Assembly (NCBI GenBank): GCA_029953675.1
Contig: JAMWBK010000011.1
Location: 434,001-498,000 of the forward strand
DNA: 64,000 nt
Direction of reading: 5' to 3'
Source of the DNA: Rhodosorus marinus CCMP1338
Taxonomy: Eukaryota; Plantae; Rhodophyta
Shown: piece by piece, positions 1 to 64,000 of the stretch
How positions within the stretch are numbered: position 1 is the stretch's first letter
How the letters are laid out: each line of letters begins with the position of its first letter
The notes under the pieces: generated by a model
What the model saw: only the letters and a program-made list of their open reading frames with translations
Databases searched by the model: none
Told to the model about the DNA's origin: nothing
Program-made: the position numbers and the translations under genes

Positions 1-1704
1 TGTACTTTACCTCAGAAGTCCCACAACTGACATCCCAATCCCCTTCGCAGCACCACGACGAAAAAGCACCTTCCAATCTCGCTTCCCAACGACGTCTCAC
101 AAGACTCTCAAACGTTGCATTTGGAATTAGGAATAGGCAGATAGATGTCCTCATATAACCCTTCTCAACCCCTAGGCTTGCTGTTCCTTGGTGCCCGTCA
201 AGCCACAGTCCTTACTTCCCAATCTTTTCGCACAATCACAAAACCGCGAAAACAAAAGCACGTCCTATTCTCCTCCCAACGGCTTTTCAAAAACGTTGAG
301 CTACAACGACGTTCCCCGAGACCATCAGAAAAAAAAAAGTTCGTTGTGCGTAGCAGCTTGGCAATCACCAGATATCCTCAGATACCATTATGATCTCTTA
401 GTTTTGACTGTCTGCCTTTACTCTGAGACTAGCTAGCCCCCGCTAGGCTAACCGAGAAACTTACGAGGACGTTGAAGACCTCGCCTCTAGTGTTACTCTA
501 CCAGAGCGCGAAGCTCGGAGATGAATGTCGGCCCTAAACAAATGTCTTTGGTGGAGTAGCTCGTGGGTAGTCCTAAAGGCTGGAGCGCCTCGAACCTGAA
601 TCTTAGAAATGCAATGAACTCGTTTTGCTTTTACCTCTTGAATTACAAGCCTGCAGTGGGGAAGGCTGAATAGAGACGCTTCATGTGGTCGGGTCGTTCC
701 ACAACGCACTCGCGCAAGCCAACTAGATGCCACCTCACCCGCTCGCTCATGGAAACCAAAACACATCGATAACTGTACTTTGAAAAATGGCCCCAGCAGC
801 CAAAATACTTACAAAACATATTGACCGGTACAAATTCACTGGAACGTACAGTTAAAGTTTCTTCATGTTTTTCCTGTTAGCTTTTGTCTGAAGGAAACCC
901 TGTATGTGATTTACTGGTTTGCTAAGGAACTAATAGGCCAGGCGGACGTTGTAATAGCCAGGATTGCAGAGCACGGGCAATGGCAGACCTTTGTTGCCTC
1001 GCTAGGGCACCTGCAGTCTGACCCTATCGTCTTGTACAAGAGCAACTGCGAACCGCACTTATAGATAGGGTTACGATTCTGCTTTGCGTTGTCTAGATGT
1101 TGTCGAGTGGCTTACAGGCCACTCGAGTGGGTGTGCATGAGAAGGAGGGCTGGAAAAGACCACCCGCCACAGAGTTTGGAAAATCTGCGCAAAAGGATTA
1201 CATCTGATACCTCTTCTGCGTGTGTGAGTTTCCTCTTTCGGGGTTGTTCTTTTACCATTGTTCTAACGCGGGCTTCACGTTTGTTTTTCACTGTCGAACA
1301 GCCTCTTTGCAAGCGGCCATAGGAATCCGTTCATCCGACACAAAGGGTCAATTCTCTAGGGCGCAAATCGATTCTCGTCAAGTCTCGCAAGTGACATGAA
1401 GCAAGTTTTGGCGAGCGGCGAGAGATGATTGTGAGGATCACCCACTTAAGGGAACAACTTCGTGCCCCGTGGCTGTTTAGTCCTGGTCTTCTGGAAGAGG
1501 GGTCCGGTAGCGAGAGGAGCGATGGCCAGGCTACAAGCGTCTTCTTTAAGCAAAATTCTTTAGTTAAGTCAGTTCAGAGGATCCATCATTAGGTTTATAC
1601 AGTTTAGTTTCGTTGTCCTCAACAATTAGATAGCAAAATTCCCAACAAACCCAGGGTGGAAGATGCCAGCACTCCGTTTGAAACCTTGAATCCCCGGTTT
1701 CGGG

Positions 1705-3026
1705 TCACAGAGTGTACGCTTTCTCCCAATCCGCCATGCCCGTTCTGTTGAAGTGGTCTCGCATGAGTTCTCGGAACACATCGTTTGATCTCGTGAAAAG
1801 CTCCTCGTTCAACTTACGGCCTACCGCGCTCAACTCTTCGTCAACGAGCCGCTCAAAATTTTTACACGTCTTGCACTTAATATGGTTTACCAACGGCAAT
1901 CCACGCGCAGCGTCACTCTCTAAAATCTCCCTTCCGAAGGGTTTCAGGCACGGCCCGATGTGCTGAATCTCATCAGCAAACGACTCCACCAACTTCTCAT
2001 AAAAGATAATACAAAACAAGTTCGGGCGGATGAATCTAAACCTAAGACCAAGGAGAGTCAACAAGAGCGATTGAGTCGGCAAGCTCCTGCGAAAGGTGCG
2101 TAGAGTGGTCGCATCACGTACCAATGGAGCATCATATACCCATAGAGACCGTCGGTGAATATGGAGCTGGGGATCCACGGGTAGATGGTTTCGAGACCAG
2201 TTTCTTCGACCAAGACACCAGTTCTCCGCACGTTGTCAGTGAGGTGCCAGCAGTGTTGGAAAACGAGCTTTGGGTATTTCATCCAGCGCTGGACGCACTC
2301 GTTGATCAACTTTGGCATGTACTTGGACATCAGGCTGAACTTGTAGTCGAAGACTTGGTACGCTTGGTCAAAGCGCGGCATACGGATTAGCCTCTGGAGA
2401 ATATGAGTATACCAGGAATAGCCGCGGTGAACCGGATCGCGAACAGTAATGATGAAGCGGGAGCGCTCCATGTTTATGGTGGAAACCATAAGCGGTGGTA
2501 CTCGAGCATACCGCGAGTAGGCAGGCGTAGCATCCAGGCTTAGTTGGCTTTCCTCATCCCTAACCTCAAAGTGTTCCGCATAGGAATCAACCCCTTCGGC
2601 GAAGAAACTCTGTTTGTCGAAGAAGTGCATCTCTTTCGGCATGGCGTACTCCTCGTAAAGATTCAACCCTGTTTGTATTTTCAGCTCCGTTGAAGTTACC
2701 AGAAACACCCACAAAGACGATGTTCCGCCTTTCTGCACTCCCAAAATGAAAAGCTCTGGACACATATGATCTCCGACGCGCCTCCGAGTGCACACATTAT
2801 CCACCTTTATCGCTGATTTCCCATAGCTCGGCGTCATCTGATCAGCCAAAAGGTTGCTCAAGTCGGCAGCTTCGTTGTCCTCAGTCTCATACGGCTCCCC
2901 GTACTCGGACTCATACGTCCTGTGGTCATCCCCCAGTTCCTTACCAGCCTTACCGGCCAAACCAGAGTTCCCCACCACACCAAACCCAACCAACAGAAAC
3001 ACGGCAACCCACCAGGGAAACTTCAT
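1705..3026 (-). CDS. Golgi type II membrane sulfotransferase (heparan sulfate 3-O-sulfotransferase-like, Sulfotransfer_1), 2 exons (3026-2122, 2041-1705)
   Basis: N-terminal hydrophobic anchor. 5'-PSB motif GVQKGGTSSL, KEMHFFD, DATPAY and 3'-PB motif RDPVHRGYSWY. An 80-bp GT..AG intron (2121-2042) joins HW to FRFIRPNLF and links the two ORF-track pieces. Confidence 0.88.
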
Positions 3027-3737
3027 TGTTAGAAGTCATTTCCACCACATCGCTCTTCCCTCATCAGAAGAGCCTCTTTCGTCAACTCCCAACCCCACCA
3101 CCTCCAATTGAACACTACTTATACAAAACCAGTCCAGACTCCCTCCCAGTCCTCTTCTCACCCACCCACTACCCGACCGAAAAACACTCCGATTAAAAAA
3201 TTTTTTTTTTGTCACGAGTTCTCATCACGAGAACAAAAACCAACGCTCTCTCTCTCGCCACGAATCATTGCCTACCAACCGCCTCCAATAAAACCAACGC
3301 TCTAAATTCAGATTTGCCACCTTGTCCTTCCTTGCCGCTTCAAAACATTGTCCAACAACACAATTTGCTGGCCTCTCAACCAACTGAACTGATCACAACA
3401 AGCACCCAGCACCACCTAAACACGAAGAATTTCATGTCCATTTCAAATTTAGGGTTGTCACTTTCCGTCCGATAAACATAAAACGTCAGATATGTCTGCT
3501 AAAATATCGGAGGTCCGAACCAGTAAACTACTTACAAATTAGGGAGTTTGGCTTCTGGCTCGCACCGCATGCAAGTTTATCGGACTTGAATTAAAACGTA
3601 TTCGATCGGGTCGGATGACGGGATTGCCGTCCAATATTCATCAAACGAGGATGAATATTGATCCTAATCTTAGTCTTCGGTGACACTGAGCGCCTGGTTC
3701 AAAGCAATCTAATGTAATATTAGTCCCATCTGATTCC

Positions 3738-4130
3738 GTTTATTTCGAGCCTAGCTACCCTGAATAGCGAGAAGTAGGATGCTGCTGACGAGAAAGCCGC
3801 GTTTGAACGCCAGAGTCAAAGAGGGCTCCGTGAGGAGGCTATCAAGACGCCCGGGTTGCTACGAAAGAGAGCACCAAGCCAAAGAGAACTCTACAATATC
3901 TACTAAACCAAAACACTGGAGGATGAAGGGAACAAACCGGTATGATAATGCCGAGTCGAGAAACGTATACTGCAACTTCGCCTCAGCTTATTGGGAGTTT
4001 TCCAATTGCCGCATTGACCGAGCTGCCGCTCCACGCCACCAACCGGATACCGAGGTACCTGGTCGCCTGAGTACAAGGGGTAGAAATTTCAATATACTCC
4101 CTTCGATGAGCCCTCAGATCAGTCGGCGCA
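3738..4130 (-). mobile_element. Decayed 3' fragment of a family B-like RLE non-LTR retrotransposon
   Basis: The minus strand encodes remnants similar to RFVPFILQCFGLVD...LWRSNAA and ends in a variant B terminus (ggtagctaggctcgaaataaacggaatc). Confidence 0.7.
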
Positions 4131-5737
4131 AGGTTCCCTTGTTTAACGTCGGACGGTTTGTTGGATCTCACAAATAATGATAATTCAATACACGAGGTGA
4201 CAGCTTGTCACTCCGAAAAATATATATGATTCAATATCCGCATCGGAGATGATTGATTACGACACTAACATTGATTGAAGATATCGGAGAATTTATCGGA
4301 CGGACAATCGACTCTGTTTTGAATATTTTCAACAGCACACACCGGAATTTTCTAATTTGTTCAATAGTCTATCTAAGACAAAATAACGGACGTGTCATAT
4401 AGTTGTCATCAGACAGTTTATGACAACCCTATCATTTGGCTTCTCAACAGGCTACGCTAAAAAAAGGAAAACATGAATTCATATGGAGAACTTTTCCGGA
4501 TTCGCCAAAGTCTCGCGTTGTGGGGATTTTCCATCATGATACTGAATTACGCTAATAATTAGACCATATCTGACGCATCGACTGGTTTTATTGATAACTC
4601 ATGGGTTGGGATCCCGTCGTGTTTGGAGAAAGGAAATTAATCTAGTGGTTCTCTCTGAACAGTCAGCCCAAACGGGGAACTGTTGGTAGAGATGGGGAGC
4701 GCATGGGAGAGAGACTCTTGGTATGGGTTTACAAAAACAGTACGGACATGAGCATTCTATCTGGTTTTTCGTCGGTCGCGAACACCCCATCGGCGCGAGA
4801 GGCATGTATAGCGCAAAAGATCGAAGCCGCTGGCCAAACTTCCTCAACGCCTTCTCCTTTGCCAGTTGGATTAAGAATAATCAGGCTTTAGGTGGAAACC
4901 TGAACGGTTGAGTTTTTAGTTTTCCGTTTCGAGTACCGGAGAAGCTTCGGGTTTTTACTTAACGTATCTTCGATTTGAGTCCTCCACGTGTTGTTTGGAG
5001 ATCATTTTTGCTTTGAAGAACACACACTCTCTCCCGACGAGGGTTTTAGGTGGTTTTCATTGTTGGAATGGTGCGTCGTTAATGTCCTAGAAGTTGGAGT
5101 GCCCCCCCCTCGGAGCATGTTTTTAGTTTTGTAATTTTCTGATTTGGTTGCCAGACCGGTTTTAATTGGGAGACTGAGGTCCCCAAATGGGGTACGCTAG
5201 GAAGCGCACACAGACCGCAAAAATTTGGAAGAATTTCGTACTACAGGTTTCTCTCCGCAGCAGCTTTCTTCTCTTGGACGAGAGTCATCAGCGTCTCACT
5301 CTCCACGCTCAGGGTAGCTTGCTGCTCTGAATATTGACAAATGTTCAGAGTCGGGGCAGATTGAGGCATATTCAACAATTGGAAGAAACCAGGGAACTCC
5401 GTAGGGGGGGGTTGGCTCCTAGAAACGTGGCCAGCCCTTGGAGGGGGTGAGGTCGCGAACGGTGCTAAAGTATCACAAAGCTCGTGAATGACTGCGCGAC
5501 CTAGTGGAAAGAGCCTTGAACGGCTGGAGCAGGTCAAAAACAGGGACAACTAGGTGGATTACTAAAGTATTCTCAGGTGGTTGGTCTCCGCTAAATGCAC
5601 TTGCCTTGATTACTAGCCGCTGACCAACTACTCGGAGACTAACAACGTTTCCTTTCACGAGGAATCTGCCTTCCCTATTATAGGCTCGTAATTCAACCTT
5701 TACGAGTTGCATTTGCCATATTATTAGCTCCTGAGAG

Positions 5738-5970
5738 CTAAAAGGAAGGTTTGGTCACGTGGAGAAGGCGGGTTTGGAGTGGTTGCGGAAATGTTTCACT
5801 GAGTATCCTGTTGAATACTTGGAACTTTTGCGGCGTTTAAGTGTCTCTCTGTGGCGATATTCGAGCAGCATGCTTGCCGAGGCGCGCCAGGTTGGGTTTG
5901 CACGCTTCCCTACCTAGTTCTTAGTTCCTTTTCACGGTTTGCGTAGCGCTTTAGGCTATCTAATAAAGCC
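5738..5970 (+). mobile_element. Family C RLE non-LTR element, 5'-truncated, 12-bp TSD
   Basis: Encodes FGHVEKAGLEWLRKCFTEYPVEYLELLRRLSVSLWRYSSSMLAEAR*, homologous to the A/B C-terminus, and ends in aataaagcc. TSD agctcctgagag lies at 5726-5737 and 5971-5982. The empty paralogous site is at ~16605. Confidence 0.85.
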
Positions 5971-6439
5971 AGCTCCTGAGAGAGTTTCCCGGAGTAGTTG
6001 CGAACGGCTGTTTGCAGCTATTCACAACTCTTTCTAGCGGGCTTGGCTGTTTGCTGTAGTTCGAAGTCTAAAAATTGCGGATTTTTGGTGGAAATAGTGA
6101 GCTAATTTTGCAACGCTTTATGGTTGTTTGCTTATCCATGTGAATCTCGCAAAGGGGGCGATTGGGGTGCATCAAACGTTGGTAAGGATGTGTTTAAGCA
6201 ACTTTGATATTGGGGCCTTGGTGGAGGCATGCTCAGAGTAGTTCCAAGTTCTCTTCCGCATGTAACGTGTGATTCTCCAGGCCCAATGAAGGATCCGTTC
6301 CCGATCACCCGAAGCTTCGACCAATTGCGATTCCTGAGACGCTGCGGGAGCTGACGGCGCTAGCACTCGCTCGGCGAGTTCGCGCGAGACCGTGCGCGAG
6401 ATTTGTTCGTGCCATTACAATTGGGCATCCAAGTTCCTT

Positions 6440-6720
6440 CGATGATCGGTTTATTCAGAGCCTAACTACGCTGAGAATCGAGAAACAAGACGCTGGTGAC
6501 GCACGTGCACCAATAAAGCAGCGTGGGAACGCCAGAGGATCAAAGACAGCTCAGTGAGGAGGCTATCAAGGCGCCATGGGTTCTTCCGAAAGAGCACACC
6601 AAGCCAACGAGAACCTACACTATCAAGTAAACCAAAGCACTCGATGACGAGTGAAACTGGTAGGACAATGCCGAATCTCGAAGCGTAGACGACTCTGACC
6701 TCGCCGCAGCGTACTGGGAT
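6440..6720 (-). mobile_element. Family B-like RLE element 3' fragment
   Basis: Encodes LVIECFGLLDSVGSRWLGVLFRKNPWRLDSLLTELSLILWRSHAALLVHVRHQRLVSRFSA* and ends in tagttaggctctgaataaaccgatcatc. Confidence 0.85.
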
Positions 6721-7817
6721 TCCTTCCGTTGATGAGTTCCTTCTGCGTTTGAGCAGATTGTGCACACTATCCGAGCGTCCCTGATCATCTGCGGAAATCG
6801 CTCTTCTCCGCCTGGATCCGCATAACGCATTCGAGCGTGTTGACAGACAGGAGCTCGTCCAACAATTCGCTCGCTATTTCCCGGAAGTCCTGCCTTAGCG
6901 CAGGGTTAGCCATACCACCGGATGATATGCCCTCGTTCTAATCTCACCAAGGAGACCGATCGGCCCGATCCTGCACGCGCCAGCTCTATTTCCTGTTCTC
7001 GATCACCTGCGGAAGCGTTTCCCGGAAATCAACTTACTCGCTCTTCATCACGATTTCTCGCCCCTGGCCCCTGCGTACATCATACTAGACTAGGTTTTGC
7101 AATCGAACGAATGGTTTAATCAATGGAGCCACAACCACCTGCGGCGGATAGTCAAAGAGAACTTCGAGATGCACATCCGATGTTCAATCAACGCTAGTCG
7201 TATAATCAATCATTTCATTTCCGGATCAGCCTTTTGGATCATAATTATTTCTTGGTATGAGAACCTCTTTCTGGTGTCATGACTTCTGATTATATATCTC
7301 GCCTTGTGAAACTGTCATGTAACGAATCATGACCACTTGTGAAATGATAGTCTGCCGTACCGTTGTTTGTGGCAAGGACTGGGCGTAGAACAAAGCGCAT
7401 TCCAAAAGGAAGTTTAAGATACCGGAAAGCAATCGGTCGATATTCGGATCATTTGGCGGACGAAGCCTCTACGTTTGTTTTCTATTCGGGTTCGATAAAC
7501 TTAAATTGGAAGGGAGTCGTCAGCAAACGCCCTTCAGTACTTACCAATTGCAGGTCCGGTAAACGTCGCTCAGACCGCTCGATTTTTTTTTATCCTACGT
7601 ATTCGGACGTTCTTTTTTCGGACGGAGATGACAACCTTATACAGGATAACAAAACCGTAGTCCTCATCCGGAACTACTGAGAGTTCGTTTGGAAAGCAAG
7701 TGCAAGCTTCGCGCGCGTCCGCGGCATTAGACGGACAGAAATTTAGCATTTCTCCCTAGTTTCTAGTTCCCCTTCACCTCCTGAGTAGCGCTTCAGGCTA
7801 TGCTAGCAAGTCCATCC

Positions 7818-7896
7818 TGGGTTTGCACGCTTCCCTACCTAGTTCTTAGTTCCTTTTCACGGTTTGCGTAGCTCTGTAGGCTATGCTAATAAAGCC
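7818..7896 (+). mobile_element. Family C 3' end (79 bp) inserted into an older family C terminus
   Basis: Sequence gggtttgcacgc...aataaagcc is flanked by a 13-bp TSD, ag(c/t)aagtccatcc. The empty site is at ~19425. Confidence 0.8.
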
Positions 7897-8517
7897 AGTA
7901 AGTCCATCCAGCATAAGTCTACACAATTTGTTTTTGAATAGCGCTAGAAAGTTGGAGCACGTACGTGAAAGAGAGACTCCGAATGTGGACTGTCACCAAA
8001 ACTCTCTAATGAGCGCTGACAGTTAGCGGGAGCGTCAGGCAGCGTAGTGGTGGCAGTCACGAACCAATTCACCCGCGCGCTCCCGGTTCGGTTGAGTGAA
8101 GCACAGCGAAATGAACTTATTTTGCTTTCCAACTGTCACTGAGTCCCCTTCAGAAACCCGATGGTTACCATCAGCAGCGTCAGGCAGCGTGGAGGTGGCA
8201 GTCACTCAGGTCATTGGGCTCTGGGCGGAACGATCTACATTGCTCCTCCGAGGGATACCGGAATTTCAACGCCTGACGCACGCATTCTCACAGGAATGCT
8301 TGTTCACAGCCTTTGCGCGGATACGCGGTCTTGGATTATAAGTAAAGCGCTGCAAGCTAGGTGTTGGGATGGGATGAAGAAGGGATATGTGACAAGTCCT
8401 ACATTGGTAGAAGCGGGGAATCTGATGAGCGCTGAGAACTGAATTTGCAGAGGAGTGAAAGAGCTTGTAGACCGTGGGCAGAAGTTGTCTAGTTAGTGTA
8501 GAAAGAGTGGATTGAAC

Positions 8518-9883
8518 ATGATGAGGTTGAGTGCTTTAATTCTGGTCACCCTATTAGGGTTCACAGTGGCGGTTCCATTGATGCAGAAAGTTCATCTTGC
8601 TAAGAACGTACAGGCAGATGTTCAATCTCGGGCACTCCCAGCAGCCGGGGTTGAGGTTGAGGTTGAGAAGGCCGGGCCTGGGGTTGAGGTTGAGTCGGCC
8701 GAAGCTCGCCGTGGGGTTGGGGTTGAGTCGGCAGAAGCTCGCCGTGGGGTTGAAGACCCTGTAGCCCGCGTTGAGGTTGAGGTTGAGAAGGCCGGGCCTG
8801 GGGTTGAGGTTGAGTCGGCCGAAGCTCGCCGAGGGGTTGAGGTTGAGTCGGCCGAAGCTCGCCGTGGGGTTGAAGCTCGTCGTGGGGTAGAAGATCCTGC
8901 AGCCCGCGTTGAGGTTGAGGTTGAAAAGGCCGGACCTGGGGTTGAGGTTGAGTTGGCCGAAGCTCGCCTTGGGGTTGAGGTTGAGAAGGCCGGACCTGGG
9001 GTTGAGGTTGAGTCGGCCGAAGCTCGCCGTGGGGTTGAAGATCCTGCAGCCCGCGTTGAGGTTGAGGTTGAAAAGGCCGGACCTGGGGTTGAGGTTGAGT
9101 TGGCCGAAGCTCGCCTTGGGGTTGAGGTTGAGAAGGCCGGACCTGGGGTTGAGGTTGAGTCGGCCGAAGCTCGCCGTGGGGTTGAAGATCCTGCAGCCCG
9201 CGTTGAGGTTGAGGTTGAAAAGGCCGGACCTGGGGTTGAGGTTGAGTCGGCCGAAGCTCGCCGTGGGGTTGAAGATCCTGCAGCCCGCGTTGAGGTTGAG
9301 GTTGAAAAGGCCGGACCTGGGGTTGAGGTTGAGTCGGCCGAAGCTCGCCGTGGGGTTGAAGCTCGTCGTGGGGTAGAAGATCCTGCAGCCCGCGTTGAGG
9401 TTGAGGTTGAAAAGGCCGGACCTGGGGTTGAGGTTGAGTTGGCCGAAGCTCGCCGTGGGGTTGAGGTTGAGTTGGCCGAAGCTCGCCGTGGGGTCGAGGT
9501 TGAGTCGGCCGAAGCTCGCCGTGGGGTCGAGGTTGAGAAGGCCGGACCTGGGGTTGAGGTTGAGTCGGCCGAAGCTCGCCGTGGGGTTGAGGTTGAGGCG
9601 GCAGAAGCTCGCCGTGGGGTTGAAGATCCTGTAGCCCGCGTTGAGGTTGAGGTTGAAAAGGCCGGACCTGGGGTTGAGGTTGAGTCGGCCGAAGCTCGCC
9701 GTGGGGTTGAGGTTGAGGAGGCCTACTCCGGGGTTGAGGTTGAGGAAGGACGAAGCCGGAGTTGAGGTTGAGAAGGACGGAGCCGGCGTTGAGGTTGAGG
9801 AGCCCGTAGTCGGCGCTGAAGTTCCCGTGCAGTTCTTTGGAATTGCGGAAACAAGAGATCGTATTATCAACAACTTCAACTAG
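8518..9883 (+). CDS. Secreted acidic Glu/Val-rich repeat protein, copy 1; ORF stops at 9765 and the conserved C-tail is out of frame
   Basis: Signal peptide MMRLSALILVTLLGFTVA-VP, followed by modules VEVEKAGPG, VEVESAEARRG and VEDPAARVE. An extra base at ~9745 puts EEPVVGAEVPVQFFGIAETRDRIINNFN* in another frame. Confidence 0.75.
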
Positions 9884-10169
9884 AGTGAAACTGGTAACCA
9901 ACTTTGCTCGCTTGTTCTAGAAATGTCGCGCGAGTTTAAACTGCTGATATAGTTATCCTCATAAAATACAAAGATTCTTAGCAATACCTATCGCGCGAAC
10001 GCTGGACTAGAGTTGGTGACACGGTTGAAGTGGAAGAGTAACTGAGGCCAGCCTCGGCTAGCAGCGCCGGGCCTTCAATTGCAGATCTTCTGGTCCGTGT
10101 CGCCAATCGACGCGCAGTATTTGGATCTTGCCGTCAATTGCCCGACATCCCCGTTTATTCAGAGCACTA

Positions 10170-10960
10170 TCTTCAACTTGCCCCATGTGAAAAATACCTA
10201 TCTTCCATCTGGCGCCCTATAGTCTTCTTTCCCCCCCGCCCACTCGCCTTGCGAAGTATGGGGTGCTGCTTCACCTCTAAATGATTTACTACCGTTCCAA
10301 CAATTTGTGTGGAGGGTTTTGGGTTTTTGTGAGGCGTTTGTAGTGATTTTCGCTGCTTTAGGTCTCTCGTGCTACTTTTTGGAGGCATCCACACCCTTCC
10401 GTGGCTGGTTCCCAAGTTTTTCGGCCTTTTCCGGAACTAACGCGGTTGTTTTTCCGTGGTTCCGGGGGTCGTTCTTCGAATCCTTCAATTATGGTTTTTA
10501 CCTGGTTGCGTGTTCTCACTTGTGATGCAGTAGACGGAGAGCTCTTGGCTCCCTCAGGATCGGACGGGAATTCGGGATTTGACCTGTGCGGCGGCTCAGT
10601 GCCTTCCGCTGATTTTCCTGGGCACTGGTTGGCATCTTGTCCGCAGGTCCAAGGAGCCCGGACTCGACGCCATACGCGGCTCTACCGCTTGCTGTTCCGC
10701 TTTCTTCGTTCTCAGGTGTTGGCGGGCACGGACCGAGAGGTGGAGTATGAGGTCCCCCTGCGCGGTGGCAACGGCAATTGCTGAAGCGATTGACGCCCCA
10801 GTAGTGCAACGGGTGGCGGACCTCGGAGTCACTGATCTGACTGCTCGCGGGAGTGAGTACATCGACCTTTCTACCACTTGTCCCCAGGCTACCAGATACT
10901 TGCAGCGTCTGCTCGACGCCGAGGCGCTGCAACTCGGTCAATACCGCAACTGAGGGAATC
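10170..10960 (+). mobile_element. Old degenerate RLE element (family E); paralogous copies at ~21540-22330 and ~30700-31445
   Basis: Remnant LCGGSVPSADFPGHWLASCPQVQGARTRRHTRLYRLLFRFL (CCHC knuckle plus RH motif) and QRVADLGVTDLTARGSEYIDLS. Confidence 0.75.
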
Positions 10961-11029
10961 CCAGTACGCTTCGGCTATGTTAGACTCTGCGCTTCGCCAT
11001 TCGGCATTGTCCTACCGGTTGTTCCACTT

Positions 11030-11720
11030 ACCATCAAGTGCTTTGGTTTAGTTGATAGCGCGTGTTCTCGTTGGCTCTTTCGGAGGATGAAGGGGAGAAA
11101 CCGGTATGATAATGTCGACTCGCGAAACGTAGACTGCAACATCGCCTCAGCTTATTGGGATTTTTCCAATTGCCCCGTTGACCGAGCTGCAGCTCAACAG
11201 CACCAACCGGATACAGGAAGGTACCAGGTCGCCTGAGTACAACTGGTAGAAATTTCAATATACTCACTTCGATGAGCCCTCAGATCAGTTAGCGAAAGCT
11301 TGCCTTTCTTCAGGTTTATTCAGAGCCTAAACTACCTGAAAAGCGAGAGACAAGACGCTGATGACGCGAGTCTACAAACAAAGCAGCATTTGAGGGCTAC
11401 AGGGTCAAAGAAAGCTCCGTGAGCAGACTATCTAGACGCCCTGGGTCGTTGCGAAAGATACCTCGCAGCCAGCGAGAACCTAGACTATCTATGCTAGTAA
11501 AGTCCAGACTATCTATCAAGCTAAAGCATTCAATAATGGGAGGGACAAACCGGTATGTCACGGCCGAATCGCAAAAAGTAGGGTTTGACATCGCTGCCCT
11601 GTACTGTGATTCTTTCACATGCCGCATGGACCGAGCTGCAGTTCCTGGACGCCGAGCGGACGCAGTTTCAGGTGTCTGGTCGCCTGAGGACGAGGGATGG
11701 AGAGGTTCCGGCTCCTGATT
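11030..11720 (-). mobile_element. Two stacked family B-like 3' fragments; similar stacks at ~17117-17445 and ~22330-22985
   Basis: Contain the terminal motif tttattcagagcctaa(c)ta and YRFVPPIIECFSLIDSLGSRWLRGIFRNDPGRLDSLLTELSLTL. Confidence 0.8.
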
Positions 11721-14484
11721 AATATTTCCTAAAAGCACTGGATGATATCTGACGGTTTGCTGGAATTCGCAAATTTGATAATTCAATAGGCGAAGTGACA
11801 GCTTGTCGCTCCAAAAATAATCATGATTCAATATCCGCAATGGAGATGATTGATTATTAGACGAACAATGATTGAAAATTCGGACATTTTATCGGACCCG
11901 CAATCAGACTGTGTTTTGAATATTTTCAACTCGTCGTCTAGACTGTCCAATTAGCTTCGAGAAGTTTGGAAACTCAATGGGCAGGAGAATATTTGATTTC
12001 ACACCACCCGAAGTTTCTAATTTTGTCTATAGTCTATCTAAGACAAAATAACGGACGTGTCATATAACCGTTATCAGACAGTTTATGACTACCCTATCAT
12101 TTGGCTTCTCAACAGGCTACGTGCGCTAAAAAAGGAAAAAAACATGAATTCATATGGAGAACTTTTCCAGATTCGCCTAAGTCCCGCATTGTTGGGATTT
12201 TCGATCGTGATACTGAATTACGCGACAATATCTGAGGCATTGACAGGTTCCGATTAAACCATTCGTTCGACAGGTTTTATTGATAACTCACGGGTGGGCA
12301 TCTCATCGTGTTTGGACGAAGGTAACTATTTAGTAGTTCTCTGGACAGTCCAAACGGGAACTGTTGGTAGAGATTGAGAGCGCATGGGAGAGAGACTTTT
12401 GGTACGGGTTTACCAAACAGTACGGACATGAGCATTCTATAGGGCTTTTCGCCGGTCGCGAACACCCCATCGGCGCGAGAGGCATGTATAGCGCAAAAGA
12501 TCGAAGCGTTCGGTCCCGCTTGCCAAACTTCGTCAACGCTTTCTCCTTTGCCAGTTGTGTTAACAATCAAGCTTTAGGTGGAAGCGTGAACGGTTGAGTT
12601 TTTTGTTCTCGGTTTCCAGTACGGAGAAACTTTGGGTTTTTACTTTACGGATCTTCGATTTGAGTCCTCCACCTGTTGTTTCGGGATCGTTTTTGGTTTG
12701 AAGAACACACATGCTCTCCACACGTGGATTTTGAGTTGTTTTCACTCCATTTGAATGGTGCGTCGTTGATGTCCTAGAAGTGGGAGTGGCCCCGCCCTCG
12801 GAGCATGTTTTTAGTTTTGTTATTTTCTCATTTGGTTGCCAGATCTGTTTTAATTGTGAGACTGAGGTCCCGAAATAGGGTACGCTAGGAAGCACGCACA
12901 GACCGCAAAAAAAGGAAAAACGATTGATTACTAGCCACTGACCGACTCTAATAGGAGACTAACAACCTTTCCGTTGATGAGTTCCTTCTGCGTGTGAGCA
13001 GATTGTGCACATTATCCGGGCGTCCCTGAGCATCTGCGGAAATCGCTCCTCTCCGCCTGGATCGCGTTGACAGACAGGCGCTCGCCCAACAATTCGCTCG
13101 TTATTTCCCGGAAGTCCCTCCTGCCTTAGCGCAGGGTTAGCCCTACCGCCGGATGATATGCCCTCGTTCTAATCTCACCAAGGAGACCGATTGGGCCCGA
13201 TCCTGCGCGCGCCAGCTCTATTCCCTGTTCTCGATCACCTGCGGAAGTGTTTCCCCAAAATCAACGTCTGGCTTTTCATAACGATTTCTCGCCCCTGGCC
13301 CCCGTACATCATACTAGAAATAGGTTTTGCAATGGAGCCACGACCAGCTGCGGAGGATGGTCAAAGAGAACTTCGAGATGCGCATCCGATGTTCAATCAA
13401 CGCTAGTCGAATAATCAATCATTTCATTTCCGGATCAGCCTTTTGGATCATAATTATTTCTTGGTATGAGAACCTCTGTCTCAGCGTCCTGACTTCTAAT
13501 TAAGTCTCGGCTTGCTAGAAAAGACTATCACGTAACGAATCATGACTACTTGTGAAACGATGGCCTGCCGTACCGTTGTTTGTGGGGCAAGGACTGGGAG
13601 TAGAACAAGCGCATTCCAAAAGGAAGTTTGAGATACTGGACAGCAATCGGTCGTTATCGGAGCATTTAGCGGACGAAGCCTCTACGTTTATTTTCTATTC
13701 AGGTTCGAAAAACTTAAATTGGAGGGGAGTCCTCGGCAAACGCCCTTCAGTATTTCCAAATGCAGGTGCGGTAAACGTTGCTCAGACTTATTTTTAACCT
13801 ATGCAATCGGACGTTCTTTTTTCGGACGGAGATGACAACCTTATGCAGGAGTACAAAACCGTAATCCTCATCCGGAACTACTGAGAGTTCGTTTGGAAAG
13901 CTAGTGCAAGTCTTGGCCGCGCGTTCGCGGCATTAGACGGACAGAAATTTAGCATTTCTCCCTAGTTTCTAGTTCCCCTTCACGGCCTGAGCAGCGCTTC
14001 AGGCTAGCTAGTAAGTCCATCCAGTATAAGTATACACAATCTATTTTTGAATCGCGCTAGAAAGTTTGAGCGCGTGTGTAAAAGAGAGTCGAAGACTTTG
14101 AATGCGGACTGTCACCAAAACTCTCTAATAAGCGCTGACAGTTAGTCAGGAGCGGCAGGAGCGTAGGGGTGGCGGTCACGAACCAATTCACCCGGTTCGG
14201 TTGTGTGAAGCACTGCGAAATGAACCTATTTTGCTTTCCAATTGTCGCTGAATCCCCTTCAGAAACCCCGATGGTTACTGTCAGCGGCGTCATGTAGCGT
14301 GGAGGTGGCAGTCACTCCGGTCATTGCTCTGGGCGGAACGAGGTACATTTCTCCTTCGAGGAATACCGGAATTTGCACACCTGACGTACGCGTTCTCTCA
14401 GGAATGCTTGTTCACAGCCCTTGCGCAGATACTGGTTTTTTGTTTTTTTTTCAGCCTCCGATTAAACCATTCGTTCGATACTGG

Positions 14485-14660
14485 GTTAAAGTGTGGGTAA
14501 AGCTGACGGTTACACTGGTCTGGGGTTACCGCATTTTGTGGCAGCACAATGCTGCGCTAGTTGAGCACGCGATCAAGAAAGATCGCGCAGATAGACCGAT
14601 ATTTCCCCTAAGTAGAATTTAGATGAGACTCCTGGACAGGGAGTCCAGGTTTGATTAGTG
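14485..14660 (+). mobile_element. Possible further RLE family (F) 3' fragment
   Basis: LWQHNAALVEH resembles the LWRSNAAL C-terminal motif. This segment is absent from the paralogous upstream blocks. Confidence 0.45.
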
Positions 14661-14900
14661 CGTACGTAGTGATCGTGAGATGCGCTACATTAGGTAGCTG
14701 CGCAATAAAGGCTACGGGGTTATAAGTAAAGCGCCGCAAGCTAGGTGTGGGATGGTTTGAAGAAGGGATATGGGACAAGTCCTACATTGGTAGAAGCGGG
14801 GAATCTGATGAGCGCTGACAACTGAATTTGCAGAGGAGTGAAAGAGTTTGTAGACCTTGGGCAGAAGTTGTCTAGTTGGTTTAGAAAGAGTGGATTGAAC

Positions 14901-15430
14901 ATGATGAGGTTGAGTGCTTTAATTCTGGTCACCCTATTAGGGTTCACAGTGGCGGTTCCATTGACGCAGAAAATTCATCTTGCTGAGAAAGTACAGGCAG
15001 ATGGTCAGGCATGGGCACTCCCAGCAGCCGGGGTTGAGGTTGAGCCGGGGGTTACGTGGGTTGAGGAGCATGTAGCCCGCGTTGAGGTTGAGGTTGAGGT
15101 TGAGGAGGCCCAATCCGGGGTTGGGTTTGAGAAGGCCGGACCTGTGGTTGAGGTTGAGAAGGTCGGACCTGTGGTTGAGGTTGAGAAGGCCGGACCTGGG
15201 GTTGAGGTTGAGCCGGGGGGTACGTGGGTTGAGGAGCATGTAGCCCGCGCTGAGGTTGAGGTTGGGATCCCGTAGCCCGCGTTCAAGTTGAGGAGTCCGG
15301 AGCCGGGGTTGAGGTTGAAGAGGCTGGAGCCGGCGTTGAGATTGAGGAGCCCGTAGTCGGCGCTGAAGTTCCTGTGCAGTTCCTTGGAATTTTGGAAACA
15401 AGAGATCGTATTATCAACAACTTCAACTAG
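14901..15430 (+). CDS. Secreted Glu/Val-rich repeat protein, copy 2 (short); 1-bp deletion at ~15265 gives a stop at 15275
   Basis: Same signal peptide, with modules VEVEKAGP(V/G) and VEPGVTWVEEHVAR. The tail VPVQFLGILETRDRIINNFN* is out of frame. Confidence 0.72.
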
Positions 15431-15933
15431 AGTGAATCTGGTAACCAACTGTGCTCGCTTGTTCTGGAAATGTTGCGCGAGTTTAAACTGCTGATATAGT
15501 TATCCTCATAAAATTCAAAGATTCTTAGCAAATACCTATCGCGTGAACACTGGCCTAGAGTTGGTGACACGGTTGAAGTGGAAGAGGAACTGCCGCGATC
15601 AGCCTCGGCTAGGACCGCCCGGCTTTCAATTGCAGATCTTCTGGTCTCGGACGTCGCCGCTCGATTCGCAGTATTTGGATCTTGCTGCCACTTCACCTGT
15701 ACTGACTTACCACCGTTCCAAATTGTTGGAGGGCTTTGGGTTTTTGTGAGGGTTTTTTAGGGATTTTCGCTGCTTTAGGTATCTCGTACTACTTTTTGGA
15801 GGCATCACCGCGAACACCCCATCGGTGTGAGAGGCATGCATAGCTCCAAAGATCGAAGTGGTCGCTGCCGCTGGGCAACCTTCGTCAACGCTTTCTCCTT
15901 TGCCAGTTGTGTTAATAATGAAGCTTTAGGTGG

Positions 15934-16145
15934 GCTTTACTAGCATATCCTGAAGCGCTACGCAATGATGAAAAGGAACTAAGAACTAGGGAGGGAAGCG
16001 TGCAAACCCCTGCGCCGATGGCGCGTTTCGGCAAGCATGCTGCTGGAATATCGCCACAAGGCGGCACTCAACCGCCGTAAAAGCGCCAAGTACTCAGTAG
16101 GATGCTCAGCGAAACATTTCCGCAACCACTCTAAACCCGACTTTC
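15934..16145 (-). mobile_element. Family C element, 5'-truncated
   Basis: Reverse complement of the 5738-5970 type, with TSD tttaggt(g/a)g at 15925-15933 and 16146-16154. Paralogs show the empty site gctttaggtggaagcgtg. Confidence 0.8.
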
Positions 16146-17539
16146 TTTAGGTAGAAGCGTGAGCGGTTGAGTTTTTAGTTTTCGGTTTCGAGTACAGAGT
16201 GACTTTGGGTTTTTACTTTGCGTATCTTCAATTTGAGTCCACTTGTTGTTTGGAGATCCTTTTTGGATTGAAGAAAACACGCGCTCTCCCCACGTGGATT
16301 TTAGGTTGTTGCTACTATATTTGAACGGTGCGTCGTTGATGTCCTAGGAGTTGGAATGCCCCCCACCTCGGAGCATGTTTTTAGTTTTGGAATTTTGTCA
16401 TTTGCCAGATCGGTTTTAATTGGGAGACTGAGTCCCCAAATGTGGTACGAAGCACCCCCGGACCGCAAAAATGGAAAAACAATTGATTACTCTTGCCACC
16501 GACTCCCTGACTCGGAGACTAACAACCTTTACTTTTACGAGGAATCTGCCTTCCCAATTGGAGGCTCGTAATTCAAACTTTACTGGTTGCATTTCCAATA
16601 TTATTAGCTCCTGAGAGCGTTTCCCGGAGTAGTTGCGAACGGCTGTTTGCAGCTATTCACAACTCTTTCCAGCAGGCTCGGCTGTTTGCTGTAATTCGAA
16701 GTCTAAAACCTGTGGATTTTGGGTGGAAATAGTGAGCTATCAGACACCCACCACAATATCAAATGGAAATTATTTTTGCAACGCCTGATTGTTGTTTGGC
16801 TATGCATGTGAATCTCACAAGGGGGGTCGATTGGGGTGCATCAAACGTCAGTAAGGATGTGTTTGAGCGACTTTGATATGGGGGCCTTGGTGGAGGTATG
16901 CTCAGAGTAGTTCCAAGTTCTCTTCCGCATGTAACGTGCGACTCCCAGGCCCAATGAAGGATCCGTTCCCAATCACCCGAAGCTTCGACCAATTGCGATT
17001 CCGAAGACGCTGCGGGAGCTGACGGCGCTAGCACTCGCCAAGCGAGTGCTAGCGAGTTCGCGCGAGAACGTGCGCGAGATTTGTTCGTGCCAGTACAATT
17101 GGGCATCCAAGTTCCTTCGATGATGGTTTATTCAGAGCCTAACTACCCTGAGAAGCGAGAAAATTAACCCCAGGTTAACGAAACCCCAGGCTATTGTCTT
17201 AAACAAGACGCTCATGACGCACGTGCACCAATAAAGCAAGCGTTGGAGCACCAGAGGATCAAGGACAGCTAATTGAGGAGGCTATCAAGGCGCCCTGGGT
17301 TCTTCCGAAAGAGCACACCAAGCTAACGAGAACCTACACTATCAACTAAACTAAAGCACTCGATGACGAGTGAAGCAAACTGGTAGGTAGGACAATGCCG
17401 AATCGCGAAGCGTAGAGTCTAACATTGCCGCAGCATACTGGGATTCCTTCCGTTGATGAGTTCCTTTGCGTGTGAGCAGATTGTGCGCACTATCCGAGCG
17501 TCCCTGAGCATCTGCGAAATCGCTCTTCTTTCCCTGGAT

Positions 17540-18427
17540 ATCCTTTCTTGGGACTTGCACCGTGCTGCATATGGCCGACTCCTCGCGCAGATGGTCTCAT
17601 CTTCTCGCGCTCGCGCCCGCCTACGTAGTCTTGGAGGGGTTCTTAGCTCTCAGTGGCTCATGACCGTACCAGCCTTTCCGCCACTCACACTGTCGGATTT
17701 CGAAGTGCGTACTTCACTGCGCTTATACCTCGGCTTACAGCAGCCCCCTTGGCCGTACGAGATGGGTTCGTCGTGCCCTCTCTGCTCTCAGACTGAAGAC
17801 AACGCAGATTTTGGCGCCCACCTGCTCGCTAGTTGCCCGGCGGTGAAAGGTGCTCGAACCCGCCGCCACACACGGATCTTGAACCTGTTATACCGGGAAC
17901 TTCGGCCTATAGTCCGGCAAGCCGGTCTGGAAATCGAACGTGAGAAACCTTTACCCGTCGCGGACTTTCAAAATGATGAACGCCGTGTAGCCGACCTGGT
18001 GATCACCTGTGACGACAGCCGCCGTACCACATACGTTGATCTTGCTGTTCCTAACCCTCAAGCTAGTCGTTATCTCCCGGCTGCGGGGGAGCGCCGTGGA
18101 TCTGCCGCCGCCAGCATGAGACGCCGCAAAGAGATCAAATACGCGGGGGCTTTGTCTTCCCCTGGTGTTCGTGCTTCGGCACTAGCACATCGCTTGGTAC
18201 CCCTGATCATTGAGTGCTTTGGGTTCATGGACTATGTTGGTTCTCGCTGGCTTCGGGAGTTGTTCCGCGAACGCCCTGACCGTCTTCAATCGTTGTTTAC
18301 CCGCTTAAGTTTCGTGCTGTGGCGCATGAATGCCGCTTTGATGTTGGAGGCGCGAGTACTTCGCCGCGCTTAGTCTTTTTTTCCCCTCGGGGTTTTTTTT
18401 TTCAGCCTCCGATTAAACCATTCGTTC
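17540..18427 (+). mobile_element. Family A RLE non-LTR retrotransposon, 5'-truncated, intact C-terminal ORF
   Basis: CCHC CPLCSQTEDNADFGAHLLASC, RTRRHTRIL, endonuclease RRVADLVI...YVDLAVPNP...KEIKY. 3' UTR is T7-cccctcgggg-T9-cagcctccgattaaaccattcgttc. TSD ggat; empty site at ~6815. Confidence 0.93.
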
Positions 18428-20052
18428 GGATCTGCATAACGCATGCAATCGCGTTGACAGGCAGGCCCTCGCCCAACAATTCAATCGTTATTTCCCGGAA
18501 GTCCTGCCTTAGCGCAGGGTTATCCCTACCACCGGATGATATGCCCTCGTTCTAATCTCACCAAGGAGACCGATCTGCCCGATCCTGCACGCGCCAGCTC
18601 TATTTCCTGTTCTCGATCACCTGCGGAAGCGTTTCCCCGAAATCAACGTACTGACTTTTCATGACGATTTCTCGCCCCTGGCCCCTGTGTACATCATACT
18701 GGACATACTAGACTAGGTTTTGCAATGGAGCCACAACCACCTTGCGGGGGATGGTCAGAGAGAGGTTCGAGATGCACATCCGATGTTCAATCAACGCTAG
18801 TCGAATAATCAATCATTTCATTTCCGGATCAGCCTTTTGGATCATAATTATTTCTTGGTATGAGAACTTCTCTCTGATGTCATGACCTCTGATTACATAT
18901 CTAAAAGCTTGCGAAATTGTCATGTAACGAATCATGACGACTTGTGAACTGATGGCCCCCCCTGCCGTACCGTTGTTTGTGAGGCAAGGACTGGGAGTAG
19001 AACAATCGCATTCCAAAAGGAAGTTTAAGATACCGGAAAACAATCGGTCGTTATTCGGAGCTTTTAGCCTACGAAGGCTCTGCGTTTATTTTCTATTCAG
19101 GTTAGATAAACTTAAATTGGAGGGGAGTTCTCAGCAAACGCCTTTTAGTACTTACCAATCTCAGGTCCGGTAAACGTCGCTCAGACCGCTCGATTTTTTT
19201 TTAACCTACGTATCCGCACGTTCTTTTTTCGGACGGAGATGACAACCTTATACAGGAGTACAAAACCGTAATCCTCATCCGGAACTACTGAGAGTTCGTT
19301 TGGAAAGCAAGTACAAAAACAAGTCTTGGCCGCGCATCCGCGACATTAGACGGACAGAAATTTAGCATTTCTCCCTAGTTGCTAGTTCCCTTTCACGCCC
19401 TGAGTAGCGCTTCAGGCTATGCTAGTAAGTCCATCCAGCATAAGTCTACACAATTTGTTTTTGAATAGCGCTAGAAAGTTGGAGCACGTACGTGAAAGAG
19501 AGACCCCGAATGTGGATTGTCACCAAAACTCTCTAATGAGCGCTGACAGTTAGCGGGAGCGTCAGGCAGCGTAGTGGTGGCAGTCACGAACCAATTCACC
19601 CGCGCGCTCCCGGTTAGTTTGCATGAAGCACAGCGAAATGAACTTATTTTGCTTTCCAACAGTCACTGAGTCCCCTTCAGAAACCCGATGGTTACCATCA
19701 GCAGCGTCAGGCAGCGTGGAGGTGGCAGTCACTCAGGTCATTGGGCTCTGGGCGGAACGAGGTACATTGCTCCTCCGAGGAATACTGGAATTTCAACACC
19801 TGACGTACGCATTCTCACAGGAATGCTTGTTCACGGCCTTTGCGCGGGTACGTGGTCTGGGATTATAAGTAAAGCGCCACAAGCTAGGTGTTCGGATGGG
19901 TTGAAGAAGGGATATGTGACAAGTCCTACAGTCCTACATTGGTAGAAGCCAGGAATCTGATGAGCGCTAATAACTGAATTTGCAGAGGAGTGAAAGAGCT
20001 TGTAGACCGTGGGCAGAAGTTGTCTAGTTAGTGTAGAAAGAGTGGATTGAAC

Positions 20053-21273
20053 ATGATGAGGTTGAGTGCTTTAATTCTGGTCACCCTATTAGGGTTCACA
20101 GTGGCGGTTCCATTGATGCAGAAAGTTCATCTTGCTAAGAACGTACAGGCAGATGTTCAGGCATGGGCACTCCCAGCAGCCGGGGTTGAGGTTGAGGCGG
20201 CCGAAGCTCGCCGTGGGGTTGAAGATCCTGCAGCCCGCGTTGAGGTTGAGGTTGAGTCGGCAGAAGCTCGCCGTGGGGTTGAGGTTGAGTCGGCCGAAGC
20301 TCGCCGTGGGGTTGAGGTTGAGTCGGAAGCTCGCCGGGGGGTTGAAGCTCGCCGTGGGGTTGAAGATCCTGCAGCCCGCGTTGAGGTTGAGGTTGAGAAG
20401 GCCGGACCTGGGGTTGAAGTTGAGTCGGCCGAAGCTCGCCGGGGGGTTGAGGTTGAGTCGGCCGAAGCTCGCCGGGGGGTTGAGGTTGAGTCGGCCGAAG
20501 CTCGCCGGGGGGTTGAGGTTGAGTCGGCCGAAGCTCGCCGGGGGTTGAGGTTCAGGCGACCTACTCCGGGGTTGAGGTTGAGGCGGCAGAAGCTCGCCGT
20601 GGGGTTGAAGACCCTGTAGCCCGCGCTGAGGTTGAGGTTGAGTCGGCCGAAGCTCGCCGTGGGGTTGAGGTTGAGGCGGCAGAAGCTCGCCGTGGGGTTG
20701 AAGACCCTGTAGCCCGCGCTGAGGTTGAGGTTGAGTCGGCCGAAGCTCGCCGTGGGGTTGAAGATCCTGCAGCCCGCGTTGAGGTTGAGGTTGAGAAGGC
20801 CGGACCTGGGGTTGAAGTTGAGTCGGCCGAAGCTCGCCGGGGGGTTGAAGCTCGCCGGGGGGTTGAAGCTCGCCGTGGGGTTGAAGATCCTGCAGTTCGC
20901 GTTGAGGTTGAGGTTGAGAAGGCCGGACCTGGGGTTGAAGTTGAGTCGAACGAAGCTCGCCGGGGGGTTGAGGTTGAGAAGGCCGGACCTGGGGTTGAAG
21001 TTGAGTCGGCCGAAGCTCGCCGTGGGGTTGAAGCTCGCCGTGGGGTTGAAGCTCGCCGTGGGGTTGAAGCTCGCCGTGGGGTTGAAGATCCTGCAGCCCG
21101 CGTTGAGGTTGAGGAGGCCTACTCCGGGGTTGAGGTTGAGGAAGGACGGAGTTGAGGTTGAGAAGAACGGAGCCGGCGTTGAGGTTGAGGAGCCCTTAGT
21201 CGGCGCTGAAGTTCCCGTGCAGTTCTTTGGAATTGCGGAAACAAGAGATCGTATTATCAACAACTTCAACTAG
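20053..21273 (+). CDS. Secreted Glu/Val-rich repeat protein, copy 3; a G5 run at 20540-20544 shifts the frame, stop at 20619
   Basis: Same signal peptide and repeat modules as copy 1. The conserved tail ends at 21273. Confidence 0.72.
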
Positions 21274-23305
21274 AGTGAAACTGGTAACCAACTGTGCTCG
21301 CTTGTTCTAGAAATGTCGCGCGAGTTTAAACTGCTGATATAGTTATCCTCATAAAATACAAAGATTCTTAGCAATACCTATCGCGCGAACACTGGACTAG
21401 AGTTGGTGACACGGTTGAAGTGGAAGAGGAACTCTCGCGATCAGCTTCGGCTAGTACCGCCCGGCTTTCAATTGCAGATCTTCTAGTCTCGGACGTCGCC
21501 GCTCGACGCGTAGTATTTGGATCTTGCCGTCACTTGCCCGACATCCCCCTTTATTCAGAGCGCTATCTTCAACTTGCCCCATGTGAAATACCTCTCTTCC
21601 ATCTGGCGCCTATAGTCTTCTTTCCCCCCTGCCCACTCGCGAAGTATGGGGTGCTGCCTCACCTCTCAATGACTTACCACCGTTCCAAATTGTTGGAGGG
21701 TTTTGGGCTGCTTCCCAAGTTTCTTGGCTTTTTGGGGGACTGACGCGGGTGTTTTATCAGTGTTTCCTGGGGTCGCTCTTCGAACACGAGTTTTGGTCAG
21801 TTTTCAATTGTGGTTTTTATTTGGTTGCGTGTTCTCACTAGTGATGCAGTAGACGGAGCTCTCGGCTCCCTCAGGGTCGGACAGGAATTAGGGATTTGAC
21901 CTCTGCGGCGGCTCAGTGCCTTCCGCTGATTTTGCTGGGCACTGGTTGGCACCTTGTCCGCAGGTCCTAGGAGCCCGGACGCCATACGCGGCTCTACCGC
22001 TTGCTGTTCCGCTATCTTCGTTCTCAGGTGCTAGTGGGCACGGACCGAGATGTGGAGTATGAGGTCCCCCTGCCGGTGGCAACGGCAATTGCTGAAGCGG
22101 TTGACGCCCCAGTAGTGCAACGGGTGGCGGACCTTGTGGTCACTGATCTGACTGCTCGCGGGAGTGAGTACATCGACCTTTCTACAACTTGTCCCCAGGT
22201 TACCAGATACTTTTCAGCGTCTGCTCGACGCCGAGGCGCTGCAACTCGGTCAATGCGGCAACTGAGGGAATCTAAGTACGCTTCGCCTATGTTAGACTCT
22301 ACGATTCGGCATTGTCCTACAGGTTGTTCCACTTACCATCGAGTGCTTTGGTTTAGTTGATAGTGTGTGTTCTCGTTGGCTCTTTCGGAGGATGAAGGGA
22401 ACAAACCGGTATGATAATGCTGAGTCGCGAAACGTAGACTGCAACATCGCCTCAGCTTGTTGCGATTTTTCCAATTGCCCCATTGACCGAGCTGCAGCTC
22501 AACAGTACCAACCGGATACAGGGAGGTACCAGGTCGCCTAAGTACAACTGGTAGAAATTTCAATATACTCACCTCGATGAGCCCTCAGATCAGTTCGCGC
22601 AAGCTTCCCTTTCTTCAGGTTTATTCAGAGCCTAACCTATCTGAGAAGCGAGAGACCAGACGCTGATGACGCGGGTCTACAAACAAAGAAGCATTTGAGG
22701 GCTACAGGGTCACAGAAAGCTCCGTTAGCAGACCATCTAGACGCCCTGGGTCGTTGCGAAAGATACCTCGCAGCCAGCGAGAACCTTGACTATCTATTAA
22801 GCTAAAGCATTCAATAATGACGGGGACAAACCGGTATGTAACGGCCGAATCGCAAAAAGTAGGGTTTGACACCGCTGCCGCGTGCTGTGATTCTTGCACA
22901 TGCCGCATGGACCGAGCTGCAGCTCCTCGACGCCGAGCGGACGCTGGCAGGTACCTGGTCGCCTGAGGACAAGGGATGGATAGGTTCCCTGTCCTGTTTA
23001 ATATTCCCCAAAAGGATTGGATGATAACTGACGGTTTGTGGGAACTCAAAATAATGATAATTCAATACACGAGATGACAGCTTGTCATTCGGAAACATTA
23101 TCATGATTCAATATTCTCATCGAAGATGATTGATTATTAGACTAACGTTGATTGAGAAATATCAGAGAATTTTATTGAACTCACAATCAGACTGTGTTTT
23201 GGATATTTTCAACACCACACCACACGAATTTTCTAATTTTGTTTATAGTCTATCTAAGACAAAATGAATGAATGGTTTAAGACAAAATAACGGACGTGTC
23301 ATATA

Positions 23306-24809
23306 CGAACGAATGGTTTAATCGGAGGCTGAAAAAAAAACCCCGAGGGGAAAAAAATACTAAGCGCGGCGAAGTACTCGCGCCTCCAACATCAAAGCGG
23401 CATTCATGCGCCACAGCACGAAACTTAAGCGGGTAAACAACGATTGAAGACGGTCAGGGCGTTCGCGGAACAACTCCCGAAGCCAGCGAGAACCAACAGA
23501 GTCCATGAACCCAAAGCACTCAATGATCAGGGGTACCAAGCGATGTGCTAGTGCCGAAGCACGAACACCAGGGGAAGACAAAGCCCCCGCGTATTTGATC
23601 TCTTTGCGGCGTCTCATGCTGGCGGCGGCAGATCCACGGCGCTCCCCCGCAGCCGGGAGATAACGACTAGCTTGAGGGTTAGGAACAGCAAGATCAACGT
23701 ATGTGGTACGGCGGCTGTCGTCACAGGTGATCACCAGGTCGGCTACACGGCGTTCATCATTTTGAAAGTCCGCGACGGGTAAAGGTTTCTCACGTTCGAT
23801 TTCCAGACCGGCTTGCCGGACTATAGGCCGAAGTTCCCGGTATAACAGGTTCAAGATCCGTGTGTGGCGGCGGGTTCGAGCACCTTTCACCGCCGAGCAA
23901 CTAGCGAGCAGGTGGGCGCCAAAATCTGCGTTGTCTTCAGTCTGAGAGCAGAGAGGGCACGACGAACCCATCTCGTACGGCCAAGGGGGCTGATGTAAGC
24001 CGAGGTATAAGCGCAGTGAAGTACGCACTTCGAAATCCGACAGTGTGAGTGGCGGAAAGGCTGGTACGGTCATGAGCCACTGAGAGCTAAGAACCCCTCC
24101 AAGACTAAGTAGGCGGGCGCGAGCGCGAGAAGATGAGACCATCTGCGCGAGGAGTCGGCCATATGCAGCACGGTGCAAGTCCCAAGAAAGGATATTTTGC
24201 AGCGCATCCGTGCGTGCTTGAGCTCGGCTCCCAGCGCGCTGGGAATCATCAGGAGGATCAACTGGAACTTCTTCTTCTGCGGCAACCACTGGGTCAATCT
24301 CCCCTAGAACAGGTTCAGGCGCAGGACGAATCCCCGGGGCGGAGTCTCGAGAGCGGTCAAATACAGCTCGCCAGTCAGGAAGACGGGGTTGAACGGTTTC
24401 GGGGAGACTAGTACAGGAATTCAGGGCGGTTTGGAGCTCCAGAAACAAGTCTTGGGCGCTTTCCGGTACCGTGGGAAGCAAGACACCCCGCGAGAGGCTC
24501 GCCATCAAATTGCGGAACTTCGAGATACCCAAGCTGCTCAAAGTGGGAAGTGCGGTTCCCCAGGCCCCTACTGCGGCTGCAGGTTGGACCACAACACGAT
24601 TGCAGAGGCCCAGTCCCCCCAATCGCAATGGGAGGCCTACCTGGGCGCGCACGACATCACAGGTGGGTCGCGGCAGAGCGCTCAGCTCTTCATCGAGAAA
24701 ATACCCTAGGTCACGGAAACTTTCAGCATCCGCACGAGTGGCCAACCACCGGCCCCAATGAGTTGGAAGTGAGCGAAGCCAATAGGTTAACCGCTGACTG
24801 CAACAATAC
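23306..24809 (-). mobile_element. Family A RLE element, 1.5 kb, 5'-truncated, 6-bp TSD
   Basis: The 461-aa ORF (24745-23360) covers the thumb/linker (QVGLPLRLGGLGL), CCHC and RLE. TSD catata at 23300-23305 and 24810-24815; empty site at ~12060. Confidence 0.93.
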
Positions 24810-25514
24810 CATATAACTGCTATCAGACAGTTTATGACAACAATATCATTTGCCTTCTCAACAGGCTACGTACGCTAAAAAAGGAAAACGTGAGTTTATA
24901 TGGAGAACTTTTCCAGATTCGCCAAAGTCCCGCATTGTTCGGACTTTCGATCATGACACTGAATTACGCTAATACTTAACCATTCGTTCGTAATACTGAG
25001 ACGATATCTGACGCATTGACAGGTTTTATTGATAACTCCTGGGTCTGCATCTCATCGTGTTTGGACGAAGGTAACTATTTAGAAGTTCTCTGGACAGTCC
25101 AAGCGGGAACTGTTGGTGGAGATTGGGAGCGCATGGGAGACAGACTTTTGATATGGGTTTACCAAAACAGTACGGACATAAGCATTCTATAGGGCTTTTC
25201 GTCGGTTCTAACACCCCATCGGTGCGAGAGGCATGTACAGCGCAAAAGATCGAAACGTTCGTTGCCGCTGGCCAAACTCCGTCAACGCCTTCTCCTTTGC
25301 CGGTTGTGTTAATAATCAAGCTTTAGGTGGAAGCGTGAAAGGTTGAGTTTTTAGTTTTCGGTTTCGAGTCCGGGAGAAACTTTGCCTTTTTACTTTACGT
25401 TTCTTCGATTTGCGTCCTGTTTGGAGATCATTTTTGGTTTGAAGAACACACGCTCTCCCCACATGGATTTTAGGTTGTTTTCACTATATTGGAATGGTGC
25501 GTCGTTGATGTCCT

Positions 25515-26640
25515 GTAGGCTTTCCCTTTGGGTACAACAGGGTGATCCCTTGTCCCCTTTCCTACATGCCTGTGGACTACAACTCGTCTTGCTTTGTCTT
25601 CGCTCCGAATTCCCGCAGGTTCGTACGGTTGCATACCACGACGACGTGTGCCTCCTGGGGCCTCCCGATACTCTAGCGCTCGCTTATGATCGTCTCCGCT
25701 CCTTGGCTTCGCGGGTTGACTTGGAGGTTGATCATCACAAATCGTTCTACTGGGGAGGTGTACCTGCACAAGAGCAGCGTCGTTCCAGGATATTTGGAGA
25801 CCGGATGGTTTTGTCCACTTAGGCATCCCCTACGGGTCGCCGTCCTTCGTTGAAGGCGAGTTGCTGCAGCTCCTCGGTAAGCACAGACAGCTGGTTGCAG
25901 AGCTTCGACGGCTACCTCCGGGCTCTCTCCAGTGCTCGTTGTTGCTGTTTCGGTATTGTTGCAGTCAGCGGTTAACCTATTGGCTCCGCTCACTTCCAAC
26001 TCATTGGGGCCGGTGGTTGGCCACTCGTGCGGATGCTGAAAGTTTCCGTGACCTTGGGTATTTTCTCGATGAGGAGCTGAGCGCTCTGTCGCGACCCACC
26101 TGTGATGTGAACTTCGGCCTATAGTCCGGCAAGCCGGTCTGGAAATCGAACGTCAAAAACCTTTACCCGTCGCGGACTTTCAAAATGATGAACGCCGTGT
26201 AGCCGACCGGGTGATCACCTGTGACGACAGCCGCCGTACCACATACGTTGATCTTGCTGTTCCTAACCCTCAAGCTAGTCGTTATCCCCCGGCTGCGGGG
26301 GAGCGCCGTGGATCTGCCGCCGCCAGCATGAGACGCCGCAAAGAGATCAAATACGCGGGGGCTTTGTCTTCCCCTGGTGTTCGTGCTTCGGCACTAGCAC
26401 ATCGCTTGGTACCCCTGATCATTGAGTGCTTTGGGCTCATGGACTCTGTTGGTTCTCGCTGGCTTCGGGAGTTGTTCCGCGAACGCCCTGACCGTCTTCA
26501 ATCGTTGTTTACCCGCTTAAGTTTCCTGCTGTGGCGCATGAATGCCGCTTTGATGTTGGAGGCGCGAGTACTTCGCCGCGCTTAGTCTTTTTTTCCCCTC
26601 GGGGTTTTTTTTTTTCAGCCTCCGATTAAACCATTCGTTC
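25515..26640 (+). mobile_element. Family A element with reverse transcriptase motifs, internally deleted and frameshifted
   Basis: Encodes VQQGDPLSPFLHACGLQ...VAYHDDVCLLGP. An internal deletion at ~26108 joins the thumb region to the RLE region. The A-type 3' tail is present. Confidence 0.9.
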
Positions 26641-26692
26641 GGTTAAAAATAAGTCTGAGCAACGTTTACCGCACCTGCATTTGGAAATACTG

Positions 26693-26805
26693 GACTTTAC
26701 TAGCATAGCCTGAAGCGCTACGCAAGGCGTGAAGATGAACTAATAACTAGGGAGGGAAGTATGCAACCCCAGGCGCCGATGGCGCGCCTCGGAAAGCATG
26801 TCGCT
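26693..26805 (-). mobile_element. Family C 3' fragment
   Basis: Family C terminus in reverse orientation, with TSD atactg at 26687-26692 and 26806-26811. Confidence 0.75.
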
Positions 26806-27512
26806 ATACTGAAGGGCGTTTGCTAAGGACTCCCCTCCAATTTAAGTTTTTCGAACCTGAATAGAAAATAAACGCAGAGGCTTCGTCCTCTAAATGCTCC
26901 GATAACGACCGATTGCTGTCCGGCATCGCAAACTTCCTTTCGGCATGCGATTGTTCTACTCCCAGTCCTTGCCCCACAAACAACGGTACGGCAAGGGGGG
27001 CTATTATTTCACAAGTACCATGATTCGTTACATGACAGGTTCGCGAGCTGAGATATATAATCAGAAATCATGGCGTGAGACGGAGGTTCTCATACCAAGA
27101 AATAGCTATGATCCAAAAGACTGATCCGGAAATGAAATGATTGATTATTGGACTAGCGTTGATTGAACATCGAATGTGTATCTTGAAGTTCTCTTTCAAC
27201 CCCCCTTCCAATTAGGGAATATGCCACAATCTGCCCCCGCTCGGAACCTTTGTCAATATTCAGAGAAGCAAGCTACCCTGAGGCGTGGAGAGTGAGATGA
27301 TGATGACTCTCGTCCAAGAGAACAGGGCTGCTGCGGAGAGAAATCTGCAGGACGAAATTCTTCCAATCTCTCTGGTCTGTCCGCGCTTCCTAGCCTAACC
27401 TATTTGGGGACCTCAGTCTCCCAATCAAAACCGATCTGGCAATCAAATCAGAAAATTACAAACTGAAAACATGCTCTGAGGGGGGGGGGGGCACTCGCAC
27501 TTCTAGGACATC

Positions 27513-27590
27513 GACGAATGGTTTAATCGGAGGCTGAAAAAAAAAACCCCCAGGGGAAAAAAGACTAAGTGCGGCGAAGAACTCGCGCCT
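27513..27590 (-). mobile_element. Family A 3' end (short)
   Basis: Sequence gacgaatggtttaatcggaggctgaaaaaaaaaacccccaggggaaaaaagactaagtgcggcg. Confidence 0.85.
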
Positions 27591-27699
27591 GATATTCTTT
27601 TTTTGGACGGAGAAGCAGAAAACATGAACGGGTCTTCTGCTTATTGTAGTCATCGGATTGACATTCATCGGCATGAGGCTGTCTATTATTAGTAGTTGT

Positions 27700-27965
27700 G
27701 GTCTTGCACGCGGATTGTAAGTTCTTTTCGCGATTCGGCGGTGACGTACCGGTTTGTCCCCCTCATTAGTAAACGCTTTGGCTTGATAGATAGTGTAGGT
27801 TCTCGCTGGCTGCGAGGTATCTTTCGCAACGACCCAGGGCGACTAGATAGTCTGCTCACGGAGCATTCTTTGACCCTGTGGCGCTCAAATGCTGCTTTGT
27901 TTGTAGACACGCGTCATCAGCGTCTTGTCTCTCGCTTCTCAGAGTAGTTAGGATCTGAATAAACG
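27700..27965 (+). mobile_element. Family B-like 3' fragment
   Basis: Encodes FRDSAVTYRFVPLISKRFGLIDSVGSRWLRGIFRNDPGRLDSLL...RFSE* followed by ctgaataaac. Confidence 0.85.
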
Positions 27966-29271
27966 CGAAGTCCAATAGTCAATCATTTCATTTATGGATC
28001 AGCCTTTGTATCAATAACTATTTCTTGGTATTCTCATACCAAGAATTAATGACATGAGAAAGAGGCGAGAACCTCTTTCTCATGTCATGACTTCTAATGA
28101 ATGAATTATGTCTCGGCTTGCGAAAAAAAGACTATCACGTAACGAATCATGACTACTAGTGAAATGATAGTCTGCCGTACCGTTGTTTGTGGGGCAAGGA
28201 CTGGGAGTAGAACAATCGCATTCCTAAAGGAAGTTTAAGATACCGGACGGCAATCGGTCGTTATCGGAGCATTTAGCGGACGTAACCTCTACGTTTATTT
28301 TCTATTCAGGTTCGAAAAACTTAAATTGGAAGGGAGTCCTCGGCAAACGCCCTTCAGTATTTCCAAATGCAGGTGCGGTAAACGTTGCTCAGACTTATTT
28401 TTAACCTATGCAATCGGACGTTCTTTTTTCGGACGGAGATGACAACGCTATGCAGGCTTAAAACACCGTAATCCTCATCCGGAACTAAGAGTTCGTTTGG
28501 AAAGCAAGTACAAGTCTTGGCCGCGCGTCCGCGACATTAGACGGACAGAAATTTAGCATTTCTCCCTTGTTTCTAGTCCCCCTTCACGCAGTGAGTAGCG
28601 TTTCAGGCTAGCTAGTAAGTCGATCCAGTATAAGTATACACAATCTATTTTTGAATCGCGCTAGAAAGTTTGAGCGCGTGTGTAAAAGAGAGACTCCGAA
28701 TGCGGACTGTCACTGAAACTCTCTAATAAGCGCTGACAGTTAGTGCGGCACGAGCGTGGGGGTGGCAGTTACGAACTAGTTCACCGGGTTCGGTTGTGTG
28801 AAGCACTGCGAAATGAACTTATTTTGCTTTCCAATTGTCACAGACTCCCCTTCAGAAAGCCGATGGTTACCGTCAGCAGCGTCAGGCAGCGTGGAGGTGG
28901 CAGTCGCTCCGGTCATTGCTCTGGGCGGAACGAGGTACATTTCTCCGCCAAGGAATACCGGAATTTCCAGGCCTCACGTACTCGATCAGCCTCCGATTAA
29001 ACCATTCGTTCGATCTCGCAGGAATGTTTGTTCACAGGCTTTGCGCGAATACCTGGTCCGTGATATTTCGCTGCGGTAGGTAGCTGCCGAATAAAGGCTA
29101 CGGGGTTATAAGTAAAGCGACGCAAGCTAGGTGTTGGGATATGGGAGAAGTCCTGCATTGGTAGAAGCGGGAAATCTGATGAGCGCTGAGAACTAAATTT
29201 GCAGAGGAGCGAAAGAGTTTGCAGACCGTCTGTAGAAGTTGTCTATTTGGTGTAGAAAGATTGGATTGAAC

Positions 29272-30351
29272 ATGATGAGGTTGAGTGCTTTAATTCTGGT
29301 CACCCTATTAGGGTTCACAGTGGCGGTTCCATTGATGCAGAAAGTTCATCTTGCTAAGAACGTACAGGCAGATGTTCAATCTCGGGCACTCCTAGCAGCC
29401 GGGGTTGAGGTTGAGAAGGCCGGGCCAGGGGTTGAGGTTGAGTCGGCCGAAGCTCGCCGTGGGGTTGAGGTTGAGGCGGCAGAAGCTCGCCGTGGGGTTG
29501 AAGACCCTGTAGCCCGCACTTTTTTTCTAGATGAGGCGCTTGGAAGCCTGGTTGAGGTTGAGGAGGCTGGAGCCCTGGTTGAGGCTGTTGACGTTGGAGC
29601 AGGCGTTGAGGTTGAGAACCACGTAACCCGCACTTTTTTTATAGGTGAGGATGCTGGAGCCGGGGTTGAGGTTGAGGATGCTGGAGCAGGCGTTGAGGTT
29701 GAGAACGTAGCCCGCACTTTTTTTCTAGATGAGGCGCTTGGAAGCCTGGTTGAGGTTGAGGAGGCTGGAGCCCTGGTTGAGGCTGTTGACGTTGGAGCAG
29801 GCGTTGAGGTTGAGAACCACGTAACCCGCACTTTTTTTATAGGTGAGGATGCTGGAGCCGGGGTTGAGGTTGAGGATGCTGGAGCAGGCGTTGAGGTTGA
29901 GAACGTAGCCCGCACTTTTTTTCTAGATGAGGCGCTTGGAAGCCTGGTTGAGGTTGAGGAGGCTGGAGCCCTGGTTGAGGCTGTTGACGTTGGAGCAGGC
30001 GTTGAGGTTGAGAACCACGTAACCCGCACTTTTTTATAGCTGAGGATGCTGGAGCCGGGGTTGACTTTGAGGATGCTGGAGCAGGCGTTGAGGTTGAGAA
30101 CGTAGCCCGCACTTTTTTTCTAGATGAGGAGGCTGGAACCGGGGTTGAGGCTGATACGGCCGAAGCTCGCCTTGGGTTTGAAGAGCCCGTAGCCCGCGTT
30201 CAAGTTGAGGAGGAAGGAGGCGGGGTTGAGGTAGAGGAGGCTGGAGCAGGAAGGCGTTCAGGTTGAGGAGCCCGGATCCAGCCCTGAGGTTCCCGTACAA
30301 TTCGTTGGAATTTCGGAAACAAGAGATCAAACTATCAACAAATTCAACTAG
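29272..30351 (+). CDS. Secreted Glu/Val-rich repeat protein, copy 4, with a novel 66-aa (198-bp) repeat; stop at 30039
   Basis: Same signal peptide. Repeat units start at 29512, 29710, 29908 and 30105. A T6 (instead of T7) run at ~30030 creates TAG. The tail VPVQFVGISETRDQTINKFN* is out of frame. Confidence 0.75.
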
Positions 30352-30434
30352 AGTGAATCTGGTAAACAACTCTAGTCGCTTGTTCTAGAAATGTCGCGCG
30401 AGCTTAAACTGCACTGCCACCTGGATCGGTACCA

Positions 30435-30680
30435 CATGAAATAATACGAGTATAAAAAGTATGAACAACAATAAAAAGTAAACAAAAAATATGAAAAAGA
30501 GGTTAGCTTAGCTGGGCTCACGTTAGTCTGGCGTTCAACAACATAGCAGCGTTTGAACGCCAGAGATTCAGAAACAGCTCCGTGAAGGTGCTAACCAGAA
30601 CCCAAGGTCGCAACAAAAGAGCGCACGAAGCTGACTAGAATCTACAAGATCAACTCGGAGTTGCACCGCTAGCAACTGCT
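30435..30680 (-). mobile_element. Degenerate RLE element with a long T-rich 3' UTR (family D)
   Basis: The minus strand resembles the LFTELFLNLWRSNAAML C-terminus (frameshifted). An A-rich tract lies at 30435-30500 on the plus strand. Confidence 0.5.
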
Positions 30681-32739
30681 CATGGCTGAATTCTGGTGCC
30701 AATGGTCTCCATTCAACTCGGAGTTACATTCCCCGTGTCTGCTCACCATGCGAAGTATGGGGTGCTGCTTCGCCTCTCAATGACTCCCCCACCGTTCCAA
30801 ATTATTGGAGGGTTTTGGTTTTGCCGCTTTTTGGGGAACCAGCGCGGGTGCTTTCCGTGTCTCCTGGGATCGCGCTTCGAATCCGAGCGTTGGTCAGTTT
30901 TCAATCGTGGTTTCTACCTGGATACGTGTTCTCACCTGCGATGCAGCAGACGGAGCCCTTGGCCCCATCAAGAGCGGAAAGGGGTTCCAGAGTTAACCTG
31001 CGCGGCGGCAGAGTGCCTTCCGGTGGGCCCTTGTTGGCATCTTGTCCGCAGGTCCTAGCCGCCCGGACTCGACGCTACCTGCCAGCGTCTGTCTGCTCGA
31101 CGTCAAGGCGCTGCAGCTCGGTCAATGCTGCAACTGAAGGAATCCCAGTACGCTGCGGCTATGTTGGACTCTTCACTTCGCGATTCGGCATTGTCCAATC
31201 GGTTTGTTCCACACATCATAGAGTGCTTTTCTTTGGTTTTTTGATAGTGTAGGTTCCCGTTGGCTTCGTCGGCTCTTTCGAAACAACCCAGGTCGTCTTG
31301 ATAGCCTGCTCACGGAGCTGTCCTTGACCCTCTAGCGTTCCAACGCTGCTTTATTGTTGGACGCCCCCGGAACCTCGTCAACAGATCCGTTTATTCAGAG
31401 CGTCATCAGCGTCTTGTTTCTCCCTTCTCCGGGTATTTAGGATCTGAATAAATGGACGATGCAGTAGGGCCTAACAGCATCGCGTCGGCGTCTCTTGTGG
31501 TACGAAAGTAGCTCCGTTTTTGTCGGCTGTGACTAGCTTGGTTGAGACCAAGCTAGCTGAGGCTGCTTGGGAGGAAGGAGCTCTCTCGCAGCTCGTCGAG
31601 AGCCTGGGAGCGCCGGTGTCCAGTCTCACGAGGAGCCCCAGTTTGATCTTGTAGAGCGTGTCCCCCCCCCCCCCCGCGGGCGACGACCGAAAGGGGGGTC
31701 AGTCAACGCGCGTGAGTCAGTCAAAACTCCCTTATCCCGGCACAGCAACGGTTGGCGGTTCCGGCGCGGGGCAGTGTGAGAGTCCCTAGTGGCCCCGGGG
31801 GCCCTGGCCGGGTCTCAGCTCTCGGAGGCTGACGGTGATCACGATGGAGGACAGGCAGGGCGATGTACGGACTCCACCAGTTAGGAGCGGTGGTGGAGAG
31901 GACGGAGGGACCCCACCTTGGGGCAAAATTCTCCAGGTACGCCATCACATGAGCCGGCGGTGCTCCTGCGAAGCAATGCCAAGAAAGCTGGTCAGTCTCA
32001 TCAGGTTTACTCAGAGCCCAACTACCCTGAGAATAGAGAGACAAGACGCTGATGACGCGCGTCTACAAACAAAATCTACAACCAAAGCAGCAGTTGAGCG
32101 CGACAGGGTCAAAGAATGCTCCGTGAGCAGACTATCTAGACGCCCTGGGTCGTTGCGAAAGATACCTCGCAGCCGGCAAGAACCTACACTATCTATGAAG
32201 CCAAAGTATTCAATAATGAGGAGGATAAACCGTATGTCACCACCGAATTGCGAAAGGTAGGGTTTGACATCGCTGCCGCGTACTGGGATTCTTTAACATG
32301 CCGCATGGACCGAGCTGCAGCGCCAGTCGCCTGAGGACAAGGGATGGAGAGGTCAACGTACTAACGGCGACGCGCATTTAGGTCAAACACAACGAGATCC
32401 GGCACCCGCTGTATCGCTGGGGCGTCACTCTCGTCAGCAATCTCCCTTGCTACCGCCAGAGGGACCTCATACTCCACTTCTCGGTCCGTACCGAGCGATT
32501 CAGAACAAAGGTAGCGGAAAAGCAACCGGTTGAGCCGCGTATGGGGTTTGGCCCGAGCCCCTTGAACCTCCGCACAAGACGCCACAAGTGCGCACCATAA
32601 TCACCCCAAGGCACATTGGCCCCGTACAATGCACATCGAGAATCCCGCTCAACAGGCCAAGCGGGTTGCGGCAGCCCCAGGTACAATCGCAAGCTTACAC
32701 GCACACCCACAAACTAGCGTTTAGATAGTCTGCTCACGG

Positions 32740-33842
32740 ATACTTACCTGGCCGGGCCGATCGCTCCTCACGTAAGAGCATCTGCTTGGATGAGAGTGAG
32801 TATGCTCACTCTCATCCAAGTGACGTGCTATGGCACGTCACTTTATCTTTTCGGGCATCTGTGGCAGTCTCGCTTGACTCCTACGAAGTAACCTCTGTGT
32901 GACTGTCGACGGCTTAATTTCTGACATGGGGAGATTGATGATCTGTTTATTCAGAGGCTAACTACCCTGAGAAGCGAGAGACAAGACGCTGATGACGCGC
33001 GTCCACAAACAAAGCAGAATTGGAGCGCCACAGGGTCAAAGAAAGCTCCGTGAGCAGACTATCTAAACGCCCTGGGTCGTCGCGAAACAGAGCTCGCAGT
33101 CAGCCAGAATCTACACTATCTATCAAGCCAAAGCGCTTAATGATGAGGGGAACGAACCGGTATGTCACCGCCGAATCGCGAAAGGTAGGGTTTGACATCG
33201 CTGCCGCGTACTGCGAATCTTTCACTTGCCGCATGGACCGAGCTGCAGCTCCTCGGCGCCGAGCCGACGCAGGCAGCTACCTGGTCGCCTGAGGACAAGG
33301 GATGGAGAGGTCAATGTACTCACTGCGACGCGCATTGAGGTCAGTCACAACGAGATCCGCCACCCGCTGTACCGCTGGGGCGTCACTCTCATCAGCAATT
33401 TCCGATGCCACCGCCAGAGGGACCTGATACTCCACTTCTCGGTCCGTACCGAGCGATTGAGAACGAAGGTAGCGGAAAAGCAAGCGGTTGAGCCGCGTAT
33501 GGCGTCTGGTCCGGGCCCCTTGAACCTCCGCACAAGACGCCAACAGATGCGCACCATAATCACCCCACGGCATATTGGCCCCCACAATGCGCATCTAGAA
33601 TCCCGCTCAACAGGCCAAAGGAGTTGCGGCAAGCTCAGGTAGAGTCGTAAGCTTACACGAAGTTCGAGATCGATAAGCGCCAACCGCGGATACGAAGGTA
33701 TGGCCGTAAAGAAACGGGAGCTGAGACTCCCCCAAAAACCCCGCAGGCGAGCGAAAGTCGACGCCGAGCACGAAGGTAAACTCAGAAGGGTGGCATGCGA
33801 GTCCCGATGTATTGGGAGATTCGCGTTCGCGCGACCTCCCCT
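32740..33842 (+). ncRNA. U1: U1 snRNA copy, probably a retroposed pseudogene, split into 32740-32936 and 33814-33842 by a retroelement
   Basis: 5' end ATACTTACCTGG. Helix H GCCG (32751-54) pairs with CGGC (32910-13). SL1 loop CTCACGTAA. Sm site AATTTCTG (32916-23). SL4 GGGGAGATTCGCG-TTCG-CGCGACCTCCCC is recovered after removing the insert. Confidence 0.9.
32937..33813 (-). mobile_element. Family B element (877 bp) inserted in U1 SL4
   Basis: 8-bp TSD gggagatt at 32929-32936 and 33814-33821. Tail gatgatctgtttattcagaggc. Confidence 0.92.
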
Positions 33843-33845
33843 AAC

Positions 33846-34749
33846 TCCCAAAAAAAAACATTTCGTGGGACATACATCGGGACTCCGGTGCCACCCTTCT
33901 GAGTTTACCTTCGTGCTCGGCGTCGACTTTCGCTCGCCTGCGGGGTTTGGGGGGGAGTCTCAGCTCCCGTTTCTTCACGGCCATACCTTCGTATCCGCGG
34001 TTGGCGCTTATCGATCTCGAACTTCGTGTAAGCTTACGACTCTACCTGAGCTTGCCGCAACCCCTTTGGCTTGTTGAGCGGGATTCTAGATGCGCATTGT
34101 GCGGGGCCAATGTGCCGTGGGGTGATTATGGTGCGCATCTGTTGGCGTCTTGTGTGGAGGTTCAAGGGGCCCGGACCAGACGCCATACGCGGCTCAACCG
34201 CTGCTTTTCCGCTATCTTCGTTCTCAATCGCTCGGTACGGACCGAGAAGTGGAGTATCAGGTCCCTCTGGCGATGGCATCGGAAATTGCTGATGAGAGTG
34301 ACGCCCCAGCGGTACAGCGGGTGGCGGATCTCGTTGTGACTGACCTCAATGCGCGTCGCAGTGAGTACATTGACCTCTCCATCCCTTGTCCTCAGGCGAC
34401 CAGGTAGCTGCCTGCGTCGGCTCGGCGTCGAGGAGCTGCAGCTCGGTCCATGCGGCAAGTGAAAGATTCGCAGTACGCGGCAGCGATGTCAAACCCTACC
34501 TTTCGCGATTCGGCGGTGACATACCGGTTCGTTCCCCTCATCATTAAGCGCTTTGGCTTGATAGATGGAGTAGGTTCTGGCTGACTGCGAGCTCTGTTTC
34601 GCGACGACCCAGGGCGTTTAGATAGTCTGCTCACGGAGCTTTCTTTGACCCTGTGGCGCTCCAATTATGCTTTGTATGTGGACGCGCGTCATCAGCGTCT
34701 TGTCTCTCGCTTCTCAGGGTAGTTAGCCTCTGAATAAATGATCATCATC
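33846..34749 (+). mobile_element. Family B 3' portion fused directly downstream of U1
   Basis: CCHC and RLE coding remnants, then ctgaataaatg(atc)3 tail. Confidence 0.9.
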
Positions 34750-35522
34750 GAGCTTTCTTTGACCCTGTGGTGCTCCAATTCTGCTTTGTTTGTGGACGCG
34801 CGTCATCCGCGTATTGTCTCTCGATTCTCAGGGTAGTTAGCCCCTGAATAAACGGGAAGTTCGAGGTCGGGAGGCGCCAATACGCAAGTATGACCGTCAA
34901 GAAGCGGGGGCTGAGACTCCCTCCCAAACCGCGCATGCGAGCCAAAACCGACGCCGAGGGGGAATGTGATGAACTCAGAAGGGCGGCCTACGAGTCCCAA
35001 TGTATGTCCCACGAAAGCGTTTTTCGGATTAAACGGATTCATGGTAGCTGCCGCAAAAAATAGGTCAGCCTCTGACACGCACGGAACCGGAAGATGAGCG
35101 GAGCGGTCTGGAGGTACCCTTCTGGGAGACTGCACAGCTCAGTCAGGAGCCCTTCGTGGTGAGTCAGTAGCGCGGAGAGGGTGCGTTCGACAAATATCGG
35201 GGTGCCCACGGGGAAGGACCCCGAACAGAATGAAGCTCCCAGACCGCCAAATGTCTCGAAACCTGGATGGAACCGCGTCCGCAGTGCAGGGAGACCCCCC
35301 CCAAAAAAAAATCGTACTTGGTATGGTTTATACGCACCCCACCAAGGAAACGACCTCGCCAAGAAAATCATTTGCCGGCACCAGATCGTCAGGGATGCCA
35401 AGGAGCGTCACATCGTCATGGAAGGCGACTACACGGACCCGCGGGAACTGATGTTTCAGCCGCTACAGCGCCAGTTGCAACTCACAGGCGCACGCAGAGG
35501 TACGGCCATAAGGGATCGCCCT

Positions 35523-36494
35523 GTTCCAGTTGATCCTCCTGATGATTCCCAGCGCGCTGGGAGCCGAGCTCAAGCACGCACGGATGCGCTGCAAAATATC
35601 TTTTCTTGGGACTTGCACCGTGCTGCATATGGCCGACTCCTCGCGCAGATGGTCTCATCTTCTCGCGCTCGCGCCCGCCTACTTAGTCTTGGAGGGGTTC
35701 TTAGCTCTCAGTGGCTCATGACCGTACCAGCCTTTCCGCCACTCACACTGTCGGATTTCGAAGTGCGTACTTCACTGCGCTTATACCTCGGCTTACATCA
35801 GCCCCCTTGGCCGTACGAGATGGGTTCGTCGTGCCCTCTCTGCTCTCAGACTGAAGACAACGCAGATTTTGGCGCCCACCTGCTCGCTAGTTGCTCGGCG
35901 GTGAAAGGTGCTCGAACCCGCCGCCACACACGGATCTTGAACCTGTTATACCGGGAACTTCGGCCTATAGTCCGGCAAGCCGGTCTGGAAATCGAACGTG
36001 AGAAACCTTTACCCGTCGCGGACTTTCAAAATGATGAACGCCGTGTAGCCGACCTGGTGATCACCTGTGACGACAGCCGCCGTACCACATACGTTGATCT
36101 TGCTGTTCCTAACCCTCAAGCTAGTCGTTCGTTACCTCCCGGCTGCGGGGGAGCGCCGTGGATCTGCCGCCACCAGCATGAGACGCCGCAAAGAGATCAA
36201 ATACGCGGGGGCTTTGTCTTCCCCTGGTGTTCGTGCTTCGGCATTAGCACATCGCTTGGTACCCCTGATCATTGAGTGCTTTGGGTTCATGGACTCTGTT
36301 GGTTCTCGCTGGCTTCGGGAGTTGTTCCGCGAACGCCCTGACCGTCTTCAATCGTTGTTTACCCGCTTAAGTTTCCTGCTGTGGCGCATGAATGCCGCTT
36401 TGATGTTGGAGGCGCGAGTACTTCGCCGCGCTTAGTCTTTTTTTCCCCTCGGGGTTTTTTTTTTCAGCCTCCGATTAAACCATTCGTTCGTTCG
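35523..36494 (+). mobile_element. Family A element, 5'-truncated, with a 4-bp frameshift at ~36127
   Basis: Near-identical to 17540-18427 and to the reverse complement of 23306-24290. Tail ttcgttcgttcg. Confidence 0.92.
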
Positions 36495-39400
36495 CTCCAT
36501 ACCCGTACGAGCCGCAAAGCTGTCGCTCTCGCCATACGGGTGACAAATCGGGGGCCGTTTGGCGCTTCACCATATACGCGACGTAAGAACTAGAAGCCTG
36601 CCGGGAGGAGCTAACGAACTAAGCGCGTGTGCTCGCGACACACTGTCCAAAAAACCCTTTCGTGGGACATACATCGGGACTCGTATGCCACCCTTCTGAG
36701 TTTACCTTCGTGCTCGGCGTCGACTTTGGCTCGCCTGCGCGGTTTGGGGGGGAGTCTCAGCTCCCGTTTCTTCACGGTCATGCCTTTAGATCCGTTTATT
36801 CAGAGGCTAACTACCCTGAGAAGCGAAAGACAAGACGTTGATGACGCGCGTCCACATACAAAGGAGAATTGGAGCGCCACAGGGTCAAAGAAAGCTCCGT
36901 GAGCAGACTATCTAAACGCCCTGGGTCGTTGCGAAACAGAGCTCGCAGCCAGCCAGAACCTACACTATCTATCAAGCCAAAGCACTCAATAATGAGGGGG
37001 ACGAACCGGTATGTCACCGCCGAATCGCGAAAGGTAGGGTTTGACATCGCTGCCGCGTACTGCGAATCTTTCACTTGCCGCATGGACCGAGCTGCAGCTT
37101 CTCGACGCCGAGCCGACGCAGGCAGCTACCTGGTCGCCTGAGGACAAGGGATGGAGAGGTCAATGTACTCACTGCGACGCGCATTGAGGTCAGTCACAAC
37201 GAGATCCGCCACCCGCTGTACCGTTGGGGCGTCACTCTCATCAGCAATTTCCGATGCAATCGCCAGAGGGACCTCATACTCCACTTCTCGGTCCGAACCG
37301 AGCGATTGCGAACGAAGATAGCGGAAAAACAAGCGGTTGAGCCGCGTATGGCGTCTGGTCCGGGCCCCTTGAACCTCCGCACAAGACGCCAACAGATGCG
37401 CACCATAATCACCCCACGGCACATTGGCCCCGCACAATGCGCATCTAGAATTCCGCTCAACAGGCCAACGGGGTTGCGGCAAGCCCAGGTAAAGTCGTAA
37501 GCTTACACGAAGGTCGAGATCGGTAAGCGCCAACCGCGGATACACAGGTATTACCGTGAAGAAACGGGAGTTGAGACTCCCTCCAAACCGCGCAGGCGAG
37601 CCCAAGTCGACGCCGAGCACGAAGGTAAACGGAACGGAGGTCCAGAACTGGAGGCCGCTGTTCAACAATGTACCGCCCTGCTGATCCGTTTACGCAGAGG
37701 CCAACTACCCTGAAAAGCGATAGACAAGACACTGATGACGCGCATCTACAAACAAAGCAGAATTGGAGCGAGCGCCACAGGGTCAAAGAAAGCTCCGTGA
37801 GCAGACTATCTAAACGCCCTGGGTCGTTGCGAAACAGAGCTCGCAGCGCTGCCGAGTGGTACCCAGGCTCTGTGCGATTCCTGCGCCTGGGCTGCAGTTC
37901 TTGACTCACTCGGTGGCCAGCGTTCGGGAGTCTCTGCTGCAGCACCGTGTGTTGGAAATGGTGTAGAAACTGCCCAGGATATTGACGCCGTGGCTGTGCC
38001 GTCGAGACCGCCAGAGGAGGGCGTTTCCCCGTCGGGTGCGGCCCCTTCGAGGACCGATGTAATCCAAAAGCCCCTTTCGTGGGACATACATCGGGACTCG
38101 TATGCCACCCTTCTGAGTTTACCTTCGTGCTCGGCGTCGATTTTGGCTCGCCAGCGCGGTTTGGGACCGTGAAGAAACTCCCGTTTCTTCACGGTCATAC
38201 CTCTTCGATCCGTTTATTCAGAGGCTAACTACCCTGAGACGCGAGAGACAAGACGATGATGACGCGCGTCCACAAACAACGCAGAATTGGAGCGCCACAG
38301 GGTCACAGAAAGCTCAAATCCGTTTATTCAGAGGCTAACTACCCTGAGAAGCGAGAGACAAGACGCTGATGACGCACGTCCACATACAAAGCAGAATTGG
38401 AGCGCCACAAGGTCAAAGAAAGCTCCGTGAGCAGACTATCTAAACGCCCTGGGTCGTTGCGAAACAGAGCTCGCAGTCAGCCAGAACCTACTCTATCTAT
38501 CAAGCCAAAGCACTTAATGAGGAGGGGGACGAATCGGTATGTCACCGCCGAATCGCGAAAGGTAGGGTTTGACATCGCTGCCGCGTACTGCGAATCTTTC
38601 ACTTGCCGCATGGACCGAGCTGCAGCTTCTCGACGCCGAGCCGACGCAGGCAGCTACCTGGTCGCCTGAGGACAAGGGATGGAGAGGTCAATGTACTCAC
38701 TACGACGCGCATTGAGGTCAGTCACAACGAGATCCGCCACCCGCTGTACCGCTGGGGCGTCACTCTCATCAGCAATTTCCGATGCCACCGCCAGAGGGAC
38801 CTCATACTCCACTTCTCGGTCCGTACCGAGCGATTGAGAACGAAGGTAGCGGAAAAGCAAGCGGTTGAGCCGCGTATGGCGTCTGGTCCGGGCCCCTTGA
38901 ACCTCCGCACAAGACGCCAACAGATGCGCACCATAATCACCCCACGGCACATTGGCCCCGCACAATGCGCATCCAATTCTGCTTTGTTTGTGGACGCGCG
39001 TCATCAGCATCTTGTCTCTCGCTTCTCAGGGTAGTTAGCCTCTGAATAAACGGATCATCTAGAATCCCGCTCAACAGGCCAAGGGGGTTGCGGCAAGCCC
39101 AGGTAAAGTCGTAAGCTTACACGAAGTTCGAGATCGGCAAGCGCCAACCGCGGATACGCAGGTATGACCGTGAAGAAACGGAAGGTTAGACTCAACCCTA
39201 AACGGCGCAGGCGATGCCAAAGTCGACGCCGAGCACGAAGGTAAAGAGAAGAGGGGTTCTTTCACGGAAGGGTTACGTTAGTCCAGTCTGGGTATGCACA
39301 CGCTAACTACCCTGAGAAGCGAGAGACAAGACGCCGATGACGCGCGTCCACAAACAAAGCAGAATTGGAGCGCCACAGGGTCAAAGAAAGCTCCGTGAGC

Positions 39401-41021
39401 AGACTATCTAAACGCCCTGGCTCGTTGCGAAACACTGCTCGCAGCCAGCGAGAACCTACACTATCTATCAAGCCAAAGCACTCAATAATGATGGGGACGA
39501 ACCGGTATGTCACCGCCGAATCGCGAAAGGTAGGGTTTGACATCGCTGCCGCGTACTGCGAATCTTTCACTTGCCGCATGGACCGAGCTGGAGCTCCTCG
39601 ACGCCGAGCCGACGCGGGCAACAGGGCGATCCCTTAGGGCCGTTCCTGCACGCTGTGGATTGCAACTGGTGCTGTTGCGGCTGAAACATCAGTTCCCGCG
39701 GGTCCGTGCGGTCGCCTTCCATGACGATGTGACGCTTCTTGGCACTCCCGACGATCTGGTGGCGGCCTACGATTTTCTCGGCGAGGTGGCTTCCTTGGTG
39801 GGGCTGCGTATCAACCATGCCAAGTACGCTTTCTGGGGGGGGTCTCACTGCACCGCGGACGCGGTTCCATCCAGGTTCCGAGATATTTGGCGAGCTGAGG
39901 GCTTCCTTCTGTTCGGTGTCCCCGTAGGCACCCCGATATTTGTTGACCGCAGCCTCTCCGCGCTCCTGAGTCATCATGATGAGCTCCTGACTGAGCTGTG
40001 CAGTCTCCCAGAAGGGTACCTCTAGACCGCTCTGCTCATCTTCCGGTTCAGCGGCTGACCTATTTTTTGCGGCAGCTACCCTTCGAGTGAGGGTCTTGGC
40101 TGGCGCTCCGCGCAGACCGACGAGCGAGGGACGTGCTAGGCACGCTGATGGATGCTTTTCAGGGTAGTTAGCCTTTGAATAAACGGATCGGATGGATGCT
40201 GAGCTATCTGTTTTGGGGGATTCAGAAAAGGAGGTCCTTCACCGGCAGATCGCGTTGCCCGTGCGGTTGGGTGGGCTGGCTGTGGGATCTTACGCGGCGA
40301 TCCAGCCGGCGGCTGCGGTGAGTTCGTGGGCCAATGCGCTTAATACATGGTCTACGGGGTGTGATCCGCATGTGAGTGGTTTTTTGAGTGGGCTTCGGGT
40401 TGGGCGGCTGGACGGGACTCTCGCCCCACGGCTCTGGGTTTTTTTTTCGGAACTGGAGGCCGCTTTTCAACAATGTACCGCCCTGCCGAGTGGTACCCAG
40501 GCTCGTTGCGATTCCCGGGCGGCAATTCTTGACTCACTCGGTGGCCAGCGTTCGGAAGTCTCTGCTGCAGCACCGTGTGTTGGAAATGGTGCACAAACTG
40601 CCGAGGATATTAACGCCGTGCCTGTGCCGTCGAGACCGCCAGAGGAGGGCGTTTCCCCGTCGGGTGCGGCCCCTTCGAGGACCGATGTAATCCAAAAAAC
40701 CCTTTCGTGGGACATACATCGGGACTCGTATGCCATCCTTCTGAGTTTACCTTCGTGCTCGGCGTCGATTTTGGCTCGCCTGCGCGGTTTTCGGGGAGTC
40801 TCAGCTCCCGTTTCTTCACGGTAATACCTGCGTATCCGCGGTTGGCCCTTATCGATCTCGAACTTCGTGTAAGCTTACGACTTTACCTGGGCTTGCCGCA
40901 ACCCCCTTGGCCTGTTGAGCGGGATTCTAGATGCGCATTGTGGGGGCCAATGTGCCGTGGGGTGATTATGGTGCGCATCTGTTGGCGTCTTGTGCGGAGG
41001 TTCAAGGGGCCCCGACCAGAC

Positions 41022-41407
41022 AAGGACTAGTTGGTCTCCAAATGGAGGCAGTTTACGTCTTCGAAACCAAGGAGTTCCATTTCACACTCACCGTTGAGGA
41101 GTCAAAGTTCTTCGCTGCAGCTCTAAAGGAGATCGACAATACGCTGACGTGGGTCATCTCAGAAGTTGACAACCTCGGGGCCGATCTGGGTACAGTTATT
41201 GGAACCGCCATTGCCGGGCTGGAGGACGCCGGTTCATTCATCGAGAACGCCATTGACACGAGCGCTAGTGCGATTGAAGCGGCAGAAGCCACCCTTGCGA
41301 AAGACATTTCAAACGCGATTGACGATGCCGTCGATACTACGGTGAACGCCGTCGTTTCGGGTTCAAAGACCGTGTACAAAAGCCTGAAAAATTTCAACGG
41401 TTGGTAG
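41022..41407 (+). pseudogene. 3' remnant (386 bp) of a paralog of the 43514-45253 gene
   Basis: Colinear with 44868-45253 apart from about 4 substitutions. It abuts a family B fragment at 41021. Confidence 0.9.
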
Positions 41408-43513
41408 ACTCCCGTACCCCAGACTAACGTAAACCCCGCTCGAAAAAAATTGTTGATGGAAACTTGGCGTATCCGTGGCATGCCCTGTACTCCTAGTGGA
41501 ATGAATAAAAACCAGTCAAAATAGACGTATTCGCGAACATGTGAAGACTATGCCCAATGGACACTTAAGCTATGGTACCAAGAGCGCTCTCCCAAACTAG
41601 CCTGTGCTGAGAAGACCGAAATCCGGTTAATATTAGGGCTTACCCGGAACTGTAGCTCGAAAATCCCTCCACCGTCATCCCAATACACTGGAAACCTCCT
41701 CAAAAACAACAATAAAAGAAACTCCCCCTCACGTCGTTTTCATCAACACCTCCCACGTTTTCCATTGAAGAACTTTCCAACCCCGTTGAGATCCAACCTG
41801 AATTGTTAAAAATGCATTGAAAAAGTTGCTCTTTTACTTCTTTCATTACGAGCCTCCAAAGGCGGATTCCTAGTAACAACCCCAGTGCGATTGACCGCCC
41901 CACTTTCTGACAAAGAAAAACCCCCTCGCGCAACACGAAACAGGAACAGTCAATCCCTTGAAAGATGTGAATCAAAACGGACAAATATAGCTACAAGTGC
42001 GCGGCCAACTAACCTCTCGGTTCTCCACATGTATATACTGCCTGCAGAAAATAATCTAGGCCATCCTCACCTCAGCCAACCCGCACACTGCCTCTCCTCT
42101 TAAGCCACCTCTCATTTCTCCGATCGAGTAGTAAACGTCCATCTCGAAACACTAAATATGGAAGCCAATCTAAAAACAAAACAAAACAAGGGTTTTCGTA
42201 CATCCCCGCATCCTGAAAAATAAATAATAACTCTGTGTCCGCTGCGATATCCTAGTTGTATTCAAATTATATAAATATTTCGGGGGTATTAGTATTAAAG
42301 CAATTTTCTAGATTTATCAGGAATGGATTGAAGCGGATTAATTTTTATTTTTAGAAAAGAAAAATCGATAAAGGGGGTCAAACTGTCGAGGTGGATTGGG
42401 TTTGACAAGCCAGGTTCTTAGCTGATCGGGAAGGTGCATCTTCTTAGTAAAAGGACGGCCTAATGGAGCCCATCACGAGTTAATTGAATATATCGGTGAG
42501 AAAAGGAACCTTAGTCTAGATGAGAAGGAGGAAATACGGAGGCATTGTGAGAAAACGGCGGAATGGTGGCATGAGGATGAATCAGTGTTAACTTTCTACT
42601 CGCTTACAAGAGTAGAATTTGTTTTGCTGTGCGTCCCTACGCCATCCGTTCGTCCGATAGAATTAATTGAATATTATGAGCGTAACCCGAGGATGGATCG
42701 GCTGATCGCCCCCACCCAACTCCTTCCTCTTCCACTGTGGGTGCCACATCTCCGGTCGCGGCTTGCTTTGCTTCGAAAGCAAGAAGGGTCTACTATAAAA
42801 TACAGAACGGGTACTTGTGCTGATTCCCGGGATGCCTGGGGAGCGAATTTGAACTATGACGGAAAACAGAGGATTGGGTTCTGCCGGTCGCCTCTTCCCT
42901 ACTGTGTCTGCCTTATCTCCCATCTATCGTATCTATCGTATTTCCGAAAACTAGCTCAGCTTAGCTTCCAAAATGTTGCTCAGGGCGATACGGGAAATGC
43001 CTGATTGCTTTCCGCAGGCGATAAACAACCTCGCTGTTGAAACTTTGGTTCTCGTGGAGAAGCAAATTTTAAAAGCGACATAGGAAACCTCTGGAAAAGA
43101 CGTTATCTTGTACTACTGAATTAGAAATTTTTTCACTAATTTTTTGCGTTGAGGTTTGGTAAGCGATCCCGCTAAAACACTGGACTTAGACTCTGCTCCC
43201 AAGCCCCTGAGTCCCATTTTGAGCCTGACACAAAACCCACTGCACGTGTGAAGTCCGGACAGTTGTTTTAGCAGCTGTCACATGCATCCACCCACAGTGA
43301 TTCACCGCTCACGTAACTGTCGCAATATCAACGGTCTTCGTCACAAGTGGAATGAAAGCTGCTGTTATCCAACCTTTGGTAACCCCAGTATATATATAGA
43401 GACCGTCGTTGGTCCTGGTGGTGAGTTCAAAGTAGTAGAGGATGCACAGAAGAGTCTGAGAGACTTTGACACATACGGCGACGAAACTGAAGTAGCAGAT
43501 AAGAAATCGAAAG

Positions 43514-45253
43514 ATGGGGGCCGCCTGGATTATGACCATGATACTGGTATGCGGCTTGGGGGTTGTTTTTACAGCCCCATTGGCCCATATGAACTTCAAC
43601 GATCAGAACGGCTCTGCAAGAGGCTCGTCCTGCACGCCGAAGGGAGTCTTTTCGGATGGTGGCTCTGCAGATTTGGGCTGCCTCACTCTGGAGAAAGGGT
43701 TGCAAGTTGGTGCAGATGCAGCCTTGAAACTGCTCCTGGACGTCGTAGATGACGACACACTGAAAGTATACCTAGCTACATATCTGGAATCTCAAGTCTC
43801 CATGATAGATTCAGTCTTGAGCTCCGCATGGGATCCCGCTGCCGAGTCTGCAGTGTGTGTCGGGAACTTCTCCGGAGCTGATATTATCGCCGCGGAGGTC
43901 AATGGACTCGATTATTCTGATTGTACCGACATTCCCTTGCGCGGTGGGGATTACTCGGTGATCGCTTTCAGTCTACCAGTGGTTCCAGAGTTGTGCCCCT
44001 CGTCAGACTGGGGAGATTACCTCAAGTTTTGCCTCGTGTTCAGCACTTGCGACTCCGAACCCACTTTCGCAGTCACCGCGAATAATAATATGCTCTCTTG
44101 TACGGTAGGAAATCCTGGAGCAGATGAAGCATCCGAGGGCTTCGGGTTGGTGATGGGTGAGGGTCTAACGTTGACACTCGAAAGTATTGGAGCGGGGATG
44201 TCATTCACGAGCGAGTTCCAGAGCTTTAACATGGTGTACACCGACCTTTACGACACACAAGGTCTCACCGAGATAGAAATGAACTCGATTTACTTCGACT
44301 ATGTGCAGTTTGGCTTCGATCTGGAGAAGCTTCACCTGCCGAACGGCATCTCCCTTGATGCGACTATTGAAAGGCACGTTGATATCACTGAATCTAACAA
44401 GTCCATAGGCCAAACATTCGACGCAATCGCTAGCTCGGACGGCGATAACGATCTGCTTGAATCCGTTGAGTTCAAGATCCTAATGACGGGATCGCTCGAT
44501 GTGACATTGTCGCTCGGGGATCTCACCTTCGGTGCCTTGCCAAACATTGACCCATTTAGCCTAGCATCCTTCACGGGCTTTTCCAGTACAGCAGACTTCG
44601 AAAGCGTTTGGGGAGACAATATTCTGGCAGGAACGTACATCCTAGCAACACAGGGCGACGCTCTAGTTGAAGTGGCCACCCATGTGGCGACAGCGCTTCT
44701 CACGGGTGTTGACGGAGCGCTTTCCAAACTAGGATGGTACGCTGATTTCGGCTACGAGAACCTTGAGAGCATTCTCAATGAATTCGAAAAGAGCGCTGTG
44801 GACAACTACGACTTTGCTTTCCTCGTTAACACAGACAAGCTGCGTATAATGGCCGCTGTCGGACTGGAAGGACTAGTTGGTCTCCAAATGGAGGCAGTTT
44901 ACGTCTTCGAAACCAAGGAGTTCCATTTCACACTCACCGTTGAGGAGTCAAAGTTCTTCGCTGCAGCTCTAAAGGAGATCGACAATACGCTGACGTGGGT
45001 CATCTCAGAAGTTGACAACCTCGGGGCCGATCTGGGTACAGTTATTGGAACCGCCACTGCCGGGCTGGAGGACGCCGGTTCATTCATCGAGAACGCCATT
45101 GACACGAGCGCTAGTGCGATTGAAGCGGCAGAAGCCACCCTTGCGAAAGACATTTCAAACGCGATTGACGATGCCGTCGATACCACGGTGAACGCCGTCG
45201 TTTCGGGTTCAAAGACCGTGTACAAAAGCCTGAAAAATTTCCTCGGTTGGTAG
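43514..45253 (+). CDS. Unknown secreted acidic protein, 579 aa, single exon
   Basis: Long uninterrupted ORF with a signal-peptide-like N-terminus (MGAAWIMTMILVCGLGVVFTA-PL) and a Cys-containing N-terminal half. No family recognised. Confidence 0.85.
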   Translation: MGAAWIMTMILVCGLGVVFTAPLAHMNFNDQNGSARGSSCTPKGVFSDGGSADLGCLTLEKGLQVGADAALKLLLDVVDDDTLKVYLATYLESQVSMIDSVLSSAWDPAAESAVCVGNFSGADIIAAEVNGLDYSDCTDIPLRGGDYSVIAFSLPVVPELCPSSDWGDYLKFCLVFSTCDSEPTFAVTANNNMLSCTVGNPGADEASEGFGLVMGEGLTLTLESIGAGMSFTSEFQSFNMVYTDLYDTQGLTEIEMNSIYFDYVQFGFDLEKLHLPNGISLDATIERHVDITESNKSIGQTFDAIASSDGDNDLLESVEFKILMTGSLDVTLSLGDLTFGALPNIDPFSLASFTGFSSTADFESVWGDNILAGTYILATQGDALVEVATHVATALLTGVDGALSKLGWYADFGYENLESILNEFEKSAVDNYDFAFLVNTDKLRIMAAVGLEGLVGLQMEAVYVFETKEFHFTLTVEESKFFAAALKEIDNTLTWVISEVDNLGADLGTVIGTATAGLEDAGSFIENAIDTSASAIEAAEATLAKDISNAIDDAVDTTVNAVVSGSKTVYKSLKNFLGW

Positions 45254-45641
45254 ACACCCGCTCCCAGTCGAACTAGGACGGTCTAAAACACACTATCAGT
45301 AGAATAAAGTCGCTAACTCCATGCGCGTACACAAAGACTCCTAAGTTCACTCCTTCGGTCTTCTGTCGTCACACTCAACTACCCTGACTACCTGTCTGCG
45401 GGGGAGTGTATGAAGATCGTTCTAGCCGACAACGGGCGGCCGTGTCGGCTAGTGTCACAGTATCTCCCTCATTGGCACCATCGCCAACACTCAACTATCC
45501 CGGTCGTTTGAGACCGACCTCTTGGACCTTTTGCTCTGGGTACTAAGCATATCTTGAGCTTCAGTTCAACTAGTTGTTAAGCCCGTAGTATGTCTACTAG
45601 TTGTACGAAGCGGGGACTTGTCCTGAGCCTTGAAGTTGTGG

Positions 45642-46704
45642 ATGACGAGGAACGATCGTCTAAGAGGACTTTGGAGTCCTTGGCCTGCGTTTCTGGTACC
45701 GACTGCTAGGTGCGTTTGAGTAGGAGCAGTTGGGAGCGATGTACACCGGGTAGTATTCTTGGGACTGGATCCTCTCGATATATTTTTTTTCTGATGGGAA
45801 GGGCCTTGACGGAGACGAAGGGGGAGCTCTCGTCCTGGCTTTTGTCTCGGCGCGCGCATTTGACGGTGAGGCTTGTCCTGAGTGCATGCTTGTTGGCCAC
45901 GTTCGTGTTCATTTGTGCAAGAGGAGGGATGCTTCTGGAGTACTTTTCGTACCACCAGTACATCCTGATCGTGTTTACGATTCCGATGGTTACGGCCGTC
46001 CACGCAATGCGGGAGAACAGGGCAGAGCTCTACGCTTCTGCGTCCGTTTTGATACACGTGGGCGGAGCGACAGCGATCCTCTGCAACATCGCGTTCTGGA
46101 CCGATCCAAACCGAAAACGGGACTTTGACAACTTCATCGTCCACGGAGCAAACATGGTCATCATCACCATCGAGATTTTACTCAATCGCCTTCACCCCCG
46201 AACCTCCTACGCCAGCTTCGGCATCCTATCCCTGCTCCTCTACGTGTTGATCATCTTGTTCCCCATGTACGCCACTCGAAGCCGGTGGATCTACTCCCAA
46301 ATAGATCCAAAGTATTCCTCATGGGTTGCGATTGTCGTCTTCTACCTGTGCGTTCCCCTTGGGTAAGCTCACTGGTCCCACCGCTAGCACTGGCATTATC
46401 TCAGTTCTCTAACCCGAAAAGTTTAACATAATGAAACCTTCATCTGGGCACCACAACTAGGTTTCTCTTAAGCCATCTGATCGTCGTCTTCGGCATGAGA
46501 CAAAGACTGAAGCTCATCGAAAGGAATCCTACTTCGGCCACGACAGATCCAGAAGAGGAACTTGGAGAGGTTTCCGAGTACGAGGCAGCTCCCGATTCGA
46601 CCGGACGATCGCCAATGGAACCAAACTCAATCCCAACAGCGCATGCCATCTTTGGTTTGGCCTGTGCACTATTCTATTGTATATGCAATTTGTTCCTTCA
46701 TTGA
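45642..46704 (+). CDS. Multi-pass membrane protein, FAR-17a/AIG1 (rolling stone)-like; start uncertain
   Basis: Several TM segments, HGANMVIITIEILLN and RWIYSQIDP. Intron 46363-46460 continues the frame into FLLSHLIVVFG. Confidence 0.62.
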
Positions 46705-47321
46705 AAGAGATACGAACTGGACTATCAACTCGCACCAAGAATCTGATCGGAGCTTGGTCAATCAGCCCTGATTTTTACCTCCCAGCATCTTCAACAAGTG
46801 AAGATCCATCACCGACATTGCTGCTTTCCAAGCAAATTCGTTTCCGCGCTACGTCGACACCTGAGGGCTTGCTCGTAGAGTTCAAGAGCAATATTCGGTC
46901 TTGTGAGGACCGGTTCTCGAGTCTCATACTATCGTATTCTACTACTTGTCCCTGCGATGCCCTCTGTAGTACCGGAGTCCCACTTCTATCTCAGAAGGAT
47001 CTCCTCTCTCTGTTTCCTTGAGCGCTGTCCTTAGCTTTCCGGATGTCAACGCAACTTTTTGTTATCCAATTCCACTTTGGAACTGAAACGTCGAGCATCG
47101 ACAACGTTCCTTCTCAAGTCCAGTCCAATGCTGTTATCGGTTTGTCGTTGTGGACGTGTCCTAGTATAGACGGTATTCGTCTAGACAAGCCAAAGCCTGT
47201 ATAAGATATGTGAGAAGACATCTCTACGCATCACATAGTGTCCTTACCTCATTGCTCAGTGCTTGCCTAAGTCATGGAGAGATGTGCTCCACTCCGGGTG
47301 TAGGTGAACTGACTTGAGGTT

Positions 47322-47394
47322 TGCACGCATCCCTACCAAGTTCTTAGTTCCTTTTAACGGTTTGCGTAGCGCTGTAGGCTATGCAAATAAAGCC
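47322..47394 (+). mobile_element. Family C 3' end (73 bp) just upstream of WDR83
   Basis: Sequence tgcacgcatccctaccaagttcttag...aaataaagcc with TSD aggtt at 47317-21 and 47395-99. Confidence 0.8.
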
Positions 47395-47459
47395 AGGTTG
47401 AGGGGGAGGAGAGCTGTGGGCTTGTTCGGAGAAGGATGGATTGACCACTGCTTTGACTA

Positions 47460-48579
47460 ATGGGTGAGAGAGGGTGGCCAACGAGACCATCCAAGCCGCT
47501 CAAGTCCCATACGGGGACTGTGAATGCGGTTAGGTTCAACAGGTCCGGTCAGTACTGTGCGAGCGCGGGGGCGGATAAGACGGTGCGGTTGTGGAACCCA
47601 CACAAGCAGCTGCTTGTGAAGACGTACTCGGGACATGGCTACGAAGTTGCTGACGTAACGATGTGAGTTTATTGAGATATCTAAATCGACTGTGTTCGGG
47701 TTGCTCGTTGGGACCTTTGTCTGAAAAATGCGCGTTGCCTCTTACGTTGTTATCTGATCTAACGATTAGATCTCGGGACAACAACAGCTTTGCTTCATGC
47801 GGCGGGGACAAGTTAGTGTTCCTGTGGGACGTCGCGAGTGGAAAGACCATGAGGCGGTTCGGTGGATCGCGAGACGGTGGTCACAACGGACGGATGAACT
47901 GCGTCTCATTCTGTGGGATGGATGATTCGCTCCTGGTCACTGGATCCTACGATACCACGCTCAAGTTTTGGGACGTCCGTTCACGTAGCTTGGAGCCGGT
48001 CCAGACCTTGACGGGAGCAAAGGATTCCGTTTCATCCATAGGCGTTCGTGGCCATCTCGTTCTCTCCGCCTCCGTTGATGGCGCTGCTAGAGTTCACGAT
48101 GTTCGTACGGGAACAATCACCGTGGACCATATAGGCTCGCCTCTGGTCGATGCGAGGTTTTCAAGTGATGGAAACTGTCTCCTCGCCGCTTCGCTTGACG
48201 AAACCGTAAGGTATGGAAACGATCAAAACCAGCAACGGAGCTGGGTCGAAAGAAAACCGACAAATTTTGCGAACGTCTTTGTCTATGCAGACTCTTGGAC
48301 ATGGCTACAGGTGAAGTCCTGGCCTTATACCAAGGACATAGCAATTCCCAGTTCAGACTTGAATGTTCTCTCCTGCACGACGATTCTATTGTGGTCTGCG
48401 GATCGGAGGACGGAAGGGTAGCACTCTGGGATATAGTACAAACTGAAAAGGAACCAAAATCTTTCCGAAAAGCACACGAAAAGTCGGTCTCATCGATCTC
48501 GGTTCATCCTACCAGGAGAGAGTTCCTGAGCGCAGCTCAAGATGGGTCCATTGTGCTTTGGAAGCCGCCTGGCGATTAG
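47460..48579 (+). CDS. WDR83: WD repeat protein 83 (MORG1), 3 exons (introns 47663-47769, 48211-48290)
   Basis: HTGTVNAVRFNRSGQYCASAGADKTVRLWNP, GHGYEVADV, SFASCGGDK, GSYDTTLKFWDVRS and YQGHSNSQFRLEC. Confidence 0.88.
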
Positions 48580-48761
48580 CTGGCTACACGGACAGAAGCT
48601 CTTGACGACAGTGTACGAATTATTTTATCTCAGCCGGTCAGACAACGCCAAACAATGTGCAGCCTCCACTTTTTCATAACCTTAAAAGCGCATCGGTTTG
48701 TTGGTTCTTTTCCTGCCCGACACCTAAGAAACAAACGGTTTCGGCCGACAAACGGAAGTAT

Positions 48762-49228
48762 TTATCTATCACGAGCGTTCCTCGCGATCCTCTGCCTCTT
48801 CCTGGACATGGCCTCCTTGCGAATTCTCCTCTCAGTTGTGGTCTCAAAGTTTTTTCTCCTCCTGATCTCCATCAGGTGGCCAGATTTGAGAACCTCCCTC
48901 TTGAAACGCCTCAGCGCCTGCTCAATATTCTCACCATCGTCAAGATTAACTGCAACTTCCATGTTGACTCTCGCTATTCAACACAGAAAAAAAACAAGAT
49001 GAACAAAACTTTAGCCCAAGAAACCCGCCCCCTCCCCCCGTCAAAAAGCCCTTTAGACCTCATCCACCGAAATCCACATAAAAAAAATTCCAACGTTTGC
49101 CTACCTCTCGGCGCCGGAGCATTAGCTACAACCTGAGCTCCATGGAATCCGCTCCTCGCGCAGACATTGCCACCATTGAACTCAGACCGCTTCGTCGAAC
49201 CAACACCAAATCCACCCACAAACGCCAT
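48762..49228 (-). CDS. rpsU: Nuclear-encoded plastid ribosomal protein S21 (bS21c), 2 exons (intron 49104-48974)
   Basis: Transit peptide MAFVGGFGVGSTKRS, then GENIEQALRRFKREVLKSGHLMEIRRRKNFET. Confidence 0.85.
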
Positions 49229-49262
49229 CCTCTCAAACGATTCCCCCCCAAAAGAAAAATAC

Positions 49263-49292
49263 AAACACACGCACACACACACACACACACAC
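49263..49292. repeat. (CA)n microsatellite
   Basis: Sequence aaacacacgcacacacacacacacacaca. Confidence 0.9.
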
Positions 49293-50428
49293 AACAGATC
49301 TCCTCAAATCCCAACCCGAAACCTCTCAACGAAGCTCTCTCGTCCTTTCCCTCCCTCCTAGAAATCGCATCCAACATCTCCTTCCCCACCCCAGCACTTA
49401 AAACCCTCCTCTCCTTACCCCCTTTCACTCCTCCCATTACTCCAAATAGACCCCCACTTTTCCAATGCAAATTTCAACGATTTCCCCCCCCACCGTCCCC
49501 ACAAAACCTCCTCAAAATCTCCGAAATTTACCCCCCCCGCAAAATGCCGCTTCTGCTCACCATTTTATGTTGACGGGCGGAATTTTACAATCTCCCTCCG
49601 AGGCCAGAAAGCAAACGCTTTCATCTCATACCATGGCCATATGGGGAAGAAAAAACGGAGAAAGGTAACCCCTTTTCACCAACGGAGTGATACAGAAAAC
49701 GATGGTTTGGGTATAATTTGAATTGGACTTAAAACTTCCAGGCCAGGGCGAGGGGCGTCGATTATGGCTGGTTATACCCGTTCGGATAATTACCATTGAT
49801 ATTCTGACACGTGTTGTTTTGGAAAGAGCCTGGCTTTTTTTTGTGGGAGCTGGTGGTATTGGCCGATGGATTGGTTGGGGGGGGTTCTTCAACGAGGCCA
49901 AGCTGCTGAAAGGTTTGATGGGGTAGGCGGGGTAGCTGGTTGAGAGCCTGCTGCTGAGTTTGTTAGGTTTGAGATGTCTCTCGGGGGCCCTTCTTCCCTC
50001 CTGTGCTTTTGTTTTTTTTCGGGAGATGGGGATGGGTTTAGGGACCGAGCATGGTTCTGTTCAGCAGACGAGCGACTAGCGCGTAGGTAGGACAGGGAGC
50101 AGGCTGGATCTCTGTTCGGCAAATGCACCTGGACATCCTTGGTACATCCACGTAGGAACCGGTTTCAAGTGCTAGCCCAGAGGGAGACGACGGTTTGGGG
50201 TTGGTTTTCTTGGTGAGGTAGAAGTGGTTCGTAAGCGTTTATCATCTTTGCACCTGCTGACACGAATGTGGGTCTTCTACGTTCGTGCTGCATTTAGTTC
50301 TAGGCTCTTTCCGCTGCCCGTTTCTCTTCACGTCCAGTAACATTGCAAGCGGGGTCCTCAGGAGGATGCTTGGTGGCACTCGATTTTTGTGGAATAGATA
50401 ATAAGATAGAATTTTAATTTCGTGTGAG

Positions 50429-51112
50429 TTACTCGTAGGACATAGGATAATAATATCCGCTCGGGGTGGGGTGCGCTGAGCGGGGAACATAGGCATGGTG
50501 GTGGTAGACTGGTACTTCGTGGTGAGGATAAATCGGGACGATGTTGTACGCAGGTCTAACTTCGTAAGGAGGTAGCTTGTAGTATCCAGATGGGGAGACA
50601 TGTCTGGGATAACCCATGGACGAATTTTGTTGCCTCTGCAGTCGTCTCTTCAGGGTTGAGTTGAAGCGGTTCTTAATAGAGTTATCCGTCCTTCCCTTCA
50701 ACTGACTCGCAATGAGGGACCACTTGTTCCCGTATTGAGCATGTGCCCGAATGATAATCTGATCCTCTTCAGCGGTCCAACCTTTCCTCTTCAATTCCGG
50801 GTCGAGCTGATTAAGCCACCTCTCCCTAGCTTGCTTCCCGGTACGCCCCGGAATGTTCTTCGCAATGAGAGTCCACCTATTCGGCCCATGCTTCTCCACT
50901 AACGATCTCAAAAGCACATCTTCAGCCTTTGTCCACGCCCTCTTGCCTCTCGGTAGCTGCGTGTCACCCTGCTCCTTCTCACCCCCTACTCCTACTACCG
51001 CCGCCTGACACAGCAACTCCAATCCCGGGCTCTCCGATCCGGTCTCCTCCGAAGAAATACTCCCCTCCGCCGACGACACAGACGACAACGAAGGTAGTTT
51101 CACAACAGCCAT
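50429..51112 (-). CDS. Two-repeat (R2R3-type) MYB transcription factor
   Basis: WTKAEDVLL...W...GRTGKQARERWLNQLDP..WTAEEDQII..HAQYGNKWSLIASQLKGRTDNSIKNRFN. ATG at 51112 is assumed. Confidence 0.88.
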   Translation of the reverse strand: MAVVKLPSLSSVSSAEGSISSEETGSESPGLELLCQAAVVGVGGEKEQGDTQLPRGKRAWTKAEDVLLRSLVEKHGPNRWTLIAKNIPGRTGKQARERWLNQLDPELKRKGWTAEEDQIIIRAHAQYGNKWSLIASQLKGRTDNSIKNRFNSTLKRRLQRQQNSSMGYPRHVSPSGYYKLPPYEVRPAYNIVPIYPHHEVPVYHHHAYVPRSAHPTPSGYYYPMSYE

Positions 51113-53407
51113 TTCTCCCGCAGCCGCAACACCAAAAGAACAAGCAGAAGACCCTTCTCCTCGCACCAACTTTTCCTCCCTCACAACGCCTGCCAAGTCC
51201 AATACCAACATCTCCTTATATCAACCCCTGCCCCCACACCAGCCAAAGCACATCCCAAACCTGCCGTCAATAATAAATCCTTCTCGATTTCCGTTCCCTG
51301 CGGACCCACCAAAAACACAACAAAAAATAGCCCTTTGAGCTCTGATGCATCTCAACTTGATATGACCAGCACCGATTGGACAATTCCGTGCCAGTCGCTA
51401 GAATATCTAATCCTCGTTTACACGCCCACAGTAGTCATTTCATACGTCGGTTACAATACCCATCTTCCATTCGTGTATCGCTTCGGAATATCAAATTCAT
51501 GTCCAATTACTATTCCTCACAAAGCACGAGATCTTTTCCGATTAGTATTCAACTCACCCCATTGGCTAAAGCATCCGGAGGTCGGTTACCCTCCGCCGGC
51601 TAGAATCGCATATCTTCTGCCCCTCTCCCAACCCCTATCAGGGAAAACGACATACTGATCTAGTCAAGGAAAAGTACCAACTGATGGAGTTTAATTGGTT
51701 GGATAGAAGAAACTTTTTGATATCTCCTAGGGCTTGAAAATAAAGGGGGTAATTTCGTTCTTTGAGGAAACCATTATATTGTGTTAAGTAAATTTTAGTT
51801 CCCTTATACTCTTTTAGAAACGAGAAGAGAAAGGGGGTTAATGAGTTCAGCCAGATATGATACGTCGACATAGAATTTTGTTTTGGAAAAAGGATGGCTG
51901 GAGTATTTAATCCAATCGGCGTTGAGATTTTTTAGCGGGAGATTAAAAATGGGAAGTTTTTGGGGGTAGTGGGGAACGTGGGGTGCGAGTATTTTATTTA
52001 CGTCATTCAATCTTTATTCATGGGGGTTGGTTTCTTTTTCGTCCAATGGAGATTCGACAACGATGTGGTAATAGGATTGAAATCTGAAGCTGAAGGGGTG
52101 GAGTTTCCAGTGGTAGAAAAAACTACACTCTTTTTAACCCCACAACCTGCCCCCCTCCTTTCCCCTTCCATCGTTCTTTATGAAGTCTCGTTTTTTTAGA
52201 TTTCTGGAGGACGGGTTGAACGTGGAAGAGCTGGTGCATTCGACCGGTAAGGGAACCCACCATTGCACTTTCGGTTTAGCAGAACTTTTTTCCCAATTTT
52301 TTGTCTCCCCCTCTCCATTCTCCCTTATGCTAGAAAAAGACGGACAATCTGTCCACAATTTCTCTTGGAAAAAGGGGGGGGGAGGGGGGTGTGGCTTGAA
52401 CGGGTGGAAATGACCCTGACAAGCTCTGTGAACTTGACGGCAGGACGAGGTTTGATTTCTGTGAAGGGGTTTTCATGACTGCATGCGGTTGGGTGGATTT
52501 GATCAGCAACCGAATCCAGTCAGATAGTAACCAGCCCCTGCGCTCACATCAGGAGCGCTATAGCGGGTAGTATTGATAGTTTGAAGCGGCCCCAGAAGCA
52601 ATTTCCTGAACGTCAATGACAGCGTTATAGATTGGGTTTGTTGATTTGATTTTTGCCATCGGGGGATGAGATTTCAGATTGTGAAGGGTCGTGGCGAATG
52701 AATTGTTCGCTCTGAGTGACGGGCATGGCTGTGGTCAGGATTCTTTCCGGGATTCTTGTCAGTATGCGGCGAAACTCCGCTGCTTTGGAGTCGCGATTAT
52801 TGGGTGACGTTGTTAGAGCTTCTCGCCCCTCCGCTTCACGTGCGGCCCTGTCCTCGCTCTTGTTCTCAGTTTTTCTTCCATAGCAACGTGCGGGGAGACA
52901 GCTAGGAACGAGCACTAATACTAACTGATTGTCCTCTAAGAAAATTCAGACTGTCCCTGTCCCCCTTGATCAATCTATGTTAGTACAAAGCTACTTCGCC
53001 ACTATTGGACTACTAAGCACGGTTCTTTGGGCAGCTCTTCTACTCGACGTCTCAGACTGGGTGCGTAACGTTCTTCACCCGAGCTTTCCTCCCCACGACC
53101 TCTGCGGTATTCAGGTTTGCGTTCTGTTGTTGAACAGAGGTTTTCATTAGTAGGTCTTCTTAAGATACGAAGCGCTTCCGTTTTGTCTAGAAATCTGGAT
53201 TTGTGTCTGCGACCGAAATCGAGTTCAAGATTGCTTCAACTTCCCGTCGAGTTTAGGAATGCTTCCAACTTCCCATCTAGGGACAACCGCCTGCGAGAGC
53301 AAGCTGTTTTACCTTCTACGCAACCGTATCTACTAGCATCAGCCTCCATGGGCTTTGGGTTTGGGAAGAGATCAGCCCAGGGCTAGGGTCACAAAGGACG
53401 AAAGACC

Positions 53408-54866
53408 ATGACAGCGTTTCTAGGGGCGATTCTGAGGTATAGACCGCCGGTATTGTTCCAGTCCAGCCGTGCTTTCTCGACTCATGAACTGGCTAACAAC
53501 TTAATTCACGGCGATCGTGTTGCACTGAGTCGCTCGATCACGCTCGTGGAATCCTCCCTCGCCGAGCATAGGGTCGCTTCGGAGAATCTGCTCGACGTCG
53601 TCTCGAGAGAGATATCGAGGAGGAAGTCGTCAATCCGGATCGGAATAAGCGGCAGTCCGGGAGTAGGTAAGAGCAGCTTTATCGAGTCCATTGGCGGATG
53701 GCTTGTTTCGAGGGGAACCAAAGTGGCAGTCCTCGTAAGCAATGTGCTCAAAAATTCCAGTATCAAACAATGCGGACGTCTCACTTCGACTCTCGGATTG
53801 TTCTTGTCCTACGCAGACCATCGACCCGTCATCTATGCAAAGTGGTGGGTCCCTGCTCGGTGACAAGACCAGGATGGAGCTGCTTGCTCGACATCCGTTG
53901 TCATTTGTTCGAAGTACACCAACCCGAGGCTTCCTTGGAGGACTCTCCCGTAGTTCCGACGAAGCACTGACGCTCTGTGAAGGAGTAGGTCTATCCCTCT
54001 AGACGAAGACTCGATGAGAGTGTCAAGTCGCTGACTAGGACATAGCTGTGGTTTTCAAGGCAGGCTACGACGTTACTTTCGTGGAATCCGTTGGAATAGG
54101 TCAGTCTGAAACTGCGCTGGCAGACGTCGTGGACGTTTTCGTGCTTCTAATCGCTCCCTCGGCAGGAGACGAGCTTCAAGGAATGAAGAAAGGCGTCCTG
54201 GAGCACGCCGACTTCATTGTCATCAATAAGGTTCGATTACCCCCCCGCCGGGCAGATCAGCAAGAAAAAGCACGTTCCGCTGATCACTCAATCCTTGGCA
54301 GGCCGACGGAAGCCTTTTGAAACTTTCGAAAGAAACGAAACATGAATTCGCGCTCTCCGTTGCCATGAACCGCAGAAAGCACTCCTTCTGGCAGCCCCCG
54401 CTGCTTCTCTCCAGCAACCGCGCACCGTACGATCAAAACGAACCCCAGGGCGAGCCTGATACGGACTCCGTACTTCACCCTGGCCAGTTGTGGCCTCTGC
54501 TCACAGGCTTCCGAGACCAGCTTGACCGGCGCGGATTGATAGAGAAGAAGAAGGTGAGTGTTCACGAGCCATTCCAGAGCCAAGAAAAAAGCCTTAGCGC
54601 ATCCCCCACCCCCCAACCAGATCGCGAACAGAATAGCATGGACTGACACCGAGGCCGTCGAACTTGCACGGGACCTTTTTAAAAACGATCCGGAGCTCAT
54701 CGCGGAGAGACAATACCTCATCCAGCAGCTGTCAGCCGGATCCATGTCATCCAGAAGCGCCGCTCGACACCTCGTAAGCACCCTCCGTGGGTCGGGGCAG
54801 CGTATGCCCGATCGACCAACTTCGCGAGGACAAAAAAAAAAGCAAATCCCGGCAAAGGCTCAGTAA
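53408..54866 (+). CDS. MMAA: Methylmalonyl-CoA mutase-associated GTPase (MMAA/MeaB/ArgK), multi-exon
   Basis: LSRSITLVES, IGISGSPGVGKSSFIE, IDPSSMQSGGSLLGDKTRM, ESVGIGQSE and GDELQGMKKG. Confidence 0.92.
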
Positions 54867-55345
54867 GCTCAGCTCTTCTCCACAGATGAAGTTGAGGGCA
54901 GCAACAAGAACGAAAACCCGGGTACCACAAACCTAACACCCCGGCGACCAGACCGACCCAACTTAAATTTCTAAATTAATGACTATCTACGCAATTTAGA
55001 AAGTAAAGATTGTATTATGCAAACATTTCGTGAATTTTAGCATGGTTATTACAATAATTATGAATTATGTTGTACCTGTGTTAGGATAATTCGGCGATCG
55101 GTCGGGGCTTGGTATTCAGTCCTAATGTTCAAGGGGGACTTTTTCGTTGATGGGAAGAGTGACTAGGAATGGGGCATTTCGGAATTGTTTGATTTTGGTA
55201 TGTTTTAGAAGGTTTTTGCGGGTTTGGTTGGGTTTGCTGGGTAGTTTTTGGGGTATACTAGAAGGGAGGCTCTACTTTCCTTTCTTCTCGGCTGAAGGGG
55301 TTGGTTTTGTTAAGGGAGGAGCTTTGTTTCGTTATTTTGAGAAAG

Positions 55346-58305
55346 ATGGGCTCCTCGCTGCCTTCGAAGGAGCAGTCCCAGTTCCGTCAGCTGGTGAAGT
55401 TCTACGAGACGAAGCAGCACAAGAAGGCGCAGAAGACGGCGGACGGGATACTGAAGAAGTTTCCCAACCATGGGGAGACGTTGGCGATGAAAGGACTGGT
55501 TTTGAACTCTGTGAACAAAAAGGAAGAGGCGTATGAGCTGGTCAAGCTCGGGCTGAAGAACGATCTTAAATCGCACGTGTGCTGGCATGTCTATGGGCTC
55601 TTGTACCGATCAGATCGTCTGTACGTAGACGCTTCCAGGGCATACCTCCAGGCGTTAAGAATAGATCCTGAAAATGTCCAGATCCTCCGGGATCTGGCTC
55701 TGCTTCAGATCCAGACCCGGCACTTTGAGGGCTTCATATCCACGAGACGAACCCTGCTAACATTGAAACCAGGACAGAAGAACAACTGGATCGCTTTCGC
55801 CCTCGCGAATCACGTATTGAAAAACTACGCTGAGGCAGTGAAGATCATAGACACCTACTCCGCAACCATTGTCCCTGGAGACGACCGTGAGAGTGTCTAT
55901 GAAAGAGGTGAGCTCCAGCTCTACAAAAACTCCATCCTCGAAGAAAACGGAGACCACGATGCGGCGCTGAAACACCTAGAGAGAATAAAGGACATCGTCG
56001 TCGACCGATCGGCTTTTCTAGAGGCGCAAGCTCGTAACCTCCTCGCTCTGGAACGCAACAAGGAAGCCGAGGAAATCGCCCTCGAGCTGCTAGAGAGGAA
56101 CATGGAGAACTCCGTCTATCATGAACAGTACCATCAGGCAGTTCTCTCGGACGAGAACGTTGCTGAAGAGCACCAACCGCGCCGAAAAATCGAACTATGT
56201 GATGAACTTTCAAAATCCAATCCCAAAATGCTGCTTCCAAAGCGTATGCCTTTGGACCTCCTCGACCAAGGTAAGCCCATCGGGACTCGGCCGTGCCCTA
56301 CTATCTCCCTAGTCGCCTGCACGAGGTACGAGGAAGGAGCTAACTGCGTACCACCTCGTCATAAATTTTCCAGGTTCGAAGGAGGACTTTGTAAAGCGGC
56401 TCGATTCGTACGTTCGGTGGTTCCTGGAGAGAGGAGTACCTGCGCTCAGCGTGGACCTTAAGTCGCTGTACCGAGCAGAATGGAAAGTTTTGGCGATTGA
56501 GAAGCTTTTCACTGGCTTTGAGAACAGTCTGAAAGAATCTGGCGCCCTCCCTGCTGTCGACAACGATACGCATAGTCCCGTAAAGTCAGGCAACAGCAGT
56601 CCAGCGGTGGTTTTCTGGGTCATGCTGTTCCTTGCACAGCACTATGATCGAATTGGGGATCTCGACGGTGCTCTGAAGTACATTAATCGTGCGATCGAGC
56701 ACACTCCGACGGTGATCGAGGCCTTTCAGGTCAAGGCCAAGATACTCAAACACTGCGGAAATCTAACTGAGGCCGCCGAGGTGAGCAAATCATCACCATA
56801 AACCTCGCCATAATCGACGAACGAGCTCAAGCCCATCAATTCTCTCCGGCTTCCCCCCTCCTCCGTCTCTGATCTTGTCTGTGAAAAGTGCGCCGATGCC
56901 GCAAGAAAGATGGATCTGGCGGATCGATATCTAAATACAAAGTGTACTAAATACAACCTGAGGTGTAACAAAGTGGAAGAAGCAGAAGCTAACGTTGCTC
57001 TGTTCACGAGGGATGGTGAAACAAGAGGTGTTCAGGCATTATATGACATGCAGTGCATGTGGTAAGGTTTCAAGTTCACTGCCATGAAGCTTTCCAATGA
57101 TGCACCGCCCGAGTTCAGGTCTTTCTAAAGCGGATGGACCCTTTTTTTTCACCGGTTTCAAGGTTTGAATGTGAGATTGGTGATGCTTATATTAGGATGA
57201 AGAAACCCGGACTGGCGCTGAAGAATCTCAAGGCGGTAGAGAGACATTTCGATGACTTTATTGAGGATCAGTTCGATTTTCACACTTACTGCTTGCGGAA
57301 GGAGACCATGCGCTCATATGTTAACTTGCTGTTAGTGGAGGACGAGATAAGGTCAAGCAAATACTTCACCCGAGCTGCTAAGGCGGCGATTCGTTTGCAC
57401 ATTGATCTCCACGACAATCCGCAGCAGAAGGATGGTTCGGCTGAGCAAGCCGCTGCACTTGCCAACCTGTCCGTCGCGGAGAGGAAGAAGGCTCAATCCA
57501 AGTTGAGAAAATCCCAGGCGAAGAAGGCGGTAAGTTTTGTTGACTATTCCAATATTCCAATCGGCTTCGGCTAGTATGGAGCGGGGCGCTAAGGTCGTCG
57601 ATAATCTGCTACCGCTCCCAGGCCGCGGAAGAACTGAAGAAGAAGGATAACGGAAAGGCAGACGGGAAGAAGGGTAAGGGGGGTGGAGATGGATGGATGG
57701 AGACGGACCCGGACGGTTCAGAGCTGCTCAAAGGGATCAAGGACCACATGGTAGAAGCTGCTCGATTACTGAGGGAGCTCGAAAAATATGCTCCACGCGA
57801 TGTTGAAACGCACGAGCTTGCGTTTGAGGTGGCGATCCGCCGTAACAAATATTTGCAAGCGCTTAGAGCGGTGAACAGGGCGGCTGCGGTACAGCCTCGG
57901 TCATCGGCTTCGGTAAATCTGGTTGTACGGCTTCGTTTGGACGTGGAAGACAACGAGGAGAAGACAAGCTCAGCGTTACCCGAGGTCCTAGAGGTAGTTT
58001 CGACCTGTGGTACCCACAAGATCGTGGGAGATCGGAGCCTTTCCGGGTACGTCAATGAAATCATGACGGATAGTGCACAGAGTAGCGACACACGTTTGGG
58101 ATGCGGCATGGCTCTGCTTAGAATTGCCGGCAACGAAAACGAGAGGAGCAGGGCCATGGAAGTGCTCCAGGACCTGTCAGGAGCCTCGTTCAAGACCTGC
58201 CGTCAGCTTGCCTCGAGTCTCAGCTCATTCGCCAAAACGGAGGAAGTGGAGTCCTTCAAAGAAGCTGTGAAAGAGAAGTACCCGCAATGTACTGTGCCGT
58301 TGTAG
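55346..58305 (+). CDS. NAA15: N-alpha-acetyltransferase 15, NatA auxiliary subunit, multi-exon
   Basis: LPSKEQSQFRQLVKFYETKQHKK, HGETLAMKGL, SHVCWHVYGL, AIEHTPTVIE and DQFDFHTYCLRK. Confidence 0.95.
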
Positions 58306-58964
58306 CCATTCTCTTAGGAGCACCGATGAACTATGAACGTCTTGACGTGGCTCGACAAACCGCTTTTATGTGCTGCGCGACACAATGACTATGTACATCA
58401 TCCATTCGAGAAAAAGGAAACAAACTACGGCTAGGACTAACAAAACGGTTTTTTCTACACGTGACGGGTTTGTCTCGGTACTACACTGATCGTACAAACC
58501 AGTGACACGAAAATAAAACTAATAAAAGGCAAAGAAAAGCGAGAGTTTGGAGCTGAGGAGGCTCTAACAAAGGAGGGAGATGCCCTGTGCCTAGCTCCAC
58601 CGTACCCACTCCTCCTAGGGGCTTTGTATTCACGTCCCCAGAATGCGACGTCCTTGTCGATGCTCCGCGTGGGACCCTGGAACGCCCCTTCCACTGTGTA
58701 CACGTGAGCTGGAGCGGTTAGTTACCAACAAGAAGGATTTCGTATCACAAGTTTTTCCTATTGGAGAAGATCAGATCGATCCATTGAGTAGGTCGCTGGT
58801 TGACTGAATTACTTTCATATGCGACAGAGTTGGGATCGGGCAGAGTAACATTCTTGGCACTTAGGGCCACTTGTTTCTTAGGGTTTCTGAGAGCGCTGAA
58901 TGATCTGACAGCGGTGTTCGTCGTTTTTTTTCGCCTCTGCTCATTTTGAAGGGAGCTGGAAAGG

Positions 58965-60123
58965 ATGTTTGGGTTTGTGGGTGTGCCTGGGTTTGGTATT
59001 GGGGTTGGCGGCTGTGGAAGCCGGCGAACGTTGAATCGATGTCGGGCGTTCTCTGATAACCCTATTGGAGTTCATTATTTGGTGTTCTCTGGGTCGCTGG
59101 AGGAGTCGGATGTGAGGAAGGCCGCCGCAGGGGCGAAGGACGCGGGGTATGATGTTCTTGAGTTGCCCATGATGGATGTGGACATGGATACAAGCATGAT
59201 CAAGAGCGTTTTAGATGAATATGGCCTGGTTCCAACTGGCTCATTGGGGTTGTCGGTGGATGCTGATATCAGCAGTACGGACCTGGAGGTCGTGAAGAAG
59301 GGTGAGAAGGTATTGCAAGCGGCTCTGTCTAACACCGAAGCGCTCGGGAGCAAGTAAGCAATGTTGAGACGAAGACTCCAACGGATGATCCCCATCGTAC
59401 CTTATCAACCCGATTTCACGTGTCGTAGGTTCCTCGGAGGCGTCATATTTTCCGCCCTCACCAAGTATGCCGGCCCACCCACCGAAGAAGGCATCGCGAA
59501 CAGCATATCTGTCCTCAAACCCCTGGCCCAAAGCGCGTCGAGCCTGGGAATCAAATTGGGGATCGAAAACGCCAACCGGTTCGAGACCAACCTCCTCAAC
59601 ACCGTCGAGGACAGTTGCCGCTTCATCGACAGGATAGGCGAGGACAGCTTGGTCGTCCACGCCGATACCTACCACATGAACATCGAGGAAGATGATATGG
59701 CAAACGCCATAAGAACAAATCACGAACAAATTGGTTACATGCACGGTAAGAACAGCCAAACAAACTGAACCCCTGCCTCCGTCTCATCAGGGTTGGTTGA
59801 GATACTGTCTTCTACAGAATGTCGCGTTCCCTCGCTAAAACTGGGACTGCCGCATTTTTGATTTTCAATCTGTCCCAGTTGGATCGAGTCACCGAGGATA
59901 CCTTGGCTCTGGAAGTGTGGACTTTCCTTCGGTCTTCGAGGCTCTGGCGGACGTTGACTATTCCGGAGTGATCACGTTTGAGTCGTTCAGTGCGAAGATC
60001 GTGCACCCGACGCTGTCCAGTTCGCTGGCGATCTGGAAGGAGAAGTGGGTGGATAGCGCGGACGTGGCGATCAAGGCCAGGGAGTTCATTCGGAAGGAGA
60101 TGGCCGCAGCTGTGCGCAAGTAG
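58965..60123 (+). CDS. D-psicose/D-tagatose 3-epimerase-family TIM-barrel enzyme with a putative plastid transit peptide, 3 exons
   Basis: GIENANRFETNLLNT, HADTYHMNIEE, YMHVGSSHRGYLGSG and ITFESFS. Introns at 59354-59428 and 59746-59878. Confidence 0.85.
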
Positions 60124-60823
60124 TTGAGAGAGTTAAAAATATTGAAAGTAAAATGTCGAGGGTTTCTAAAAGGATCGCTGGAGATTTTTGTCGTACGTCC
60201 GGGTGCTGGATATACACGTTGACAAACAAAAAGCTCGCGCTTCAACGTTCAACGCAGTTGAGGCCACAAATTTCAGTCTGCAGTCAGAGCACTGTTCCGG
60301 ACAGCGAGAGCAAATAAACAAATCCCGTCCAAACTGGCTACTCCAAAGACGAAACTCACCCCAAGAGCGTTAGAAGATCTTCACGTCGACGGCTGCACAA
60401 ACAGTATCGGGCAATCTCATATAATTAAAAACAGATACACCACAGACATCTCTTCCATCGGGTTTTCAGCTCTGAACGGAAAAGTCTGCATTCTAACATC
60501 CTGTTTCACACTCTTCACGTCCTCGGGGAGGACCGTCTCCATCGTCCGAGCGAGCACGTTCGGGATCAGCTTGTCGCGCCTAGAGCCGGCTGCATGGGGC
60601 GTTGACTTTTGCTTGCACCACCTGATCTCGAAAGCAACCCAGAGATTTCAGCAAAGCTGAGAGTCTTGCTCAAGGTTGCTTGCCGTGTACTTTGGAATGG
60701 GCGCTCTTGTTGACGGCCAGCCGATGATTCCGTACATAGTCCGCGCACACATTGAAGCAAGTCGATGTTCAGTTCAGAAGGATACGACTGCAGGCTTTTT
60801 GACCTCGTTCAGGCTCTCCAATC

Positions 60824-61869
60824 CTATCTATAGAGTAATAGTCGTGCCAACACGGCACCAGCGATGGGGACTGTGATGTTATCCGCTGCGATGATGTCGA
60901 GGACCTATAGACCAACAAGAATTGGTGAATCGTTACCGGAGATCGAAAGTCTTGCGCTCTCCTGATTGTGCGTACCTCAACCAGAGCGCAGACAACAGAT
61001 ATGAGAGCCAGCTGCGGTATACACTCTGGGAAGGGAATGCTTTGTGGCGGGAGCTGTCCTAGTGACGAGTAGACGGCGTAGAGAGCGCAGGAGCCAATGA
61101 ATGCGGTGATCGCAAAGCCTGCGCTTCCAGCATAGCTCTTTCTTTCGTTGAAGAACCATTTCCCAGAGTTCTCGCCGTACTTGCGGCCGATCAGCTCCGC
61201 GAAGCCGTCTCCAACGCTCATCTGGGCCACGGCGACGACGAATTCTGGAGTTCTCCAGAAGAGCAGGGTGAGACCAAGAAGCACAATGACATAGATTAAC
61301 GGGCCCTTCAAAACTTCGTCTCTGGATCCGCTTCGTGAAATGGTCTGTGCATTCCAAAGATCGTTTGGATTGAGAATTTTCTTCTACGGCGTGGGGAACC
61401 GCGCAGTTTATCTTTGGGAGGCACGTACCTTGGCCAGCGGATCGGCAGACTTCATACTCGCAAGAGCGATCCTAAAAATGAAAAAGGCGGGAACGCCCGC
61501 TGCGAAGAATCGTGCAACGCTTGATGAGGAAAAGGCAGTGCTGGACAAGAGGAACACCGGTCCGCACGTCAAGTGGACAAGCTTCCTCGATATCGAAGAT
61601 TTCAGGGTCATTTTTGACGACAACCTAATCAGGCCACCCAAAAACGCTCCCGCCACCGCCGCTATCGACAGCATTACCACCGTATCCGGCGCCCATGAAT
61701 ACCCAGCGATCATTCCAGCCGTATCCAATCCCAACCTACTCAAAACCGCCTCCCCGCCACCCTTTACAACCACCATCTCCCTCCTCTTTCTCACCCGCCC
61801 CCTCCGATCCCTTACCCCAGAAAATCCATCCCCAAAGGACTTCGAAAACCCAATCTCGCACCTCAACAT
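60824..61869 (-). CDS. VTE5: Phytol/farnesol kinase (CTP_transf_1 family), 3 exons, transit peptide; start uncertain
   Basis: SRKLVHLTCGPVF, LKGPLIYVI, MSVGDGFAELIGRKYG, KSYAGSAGF and DNITVP. Confidence 0.85.
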
Positions 61870-62681
61870 CCGCCCCGCACTCAAGCTCCCTCAAACCCGA
61901 TCACCCTCTATTCTCCAAGATCCACTTCAAGACCTCCTCAAAATTCACTCTACCAGCAGAACCTCTCCGAAACGCTCATCAGATCTCCCTAGAATCAGTC
62001 AACCACGTTCCCAAGCGCTGCCTTCGTCACTGCTTCTGAATCCCTAAGTCAACCTTCCCCCCCACTCAGATCGTCAATCTGAAATCCATTCAATGCCATT
62101 CATCCACGGCCATAAAACAAAATTTTAAGGAACGATCCATCATTCGTCGGATTAACGATAATCTAATTATTGATTGGTTACTAGTAATCATGTTAAGAGT
62201 ATTAATTGGATAATAAAATGTATGATAGGAGTAGAAGTATTTGATTGGATATTGTCCACTTTAGTTTCGGTGGATTGATCGCCACGTGCGTAGAAATGAG
62301 TTTAACAAAGACGTTTGTTCATAATCTACGAACATAAAAGCTGTTGAATTTTGAGTAAAGGAAATAAACAAGATCGAGCATTGCCAAATGAATGTAAAAT
62401 AGGCATCAGTGGATCTAAATATTTTTTTGTGCAGTTAGGATATGGTGACCTTCTTAGCAGCCTTTTCGCACACTGAAGTGAAGAGATGTGAACGTCAAAC
62501 TCAGTGATCATTCGTCTATTCACCAGTACGCATCTGCAGCATTTCAGCGCTTCACGCTCCAGATTTGAAAGGGTCTATATCCACCACCCCAATCGTTTAT
62601 TTCAGCGACCGCCACACGGAGAAGAAGCCTAGACTAAACCGAGAGAGCGGGCTTCTAAAACCAAGGCGGCATTGTAACGCT

Positions 62682-63167
62682 CTATATCAGTGCTAAGAAC
62701 GTTTCCTCTACTCCGGTGGATGTTTTGGCACTAGTTTCAATATAGGTAGCTCCAATATCCTTGGCAAATTTTTCTCCCTGTTGCGTCGATACTGCTCGCT
62801 CTGGCAAGTCAATCTTGTTTCCAACTAAGATCATAACTGGTTAAGTTGAGGCGTGCTCGACCACTTGAGGCATCCAAACAATGTTCAGATTTTCAAAACG
62901 ATTGGATGTTCGTGACATCGTAGACAAGGATTATTCCGTGAGCATTTCTGTAGAAGGCCTTTGGCAAAGGCCTGTACACCTCGTGACCGTTCAAGTCCCA
63001 CAGCTGCAGCCTTCGTTCAACTCCAACTTTAACCAGGTTCTTACAGGGAAGCTCTGACTTTTTTCGAGAAAGACACCGTCCAAAAACCTCCGTGCCAGCG
63101 GTGTCTTCCCGACGCCGACATCCCCAACAGGAACTATTTTCAAGGCCTTCTGGACCCCATCTGACAT
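62682..63167 (-). pseudogene. Intronless Rab GTPase pseudogene (Rab18-like)
   Basis: KIVPVGDVGVGKT, LQLWD, FYRNAHGIILVYDVT, MILVGNKIDL and ETSAK are spread over different frames, with two frameshifts and an internal stop. Confidence 0.8.
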
Positions 63168-64000
63168 GTTACATTCGGTAACTCAAGTACGACGGAAGAA
63201 ACCCCCAACGATTCAAGGCTCCATTGCCGAATCATTCCACTCTGCCTCCACCAAAACTGATCGAGCGATTCTTGTTCATGATCACCGCGTGCCAGCCGCT
63301 GAAAGATAGGAACCAAGCTAAAGGGAAGCAGAAACCAGTTCACCAAGACAACGATATAGGCGTCCTGTACTTCACAAACCAATGTCCAAGAATTCCTTGG
63401 CGATCAAGAGCGGCCCACCGAATGTGACAGTCCACCTTATTGCAAACTGTCGTGCTGGATTTCCTAGAGCGCTGTCTAGCCAGTCCTTCCGTATACAAGC
63501 CTCCTCCAGGCAGGAAATCTGGCAAGCATCGACAGAGCCGTGCTGTCAAGTTCATATTTGGGCTACGGACTGTTCCTCGGCTTTCATGGAGCTTGAACTT
63601 GATACTCTGATCTGAGATTTGCTTCAAAACTTCGTTCAGTATGTTATAATCCACTGTCTAATAAGTCCTCAGCAGAGAAGAAGTCTCCATCACGTTGCTT
63701 ATTGGCACAGATCTCCACTAGCTCCTGAACAAGTGTGCTTTGAGCGTCATTGAGCTTCGATTTACTTTCTGTTGTGGTACAGACGGCAGCGATGGATGGA
63801 ACTGTAGAATTTTTTTTCAGGTTAGCAGTTGCAGAAAGTCGCGGCTTCGTCCCTAGAGTTGAGGTTGGCCACGCTGAAGTTCGCGTTTTGTCTCGTGCAC
63901 AGGGACGGCGTATGAACCATCGCTTCTACGAGATCGAGAAATGTAGCATCCACTCCTATTGACTCCTTGGCACTCGATTCAATGTACAACGCCCCGATAT

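Follow-up and report, generated by a model that had tools for sequence, protein, structure and literature searches.

A tandem cluster of frameshifted Val-Glu repeat sequences with signal-peptide-like starts in the red alga Rhodosorus marinus

Do four related, repeat-rich segments in Rhodosorus marinus CCMP1338 nuclear DNA encode a family of secreted proteins, or are they the remains of one? The segments lie within a 64,000-nucleotide stretch of contig JAMWBK010000011.1 (the window, whose numbering is used throughout), in an assembly built from Nanopore (GridION) reads with NextDenovo and Pilon-polished with 100-bp Illumina reads only.

Layout of the cluster

The initial annotation described four + strand paralogs sharing a signal/pro region and a C-terminal tail, with middles assembled from different modules of Val-Glu repeats. 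This layout holds. The copies span 8518-9883, 14901-15430, 20053-21273 and 29272-30351, with ATGs at 8518, 14901, 20053 and 29272. They form segments of a ~5.5-9 kb tandem duplication whose flanks are 85-95% identical, and therefore their likeness is far beyond chance. A TATA-like box, a 5′ leader, a signal-peptide-like start, modules based on (GTTGAG)n, the tail and a 3′ flank are common to all four. Retroelement fragments lie between all copies, and many transposable elements surround the cluster. The features are as follows.

8336..8517, +, conserved 5′ block of copy 1, made up of the leader and the TATA-like TTATAAGTAAAGCG at 8336-8349, 182 nt upstream of its ATG; the motif occurs once upstream of each copy
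8518..9765, +, copy 1 N-ORF, 415 codons, stop TGA 9763-9765: signal-like MMRLSALILVTLLGFTVAVPL and a pro-like region lead into 74 GTNGAR hexamers, in phase; Arg-Arg at 16 sites
9745..9760, +, copy 1 frameshift interval: spacer of 16 nt (15 or 18 nt would hold phase); same position as in copy 3
9761..9883, +, copy 1 tail piece, +1 phase, ending ...VEVEKDGAGVEVEEPVVGAEVPVQFFGIAETRDRIINNFN, stop TAG 9881-9883
9884..10131, +, copy 1 conserved 3′ flank, common to copies 2 and 3; copy 4 shares the first ~60 nt only
14720..14900, +, copy 2 conserved 5′ block, TATA-like motif 14720-14733
14901..15275, +, copy 2 N-ORF, 124 codons, stop TAG 15273-15275: modules peculiar to this copy (PGVTWVEEHVAR, VEVEKxGP), 0 dibasic sites
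15261..15286, +, copy 2 frameshift interval: 1 nt missing, in a short G run (GTTGGGATCCCG, against a GTTGAAGATCCTG-like reading in the other copies)
15287..15430, +, copy 2 tail piece, read in the other phase and ending ...EVPVQFLGILETRDRIINNFN, stop 15428-15430
19863..20052, +, copy 3 conserved 5′ block, TATA-like motif 19863-19876
20053..20619, +, copy 3 N-ORF, stop 20617-20619: Val-Glu phase up to ~20541, out of phase from there to the stop
20540..20544, +, copy 3 first frameshift: G5 run, G6 in sister units (homopolymer-length difference)
20544..21155, +, copy 3 middle piece, stop TGA 21153-21155: phase 2, with 37 hexamers and Arg-Arg at 12 sites
21141..21150, +, copy 3 second frameshift interval: 10-nt spacer, extra base as in copy 1
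21151..21273, +, copy 3 tail piece, ending ...EVPVQFFGIAETRDRIINNFN, stop 21271-21273
29106..29271, +, copy 4 conserved 5′ block, TATA-like motif 29106-29119
29272..30039, +, copy 4 N-ORF, 255 codons, stop TAG 30037-30039: after a start like that of copy 1, units of 198 nt (66 codons) bounded by RTFF
30030..30035, +, copy 4 first frameshift: T6 run, T7 in other units (homopolymer-length difference)
30042..30266, +, copy 4 middle piece, read in phase 2 as far as stop TGA 30264-30266
30237..30261, +, copy 4 second frameshift interval: 4 nt inserted, GGAGCAGGAAGGCGT where the other copies have GGAGCCGGCGT
30262..30351, +, copy 4 tail piece, ending ...EVPVQFVGISETRDQTINKFN, stop TAG 30349-30351

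All copies open with an identical 21-residue hydrophobic N-terminus followed by the pro-like region. The start has the n-h-c layout of a signal peptide (MMR, a 16-residue hydrophobic core, TVA|VP), AF2 makes residues 6-22 helical, and every copy has the same 63 nt here, all of which agrees with the signal proposed at first reading. Behind it, the middles are built of units of 18, 24, 27 and 33 nt in copies 1 and 3, of other units in copy 2 and of a 198-nt unit in copy 4. The 33-nt module occurs 31-33 times and the 27-nt module about 19 times, alongside others, and every TRF period is divisible by 3. The module ends are RR-G in copies 1 and 3 and R-TFF in copy 4, as first read. The predicted protein is cysteine-free, strongly acidic (pI ~4.1-4.6) and rich in Val, Glu, Ala, Gly and Arg.

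The family was said to be unrecognised, and the searches bear this out. Word-index searches and an exhaustive HMMER search of 1.84 billion representatives yielded no true relative, no piece gave an above-threshold match to Pfam, and none matched PDB sequences at E<=1. Moreover, no gene model was found at these loci in protein collections, the BRAKER annotation having used RNA-seq.

Coding origin of the repeat arrays

One objection is that there was never a gene here, and that a G-rich minisatellite based on (GTTGAG)n lies by chance behind an ATG and a hydrophobic stretch. Since the copy 1 array is open in four of its six frames, ORF length alone is uninformative; codon use is monotonous (GTT and GAG), and there is neither a gene model nor a homologue. 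The spacing of the repeats argues otherwise. Successive GTNGAR hexamers lie a multiple of 3 apart in 187 of 195 cases, across 10 distinct distance classes, all multiples of 3, and every array begins in phase with its ATG. Of the distinct single-base variants among repeat units, 12/24 are synonymous in the Val-Glu phase compared with 26% expected (P=0.011), whilst the other two + strand phases give 0/20 and 6/18; with overlapping modules included the figure for the Val-Glu phase is 19/37 (P=8e-4). Among the + strand phases the synonymous excess is thus specific to Val-Glu.

Conservation around the start codon points the same way. No column varies among the four copies from -10 to +63 around the ATG, compared with 14/100 upstream and ~10/60 in the pro region, so that the invariant signal-peptide codons are set in flanks variable at 14-17% of columns. 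Identity between copies climbs from 85-87% upstream to ~94% at the TATA-like box. Judged from sequence, then, a coding origin of the arrays is well supported by hexamer spacing, synonymous excess and the invariant signal-peptide codons, and a chance minisatellite is very improbable. Gene conversion does occur here, as a 9-nt QSR/QAW patch attests, and the invariant start could be one of its products. Substitutions in the pro region and tail are mostly non-synonymous; the tail, with about 3 synonymous and 7 non-synonymous changes, carries no sign of purifying selection.

Frameshifts and the state of the copies

The shared tail, VPVQFxGIxETRDxxINxFN, is present as described, but it is unreachable from the ATG in one frame in any of the four copies. 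They are not four intact proteins, the initial annotation having overlooked frameshifts ahead of the tail in 4/4. An uninterrupted ORF from the start to the conserved C-terminus is found in 0/4 copies, each needing 1-2 shifts to reach the tail, which makes six frameshifts in ~4.2 kb.

One explanation is that these are assembly errors and that the true genes are intact, with signal peptide, repeats and conserved tail. The 100-bp Illumina reads used for polishing map poorly in repeats of 18-33 nt, 2/6 shifts are pure homopolymer-length differences (G5/G6, T6/T7), either of which may be a Nanopore error, and the copy 2 shift also falls within a short G run. However, neither the extra base of copies 1 and 3 nor the 4-nt insertion of copy 4 is a homopolymer difference, these shifts adjoin unique sequence where polishing should work, and copy 1 has an error-free reading of the same context 27 nt downstream. 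Moreover, the only differences over ~2.4 kb between transposon or retroelement copies that are 98-99% identical are a T9-T11 run and a single 4-nt indel. Since hardly any small indels separate such near-identical copies, most of the shifts are probably genuine, and intact genes hidden by misassembly seem improbable.

If the shifts are real, all four copies could be untranscribed or untranslated relics of a former secreted repeat-protein family, stranded among retroelements, with any working members elsewhere in the genome. Every copy carries one or two shifts, and the one common to copies 1 and 3 was therefore inherited rather than produced by random sequencing error. Indels are rare in other repeats of the same assembly. 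No gene model is on record for the loci even though RNA-seq guided the annotation, the substitutions seen in pro region and tail look neutral, and there are the retroelement fragments between all copies. Several observations sit poorly with a dead cluster: the 63 unchanged nucleotides of the signal peptide, a promoter-proximal block better conserved than its surroundings, the synonymous excess in the Val-Glu phase, and the 74 consecutive in-phase hexamers retained in copy 1. In addition, the non-homopolymer shifts skip ~4 kb of array and gather at the 3′ end. The three independent ones all fall within the last ~115-170 nt (multiplying the three terminal fractions gives about 0.003, a rough post-hoc figure), and such clustering is what one would expect were truncations tolerated only close to the C-terminus. 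We therefore regard a wholly dead cluster as somewhat unlikely.

The account that we tentatively prefer, whilst granting it a little less than an even chance, is a lineage-specific tandem cluster of four paralogs selected to encode secreted acidic Val-Glu repeat proteins, their arrays being in-phase and minisatellite-like. The best reading of the family is as lineage-specific, fast-evolving, secreted, acidic and matrix-type, C-terminally disrupted now, with decay possible. Every copy is frameshifted before the shared tail and therefore, on the sequence as assembled, the cluster appears to be an ordinary one of fast-evolving repeat proteins, in partial decay. If any copy is a working gene without the tail, the best candidate is copy 1, which keeps a 415-codon ORF of signal peptide plus repeats. 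In copies 3 and 4 the reading breaks off mid-array, unless sequencing errors account for their homopolymer indels.

Arg-Arg sites, beta structure and possible function

The module ends had also been likened to those of convertase-processed repeat precursors. Here, a kexin- or furin-like convertase would cut after Arg-Arg (or after the R before TFF in copy 4) and release short acidic peptides, which might be signals or self-assembling units like those of fungal Kex2-processed repeat proteins (KEPs). KEPs have been screened for by an N-terminal signal peptide, at least 3 internal repeats and KR, RR or KK between repeats (PMC6339444). Copies 1 and 3 have the layout that these criteria describe, with a signal-like start, three or more repeats of one motif and 16 and 21 RR sites, respectively; moreover, the Arg codons of the EARR motif vary synonymously only, save for 3 Arg-to-Leu changes. 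Nevertheless, Arg-Arg sites are confined to two module types and KR, RR or KK do not separate the repeats in all members: copy 2 has 0 dibasic sites and copy 4 only 2-3, outside its main modules. The precursor resemblance is therefore not family-wide. Cutting copy 1 after RR would give fragments of 6-49 residues and of at least 8 kinds, none occurring more than twice and with no repeated core peptide, in contrast to the near-identical cores of KEPs. The fungal proteins, from another kingdom and showing no homology, also carry an X-Ala or X-Pro dipeptide after the site, where Gly-Val follows here. Arg pairs may serve only charge balance or sulfate binding. Processing of this kind is quite improbable.

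Alternating VEVE had been read as a pattern of beta-sheet self-assembling, Ca-binding peptides. The AF2 model of copy 1 is a weak echo of this, showing all-beta repeats (pLDDT 65.8, pTM 0.68) with strands assigned exactly to the (Val-Glu)2-3 runs, whereas that of copy 4 is poor (pLDDT 43.8) and unreliable. AF2 is known to over-predict solenoids for perfect repeats. Foldseek matched the copy 1 model to beta-helix or solenoid proteins only, none significantly; the best match had E=0.09, with TM<=0.27. Curli CsgA, typical of the beta-solenoid functional amyloids in which repeated strand-turn-strand units stack, ranked 20th with E=1.7. A beta tendency of the repeats is weakly suggested by AF2.

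Several known systems invite comparison with the favoured family of secreted repeat proteins. Among them are lineage-specific secreted wall or matrix proteins whose tandem repeats change in frame as minisatellites do (yeast FLO/HPF1-type, and repeat-rich wall proteins of plants and green algae). The likeness lies in a signal peptide (putative here) followed by an in-frame array, rapid change of unit number and composition between paralogs, tandem duplication, the lack of Cys folds and of conservation outside the lineage. However, there is no sequence relation, and the composition here is Val/Glu/Ala/Gly/Arg rather than Ser/Thr/Pro-rich, with little Ser, Thr or Pro for glycosylation, no N-x-S/T site and no GPI-type hydrophobic C-terminus. 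Hydroxyproline-rich or Ser/Thr/Pro-rich wall glycoproteins of algae and plants carry repeats (SPn, PPx) that serve for glycosylation; the present sequences do not fit, with a Pro content of 4-7%, Ser of about 4% and no SP runs. Designed amphipathic beta-sheet and beta-hairpin peptides are 8-20-mers that alternate hydrophobic and charged residues. They resemble the (Val-Glu)2-3 strands separated by Gly-Pro-Gly-type turns seen here, but the present sequences would be natural polyproteins of 120-450 residues whose short runs (2-4 Val-Glu pairs) are broken by helix-prone AEARR. The acidic matrix proteins of mineralising algae, such as diatom silacidins and coccolithophore GPA, are secreted, repetitive and strongly acidic, as predicted here, and some of them are cut at Arg-containing sites. 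In the present sequences Glu is the sole source of acidity, Ser and Asp being scarce, no homology was detected, and Rhodosorus is not known to mineralise.

On the preferred account, the arrays would evolve as minisatellites do, by gain, loss and exchange of units between copies, always in codon phase, and such turnover would therefore leave different module sets behind an invariant signal peptide. The protein would enter the secretory pathway and lose its signal peptide, most plausibly after ...TVA. Alternating hydrophobic and charged residues favour amphipathic beta-strands, and charge screening triggers their assembly. The mature polyanion, with alternating Val-Glu strands joined via Gly-Pro turns, could thus be screened by seawater Ca2+ and Mg2+ and form beta-rich assemblies; alternatively, its Arg pairs may bind sulfated wall polysaccharide. 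In either case it would contribute, structurally or as an adhesive, to the thick mucilaginous wall, such 'thick mucilaginous cell walls' being typical of the algal class of R. marinus (PMC10250338).

Lastly, by analogy with Ustilago maydis Rep1, a fungal KEP whose peptides remain attached to hyphae (PMC6339444), there is a slim chance that these are convertase-processed polyproteins whose acidic Val-Glu hairpins self-assemble with seawater cations into mucilage fibrils, an algal counterpart of the Rep1 repellent system. If so, each paralog would contribute a peptide set of its own, and the out-of-frame tail might be a conditional addition, made for instance through stop-stimulated +1 frameshifting in the recurring context xGT-TGA-G of copies 1, 3 and 4.

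Tandem Val-Glu repeat genes and their surroundings

The window is part of the nuclear DNA of Rhodosorus marinus CCMP1338 (contig JAMWBK010000011.1, assembly GCA_029953675.1), a unicellular red alga of the Stylonematophyceae (PMC10250338); its first base falls at about position 434,001 of that record. It holds a real, lineage-specific and unannotated family of coding minisatellite genes, whose products are predicted secreted, acidic Val-Glu repeat proteins and which survives in the window as a tandem cluster in partial decay. Sequence inspection located four forward-strand copies where the initial annotation had placed them, all contained in a tandem segmental duplication, with retroelement debris in its units as well. 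Shared by all four are a TATA-like box (TTATAAGTAAAGCG) that precedes the ATG by 166–190 nt, a leader, a hydrophobic start of 21 codons (MMRLSALILVTLLGFTVAVPL) that is identical throughout, a more variable pro-like stretch of 25 residues, an array based on the Val-Glu hexamer GTTGAG, a C-terminal tail (...EVPVQFxGIxETRDxxINxFN) and a 3′ flank of 60 nt or more. The claim that the array middles differ among the paralogs was borne out by the module sets listed below (repeat units include VEVEVEKAGPGVEVES and GVEVESAEARR).

Val-Glu repeat copies (window coordinates)
ATG 8518, tail stop 9881–9883, forward: copy 1
ATG 14901, tail stop 15428–15430, forward: copy 2, with its own units, unlike those of the other copies
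ATG 20053, tail stop 21271–21273, forward: copy 3
ATG 29272, tail stop 30349–30351, forward: copy 4, changing to a unit of 198 nt with RTFF at its boundaries
Copies 1 and 3: modules of 33 nt (GVEVESAEARR), 27 nt (GVEVEKAGP), 24 nt (GVEDPAAR) and 18 nt (GVEARR)

Between units, flanks are 85–89% identical, and copy 1 is closest to copy 3. This is at odds with a 9-nt patch of the pro region (8620–8628, 15003–15011, 20155–20163 and 29374–29382), where copies 1 and 4 have caatctcgg (QSR) and copies 2 and 3 have caggcatgg (QAW); the discordance indicates micro gene conversion between paralogs.

Fragments of a LINE-like retroelement, whose ORF carries a CPLC...H...C finger, lie between the gene copies, and the 98–99% mutual identity of its 3′ parts suggests recent activity. 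Beside it, an ORF at 25382–25822 has a weak, sub-threshold match to RVT_1. The segment 31000–41000 is a mosaic of retroelement fragments.

Neighbouring features
17538–18428, forward: LINE-like 3′ part
23300–24800, reverse: LINE-like 3′ part
26109–26641, forward: LINE-like 3′ part
35523–36491, forward: LINE-like 3′ part
34636–34852 and 38208–38425: tandem duplications of ~110 nt, mutually inverted
43514–45253, forward: called gene of 579 aa with a signal-peptide-like start (MGAAWIMTMILVCGLGVVFTAPL)
2058–3026, reverse: ORF lying 5.5 kb from the cluster, with a hydrophobic anchor at its N-terminus and a weak match to Sulfotransfer_3 that stays below threshold

The 579-aa gene matched no Pfam family and no relative was detected; its product is a second candidate secreted protein near the cluster. 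The Sulfotransfer_3-like ORF may have a bearing on the sulfated polysaccharide of the wall, or its proximity may be coincidental. Its exact product is not on record, and the real gene therefore probably has introns.

Broken frames and probable traces of selection

The initial annotation missed that none of the four copies (0/4) retains a single intact ORF. Scoring the phase of each GTNGAR hexamer relative to the copy's ATG revealed six phase breaks, each followed by a stop codon.

Hexamer phases in order, and positions of the shifts (forward strand)
Copy 1: phase 0 (74 hexamers), phase 1 (4)
Copy 2: phase 0 (15 hexamers), phase 2 (4)
Copy 3: phase 0 (23 hexamers), phase 2 (37), phase 0 (4)
Copy 4: phase 0 (30 hexamers), phase 2 (6), phase 0 (1)
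20540–20544: homopolymer shift in copy 3, G5 versus G6
30030–30035: homopolymer shift in copy 4, T6 versus T7
9745–9760 and 21141–21150: extra base at the same spot in copies 1 and 3
15261–15286: 1-nt loss in copy 2
30237–30261: 4-nt insertion in copy 4
9763–9765, 21153–21155 and 30264–30266: premature stops of copies 1, 3 and 4, context xGT-TGA-G

The assembly was built with NextDenovo from Oxford Nanopore GridION reads and polished three times by Pilon with 100-bp Illumina reads, so small indels within repeats could be errors; this applies to the G5/G6 and T6/T7 shifts, which could be Nanopore errors. The remaining four breaks represent three independent events, none a pure homopolymer-length difference. 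Moreover, over ~2.4 kb the retroelement copies within the window differ only by a T9–T11 run and one 4-nt indel, showing that the assembly is not riddled with small indels and that most of the Val-Glu frameshifts are probably real. Fully intact genes hidden by assembly error are a less likely explanation.

All three independent non-homopolymer shifts fall within the last ~115–170 nt before the ancestral stop and none in ~4 kb of array (product of terminal fractions ~0.003, a rough and post hoc figure). The simplest reading is that truncation was tolerated only near the C-terminus, such that selection would have acted on the signal-plus-repeat part while the tail could be spared; the same clustering could alternatively come from decay where the array degenerates at its edge. 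Beyond the premature stop, the tails of copies 1, 3 and 4 are in the +1 phase, and the recurring stop context is probably a trivial result of GTTGAG read out of phase. Programmed frameshifting is remote and is given very little weight, as a +1 shift is required in these three copies and a −1 shift in copy 2. An intron spanning the frameshift was rejected on inspection: the acceptor-like CCCGTGCAG/CCCGTAG in the tail of copies 1–3 is not kept in copy 4, and GTTGAG would be a poor donor. Likewise, minus-strand ORFs of 433–441 aa have neither an ATG nor a signal and were set aside as by-products of stop-free repeats.

The length of an ORF says nothing about coding here, since across the copy 1 array four of the six frames are open. 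Four other lines of evidence do favour coding. Distances between hexamers were divisible by three in 187 of 195 cases, with ten distinct classes (6, 18, 21, 24, 27, 33, 48, 51, 54 and 60), and all TRF periods are multiples of three. In the Val-Glu phase, half of the distinct single-base variants between repeat units (12/24) are synonymous, where 26% would be expected (P=0.011), compared with 0/20 and 6/18 in the other forward phases; overlapping module definitions gave 19/37 (P=8e-4). One antisense phase has an excess too (10/18, P=0.04), which may arise from wobble positions that it shares with the sense frame, and the strand was therefore assigned from the ATG and signal region. Around the ATG, no column between −10 and +63 varies among the four copies, compared with 14 in the 100 nt upstream and ~10 in 60 of the pro region, and unit-to-unit identity rises from 85–87% to ~94%, the rise starting exactly at the TATA-like box. 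Pro-region changes (~8 non-synonymous, ~1 synonymous) and those of the tail (~7 and ~3) look neutral, which counts against ongoing constraint. A fully dead cluster is nearly as likely as one with a structural or adhesive wall product.

Predicted products and the search for relatives

Beyond the signal region the pI is 4.1–4.6, with a net charge of −43 in copy 1 and −38 in copy 4. Copy 1 consists of 22% Glu, 20% Val, 16% Ala, 11% Arg and 11% Gly; the encoded pieces have no Cys, no N-x-S/T sites and few aromatic residues. Sequence searches and folding used the uninterrupted pieces. For copy 1, AF2 without an alignment placed a helix at residues 6–22 followed by beta-strands at the Val-Glu runs (pLDDT 65.8, pTM 0.68), and Foldseek of this model against PDB retrieved only beta-helix/solenoid proteins, none significant (best E=0.09, TM≤0.27). 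Copy 4 folded poorly (pLDDT 43.8). AF2 tends toward stacking of perfect repeats, and we therefore take the modelled beta-solenoid of the Val-Glu arrays as a weak hint.

No piece exceeded the Pfam threshold, and no PDB sequence matched at E≤1. When all of copy 1, its N-terminal 48 residues and the tail were run through word indexes of 5.8 billion clusters, neither a match nor a self-match came back. Exhaustive phmmer of the copy 4 N-ORF (ATG to first stop) against 1.84 billion representatives gave six matches, rejected as relatives because they are compositional, to unrelated repeat proteins of 770–2034 aa, and leave residues 1–45 uncovered. Clear homology to a known family, which the initial annotation had named as evidence against a new one, was found in none of these searches; the family has no detectable relatives, and the searched collections contain no gene model for it.

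The initial annotation had also proposed a convertase-processed precursor. The screen for fungal KEPs asks for a signal peptide, at least three internal repeats and KR, RR or KK between repeats (PMC6339444). Copies 1 and 3 formally fit, with a signal-like start (16 and 21 RR sites), but copy 2 has no RR site and copy 4 two or three, outside its main modules. The dibasic motif therefore belongs to two module types and not to the whole family, and KEP membership fails on that feature. Moreover, cutting copy 1 in silico after RR yields at least eight different fragments of 6–49 residues, each occurring at most twice. A convertase mechanism is possible but unsupported, and a peptide-precursor system is less likely than a structural role.

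Annotation and significance

Gene prediction used BRAKER with RNA-seq, so that clear expression of the locus should have produced a gene model. The nearest called gene lies at 41 kb of the window, with none called at 31–41 kb. Exact products of the copy 1 and copy 2 ORFs, from ATG or an upstream GTG, are not on record, and so independent evidence from short-read or RNA assemblies is lacking. Rfam gave no match across the window; a bacterial promoter/terminator scan was empty, its models being irrelevant to this algal sequence. We found no relevant literature on Rhodosorus matrix proteins.

The likeliest role of an intact or tail-less product would be structural or adhesive, as a polyanion in the mucilaginous wall. 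To our knowledge, descriptions of stylonematophycean walls deal almost exclusively with polysaccharide. With the frames broken and neither relatives nor a gene model found, the general lesson is limited. In practical terms, annotation of algal assemblies based on Nanopore reads misses repeat-rich secreted genes of this type. The cluster is also a clean example of a coding minisatellite with modules reshuffled among tandem paralogs. If at least one copy is expressed, it would offer natural alternating Val-Glu strand-turn repeats relevant to cation-triggered biomaterials, and the first extracellular matrix protein candidate in a stylonematophycean red alga.

Follow-up and report, generated by a model that had tools for sequence, protein, structure and literature searches.

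How does a full-length U1 small nuclear RNA (snRNA) come to stand at the head of a truncated retrotransposon copy, inside an older copy of the same element? This question is raised by positions 32740-34749 of the window, that is, of the whole 64-kb stretch of DNA that was analysed. Comparison of the region with the window by BLAST, together with direct reading, resolved positions 32006-35040 into a four-level nest made from a single retrotransposon family, here called B, for which the copy at 33852-34749 serves as the coordinate reference (B_ref 1-898). The levels are the oldest copy (B0), a copy inserted into it (B1), a unit in which U1 is followed by a B body (U1-B2), and a last copy that lies within U1 (B3). 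U1 and B2 are a single RNA-derived insertion into B1 that was later struck by B3. We consider it probable, at roughly 0.6, that this chimera formed during target-primed reverse transcription, when the enzyme switched templates from B RNA to mature U1 snRNA.

The 5' end of the insert is precise. Position 1 of the Rfam U1 model, RF00003, aligned with 32740 in a permissive Rfam scan (57.5 bits; E = 6e-13 for the region and 1e-11 for the whole window), as an earlier sequence-only reading of this DNA had proposed. The 5'-terminal sequence AUACUUACCUG, the part of U1 that base-pairs with 5' splice sites, is present exactly at 32740-32752 (model positions 1-13), and ATACTTACCTGGC has one occurrence in the window. 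Nucleotides 1-197 of U1, comprising the 5' splice-site recognition sequence, stem-loops 1 to 3, the Sm site and the first half of stem-loop 4, were placed by RF00003 at 32740-32936 on the plus strand. As it stands, the copy scores below the RF00003 gathering cut-off of 69.5 bits, and a scan of the window at the curated gathering thresholds called no RNA. The low score arises because stem-loop 4, the sole defective part, has been displaced by B3; the alignment pushed the stem-loop 4 of the model onto the B3 tail. The real stem-loop 4, GGGAGATTCGCGTTCGCGCGACCTCCCC, was found at 33814-33841, 877 bp beyond its expected place, unique in the window and recovered in 0 of 100 shuffles. This puts the end of U1 at about 33842, where the sequence-only reading had also drawn it.

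That reading had treated the U1-B unit as running on without a break. The unit is real, but a later and separate insertion within U1 had gone unmentioned. U1 is not contiguous: B3, a younger 5'-truncated B copy of 877 bp (B_ref 896-21 plus an extra T at 33813), lies in the opposite orientation, on the minus strand, at 32937-33813 in stem-loop 4, and its tail GAATAAACAGATCATC adjoins U1. Direct reading shows an 8-bp repeat, GGGAGATT, on the plus strand on both sides of B3 (left copy, 32929-32936; right copy, 33814-33821), which marks B3 as an ordinary insertion of later date that duplicated 8 bp of its target. The right copy runs into the U1 3' end CGCGTTCGCGCGACCTCCCCT at 33822-33842, and this plus-strand segment (33814-33842) was identified by its unique 28-mer. 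B3 is 97.5% identical to B2, and the two form an inverted repeat with only 58 bp between the arms. An 877-bp inverted repeat could come from an assembly artefact such as a fold-back chimeric read, or from a rearrangement at the DNA level. However, the arms differ at about 22 positions, in their tails (CAGATCATC versus TGATCATCATC) and at their outer ends, B3 has a target duplication of its own, and a third copy, at 38316-38973, is equally close to both arms, the three being mutually about 97% alike. The chance that the arrangement is artefactual therefore appears close to negligible. The equal similarity of the third copy and the differing tails indicate instead that B2 and B3 are independent insertions of one young subfamily. 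Gene conversion between the two arms was dismissed on the same differences and the same equal similarity.

With B3 removed and the 8-bp duplication collapsed, the U1 copy is 218 nt long, and every U1 hallmark is present. In its predicted fold (-92 kcal/mol; z = -5.6 relative to shuffles), the 5' end is free and the Sm site AAUUUCUGA is single-stranded; stem-loops 1 and 3 are formed, stem-loop 4 is closed by a UUCG loop, and the enlarged stem-loop 2 region makes two near-perfect hairpins. The 3' terminal stem-loop 4 that follows the Sm site reads GGGGAG-AUU-CGCG-UUCG-CGCG-AC-CUCCCC after the duplication is collapsed. A scan of metagenomes returned a genuine and unrelated long U1 (L002; 106.7 bits), in which stem-loop 2 also carries a long insertion, so that a long U1 is not odd in itself, and the GCGUUCGCGC core of the rebuilt stem-loop 4 is the same as in that RNA. 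A second match in the metagenome scan (L001) was dismissed as chance. The B 23-mer and the U1 3' end had no match in scans of viral and prokaryote genomes.

A U1 that is full length, and that looks structurally intact once B3 has been taken out, could be a native gene afterwards ringed by transposon insertions, an explanation that the sequence-only reading had named as one that would overturn it. The flanks leave it hardly any credibility. Upstream of U1, all of the sequence belongs to family B (32326-32701 and 32717-32739) apart from 15 nt, so there is no room for an snRNA promoter, and the earlier statement that transposable-element sequence stands in its place is borne out. The 15 nt, CACACCCACAAACTA, lie at the 5' end of B1 (32702-32716, plus strand), occur once in the window, and match neither any B copy nor anything elsewhere in the window. 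B sequence extends to position -1 of U1 and starts again 0-3 nt past its 3' end, and the bases on either side of the unit are neighbours within a single B copy; neither a promoter upstream nor a 3' box would fit. Since it has no snRNA promoter and is split by B3, the U1 copy is most likely non-functional.

Those flanks belong together: 32717-32739 and 34750-34856 make up one older B copy, B1, as its left and right halves. The left half (B_ref 763-785, plus strand) is the immediate 5' flank of the chimera; it belongs to a 24-nt match, 32717-32740, that is 100% identical to six other B copies and whose final base doubles as U1 nucleotide 1. The right half (B_ref 785-887 and the tail CGG, plus strand) is the immediate 3' flank, in which G 34750 repeats G 32739. 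When 32702-32739 is joined to 34751 onward, the product aligns gaplessly with an independent B copy across the junction of GCTCACGG with AGCTTTC, which comes near to refuting a native U1 gene at this place. An empty site is also found one level further out. The 3' and middle parts of B0 lie on the minus strand at 32006-32321 (B_ref 887-584) and 32326-32701 (B_ref 549-174), with 84% and 89% identity to B_ref by BLAST, and its 5' part (B_ref 172 to about -5) lies on the same strand at 34857-35040, on the far side of the B1 insertion site, where it was placed by BLAST and by the empty-site join. Joining 32701 to 34857 gives CTCGAACTTC followed directly by GTGTAAGCTT, as in another B copy. Because these joins restore both B1 and B0, the U1-B2 unit has one insertion point, and the claim that the whole unit interrupts an older B copy was correct, the outer flanks joining without a gap. 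The duplication at that point of B1 is 1-2 bp (G or GA), and the unit closes with a B tail, like other B copies. Divergence from the B consensus is about 10-11% in B0, 5.6% in B1, 3.6% in B2 and 2.6% in B3, and this order agrees with the order of nesting. The nest also yields target sites, tail variation and duplication lengths (0, 1-2, 4, and 8 bp) for an element family that has not been described.

Other readings of the nest were tried and set aside. A serial template jump, in which the enzyme left B at B_ref 785 and later returned to it, could make the two B1 halves; it is less simple than an insertion into an older copy, given the greater divergence of B1 relative to B2. A stretch of ~170 nt at the start of B2 (B_ref about -5 to 172) recurs in inverted orientation beside B 3' ends, and either a terminal inverted repeat or a structure of the Penelope/DIRS kind was considered for it. 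It is ordinary coding sequence continuous with the open reading frame, and the inverted neighbours of B 3' ends are due to nested insertions, the empty sites of which join cleanly.

One insertion point might still have been used twice, by a U1 retropseudogene that entered B1 at CACGG^AGC and then by B2 at the same nick, immediately 3' of it. The idea has something to build on, in that B_ref 785 bears another B 3' junction, at 38315/38323, so the site is one that has been cut repeatedly. It nonetheless asks for a U1 that was inserted alone, without a B 3' end for the enzyme to start from; no tail or A-run follows U1, no target duplication flanks U1 by itself, and the second cut would have had to hit the U1/B1 boundary exactly. 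We regard two such events as very unlikely, and a single insertion of a joined U1-B2 unit accounts for the locus.

Which enzyme could have made such a unit? In its C-terminal part, the B protein carries the reverse-transcriptase motif FHDD (YHDD in the sister family C). The reverse transcriptase is followed by C-x2-C-x10-H-x4-C, by VQGARTRRH, and by acidic residues within the ADLVV and YIDLS segments; about 20 nt separate the stop codon from the downstream GAATAAA, and the tail is of the (ATC)n type. Every copy in the window lacks its 5' part, the truncation falling inside the reverse transcriptase or beyond it. A composite B protein gave no homologue in a protein search and no Pfam family, and its only match in the PDB was a weak one (E = 0.22) to an R2 protein, at the CCHC/RRH (VQGARxRRH) region. 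Family C provides an intact open reading frame of 364 amino acids (35181-36275), for which an exhaustive HMMER search found 69 relatives. The long relatives have Pfam RVT_1 upstream of the matched region, and the aligned sequences all agree at C, R-H, E, D, D and P. The closest relative is a Rhodosorus marinus transcript with 83% identity, which points to a stylonematophycean red alga as the host and indicates that the elements are transcribed. For the NatA gene of the window, the best match was a Logan contig, at 64%. From these motifs, B is classified as a LINE with a reverse transcriptase, a CCHC knuckle and a restriction-like endonuclease. The sequence-only reading had proposed an element with an endonuclease of this kind, and the reverse-transcriptase motif, the CCHC residues and an RRH-E-D-D set that is invariant among the relatives uphold that part of it; it had also called the element CRE-like, a placement that goes beyond what the motifs support. 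The hallmark of the CRE clade is insertion into spliced-leader RNA genes. Site specificity of the spliced-leader type was not seen among the about ten B 3' junctions in the window, which are spread over other B copies, U1 and unrelated DNA. A reverse transcriptase with a CCHC knuckle and a PD-(D/E)xK-type nuclease C-terminal to it is the layout of the LINEs with a restriction-like endonuclease, the group of R2, CRE, NeSL, R4 and HERO; clades of this kind are listed in PMC4640811, and a chromosome-level assembly of Rhodosorus marinus exists (PMC10250338).

The place where U1 meets B2 bears most directly on how the two were joined. B2, the 5'-truncated B body of the chimera, occupies 33846-34749 on the plus strand, codes for the C-terminal CCHC knuckle and restriction-like endonuclease, and has the tail GAATAAAT-GATCATCATC. 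It has the same orientation as U1, starts 0-3 nt past the U1 end and, as had been described, begins just after U1 and finishes with its own tail, ending GAATAAATGATCATCATC at 34749. The junction bases are AAC (33843-33845, plus strand), delimited by comparison of B 5' regions. Five B copies were compared upstream of TCGTGGGACATAC; those running further toward full length read ...gatgtaatccaaaaaaccctt, and the B2 junction reads cccct-aac-tcccaaaaaaaaacatt. The AAC may be untemplated, may represent trailing bases of the U1 3' end, or may be the 'aa' of B plus one inserted base. As a one-base indel would be enough to make it B sequence, the first of these readings is insecure. Extra 5' bases are present at another B junction as well, namely the 15 nt at B1. 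On the U1 side, the join falls right after the stem of stem-loop 4, and so appears to coincide with the mature 3' end of U1 as predicted by the model. On the B side, a copy at 36645 likewise begins at tccaaaaaaccctt, the same start point as B2, and is preceded by unrelated sequence; the 160 nt upstream of it (36486-36645) match nothing else. Judged by this comparison, the B2 start is also the 5' end of at least one other B copy, one that has no U1.

On the favoured reading, the B enzyme would nick the bottom strand of B1 at ...AAAGCTC^CGTGAG..., and the nicked B1 end would serve as the primer for copying a B RNA, beginning in the (AUC)n tail of that RNA. After about 0.9 kb, at a position that is also an end of at least one other B copy, the enzyme would depart from the B RNA, pass to a mature U1 snRNA at its 3' end with at most three extra bases in between, and copy this snRNA to nucleotide 1. 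Joining of the cDNA to the upstream target, with a duplication of 1-2 bp, would give 5'-U1-(AAC)-B2-tail-3' within B1. B3 came later: in the opposite orientation, it entered stem-loop 4 of U1 and left its 8-bp target duplication. A template switch is favoured because the layout, a full-length small RNA at the 5' side and a truncated LINE with its tail at the 3' side, at one site, matches that of U6/L1-type chimeras. The sequence-only reading had taken the layout for the signature of template switching. The layout does fit and the switch is the most likely route, but read-through from a source locus gives the same layout, and we infer the former rather than the latter from the further points that follow.

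In the read-through account, a form of 5' transduction and the main rival to a template switch, a B insertion a few bases past the end of a genuine U1 gene cut the gene off from its 3'-end processing signal, and a transcript from the U1 promoter that carried the B 3' end was then retrotransposed into B1. It predicts an identical arrangement, with a start at the U1 transcription start, a B tail and a single site; B is known from B3 to insert into or beside U1 sequence, and 5' extensions from an upstream promoter have been discussed for the SINEU elements of crocodilians (PMC4494074). Yet it requires that B happened to insert 0-3 nt from the U1 3' end, no U1 3'-flank sequence is kept, and a B 5' end shared with a copy that has no U1 is a better fit to an RNA end or a switch point. 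The window contains one copy of the U1-B junction and no second one. We judge read-through to be rather unlikely; a native U1 3' flank starting with AACTCCCAAAA would count against a template switch.

The sequence-only reading had gone further and suggested that these elements capture cellular RNAs as a habit, for which one locus is insufficient. No other snRNA or tRNA, and no other piece of U1, was found on copies of families A, B or C in the 64 kb. The window as a whole gave no other small RNA by the permissive Rfam scan and no tRNA by ARAGORN, and the permissive scan was likewise empty for RNAs captured at further B 5' ends between 35000 and 42000. Two bolder forms of the idea can be put forward, and we hold the pair to be distinctly unlikely. 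In one, the 5' end of B RNAs is fixed near B_ref -5 and the enzyme habitually switches from there to abundant small RNAs, which would give many snRNA-B chimeras genome-wide; in the other, the chimera, or a source of it driven by a U1 promoter, founded an amplifying, non-autonomous family of U1-headed elements in red algae.

The template-switch mechanism is itself not new, and the locus is best described as a chimera of known type in a new host and a new element type. Its novelty had been overrated, as additions of U1, U2 and U6 to the 5' ends of LINE-mobilised copies through template switching are known in mammals, crocodilians and a fungus (PMC4476161, PMC4494074). U6/L1 and other mammalian snRNA/L1 chimeric retrocopies have been attributed to a template switch in target-primed reverse transcription (Buzdin 2002, 2003; Garcia-Perez 2007, cited in PMC4476161). 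As summarized there, they share with U1-B2 a full-length snRNA that starts at nucleotide 1, its 3' end joined to a 5'-truncated LINE in the same orientation, a LINE tail and one target site. They differ in that the element is L1, with an endonuclease of the apurinic type and a poly(A) tail, and the RNA is mostly U6, whereas U1-B2 comes from an element with a restriction-like endonuclease in a red alga, has U1 as its RNA, ends in an (ATC)n tail and is accompanied by a duplication of 1-2 bp. The crocodilian SINEU elements are SINEs with heads derived from U1 or U2, for which a template switch has been proposed (PMC4494074), and they too have U1 sequence at the 5' end of a LINE-mobilised unit. 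SINEU elements are amplified families of many copies, however, and here there is one copy in 64 kb, with a 0.9-kb coding fragment of a LINE as its body and no sign of amplification.

Magnaporthe and its LINE MGL, which is of the apurinic-endonuclease type, offer a comparison outside animals. MINE and the tripartite chimeras of that fungus have been ascribed to LINE template jumps (Fudal 2005; Gogvadze 2007, cited in PMC4476161). As described in that source, they resemble U1-B2 in being chimeric retrocopies of a non-animal genome and differ in that the partner is not an snRNA. Utopia is a LINE that targets U2, with copies mostly flanked by U2 genes (PMC4640811), and B3 in U1 stem-loop 4 is similarly an element with a restriction-like endonuclease within snRNA sequence. 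The resemblance ends there, because B3 is the only one of about ten B 3' junctions that falls in U1, the others lying in B copies or in unrelated DNA, and we rejected the notion of B as a U1-specific element. In our search of the literature, snRNA chimeras were found described neither in red algae nor for LINEs with a restriction-like endonuclease. If a template switch is the true origin, U1-B2 would extend snRNA/LINE chimeras beyond animals, fungi and LINEs of the apurinic type.

The closest biochemical parallel is the R2-type reverse transcriptase, which makes end-to-end template jumps in vitro, passing from the 5' end of one template to the 3' end of another with a few extra bases between them (PMC8594491). 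The class of enzyme, with a C-terminal CCHC knuckle and a restriction-like endonuclease, is the same, and the U1/B2 junction resembles the products of R2 jumps; for the B enzyme, end-to-end jumping is proposed by analogy with the R2 type, from a chimera known here at one locus. The R2 data come from in vitro biochemistry, whereas U1-B2 is a genomic product of a very distant relative (E = 0.22 in the PDB match), and element B, from a deep branch (a red alga), is far from R2. Should the junction be the product of a template switch, it would provide natural, in-genome evidence of the end-to-end jumps of a LINE with a restriction-like endonuclease, which have so far been seen mainly in vitro with R2-type enzymes.

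The B elements, LINEs that encode a reverse transcriptase, a CCHC knuckle and a restriction-like endonuclease, have inserted into one another in the window, and the same points in other B copies have been hit repeatedly. Junctions of one B copy within another lie at 34749/34750, 38315/38323, 34856/34857, 38212/38213, 36786/36795 and 32701/32702. Numbered on a B reference whose positions 1-898 correspond to 33852-34749, position 785 is the exact site of two independent B 3' junctions (34749/34750 and 38315/38323), at the point directly before GAGCTTTC, and three or four further 3' junctions fall at about positions 140-173. The strand nicked at these nested sites reads CTC^CGTG, CTTC^GTGT or CTTC^GTAT, suggesting that cleavage loosely favours YTC^(C)GT. 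The stagger between the two cuts varies, since the target duplications across the B cases are 0, 1-2, 4 and 8 bp; the 4-bp case (reference positions 238-241) flanks a heavily 5'-truncated B copy of only 93 bp (38967-39059) that is itself nested within another B copy.

Only one of the B junctions in the window lies within the U1 sequence, namely that of B3, the younger minus-strand copy at 32937-33813. It entered stem-loop 4, where the nick position reads GAGATT^CGCG, and is bounded by an 8-bp target duplication, GGGAGATT, the whole spanning 32929-33821. Together with B2, the truncated B body fused 3' of U1, B3 forms an 877-bp inverted repeat (32937-34749) that is 97.5% identical with a spacer of only 58 bp; this arrangement might readily fold into a hairpin or rearrange.

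At the other end of the element, the sequence tcc(a)aaaaa, at about reference position -5, is the 5' end common to B2 (33846) and to the copy at 36645. Set against the copy at 39621-41021, B0, the oldest B copy, has a roughly 600-bp break close to that position (window 35031-35043). This point may mark an RNA 5' end or a preferred exit point of the reverse transcriptase from its template.

Copies of the sister family C are found at 35181-36275 and 25500-26650, with a 3' end of ...TTTTTCAGCCTCCGATTAAACCATTCGTTCG. The family C open reading frame shares 83% identity with a transcript of Rhodosorus marinus (P0121), a match that points both to red-algal origin and to expression of elements of this type. 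Elsewhere in the window, an exon-like open reading frame at 55301-56461 encodes a NatA auxiliary subunit, a TPR protein (Pfam PF12569), for which the top match in the protein collections searched is only 64% identical.

The stem-loop 2 region of the U1 copy (32785-32843) contains two near-perfect hairpins, palindromes of 36 nt (32785-32820) and 26 nt (32818-32843), which with the stretch after them add 67 nt that are absent from the Rfam model. A genuine U1 on a metagenome contig (L002, Ga0126328_10059466; positions 502-705, minus strand; 106.7 bits) likewise has an enlarged stem-loop 2, in that case by 74 nt, on a contig otherwise unrelated to the window.

Follow-up and report, generated by a model that had tools for sequence, protein, structure and literature searches.

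A double fold-back palindrome in a U1 retrocopy of the red alga Rhodosorus marinus and similar scars beside retroposon 3' ends

Introduction

Inverted templated insertions of 3-30 bp are generated by polymerase theta through stem-loop extension (PMC11292364), and snap-back synthesis in SD-MMEJ is the subject of three further reports (PMC5728401, PMC2943611, PMC4912351). The double palindrome that we describe here, which lies in stem-loop 2 of a U1 sequence of R. marinus, is similar to these products in that its insert is the reverse complement of the adjacent flank, a folded-back 3' end is joined via AAG, and its size is within 3-30 bp. It differs from them in that both ends were folded back, a 4-nt duplication brackets the copies and pre-existing terminal pairing is lacking. 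Furthermore, the R. marinus scars cluster beside the 3' ends of one retroposon, and the enzyme here is putative.

Template-switch mutations can also create perfect RNA and miRNA hairpins (PMC8794818), and short mutations of this type are the subject of further reports (PMC5453318, PMC10710096). As in those cases, a single event gave a perfect stem in an RNA gene, four-nucleotide loops dominate, the loop is inverted in one local case (position 28022), and related copies polarise three local analogues. In contrast to them, the scars at U1 and at 28022 consist of two separate inverted copies that face each other, for which a single four-point switch is insufficient.

Chimeric retrocopies of the U6/L1 type arise when the reverse transcriptase jumps from the element RNA to an snRNA. 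The locus studied here likewise contains a full-length snRNA from +1 that is joined to a co-oriented retroelement copy. The retroelement partner in this red alga, however, is full-length and non-autonomous and belongs to a putative RLE-type LINE, the chimera is a chain of four pieces, and its outer junctions have no target-site duplication. Palindromic P-nucleotides, which result from hairpin opening in V(D)J joining and in hAT excision footprints, have no spacer and usually comprise 1-4 nt. They are comparable to the U1 scar in that flank ends are present as palindromic copies where a junction was repaired, whereas its arms of 11-16 nt surround non-palindromic 4-nt loops.

In R2-type elements, the RLE behaves on a four-way intermediate like a Holliday-junction resolvase (PMC6895275); integration of RLE LINEs of this type is treated in two further reports (PMC4838377, PMC3636483). 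Since an R2-type endonuclease acts on DNA structure, cruciform-prone DNA near the junctions would be a plausible substrate or product. The 3'-anchored, 5'-truncated copies are a feature shared with R2, and putative reverse-transcriptase and CCHC/PD-(D/E)XK-like motifs would be another. R2 differs in being strictly site-specific with nicks 2 bp apart; here, targets vary, one target-site duplication has 8 bp and the scars lie 20-105 bp downstream. We know of no published R2 product that resembles a double fold-back.

Results

A dead U1 retrocopy within a composite retro-insertion

The window, i.e. the whole analysed stretch of 64,000 nt (contig JAMWBK010000011.1 of R. marinus CCMP1338), had no Rfam matches at the gathering threshold. 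In E-value mode only, U1 (RF00003) aligned to 32740-32955 with 57.5 bits (E 3e-13; below the gathering score of 69.5), the locus being scored with a 28-nt insert and an 877-nt insertion present. No other U1 match occurs in the window. An exact match to the 5' splice-site recognition sequence AUACUUACCUG lies at 32740-32751 and is likewise unique in the window, and an Sm site (AAUUUCUGA) is located at 32916-32924. A candidate hammerhead ribozyme around CTGATGA had neither an Rfam match nor a plausible helix II.

Rather than being a gene, this U1 is a dead retrocopy without a promoter, located within a 2.15-kb composite retro-insertion, and consequently there is no expressed version of the locus. 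The region is arranged as follows:

32005..32701, minus strand: older retroposon copy (unit 1), left half, with the right half resuming at 34857-35040
32702..32740, plus strand: 5' junction of the composite insertion, consisting of ~15-17 nt of filler and then a perfect 24-nt sense retroposon fragment (32717-32740)
32740..32936, plus strand: 5' part of the U1 retrocopy, which begins at +1 (AUACUUACCUGG), includes stem-loops 1-3 and the Sm site and ends with GGGGAGATT within the 5' arm of stem-loop 4
32937..33813, minus strand: 5'-truncated retroposon copy of 877 nt (unit 2) inside U1 stem-loop 4, with its sense on the minus strand and the 3' end ...CTGAATAAACAGATCATC
33822..33849, plus strand: remainder of U1 stem-loop 4 (CGCGTTCGCGCGACCTCCCC, 33822-33841) and an 8-nt 3' extension (TAACTCCC)
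33850-34749, plus strand: full-length retroposon copy (unit 3) in the orientation of U1, beginning with A9
34750-34856, plus strand: 104-nt 5'-truncated retroposon copy, again in the orientation of U1

Joining 32701 to 34857 restores an uninterrupted older copy, which identifies 32702-34856 as inserted DNA. The whole chimera thus lies within a target, with U1 starting at +1 and in the same orientation as the element part. Its junctions fall after ACACG and before AAGTT, which are contiguous in intact copies; hence, there is no target-site duplication around the chimera as a whole. The filler at the 5' junction resembles element positions 32995-33010 (13/16), and the last A of the 24-nt retroposon fragment is the +1 of U1. 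A native upstream promoter is absent, as the distance from +1 back to the break in the older copy is only ~38 nt and consists of element-derived filler. A MITE-like reading, in which a 24-bp terminal inverted repeat would flank U1, was ruled out, the 24-mer being a sense fragment of the element.

Later than the formation of the retrocopy, U1 was split in stem-loop 4 by the 877-bp retroposon, and an 8-bp target-site duplication (GGGAGATT at 32929-32936 and 33814-33821) brackets 32937-33813. This duplication and the remaining part of stem-loop 4 rule out that U1 is a 3'-truncated copy. With 32937-33821 removed, stem-loop 4 reads GGGGAGAUUCGCGUUCGCGCGACCUCCCC, aligns with five environmental U1s and matches other U1s through GCGUUCGCGC. 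The environmental sequences were obtained from a metagenome scan for ATACTTACCTGGCCGGG, which yielded 49 loci with ~15 real U1s; none is close to R. marinus, and they were used as a yardstick alone.

Structure of the double fold-back palindrome

The first-pass annotation had placed a double palindrome in the loop of U1 stem-loop 2 and explained it by a 28-bp insert made of the inverted left flank, the inverted right flank and a duplicated TATG, joined at AAG. Read directly from the window, 32785-32843 is CTTGGATGAGAGTGAG-TATG-CTCACTCTCATCCAAG, overlapping by AAG with TGACGTGC-TATG-GCACGTCACTT. An inverted-repeat search recovered both hairpins, the first with arms of 16 nt (32785-32800 and 32805-32820) and the second with arms of 11 nt (32818-32828 and 32833-32843), in each case 100% complementary and 4 nt apart. 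Both have the loop TATG, and their arms are pure Watson-Crick helices without G-U pairs. The Rfam U1 alignment confirms the placement in the loop of stem-loop 2, as this loop region has 67 nt compared to 14 in the model. The parts of the palindrome are:

32785..32800, plus strand: left flank L (CTTGGATGAGAGTGAG), which was ancestrally the 5' side of U1 stem-loop 2 and now forms the left arm of hairpin 1
32801..32804, plus strand: first TATG, forming the loop of hairpin 1 and, in the ancestral state, the first half of the heptad in the loop of stem-loop 2
32805..32832, plus strand: 28-nt insert, in one of several equivalent placements
32833..32843, plus strand: right flank R (GCACGTCACTT), ancestrally the second half of the heptad (GCAC) together with the 3' side of stem-loop 2, and now the right arm of hairpin 2

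The insert comprises the reverse complement of L, rc(L), at 32805-32820, that of R, rc(R), at 32818-32828, with AAG as the overlap (32818-32820), and the duplicated TATG at 32829-32832. All 28 nt are therefore explained by the reverse complements of the 16-nt L and the 11-nt R plus TATG, and the arithmetic of the earlier reading holds. The direct reading of the sequence is a change from L-TATG-R in the loop of stem-loop 2 to L-TATG-rc(L)/rc(R)-TATG-R. AAG at the final joint is a microhomology common to rc(L) and rc(R). A priming repeat for the snap-back is absent at this scar, where the 3' end of TATG cannot pair with the base beside L. There is no second copy of the 28-nt insert sequence within the window.

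Deletion of the 28 nt gives a normal stem-loop 2 in the local fold, with a stem of 11-13 bp and a loop that contains AUGGCAC. This heptad, at nt 63 of the restored RNA of 189 nt, matches the U1A-site heptad AUUGCAC in 6 of 7 positions, and in four normal-length environmental U1s, (A/C)UUGCAC is found at nt 64-66. In the present sequence, the GCAC of the heptad is paired inside hairpin 2. Neither unconstrained nor constrained folding of the restored U1 yielded the four-way junction, and the folds were used for the local structure of stem-loop 2 only. We infer the ancestral state L-TATG-R (...GAGTGAGTATGGCACGTCACTT...) at the U1 locus from these features.

The retroposon family and a putative RLE-type LINE

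The window contains ~20 retroposon copies with the common 3' end ...CTGAATAAAC, which are 5'-truncated and range in length from 36 to ~880 nt. This 3'-anchored truncation favours reading the repeats of the window as a retroposon, and not as nuclear copies of mitochondrial minicircle DNA. The family is the non-autonomous partner of a putative RLE-type LINE, with which it has the 3' terminus in common. The LINE is represented by:

23300..24745, minus strand: 3' part of the putative RLE-type LINE, with an ORF of 461 aa and a 60-nt 3' UTR ending in AGCCTCCGATTAAACCATTCGTTCG
25382..25822, plus strand: fragment of a reverse transcriptase from the same LINE family (motifs GDPLSP and AYHDDV)
18434, 26642 and 36491, all plus strand: 3' ends of other LINE copies

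The four LINE copies terminate at the same base. By eye, the 461-aa ORF contains the motifs CPLC..H....C (CCHC), RTRRH and ADLV...VDLAV. Its best PDB match is an R2 protein (E 0.021, 35 residues, in the CCHC/RHN stretch). A protein database search returned no homologues of the RLE ORF, and no record existed for a left-end ORF. The reverse-transcriptase fragment matches RVT_1 with E 4.6e-4, below the cut-off. Both assignments, RLE and reverse transcriptase, are putative, as they rest on sub-threshold matches and motifs found by eye.

Further fold-back scars in the window

If perfect hairpins are counted whose arms have 10 bp or more and whose loops have 0-8 nt, the window contains eight, compared to a mean of 0.51 and a maximum of 3 in 100 shuffles; for arms of 13 bp or more, four are present in the window and none in the shuffles. 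Five of the eight have 4-nt loops. Including the U1 site, there are six perfect-hairpin loci in ~40 kb, and the same kind of scar recurs at sites other than U1:

3632..3660, plus strand: perfect 11-bp hairpin with a 7-nt loop, no paralogue; 70 nt outside the retroposon 3' end at 3730
17026..17054, plus strand: single fold-back; 64 nt outside the retroposon 3' end at 17118
28022..28088, plus strand: second double fold-back scar with a 35-nt insert; 50 nt outside the retroposon 3' end at 27972
31533..31556, plus strand: perfect 10-bp hairpin with a 4-nt loop, no paralogue; 72 nt outside the retroposon 3' end at 31461
38165..38196, plus strand: single fold-back with the loop TCCC; 8 nt outside the retroposon 3' end at 38204

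Paralogous copies without them identify the scars at 28022, 38165 and 17026 as derived insertions or changes. The insert at 28022 is composed of the reverse complement of the left flank, TTA, the reverse complement of 17 nt of the right flank and C, with the ancestral GAGA inverted to TCTC, and it is missing from all four paralogues. At 38165, ~12-14 nt were replaced by the reverse complement of the following 14 nt, and the ancestral sequence is kept in six paralogues. At 17026, an older 6-bp inverted repeat was lengthened to 13 bp with a net gain of 10 nt, compared to a paralogue without the scar (6311-6425). Here, in contrast to the U1 scar, a primer repeat (6 bp) is present. None of these three scars has a direct duplication. 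Because all three are derived relative to their paralogues, and one of them (28022-28088) is itself a double fold-back, the interpretation as templated fold-back scars is well supported. Together with the canonical form of the restored stem-loop 2, they bear out the earlier proposal that the U1 insert was templated, in inverted form, from both flanks.

Co-localisation with retroposon 3' ends

Each of the six hairpin loci is found on the flank side of one of 20 retroposon 3' ends, at a distance of 8-94 nt. The qualifying fraction of the repeat-rich part (3-41 kb) is 0.049, and 0.049^6 is 1.5e-8, for a threshold set after seeing the data and in one 64-kb window. The locus at 38204, which has an extra 109-nt retroposon copy, has a scar, whereas its paralogue at 36786 without the extra copy has none. 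No scar was found near the four 3' ends of the LINE (Y-type). Several scars adjoin old element copies, which indicates that not all of them arose simultaneously with those insertions. The first-pass annotation had further suggested an aborted RLE cleavage as the source of the break. This suggestion gains circumstantial support from the presence of a putative RLE-type LINE in the window and from the fact that 6/6 loci lie no more than 94 nt from a 3' junction belonging to its partner.

Discussion

The U1 double palindrome is not an evolved RNA feature. We explain it as a DNA-level templated fold-back insertion that arose from a two-ended break in a retroelement context, and assign this overall explanation a probability of roughly 0.6. 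Its components differ in strength. That the insertion was templated by fold-back at the DNA level is very probable, a two-ended break is slightly favoured over replication switching, and a causal link of the scars to the retroelement machinery has a little less than an even chance.

According to this explanation, a two-ended break would have left TATG on both ends, either as a 4-nt stagger with 3' overhangs or as a stagger that was filled in. Each 3' end would then have folded back with a 4-nt loop and copied its own strand, over 16 nt at one end and over 11 nt at the other, and the extended ends would have been joined at the 3-nt microhomology AAG. The breaks or nicks may come from the integration machinery of the element, or from failed integration attempts beside existing copies, and the snap-back synthesis could be attributed to a polymerase-theta-like repair polymerase or to the element's own reverse transcriptase. 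The duplication of TATG is consistent with 4-nt 3' overhangs and no proof of them. Two observations stand against the simple form of this mechanism. At U1, there is no base-paired primer terminus, as the first templated base follows directly after the TATG loop, and polymerase theta prefers two or more base pairs at the terminus in vitro (PMC11292364). At 28022, the left loop is inverted (TCTC from GAGA), which clashes with the same 3'-overhang geometry.

It may also be speculated that the RLE-LINE machinery performs template-less target-primed events, cutting or nicking 20-105 bp downstream of partner copies, whereupon both 3'-OH ends of the target snap back on themselves; we consider this rather unlikely. 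The 3'-OH ends that normally prime first- and second-strand synthesis would be extended instead, possibly by the element's reverse transcriptase. The outcome would be ghost insertions, namely double fold-back palindromes within a short duplication that resembles a target-site duplication, or single fold-backs if only one strand was nicked.

Among the alternatives to a fold-back at a two-ended break, replication-based short template switching (the four-point model) at stalled forks of the repeat-rich region would involve neither a double-strand break nor a retroelement enzyme. The event at 38165 is a length-preserving replacement by the reverse complement, the classic signature of this process, and can be written as one contiguous inverted copy. 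The inverted loop of the left hairpin at 28022 is expected of an inter-strand switch, and four-nucleotide loops are enriched among such events (PMC8794818). Furthermore, RAD52, which restrains microhomology-mediated recombination, is reported to be absent in this algal class (PMC10250338). For the U1 palindrome itself, we nevertheless regard template switching as unlikely. Its insert has the order rc(L) then rc(R), while one contiguous inverted copy would give the opposite order; neither this insert nor that at 28022 is such a copy, and each would take at least three switches as opposed to one symmetric step at a two-ended break. By itself, template switching also gives no reason why 6/6 loci lie within 94 nt of the 3' ends of one element.

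Alternatively, the scar could have formed during reverse transcription of the U1 RNA, if the stable stem-loop 2 made the reverse transcriptase pause and snap back. Snap-back hairpins are a known product of reverse transcriptases, and the copy is derived from U1 RNA, with an exact +1 start, an 8-nt 3' extension and a chain of junctions that resemble template jumps. The copy of L in sense orientation, however, would have no template in the cDNA strand during first-strand synthesis, the same double scar occurs at 28022 in non-U1 DNA, and the single scars arose in already integrated DNA, which makes this origin distinctly improbable.

Still less probable is that both hairpins were inherited from the source U1 gene or RNA and that R. 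marinus expresses an expanded U1. An RNA-derived copy mirrors some expressed U1, and RNA hairpins made by template switching can persist (PMC8794818). Against this, the perfect stem created by the insert sequesters GCAC from the U1A-type heptad, and R. marinus retains SNRPA, SNRNP70 and SNRPC (PMC5880011 Table S3). The arms, moreover, are perfect Watson-Crick helices that lack G-U pairs, and the scar belongs with a local class tied to element junctions.

A footprint of a cut-and-paste DNA transposon, with a 4-bp TATG duplication, excision via hairpin intermediates and P-nucleotide-like additions, would account for the duplicated TATG and for the palindromic copies of both flanks between its two copies. 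It is very improbable, as palindromes from hairpin opening are centred on the flank end without a spacer and here surround non-palindromic 4-nt loops, the other scars lack the direct duplication, and no DNA transposase was found among the 23 ORFs scanned. Hardly credible, finally, are an assembly or polishing artefact, since to our knowledge no long-read artefact makes perfect palindromes of 10-17 bp templated from local flanks, and a functional small-RNA hairpin, since the weak MIR156-like match (E 0.04; 24.5 bits compared to a gathering score of 62) is a chance match that reflects only the word GAGAGTGAG. The artefact would draw on the repeat-rich region and the long-read assembly (PMC10250338). 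A match to MIR535 was likewise due to chance at the level of a word.

Taken alone, the U1 scar is a further case of templated fold-back insertion into neutral DNA. What is noteworthy is the recurrence of such scars (six in ~40 kb), the before/after evidence from paralogues and the position tied to the 3' junctions of one retroposon family. If this link holds genome-wide, the scars would provide a sequence signature for failed or collateral non-LTR integration, which is otherwise invisible, and a natural data set on break repair in a red alga that lacks RAD52. The annotation of the U1 locus is corrected to a chimeric retro-pseudogene, which is evidence for template jumping of a reverse transcriptase onto an snRNA in red algae.

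Double fold-back palindrome in U1 stem-loop 2

The first-pass annotation had described two overlapping palindromes at 32785-32843, at the stem-loop 2 loop of a U1 sequence, and the sequence it gave agrees exactly with the window. An inverted-repeat search returned both as perfect hairpins:

32785-32800/32805-32820, hairpin 1, 16-nt arms, spacing 4 nt
32818-32828/32833-32843, hairpin 2, 11-nt arms, spacing 4 nt

Its claim of a templated insert was likewise borne out, as the 28 nt comprise the reverse complements of the 16-nt left flank (L) and the 11-nt right flank (R) plus a second TATG, with AAG common to both inverted copies at the joint. A scan of the whole window for perfect hairpins with loops of 0-8 nt and arms of 10 bp or more found eight, five of them with 4-nt loops, compared to a mean of 0.51 in 100 shuffles; arms of at least 13 bp occurred in four window hairpins and in none from the shuffles.

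The Rfam U1 model matches 32740-32955 with 57.5 bits (E 3e-13), which is below the gathering score of 69.5, and a search of the window for a second U1 found none. The loop region of stem-loop 2 measures 67 nt here versus 14 nt in the model. With the 28 nt removed (32805-32832 or an equivalent placement), the locus reads CTTGGATGAGAGTGAG-TATG-GCACGTCACTT, which would represent the ancestral L-TATG-R state. The restored sequence folds into a stem-loop 2 with a stem of 11-13 bp and AUGGCAC within the loop. This heptad begins at nt 63 of the restored RNA, similar to the (A/C)UUGCAC that four normal-length environmental U1s, identified by their 5'-end pattern, have at nt 64-66. The putative break point therefore separates UAUG from GCAC within a canonical U1A-type loop. 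Between stem-loops 2 and 3 (32844-32880, UUUUCGGGCAUCUGUGGCAGUCUCGCUUGACUCC), the U1 is still ~25-30 nt longer than canonical after this removal.

Fold-back insertions at other loci

For three other palindromes, the state before the event is visible in paralogs, i.e. related repeat copies within the window. At 28022-28088, a 35-nt insert missing from four paralogs combines reverse-complement copies of the left flank and of the 17-nt right flank, with three unassigned bases between them, so that this locus, too, is a double fold-back. The TCTC of its left loop is the ancestral GAGA inverted, and its right hairpin extends to 18 bp with a GAGA loop if one C is taken as a misincorporated T. At 38165-38196, ~12-14 nt kept in six paralogs were swapped for the reverse complement of the following 14 nt. 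At 17026-17054, an inverted repeat of 6 bp in one paralog is lengthened to 13 bp, with a return via GCG microhomology. Since paralogs polarise these three events, fold-back templated insertion is directly documented as a recurrent mutation type in the window and is not special to U1; with such analogs, the reading of the U1 palindrome as a templated scar is well supported. Separately, an old copy of the retroposon described below carries ~42 extra nt (17161-17202) that are missing from its paralog at 6441 and contain the small palindrome TTAACC-CC-AGGTTAA; this may be another templated insertion.

The U1 scar could have arisen from a two-ended break with TATG retained at either end. Both 3' ends would then fold back with a 4-nt loop and be extended, one by 16 nt and the other by 11 nt, before the extended ends anneal at AAG. 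This geometry is that of the snap-back synthesis known from alternative end joining (PMC11292364; see also PMC5728401, PMC2943611), for which polymerase theta, named in the first-pass annotation, would be a candidate enzyme; the U1 scar differs in that primer pairing is not visible and in that both ends folded back. Template switching during replication also fits the single events and the inverted loop at 28022 (PMC8794818); a double scar would take at least three switches. The window belongs to the nuclear genome of R. marinus CCMP1338, a red alga (GCA_029953675.1): two of its ORFs are encoded on contig JAMWBK010000011.1, where window position 1 corresponds to record position 424,001. This genome has 24,821 introns and plentiful nuclear copies of mitochondrial DNA, and RAD52 is reported missing from its algal class (PMC10250338).

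A retroposon and the history of the U1 locus

The repeat starting at 32937 is a ~0.9-kb non-autonomous retroposon. Its copies have one end in common (on the opposite strand ...CCTCTGAATAAAC, then a few variable bases) and extend 36 to ~880 nt from it, the length pattern of 5'-truncated non-LTR copies. One such 5'-truncated copy of 877 bp (32937-33813) interrupts U1 stem-loop 4 and is flanked by the 8-bp target-site duplication GGGAGATT (32929-32936 and 33814-33821). Directly past the duplication, CGCGTTCGCGCGACCTCCCC completes a canonical stem-loop 4 (remainder at 33822-33841), which has a GGGGAG/CUCCCC stem and a CGCG-UUCG-CGCG tip and can be aligned with other U1s. Thus the U1 was once complete, at ~189 nt, and was then split by the insertion. 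A 234-nt inverted repeat (33579-33812/33872-34105) represents two retroposon copies head to head; its 59-nt spacer is made up of the stem-loop 4 remainder and of extra 5' sequence in the right copy, which is longer at that end.

The left-hand retroposon copy (32005-32701) breaks off at ...AAGCTTACACG and continues at 34857 with AAGTTCGAGG...; joining 32701 to 34857 yields an uninterrupted older copy (32005-32701 + 34857-35040). Therefore 32702-34856 (2.15 kb) is inserted DNA that includes the U1. All its pieces share a single orientation:

Piece 1, filler, ~15-17 nt
Piece 2, perfect 24-nt sense retroposon fragment, 32717-32740, last base is U1 +1
Piece 3, U1 beginning at +1, extended by 8 nt at its 3' end
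Piece 4, full-length retroposon, A9 at its start
Piece 5, retroposon copy of 104 nt

The architecture of this composite resembles U6/L1 chimeras and looks like the product of serial template jumps by a reverse transcriptase. We infer that the U1 is a promoter-less retrocopy generated in this way. If so, the locus is a dead retrocopy and the scar is without consequence for splicing. R. marinus retains U1A, U1-70K and U1C (PMC5880011 Table S3), so its genome must have working U1 genes at other loci.

Truncated retroposon copies that arose independently at 38207-38315 and 34750-34853 start at the identical base (GAGCTTTC...), and the 24-nt fragment 32717-32740 ends where both begin, which points to a discrete stop or RNA end ~110 nt away from the 3' terminus of the element. 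Short copies were inserted precisely at the tails of copies already present (38204/38314, 34747/34861), which suggests that insertion prefers existing 3' junctions.

A putative RLE-type LINE and a possible origin of the breaks

Another repeat family, recently active, is represented by four copies that are 98-100% identical, with one common end and different lengths. Copies of this element, which include fragments of a reverse transcriptase and a CCHC/RLE-like domain at the C-terminus (RLE, restriction-like endonuclease), lie at:

23300-24745 (-)
17538-18434 (+)
25382-26642 (+)
35523-36491 (+)
39537-40192 (+)

An ORF of 461 aa runs toward the common end and contains the motifs CPLC...H....C, RTRRH, ADLV and VDLAV. 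Its best PDB match, across the CCHC/RHN stretch, is to a protein of an R2 retrotransposon (E 0.021, sub-threshold); upstream fragments with GDPLSP and AYHDDV match RVT_1 (E 4.6e-4, also sub-threshold). A protein database search found no homologues. Given these matches, we assign the family to RLE-type LINEs with moderate confidence. Its 3' terminus (AGCCTCCGATTAAAC) is similar to that of the retroposon (AGCCTCTGAATAAAC), a resemblance known from LINE/SINE pairs.

We mapped 20 retroposon 3' ends and measured their distance to six hairpin loci (the U1 scar, 28022-28088, 38165-38196, 17026-17054, 3632-3660 and 31533-31556). In all six, the near edge lies 8-94 nt from such an end, on the flank side every time. 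The qualifying fraction of the repeat-rich 3-41 kb is 4.9%, giving 1.5e-8 for six loci, with a threshold chosen post hoc, after the data were seen, in a single window. Widening the zone to 150 nt would cover roughly 8% of that region and, by simple arithmetic, give ~2.6e-7 for six loci. At 38204, an extra 109-nt retroposon copy at an existing tail accompanies the scar, while the paralog at 36786 has neither. The earlier proposal of aborted retroelement cleavage gains circumstantial support, the link to the retroelement being statistically strong within the window. The position of the scars beside these junctions suggests breaks by the element endonuclease or by failed integration. R2-type reverse transcriptases jump templates. 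R2-type enzymes are described as cutting branched DNA in a resolvase-like manner (PMC6895275).

Other repeats include long arrays with alternating periods of 27 and 33 nt and high GC skew (8590-9800 and 20233-21000), whose ORFs on both strands gave no Pfam match, and four tandem copies, two of them identical, of a 198-nt unit (29395-30209). Next to a retroposon copy, a 393-nt segment (41022-41414 versus 44868-45260, with 98.7% identity) duplicates the 3' end of a 579-aa gene (43514-45253).
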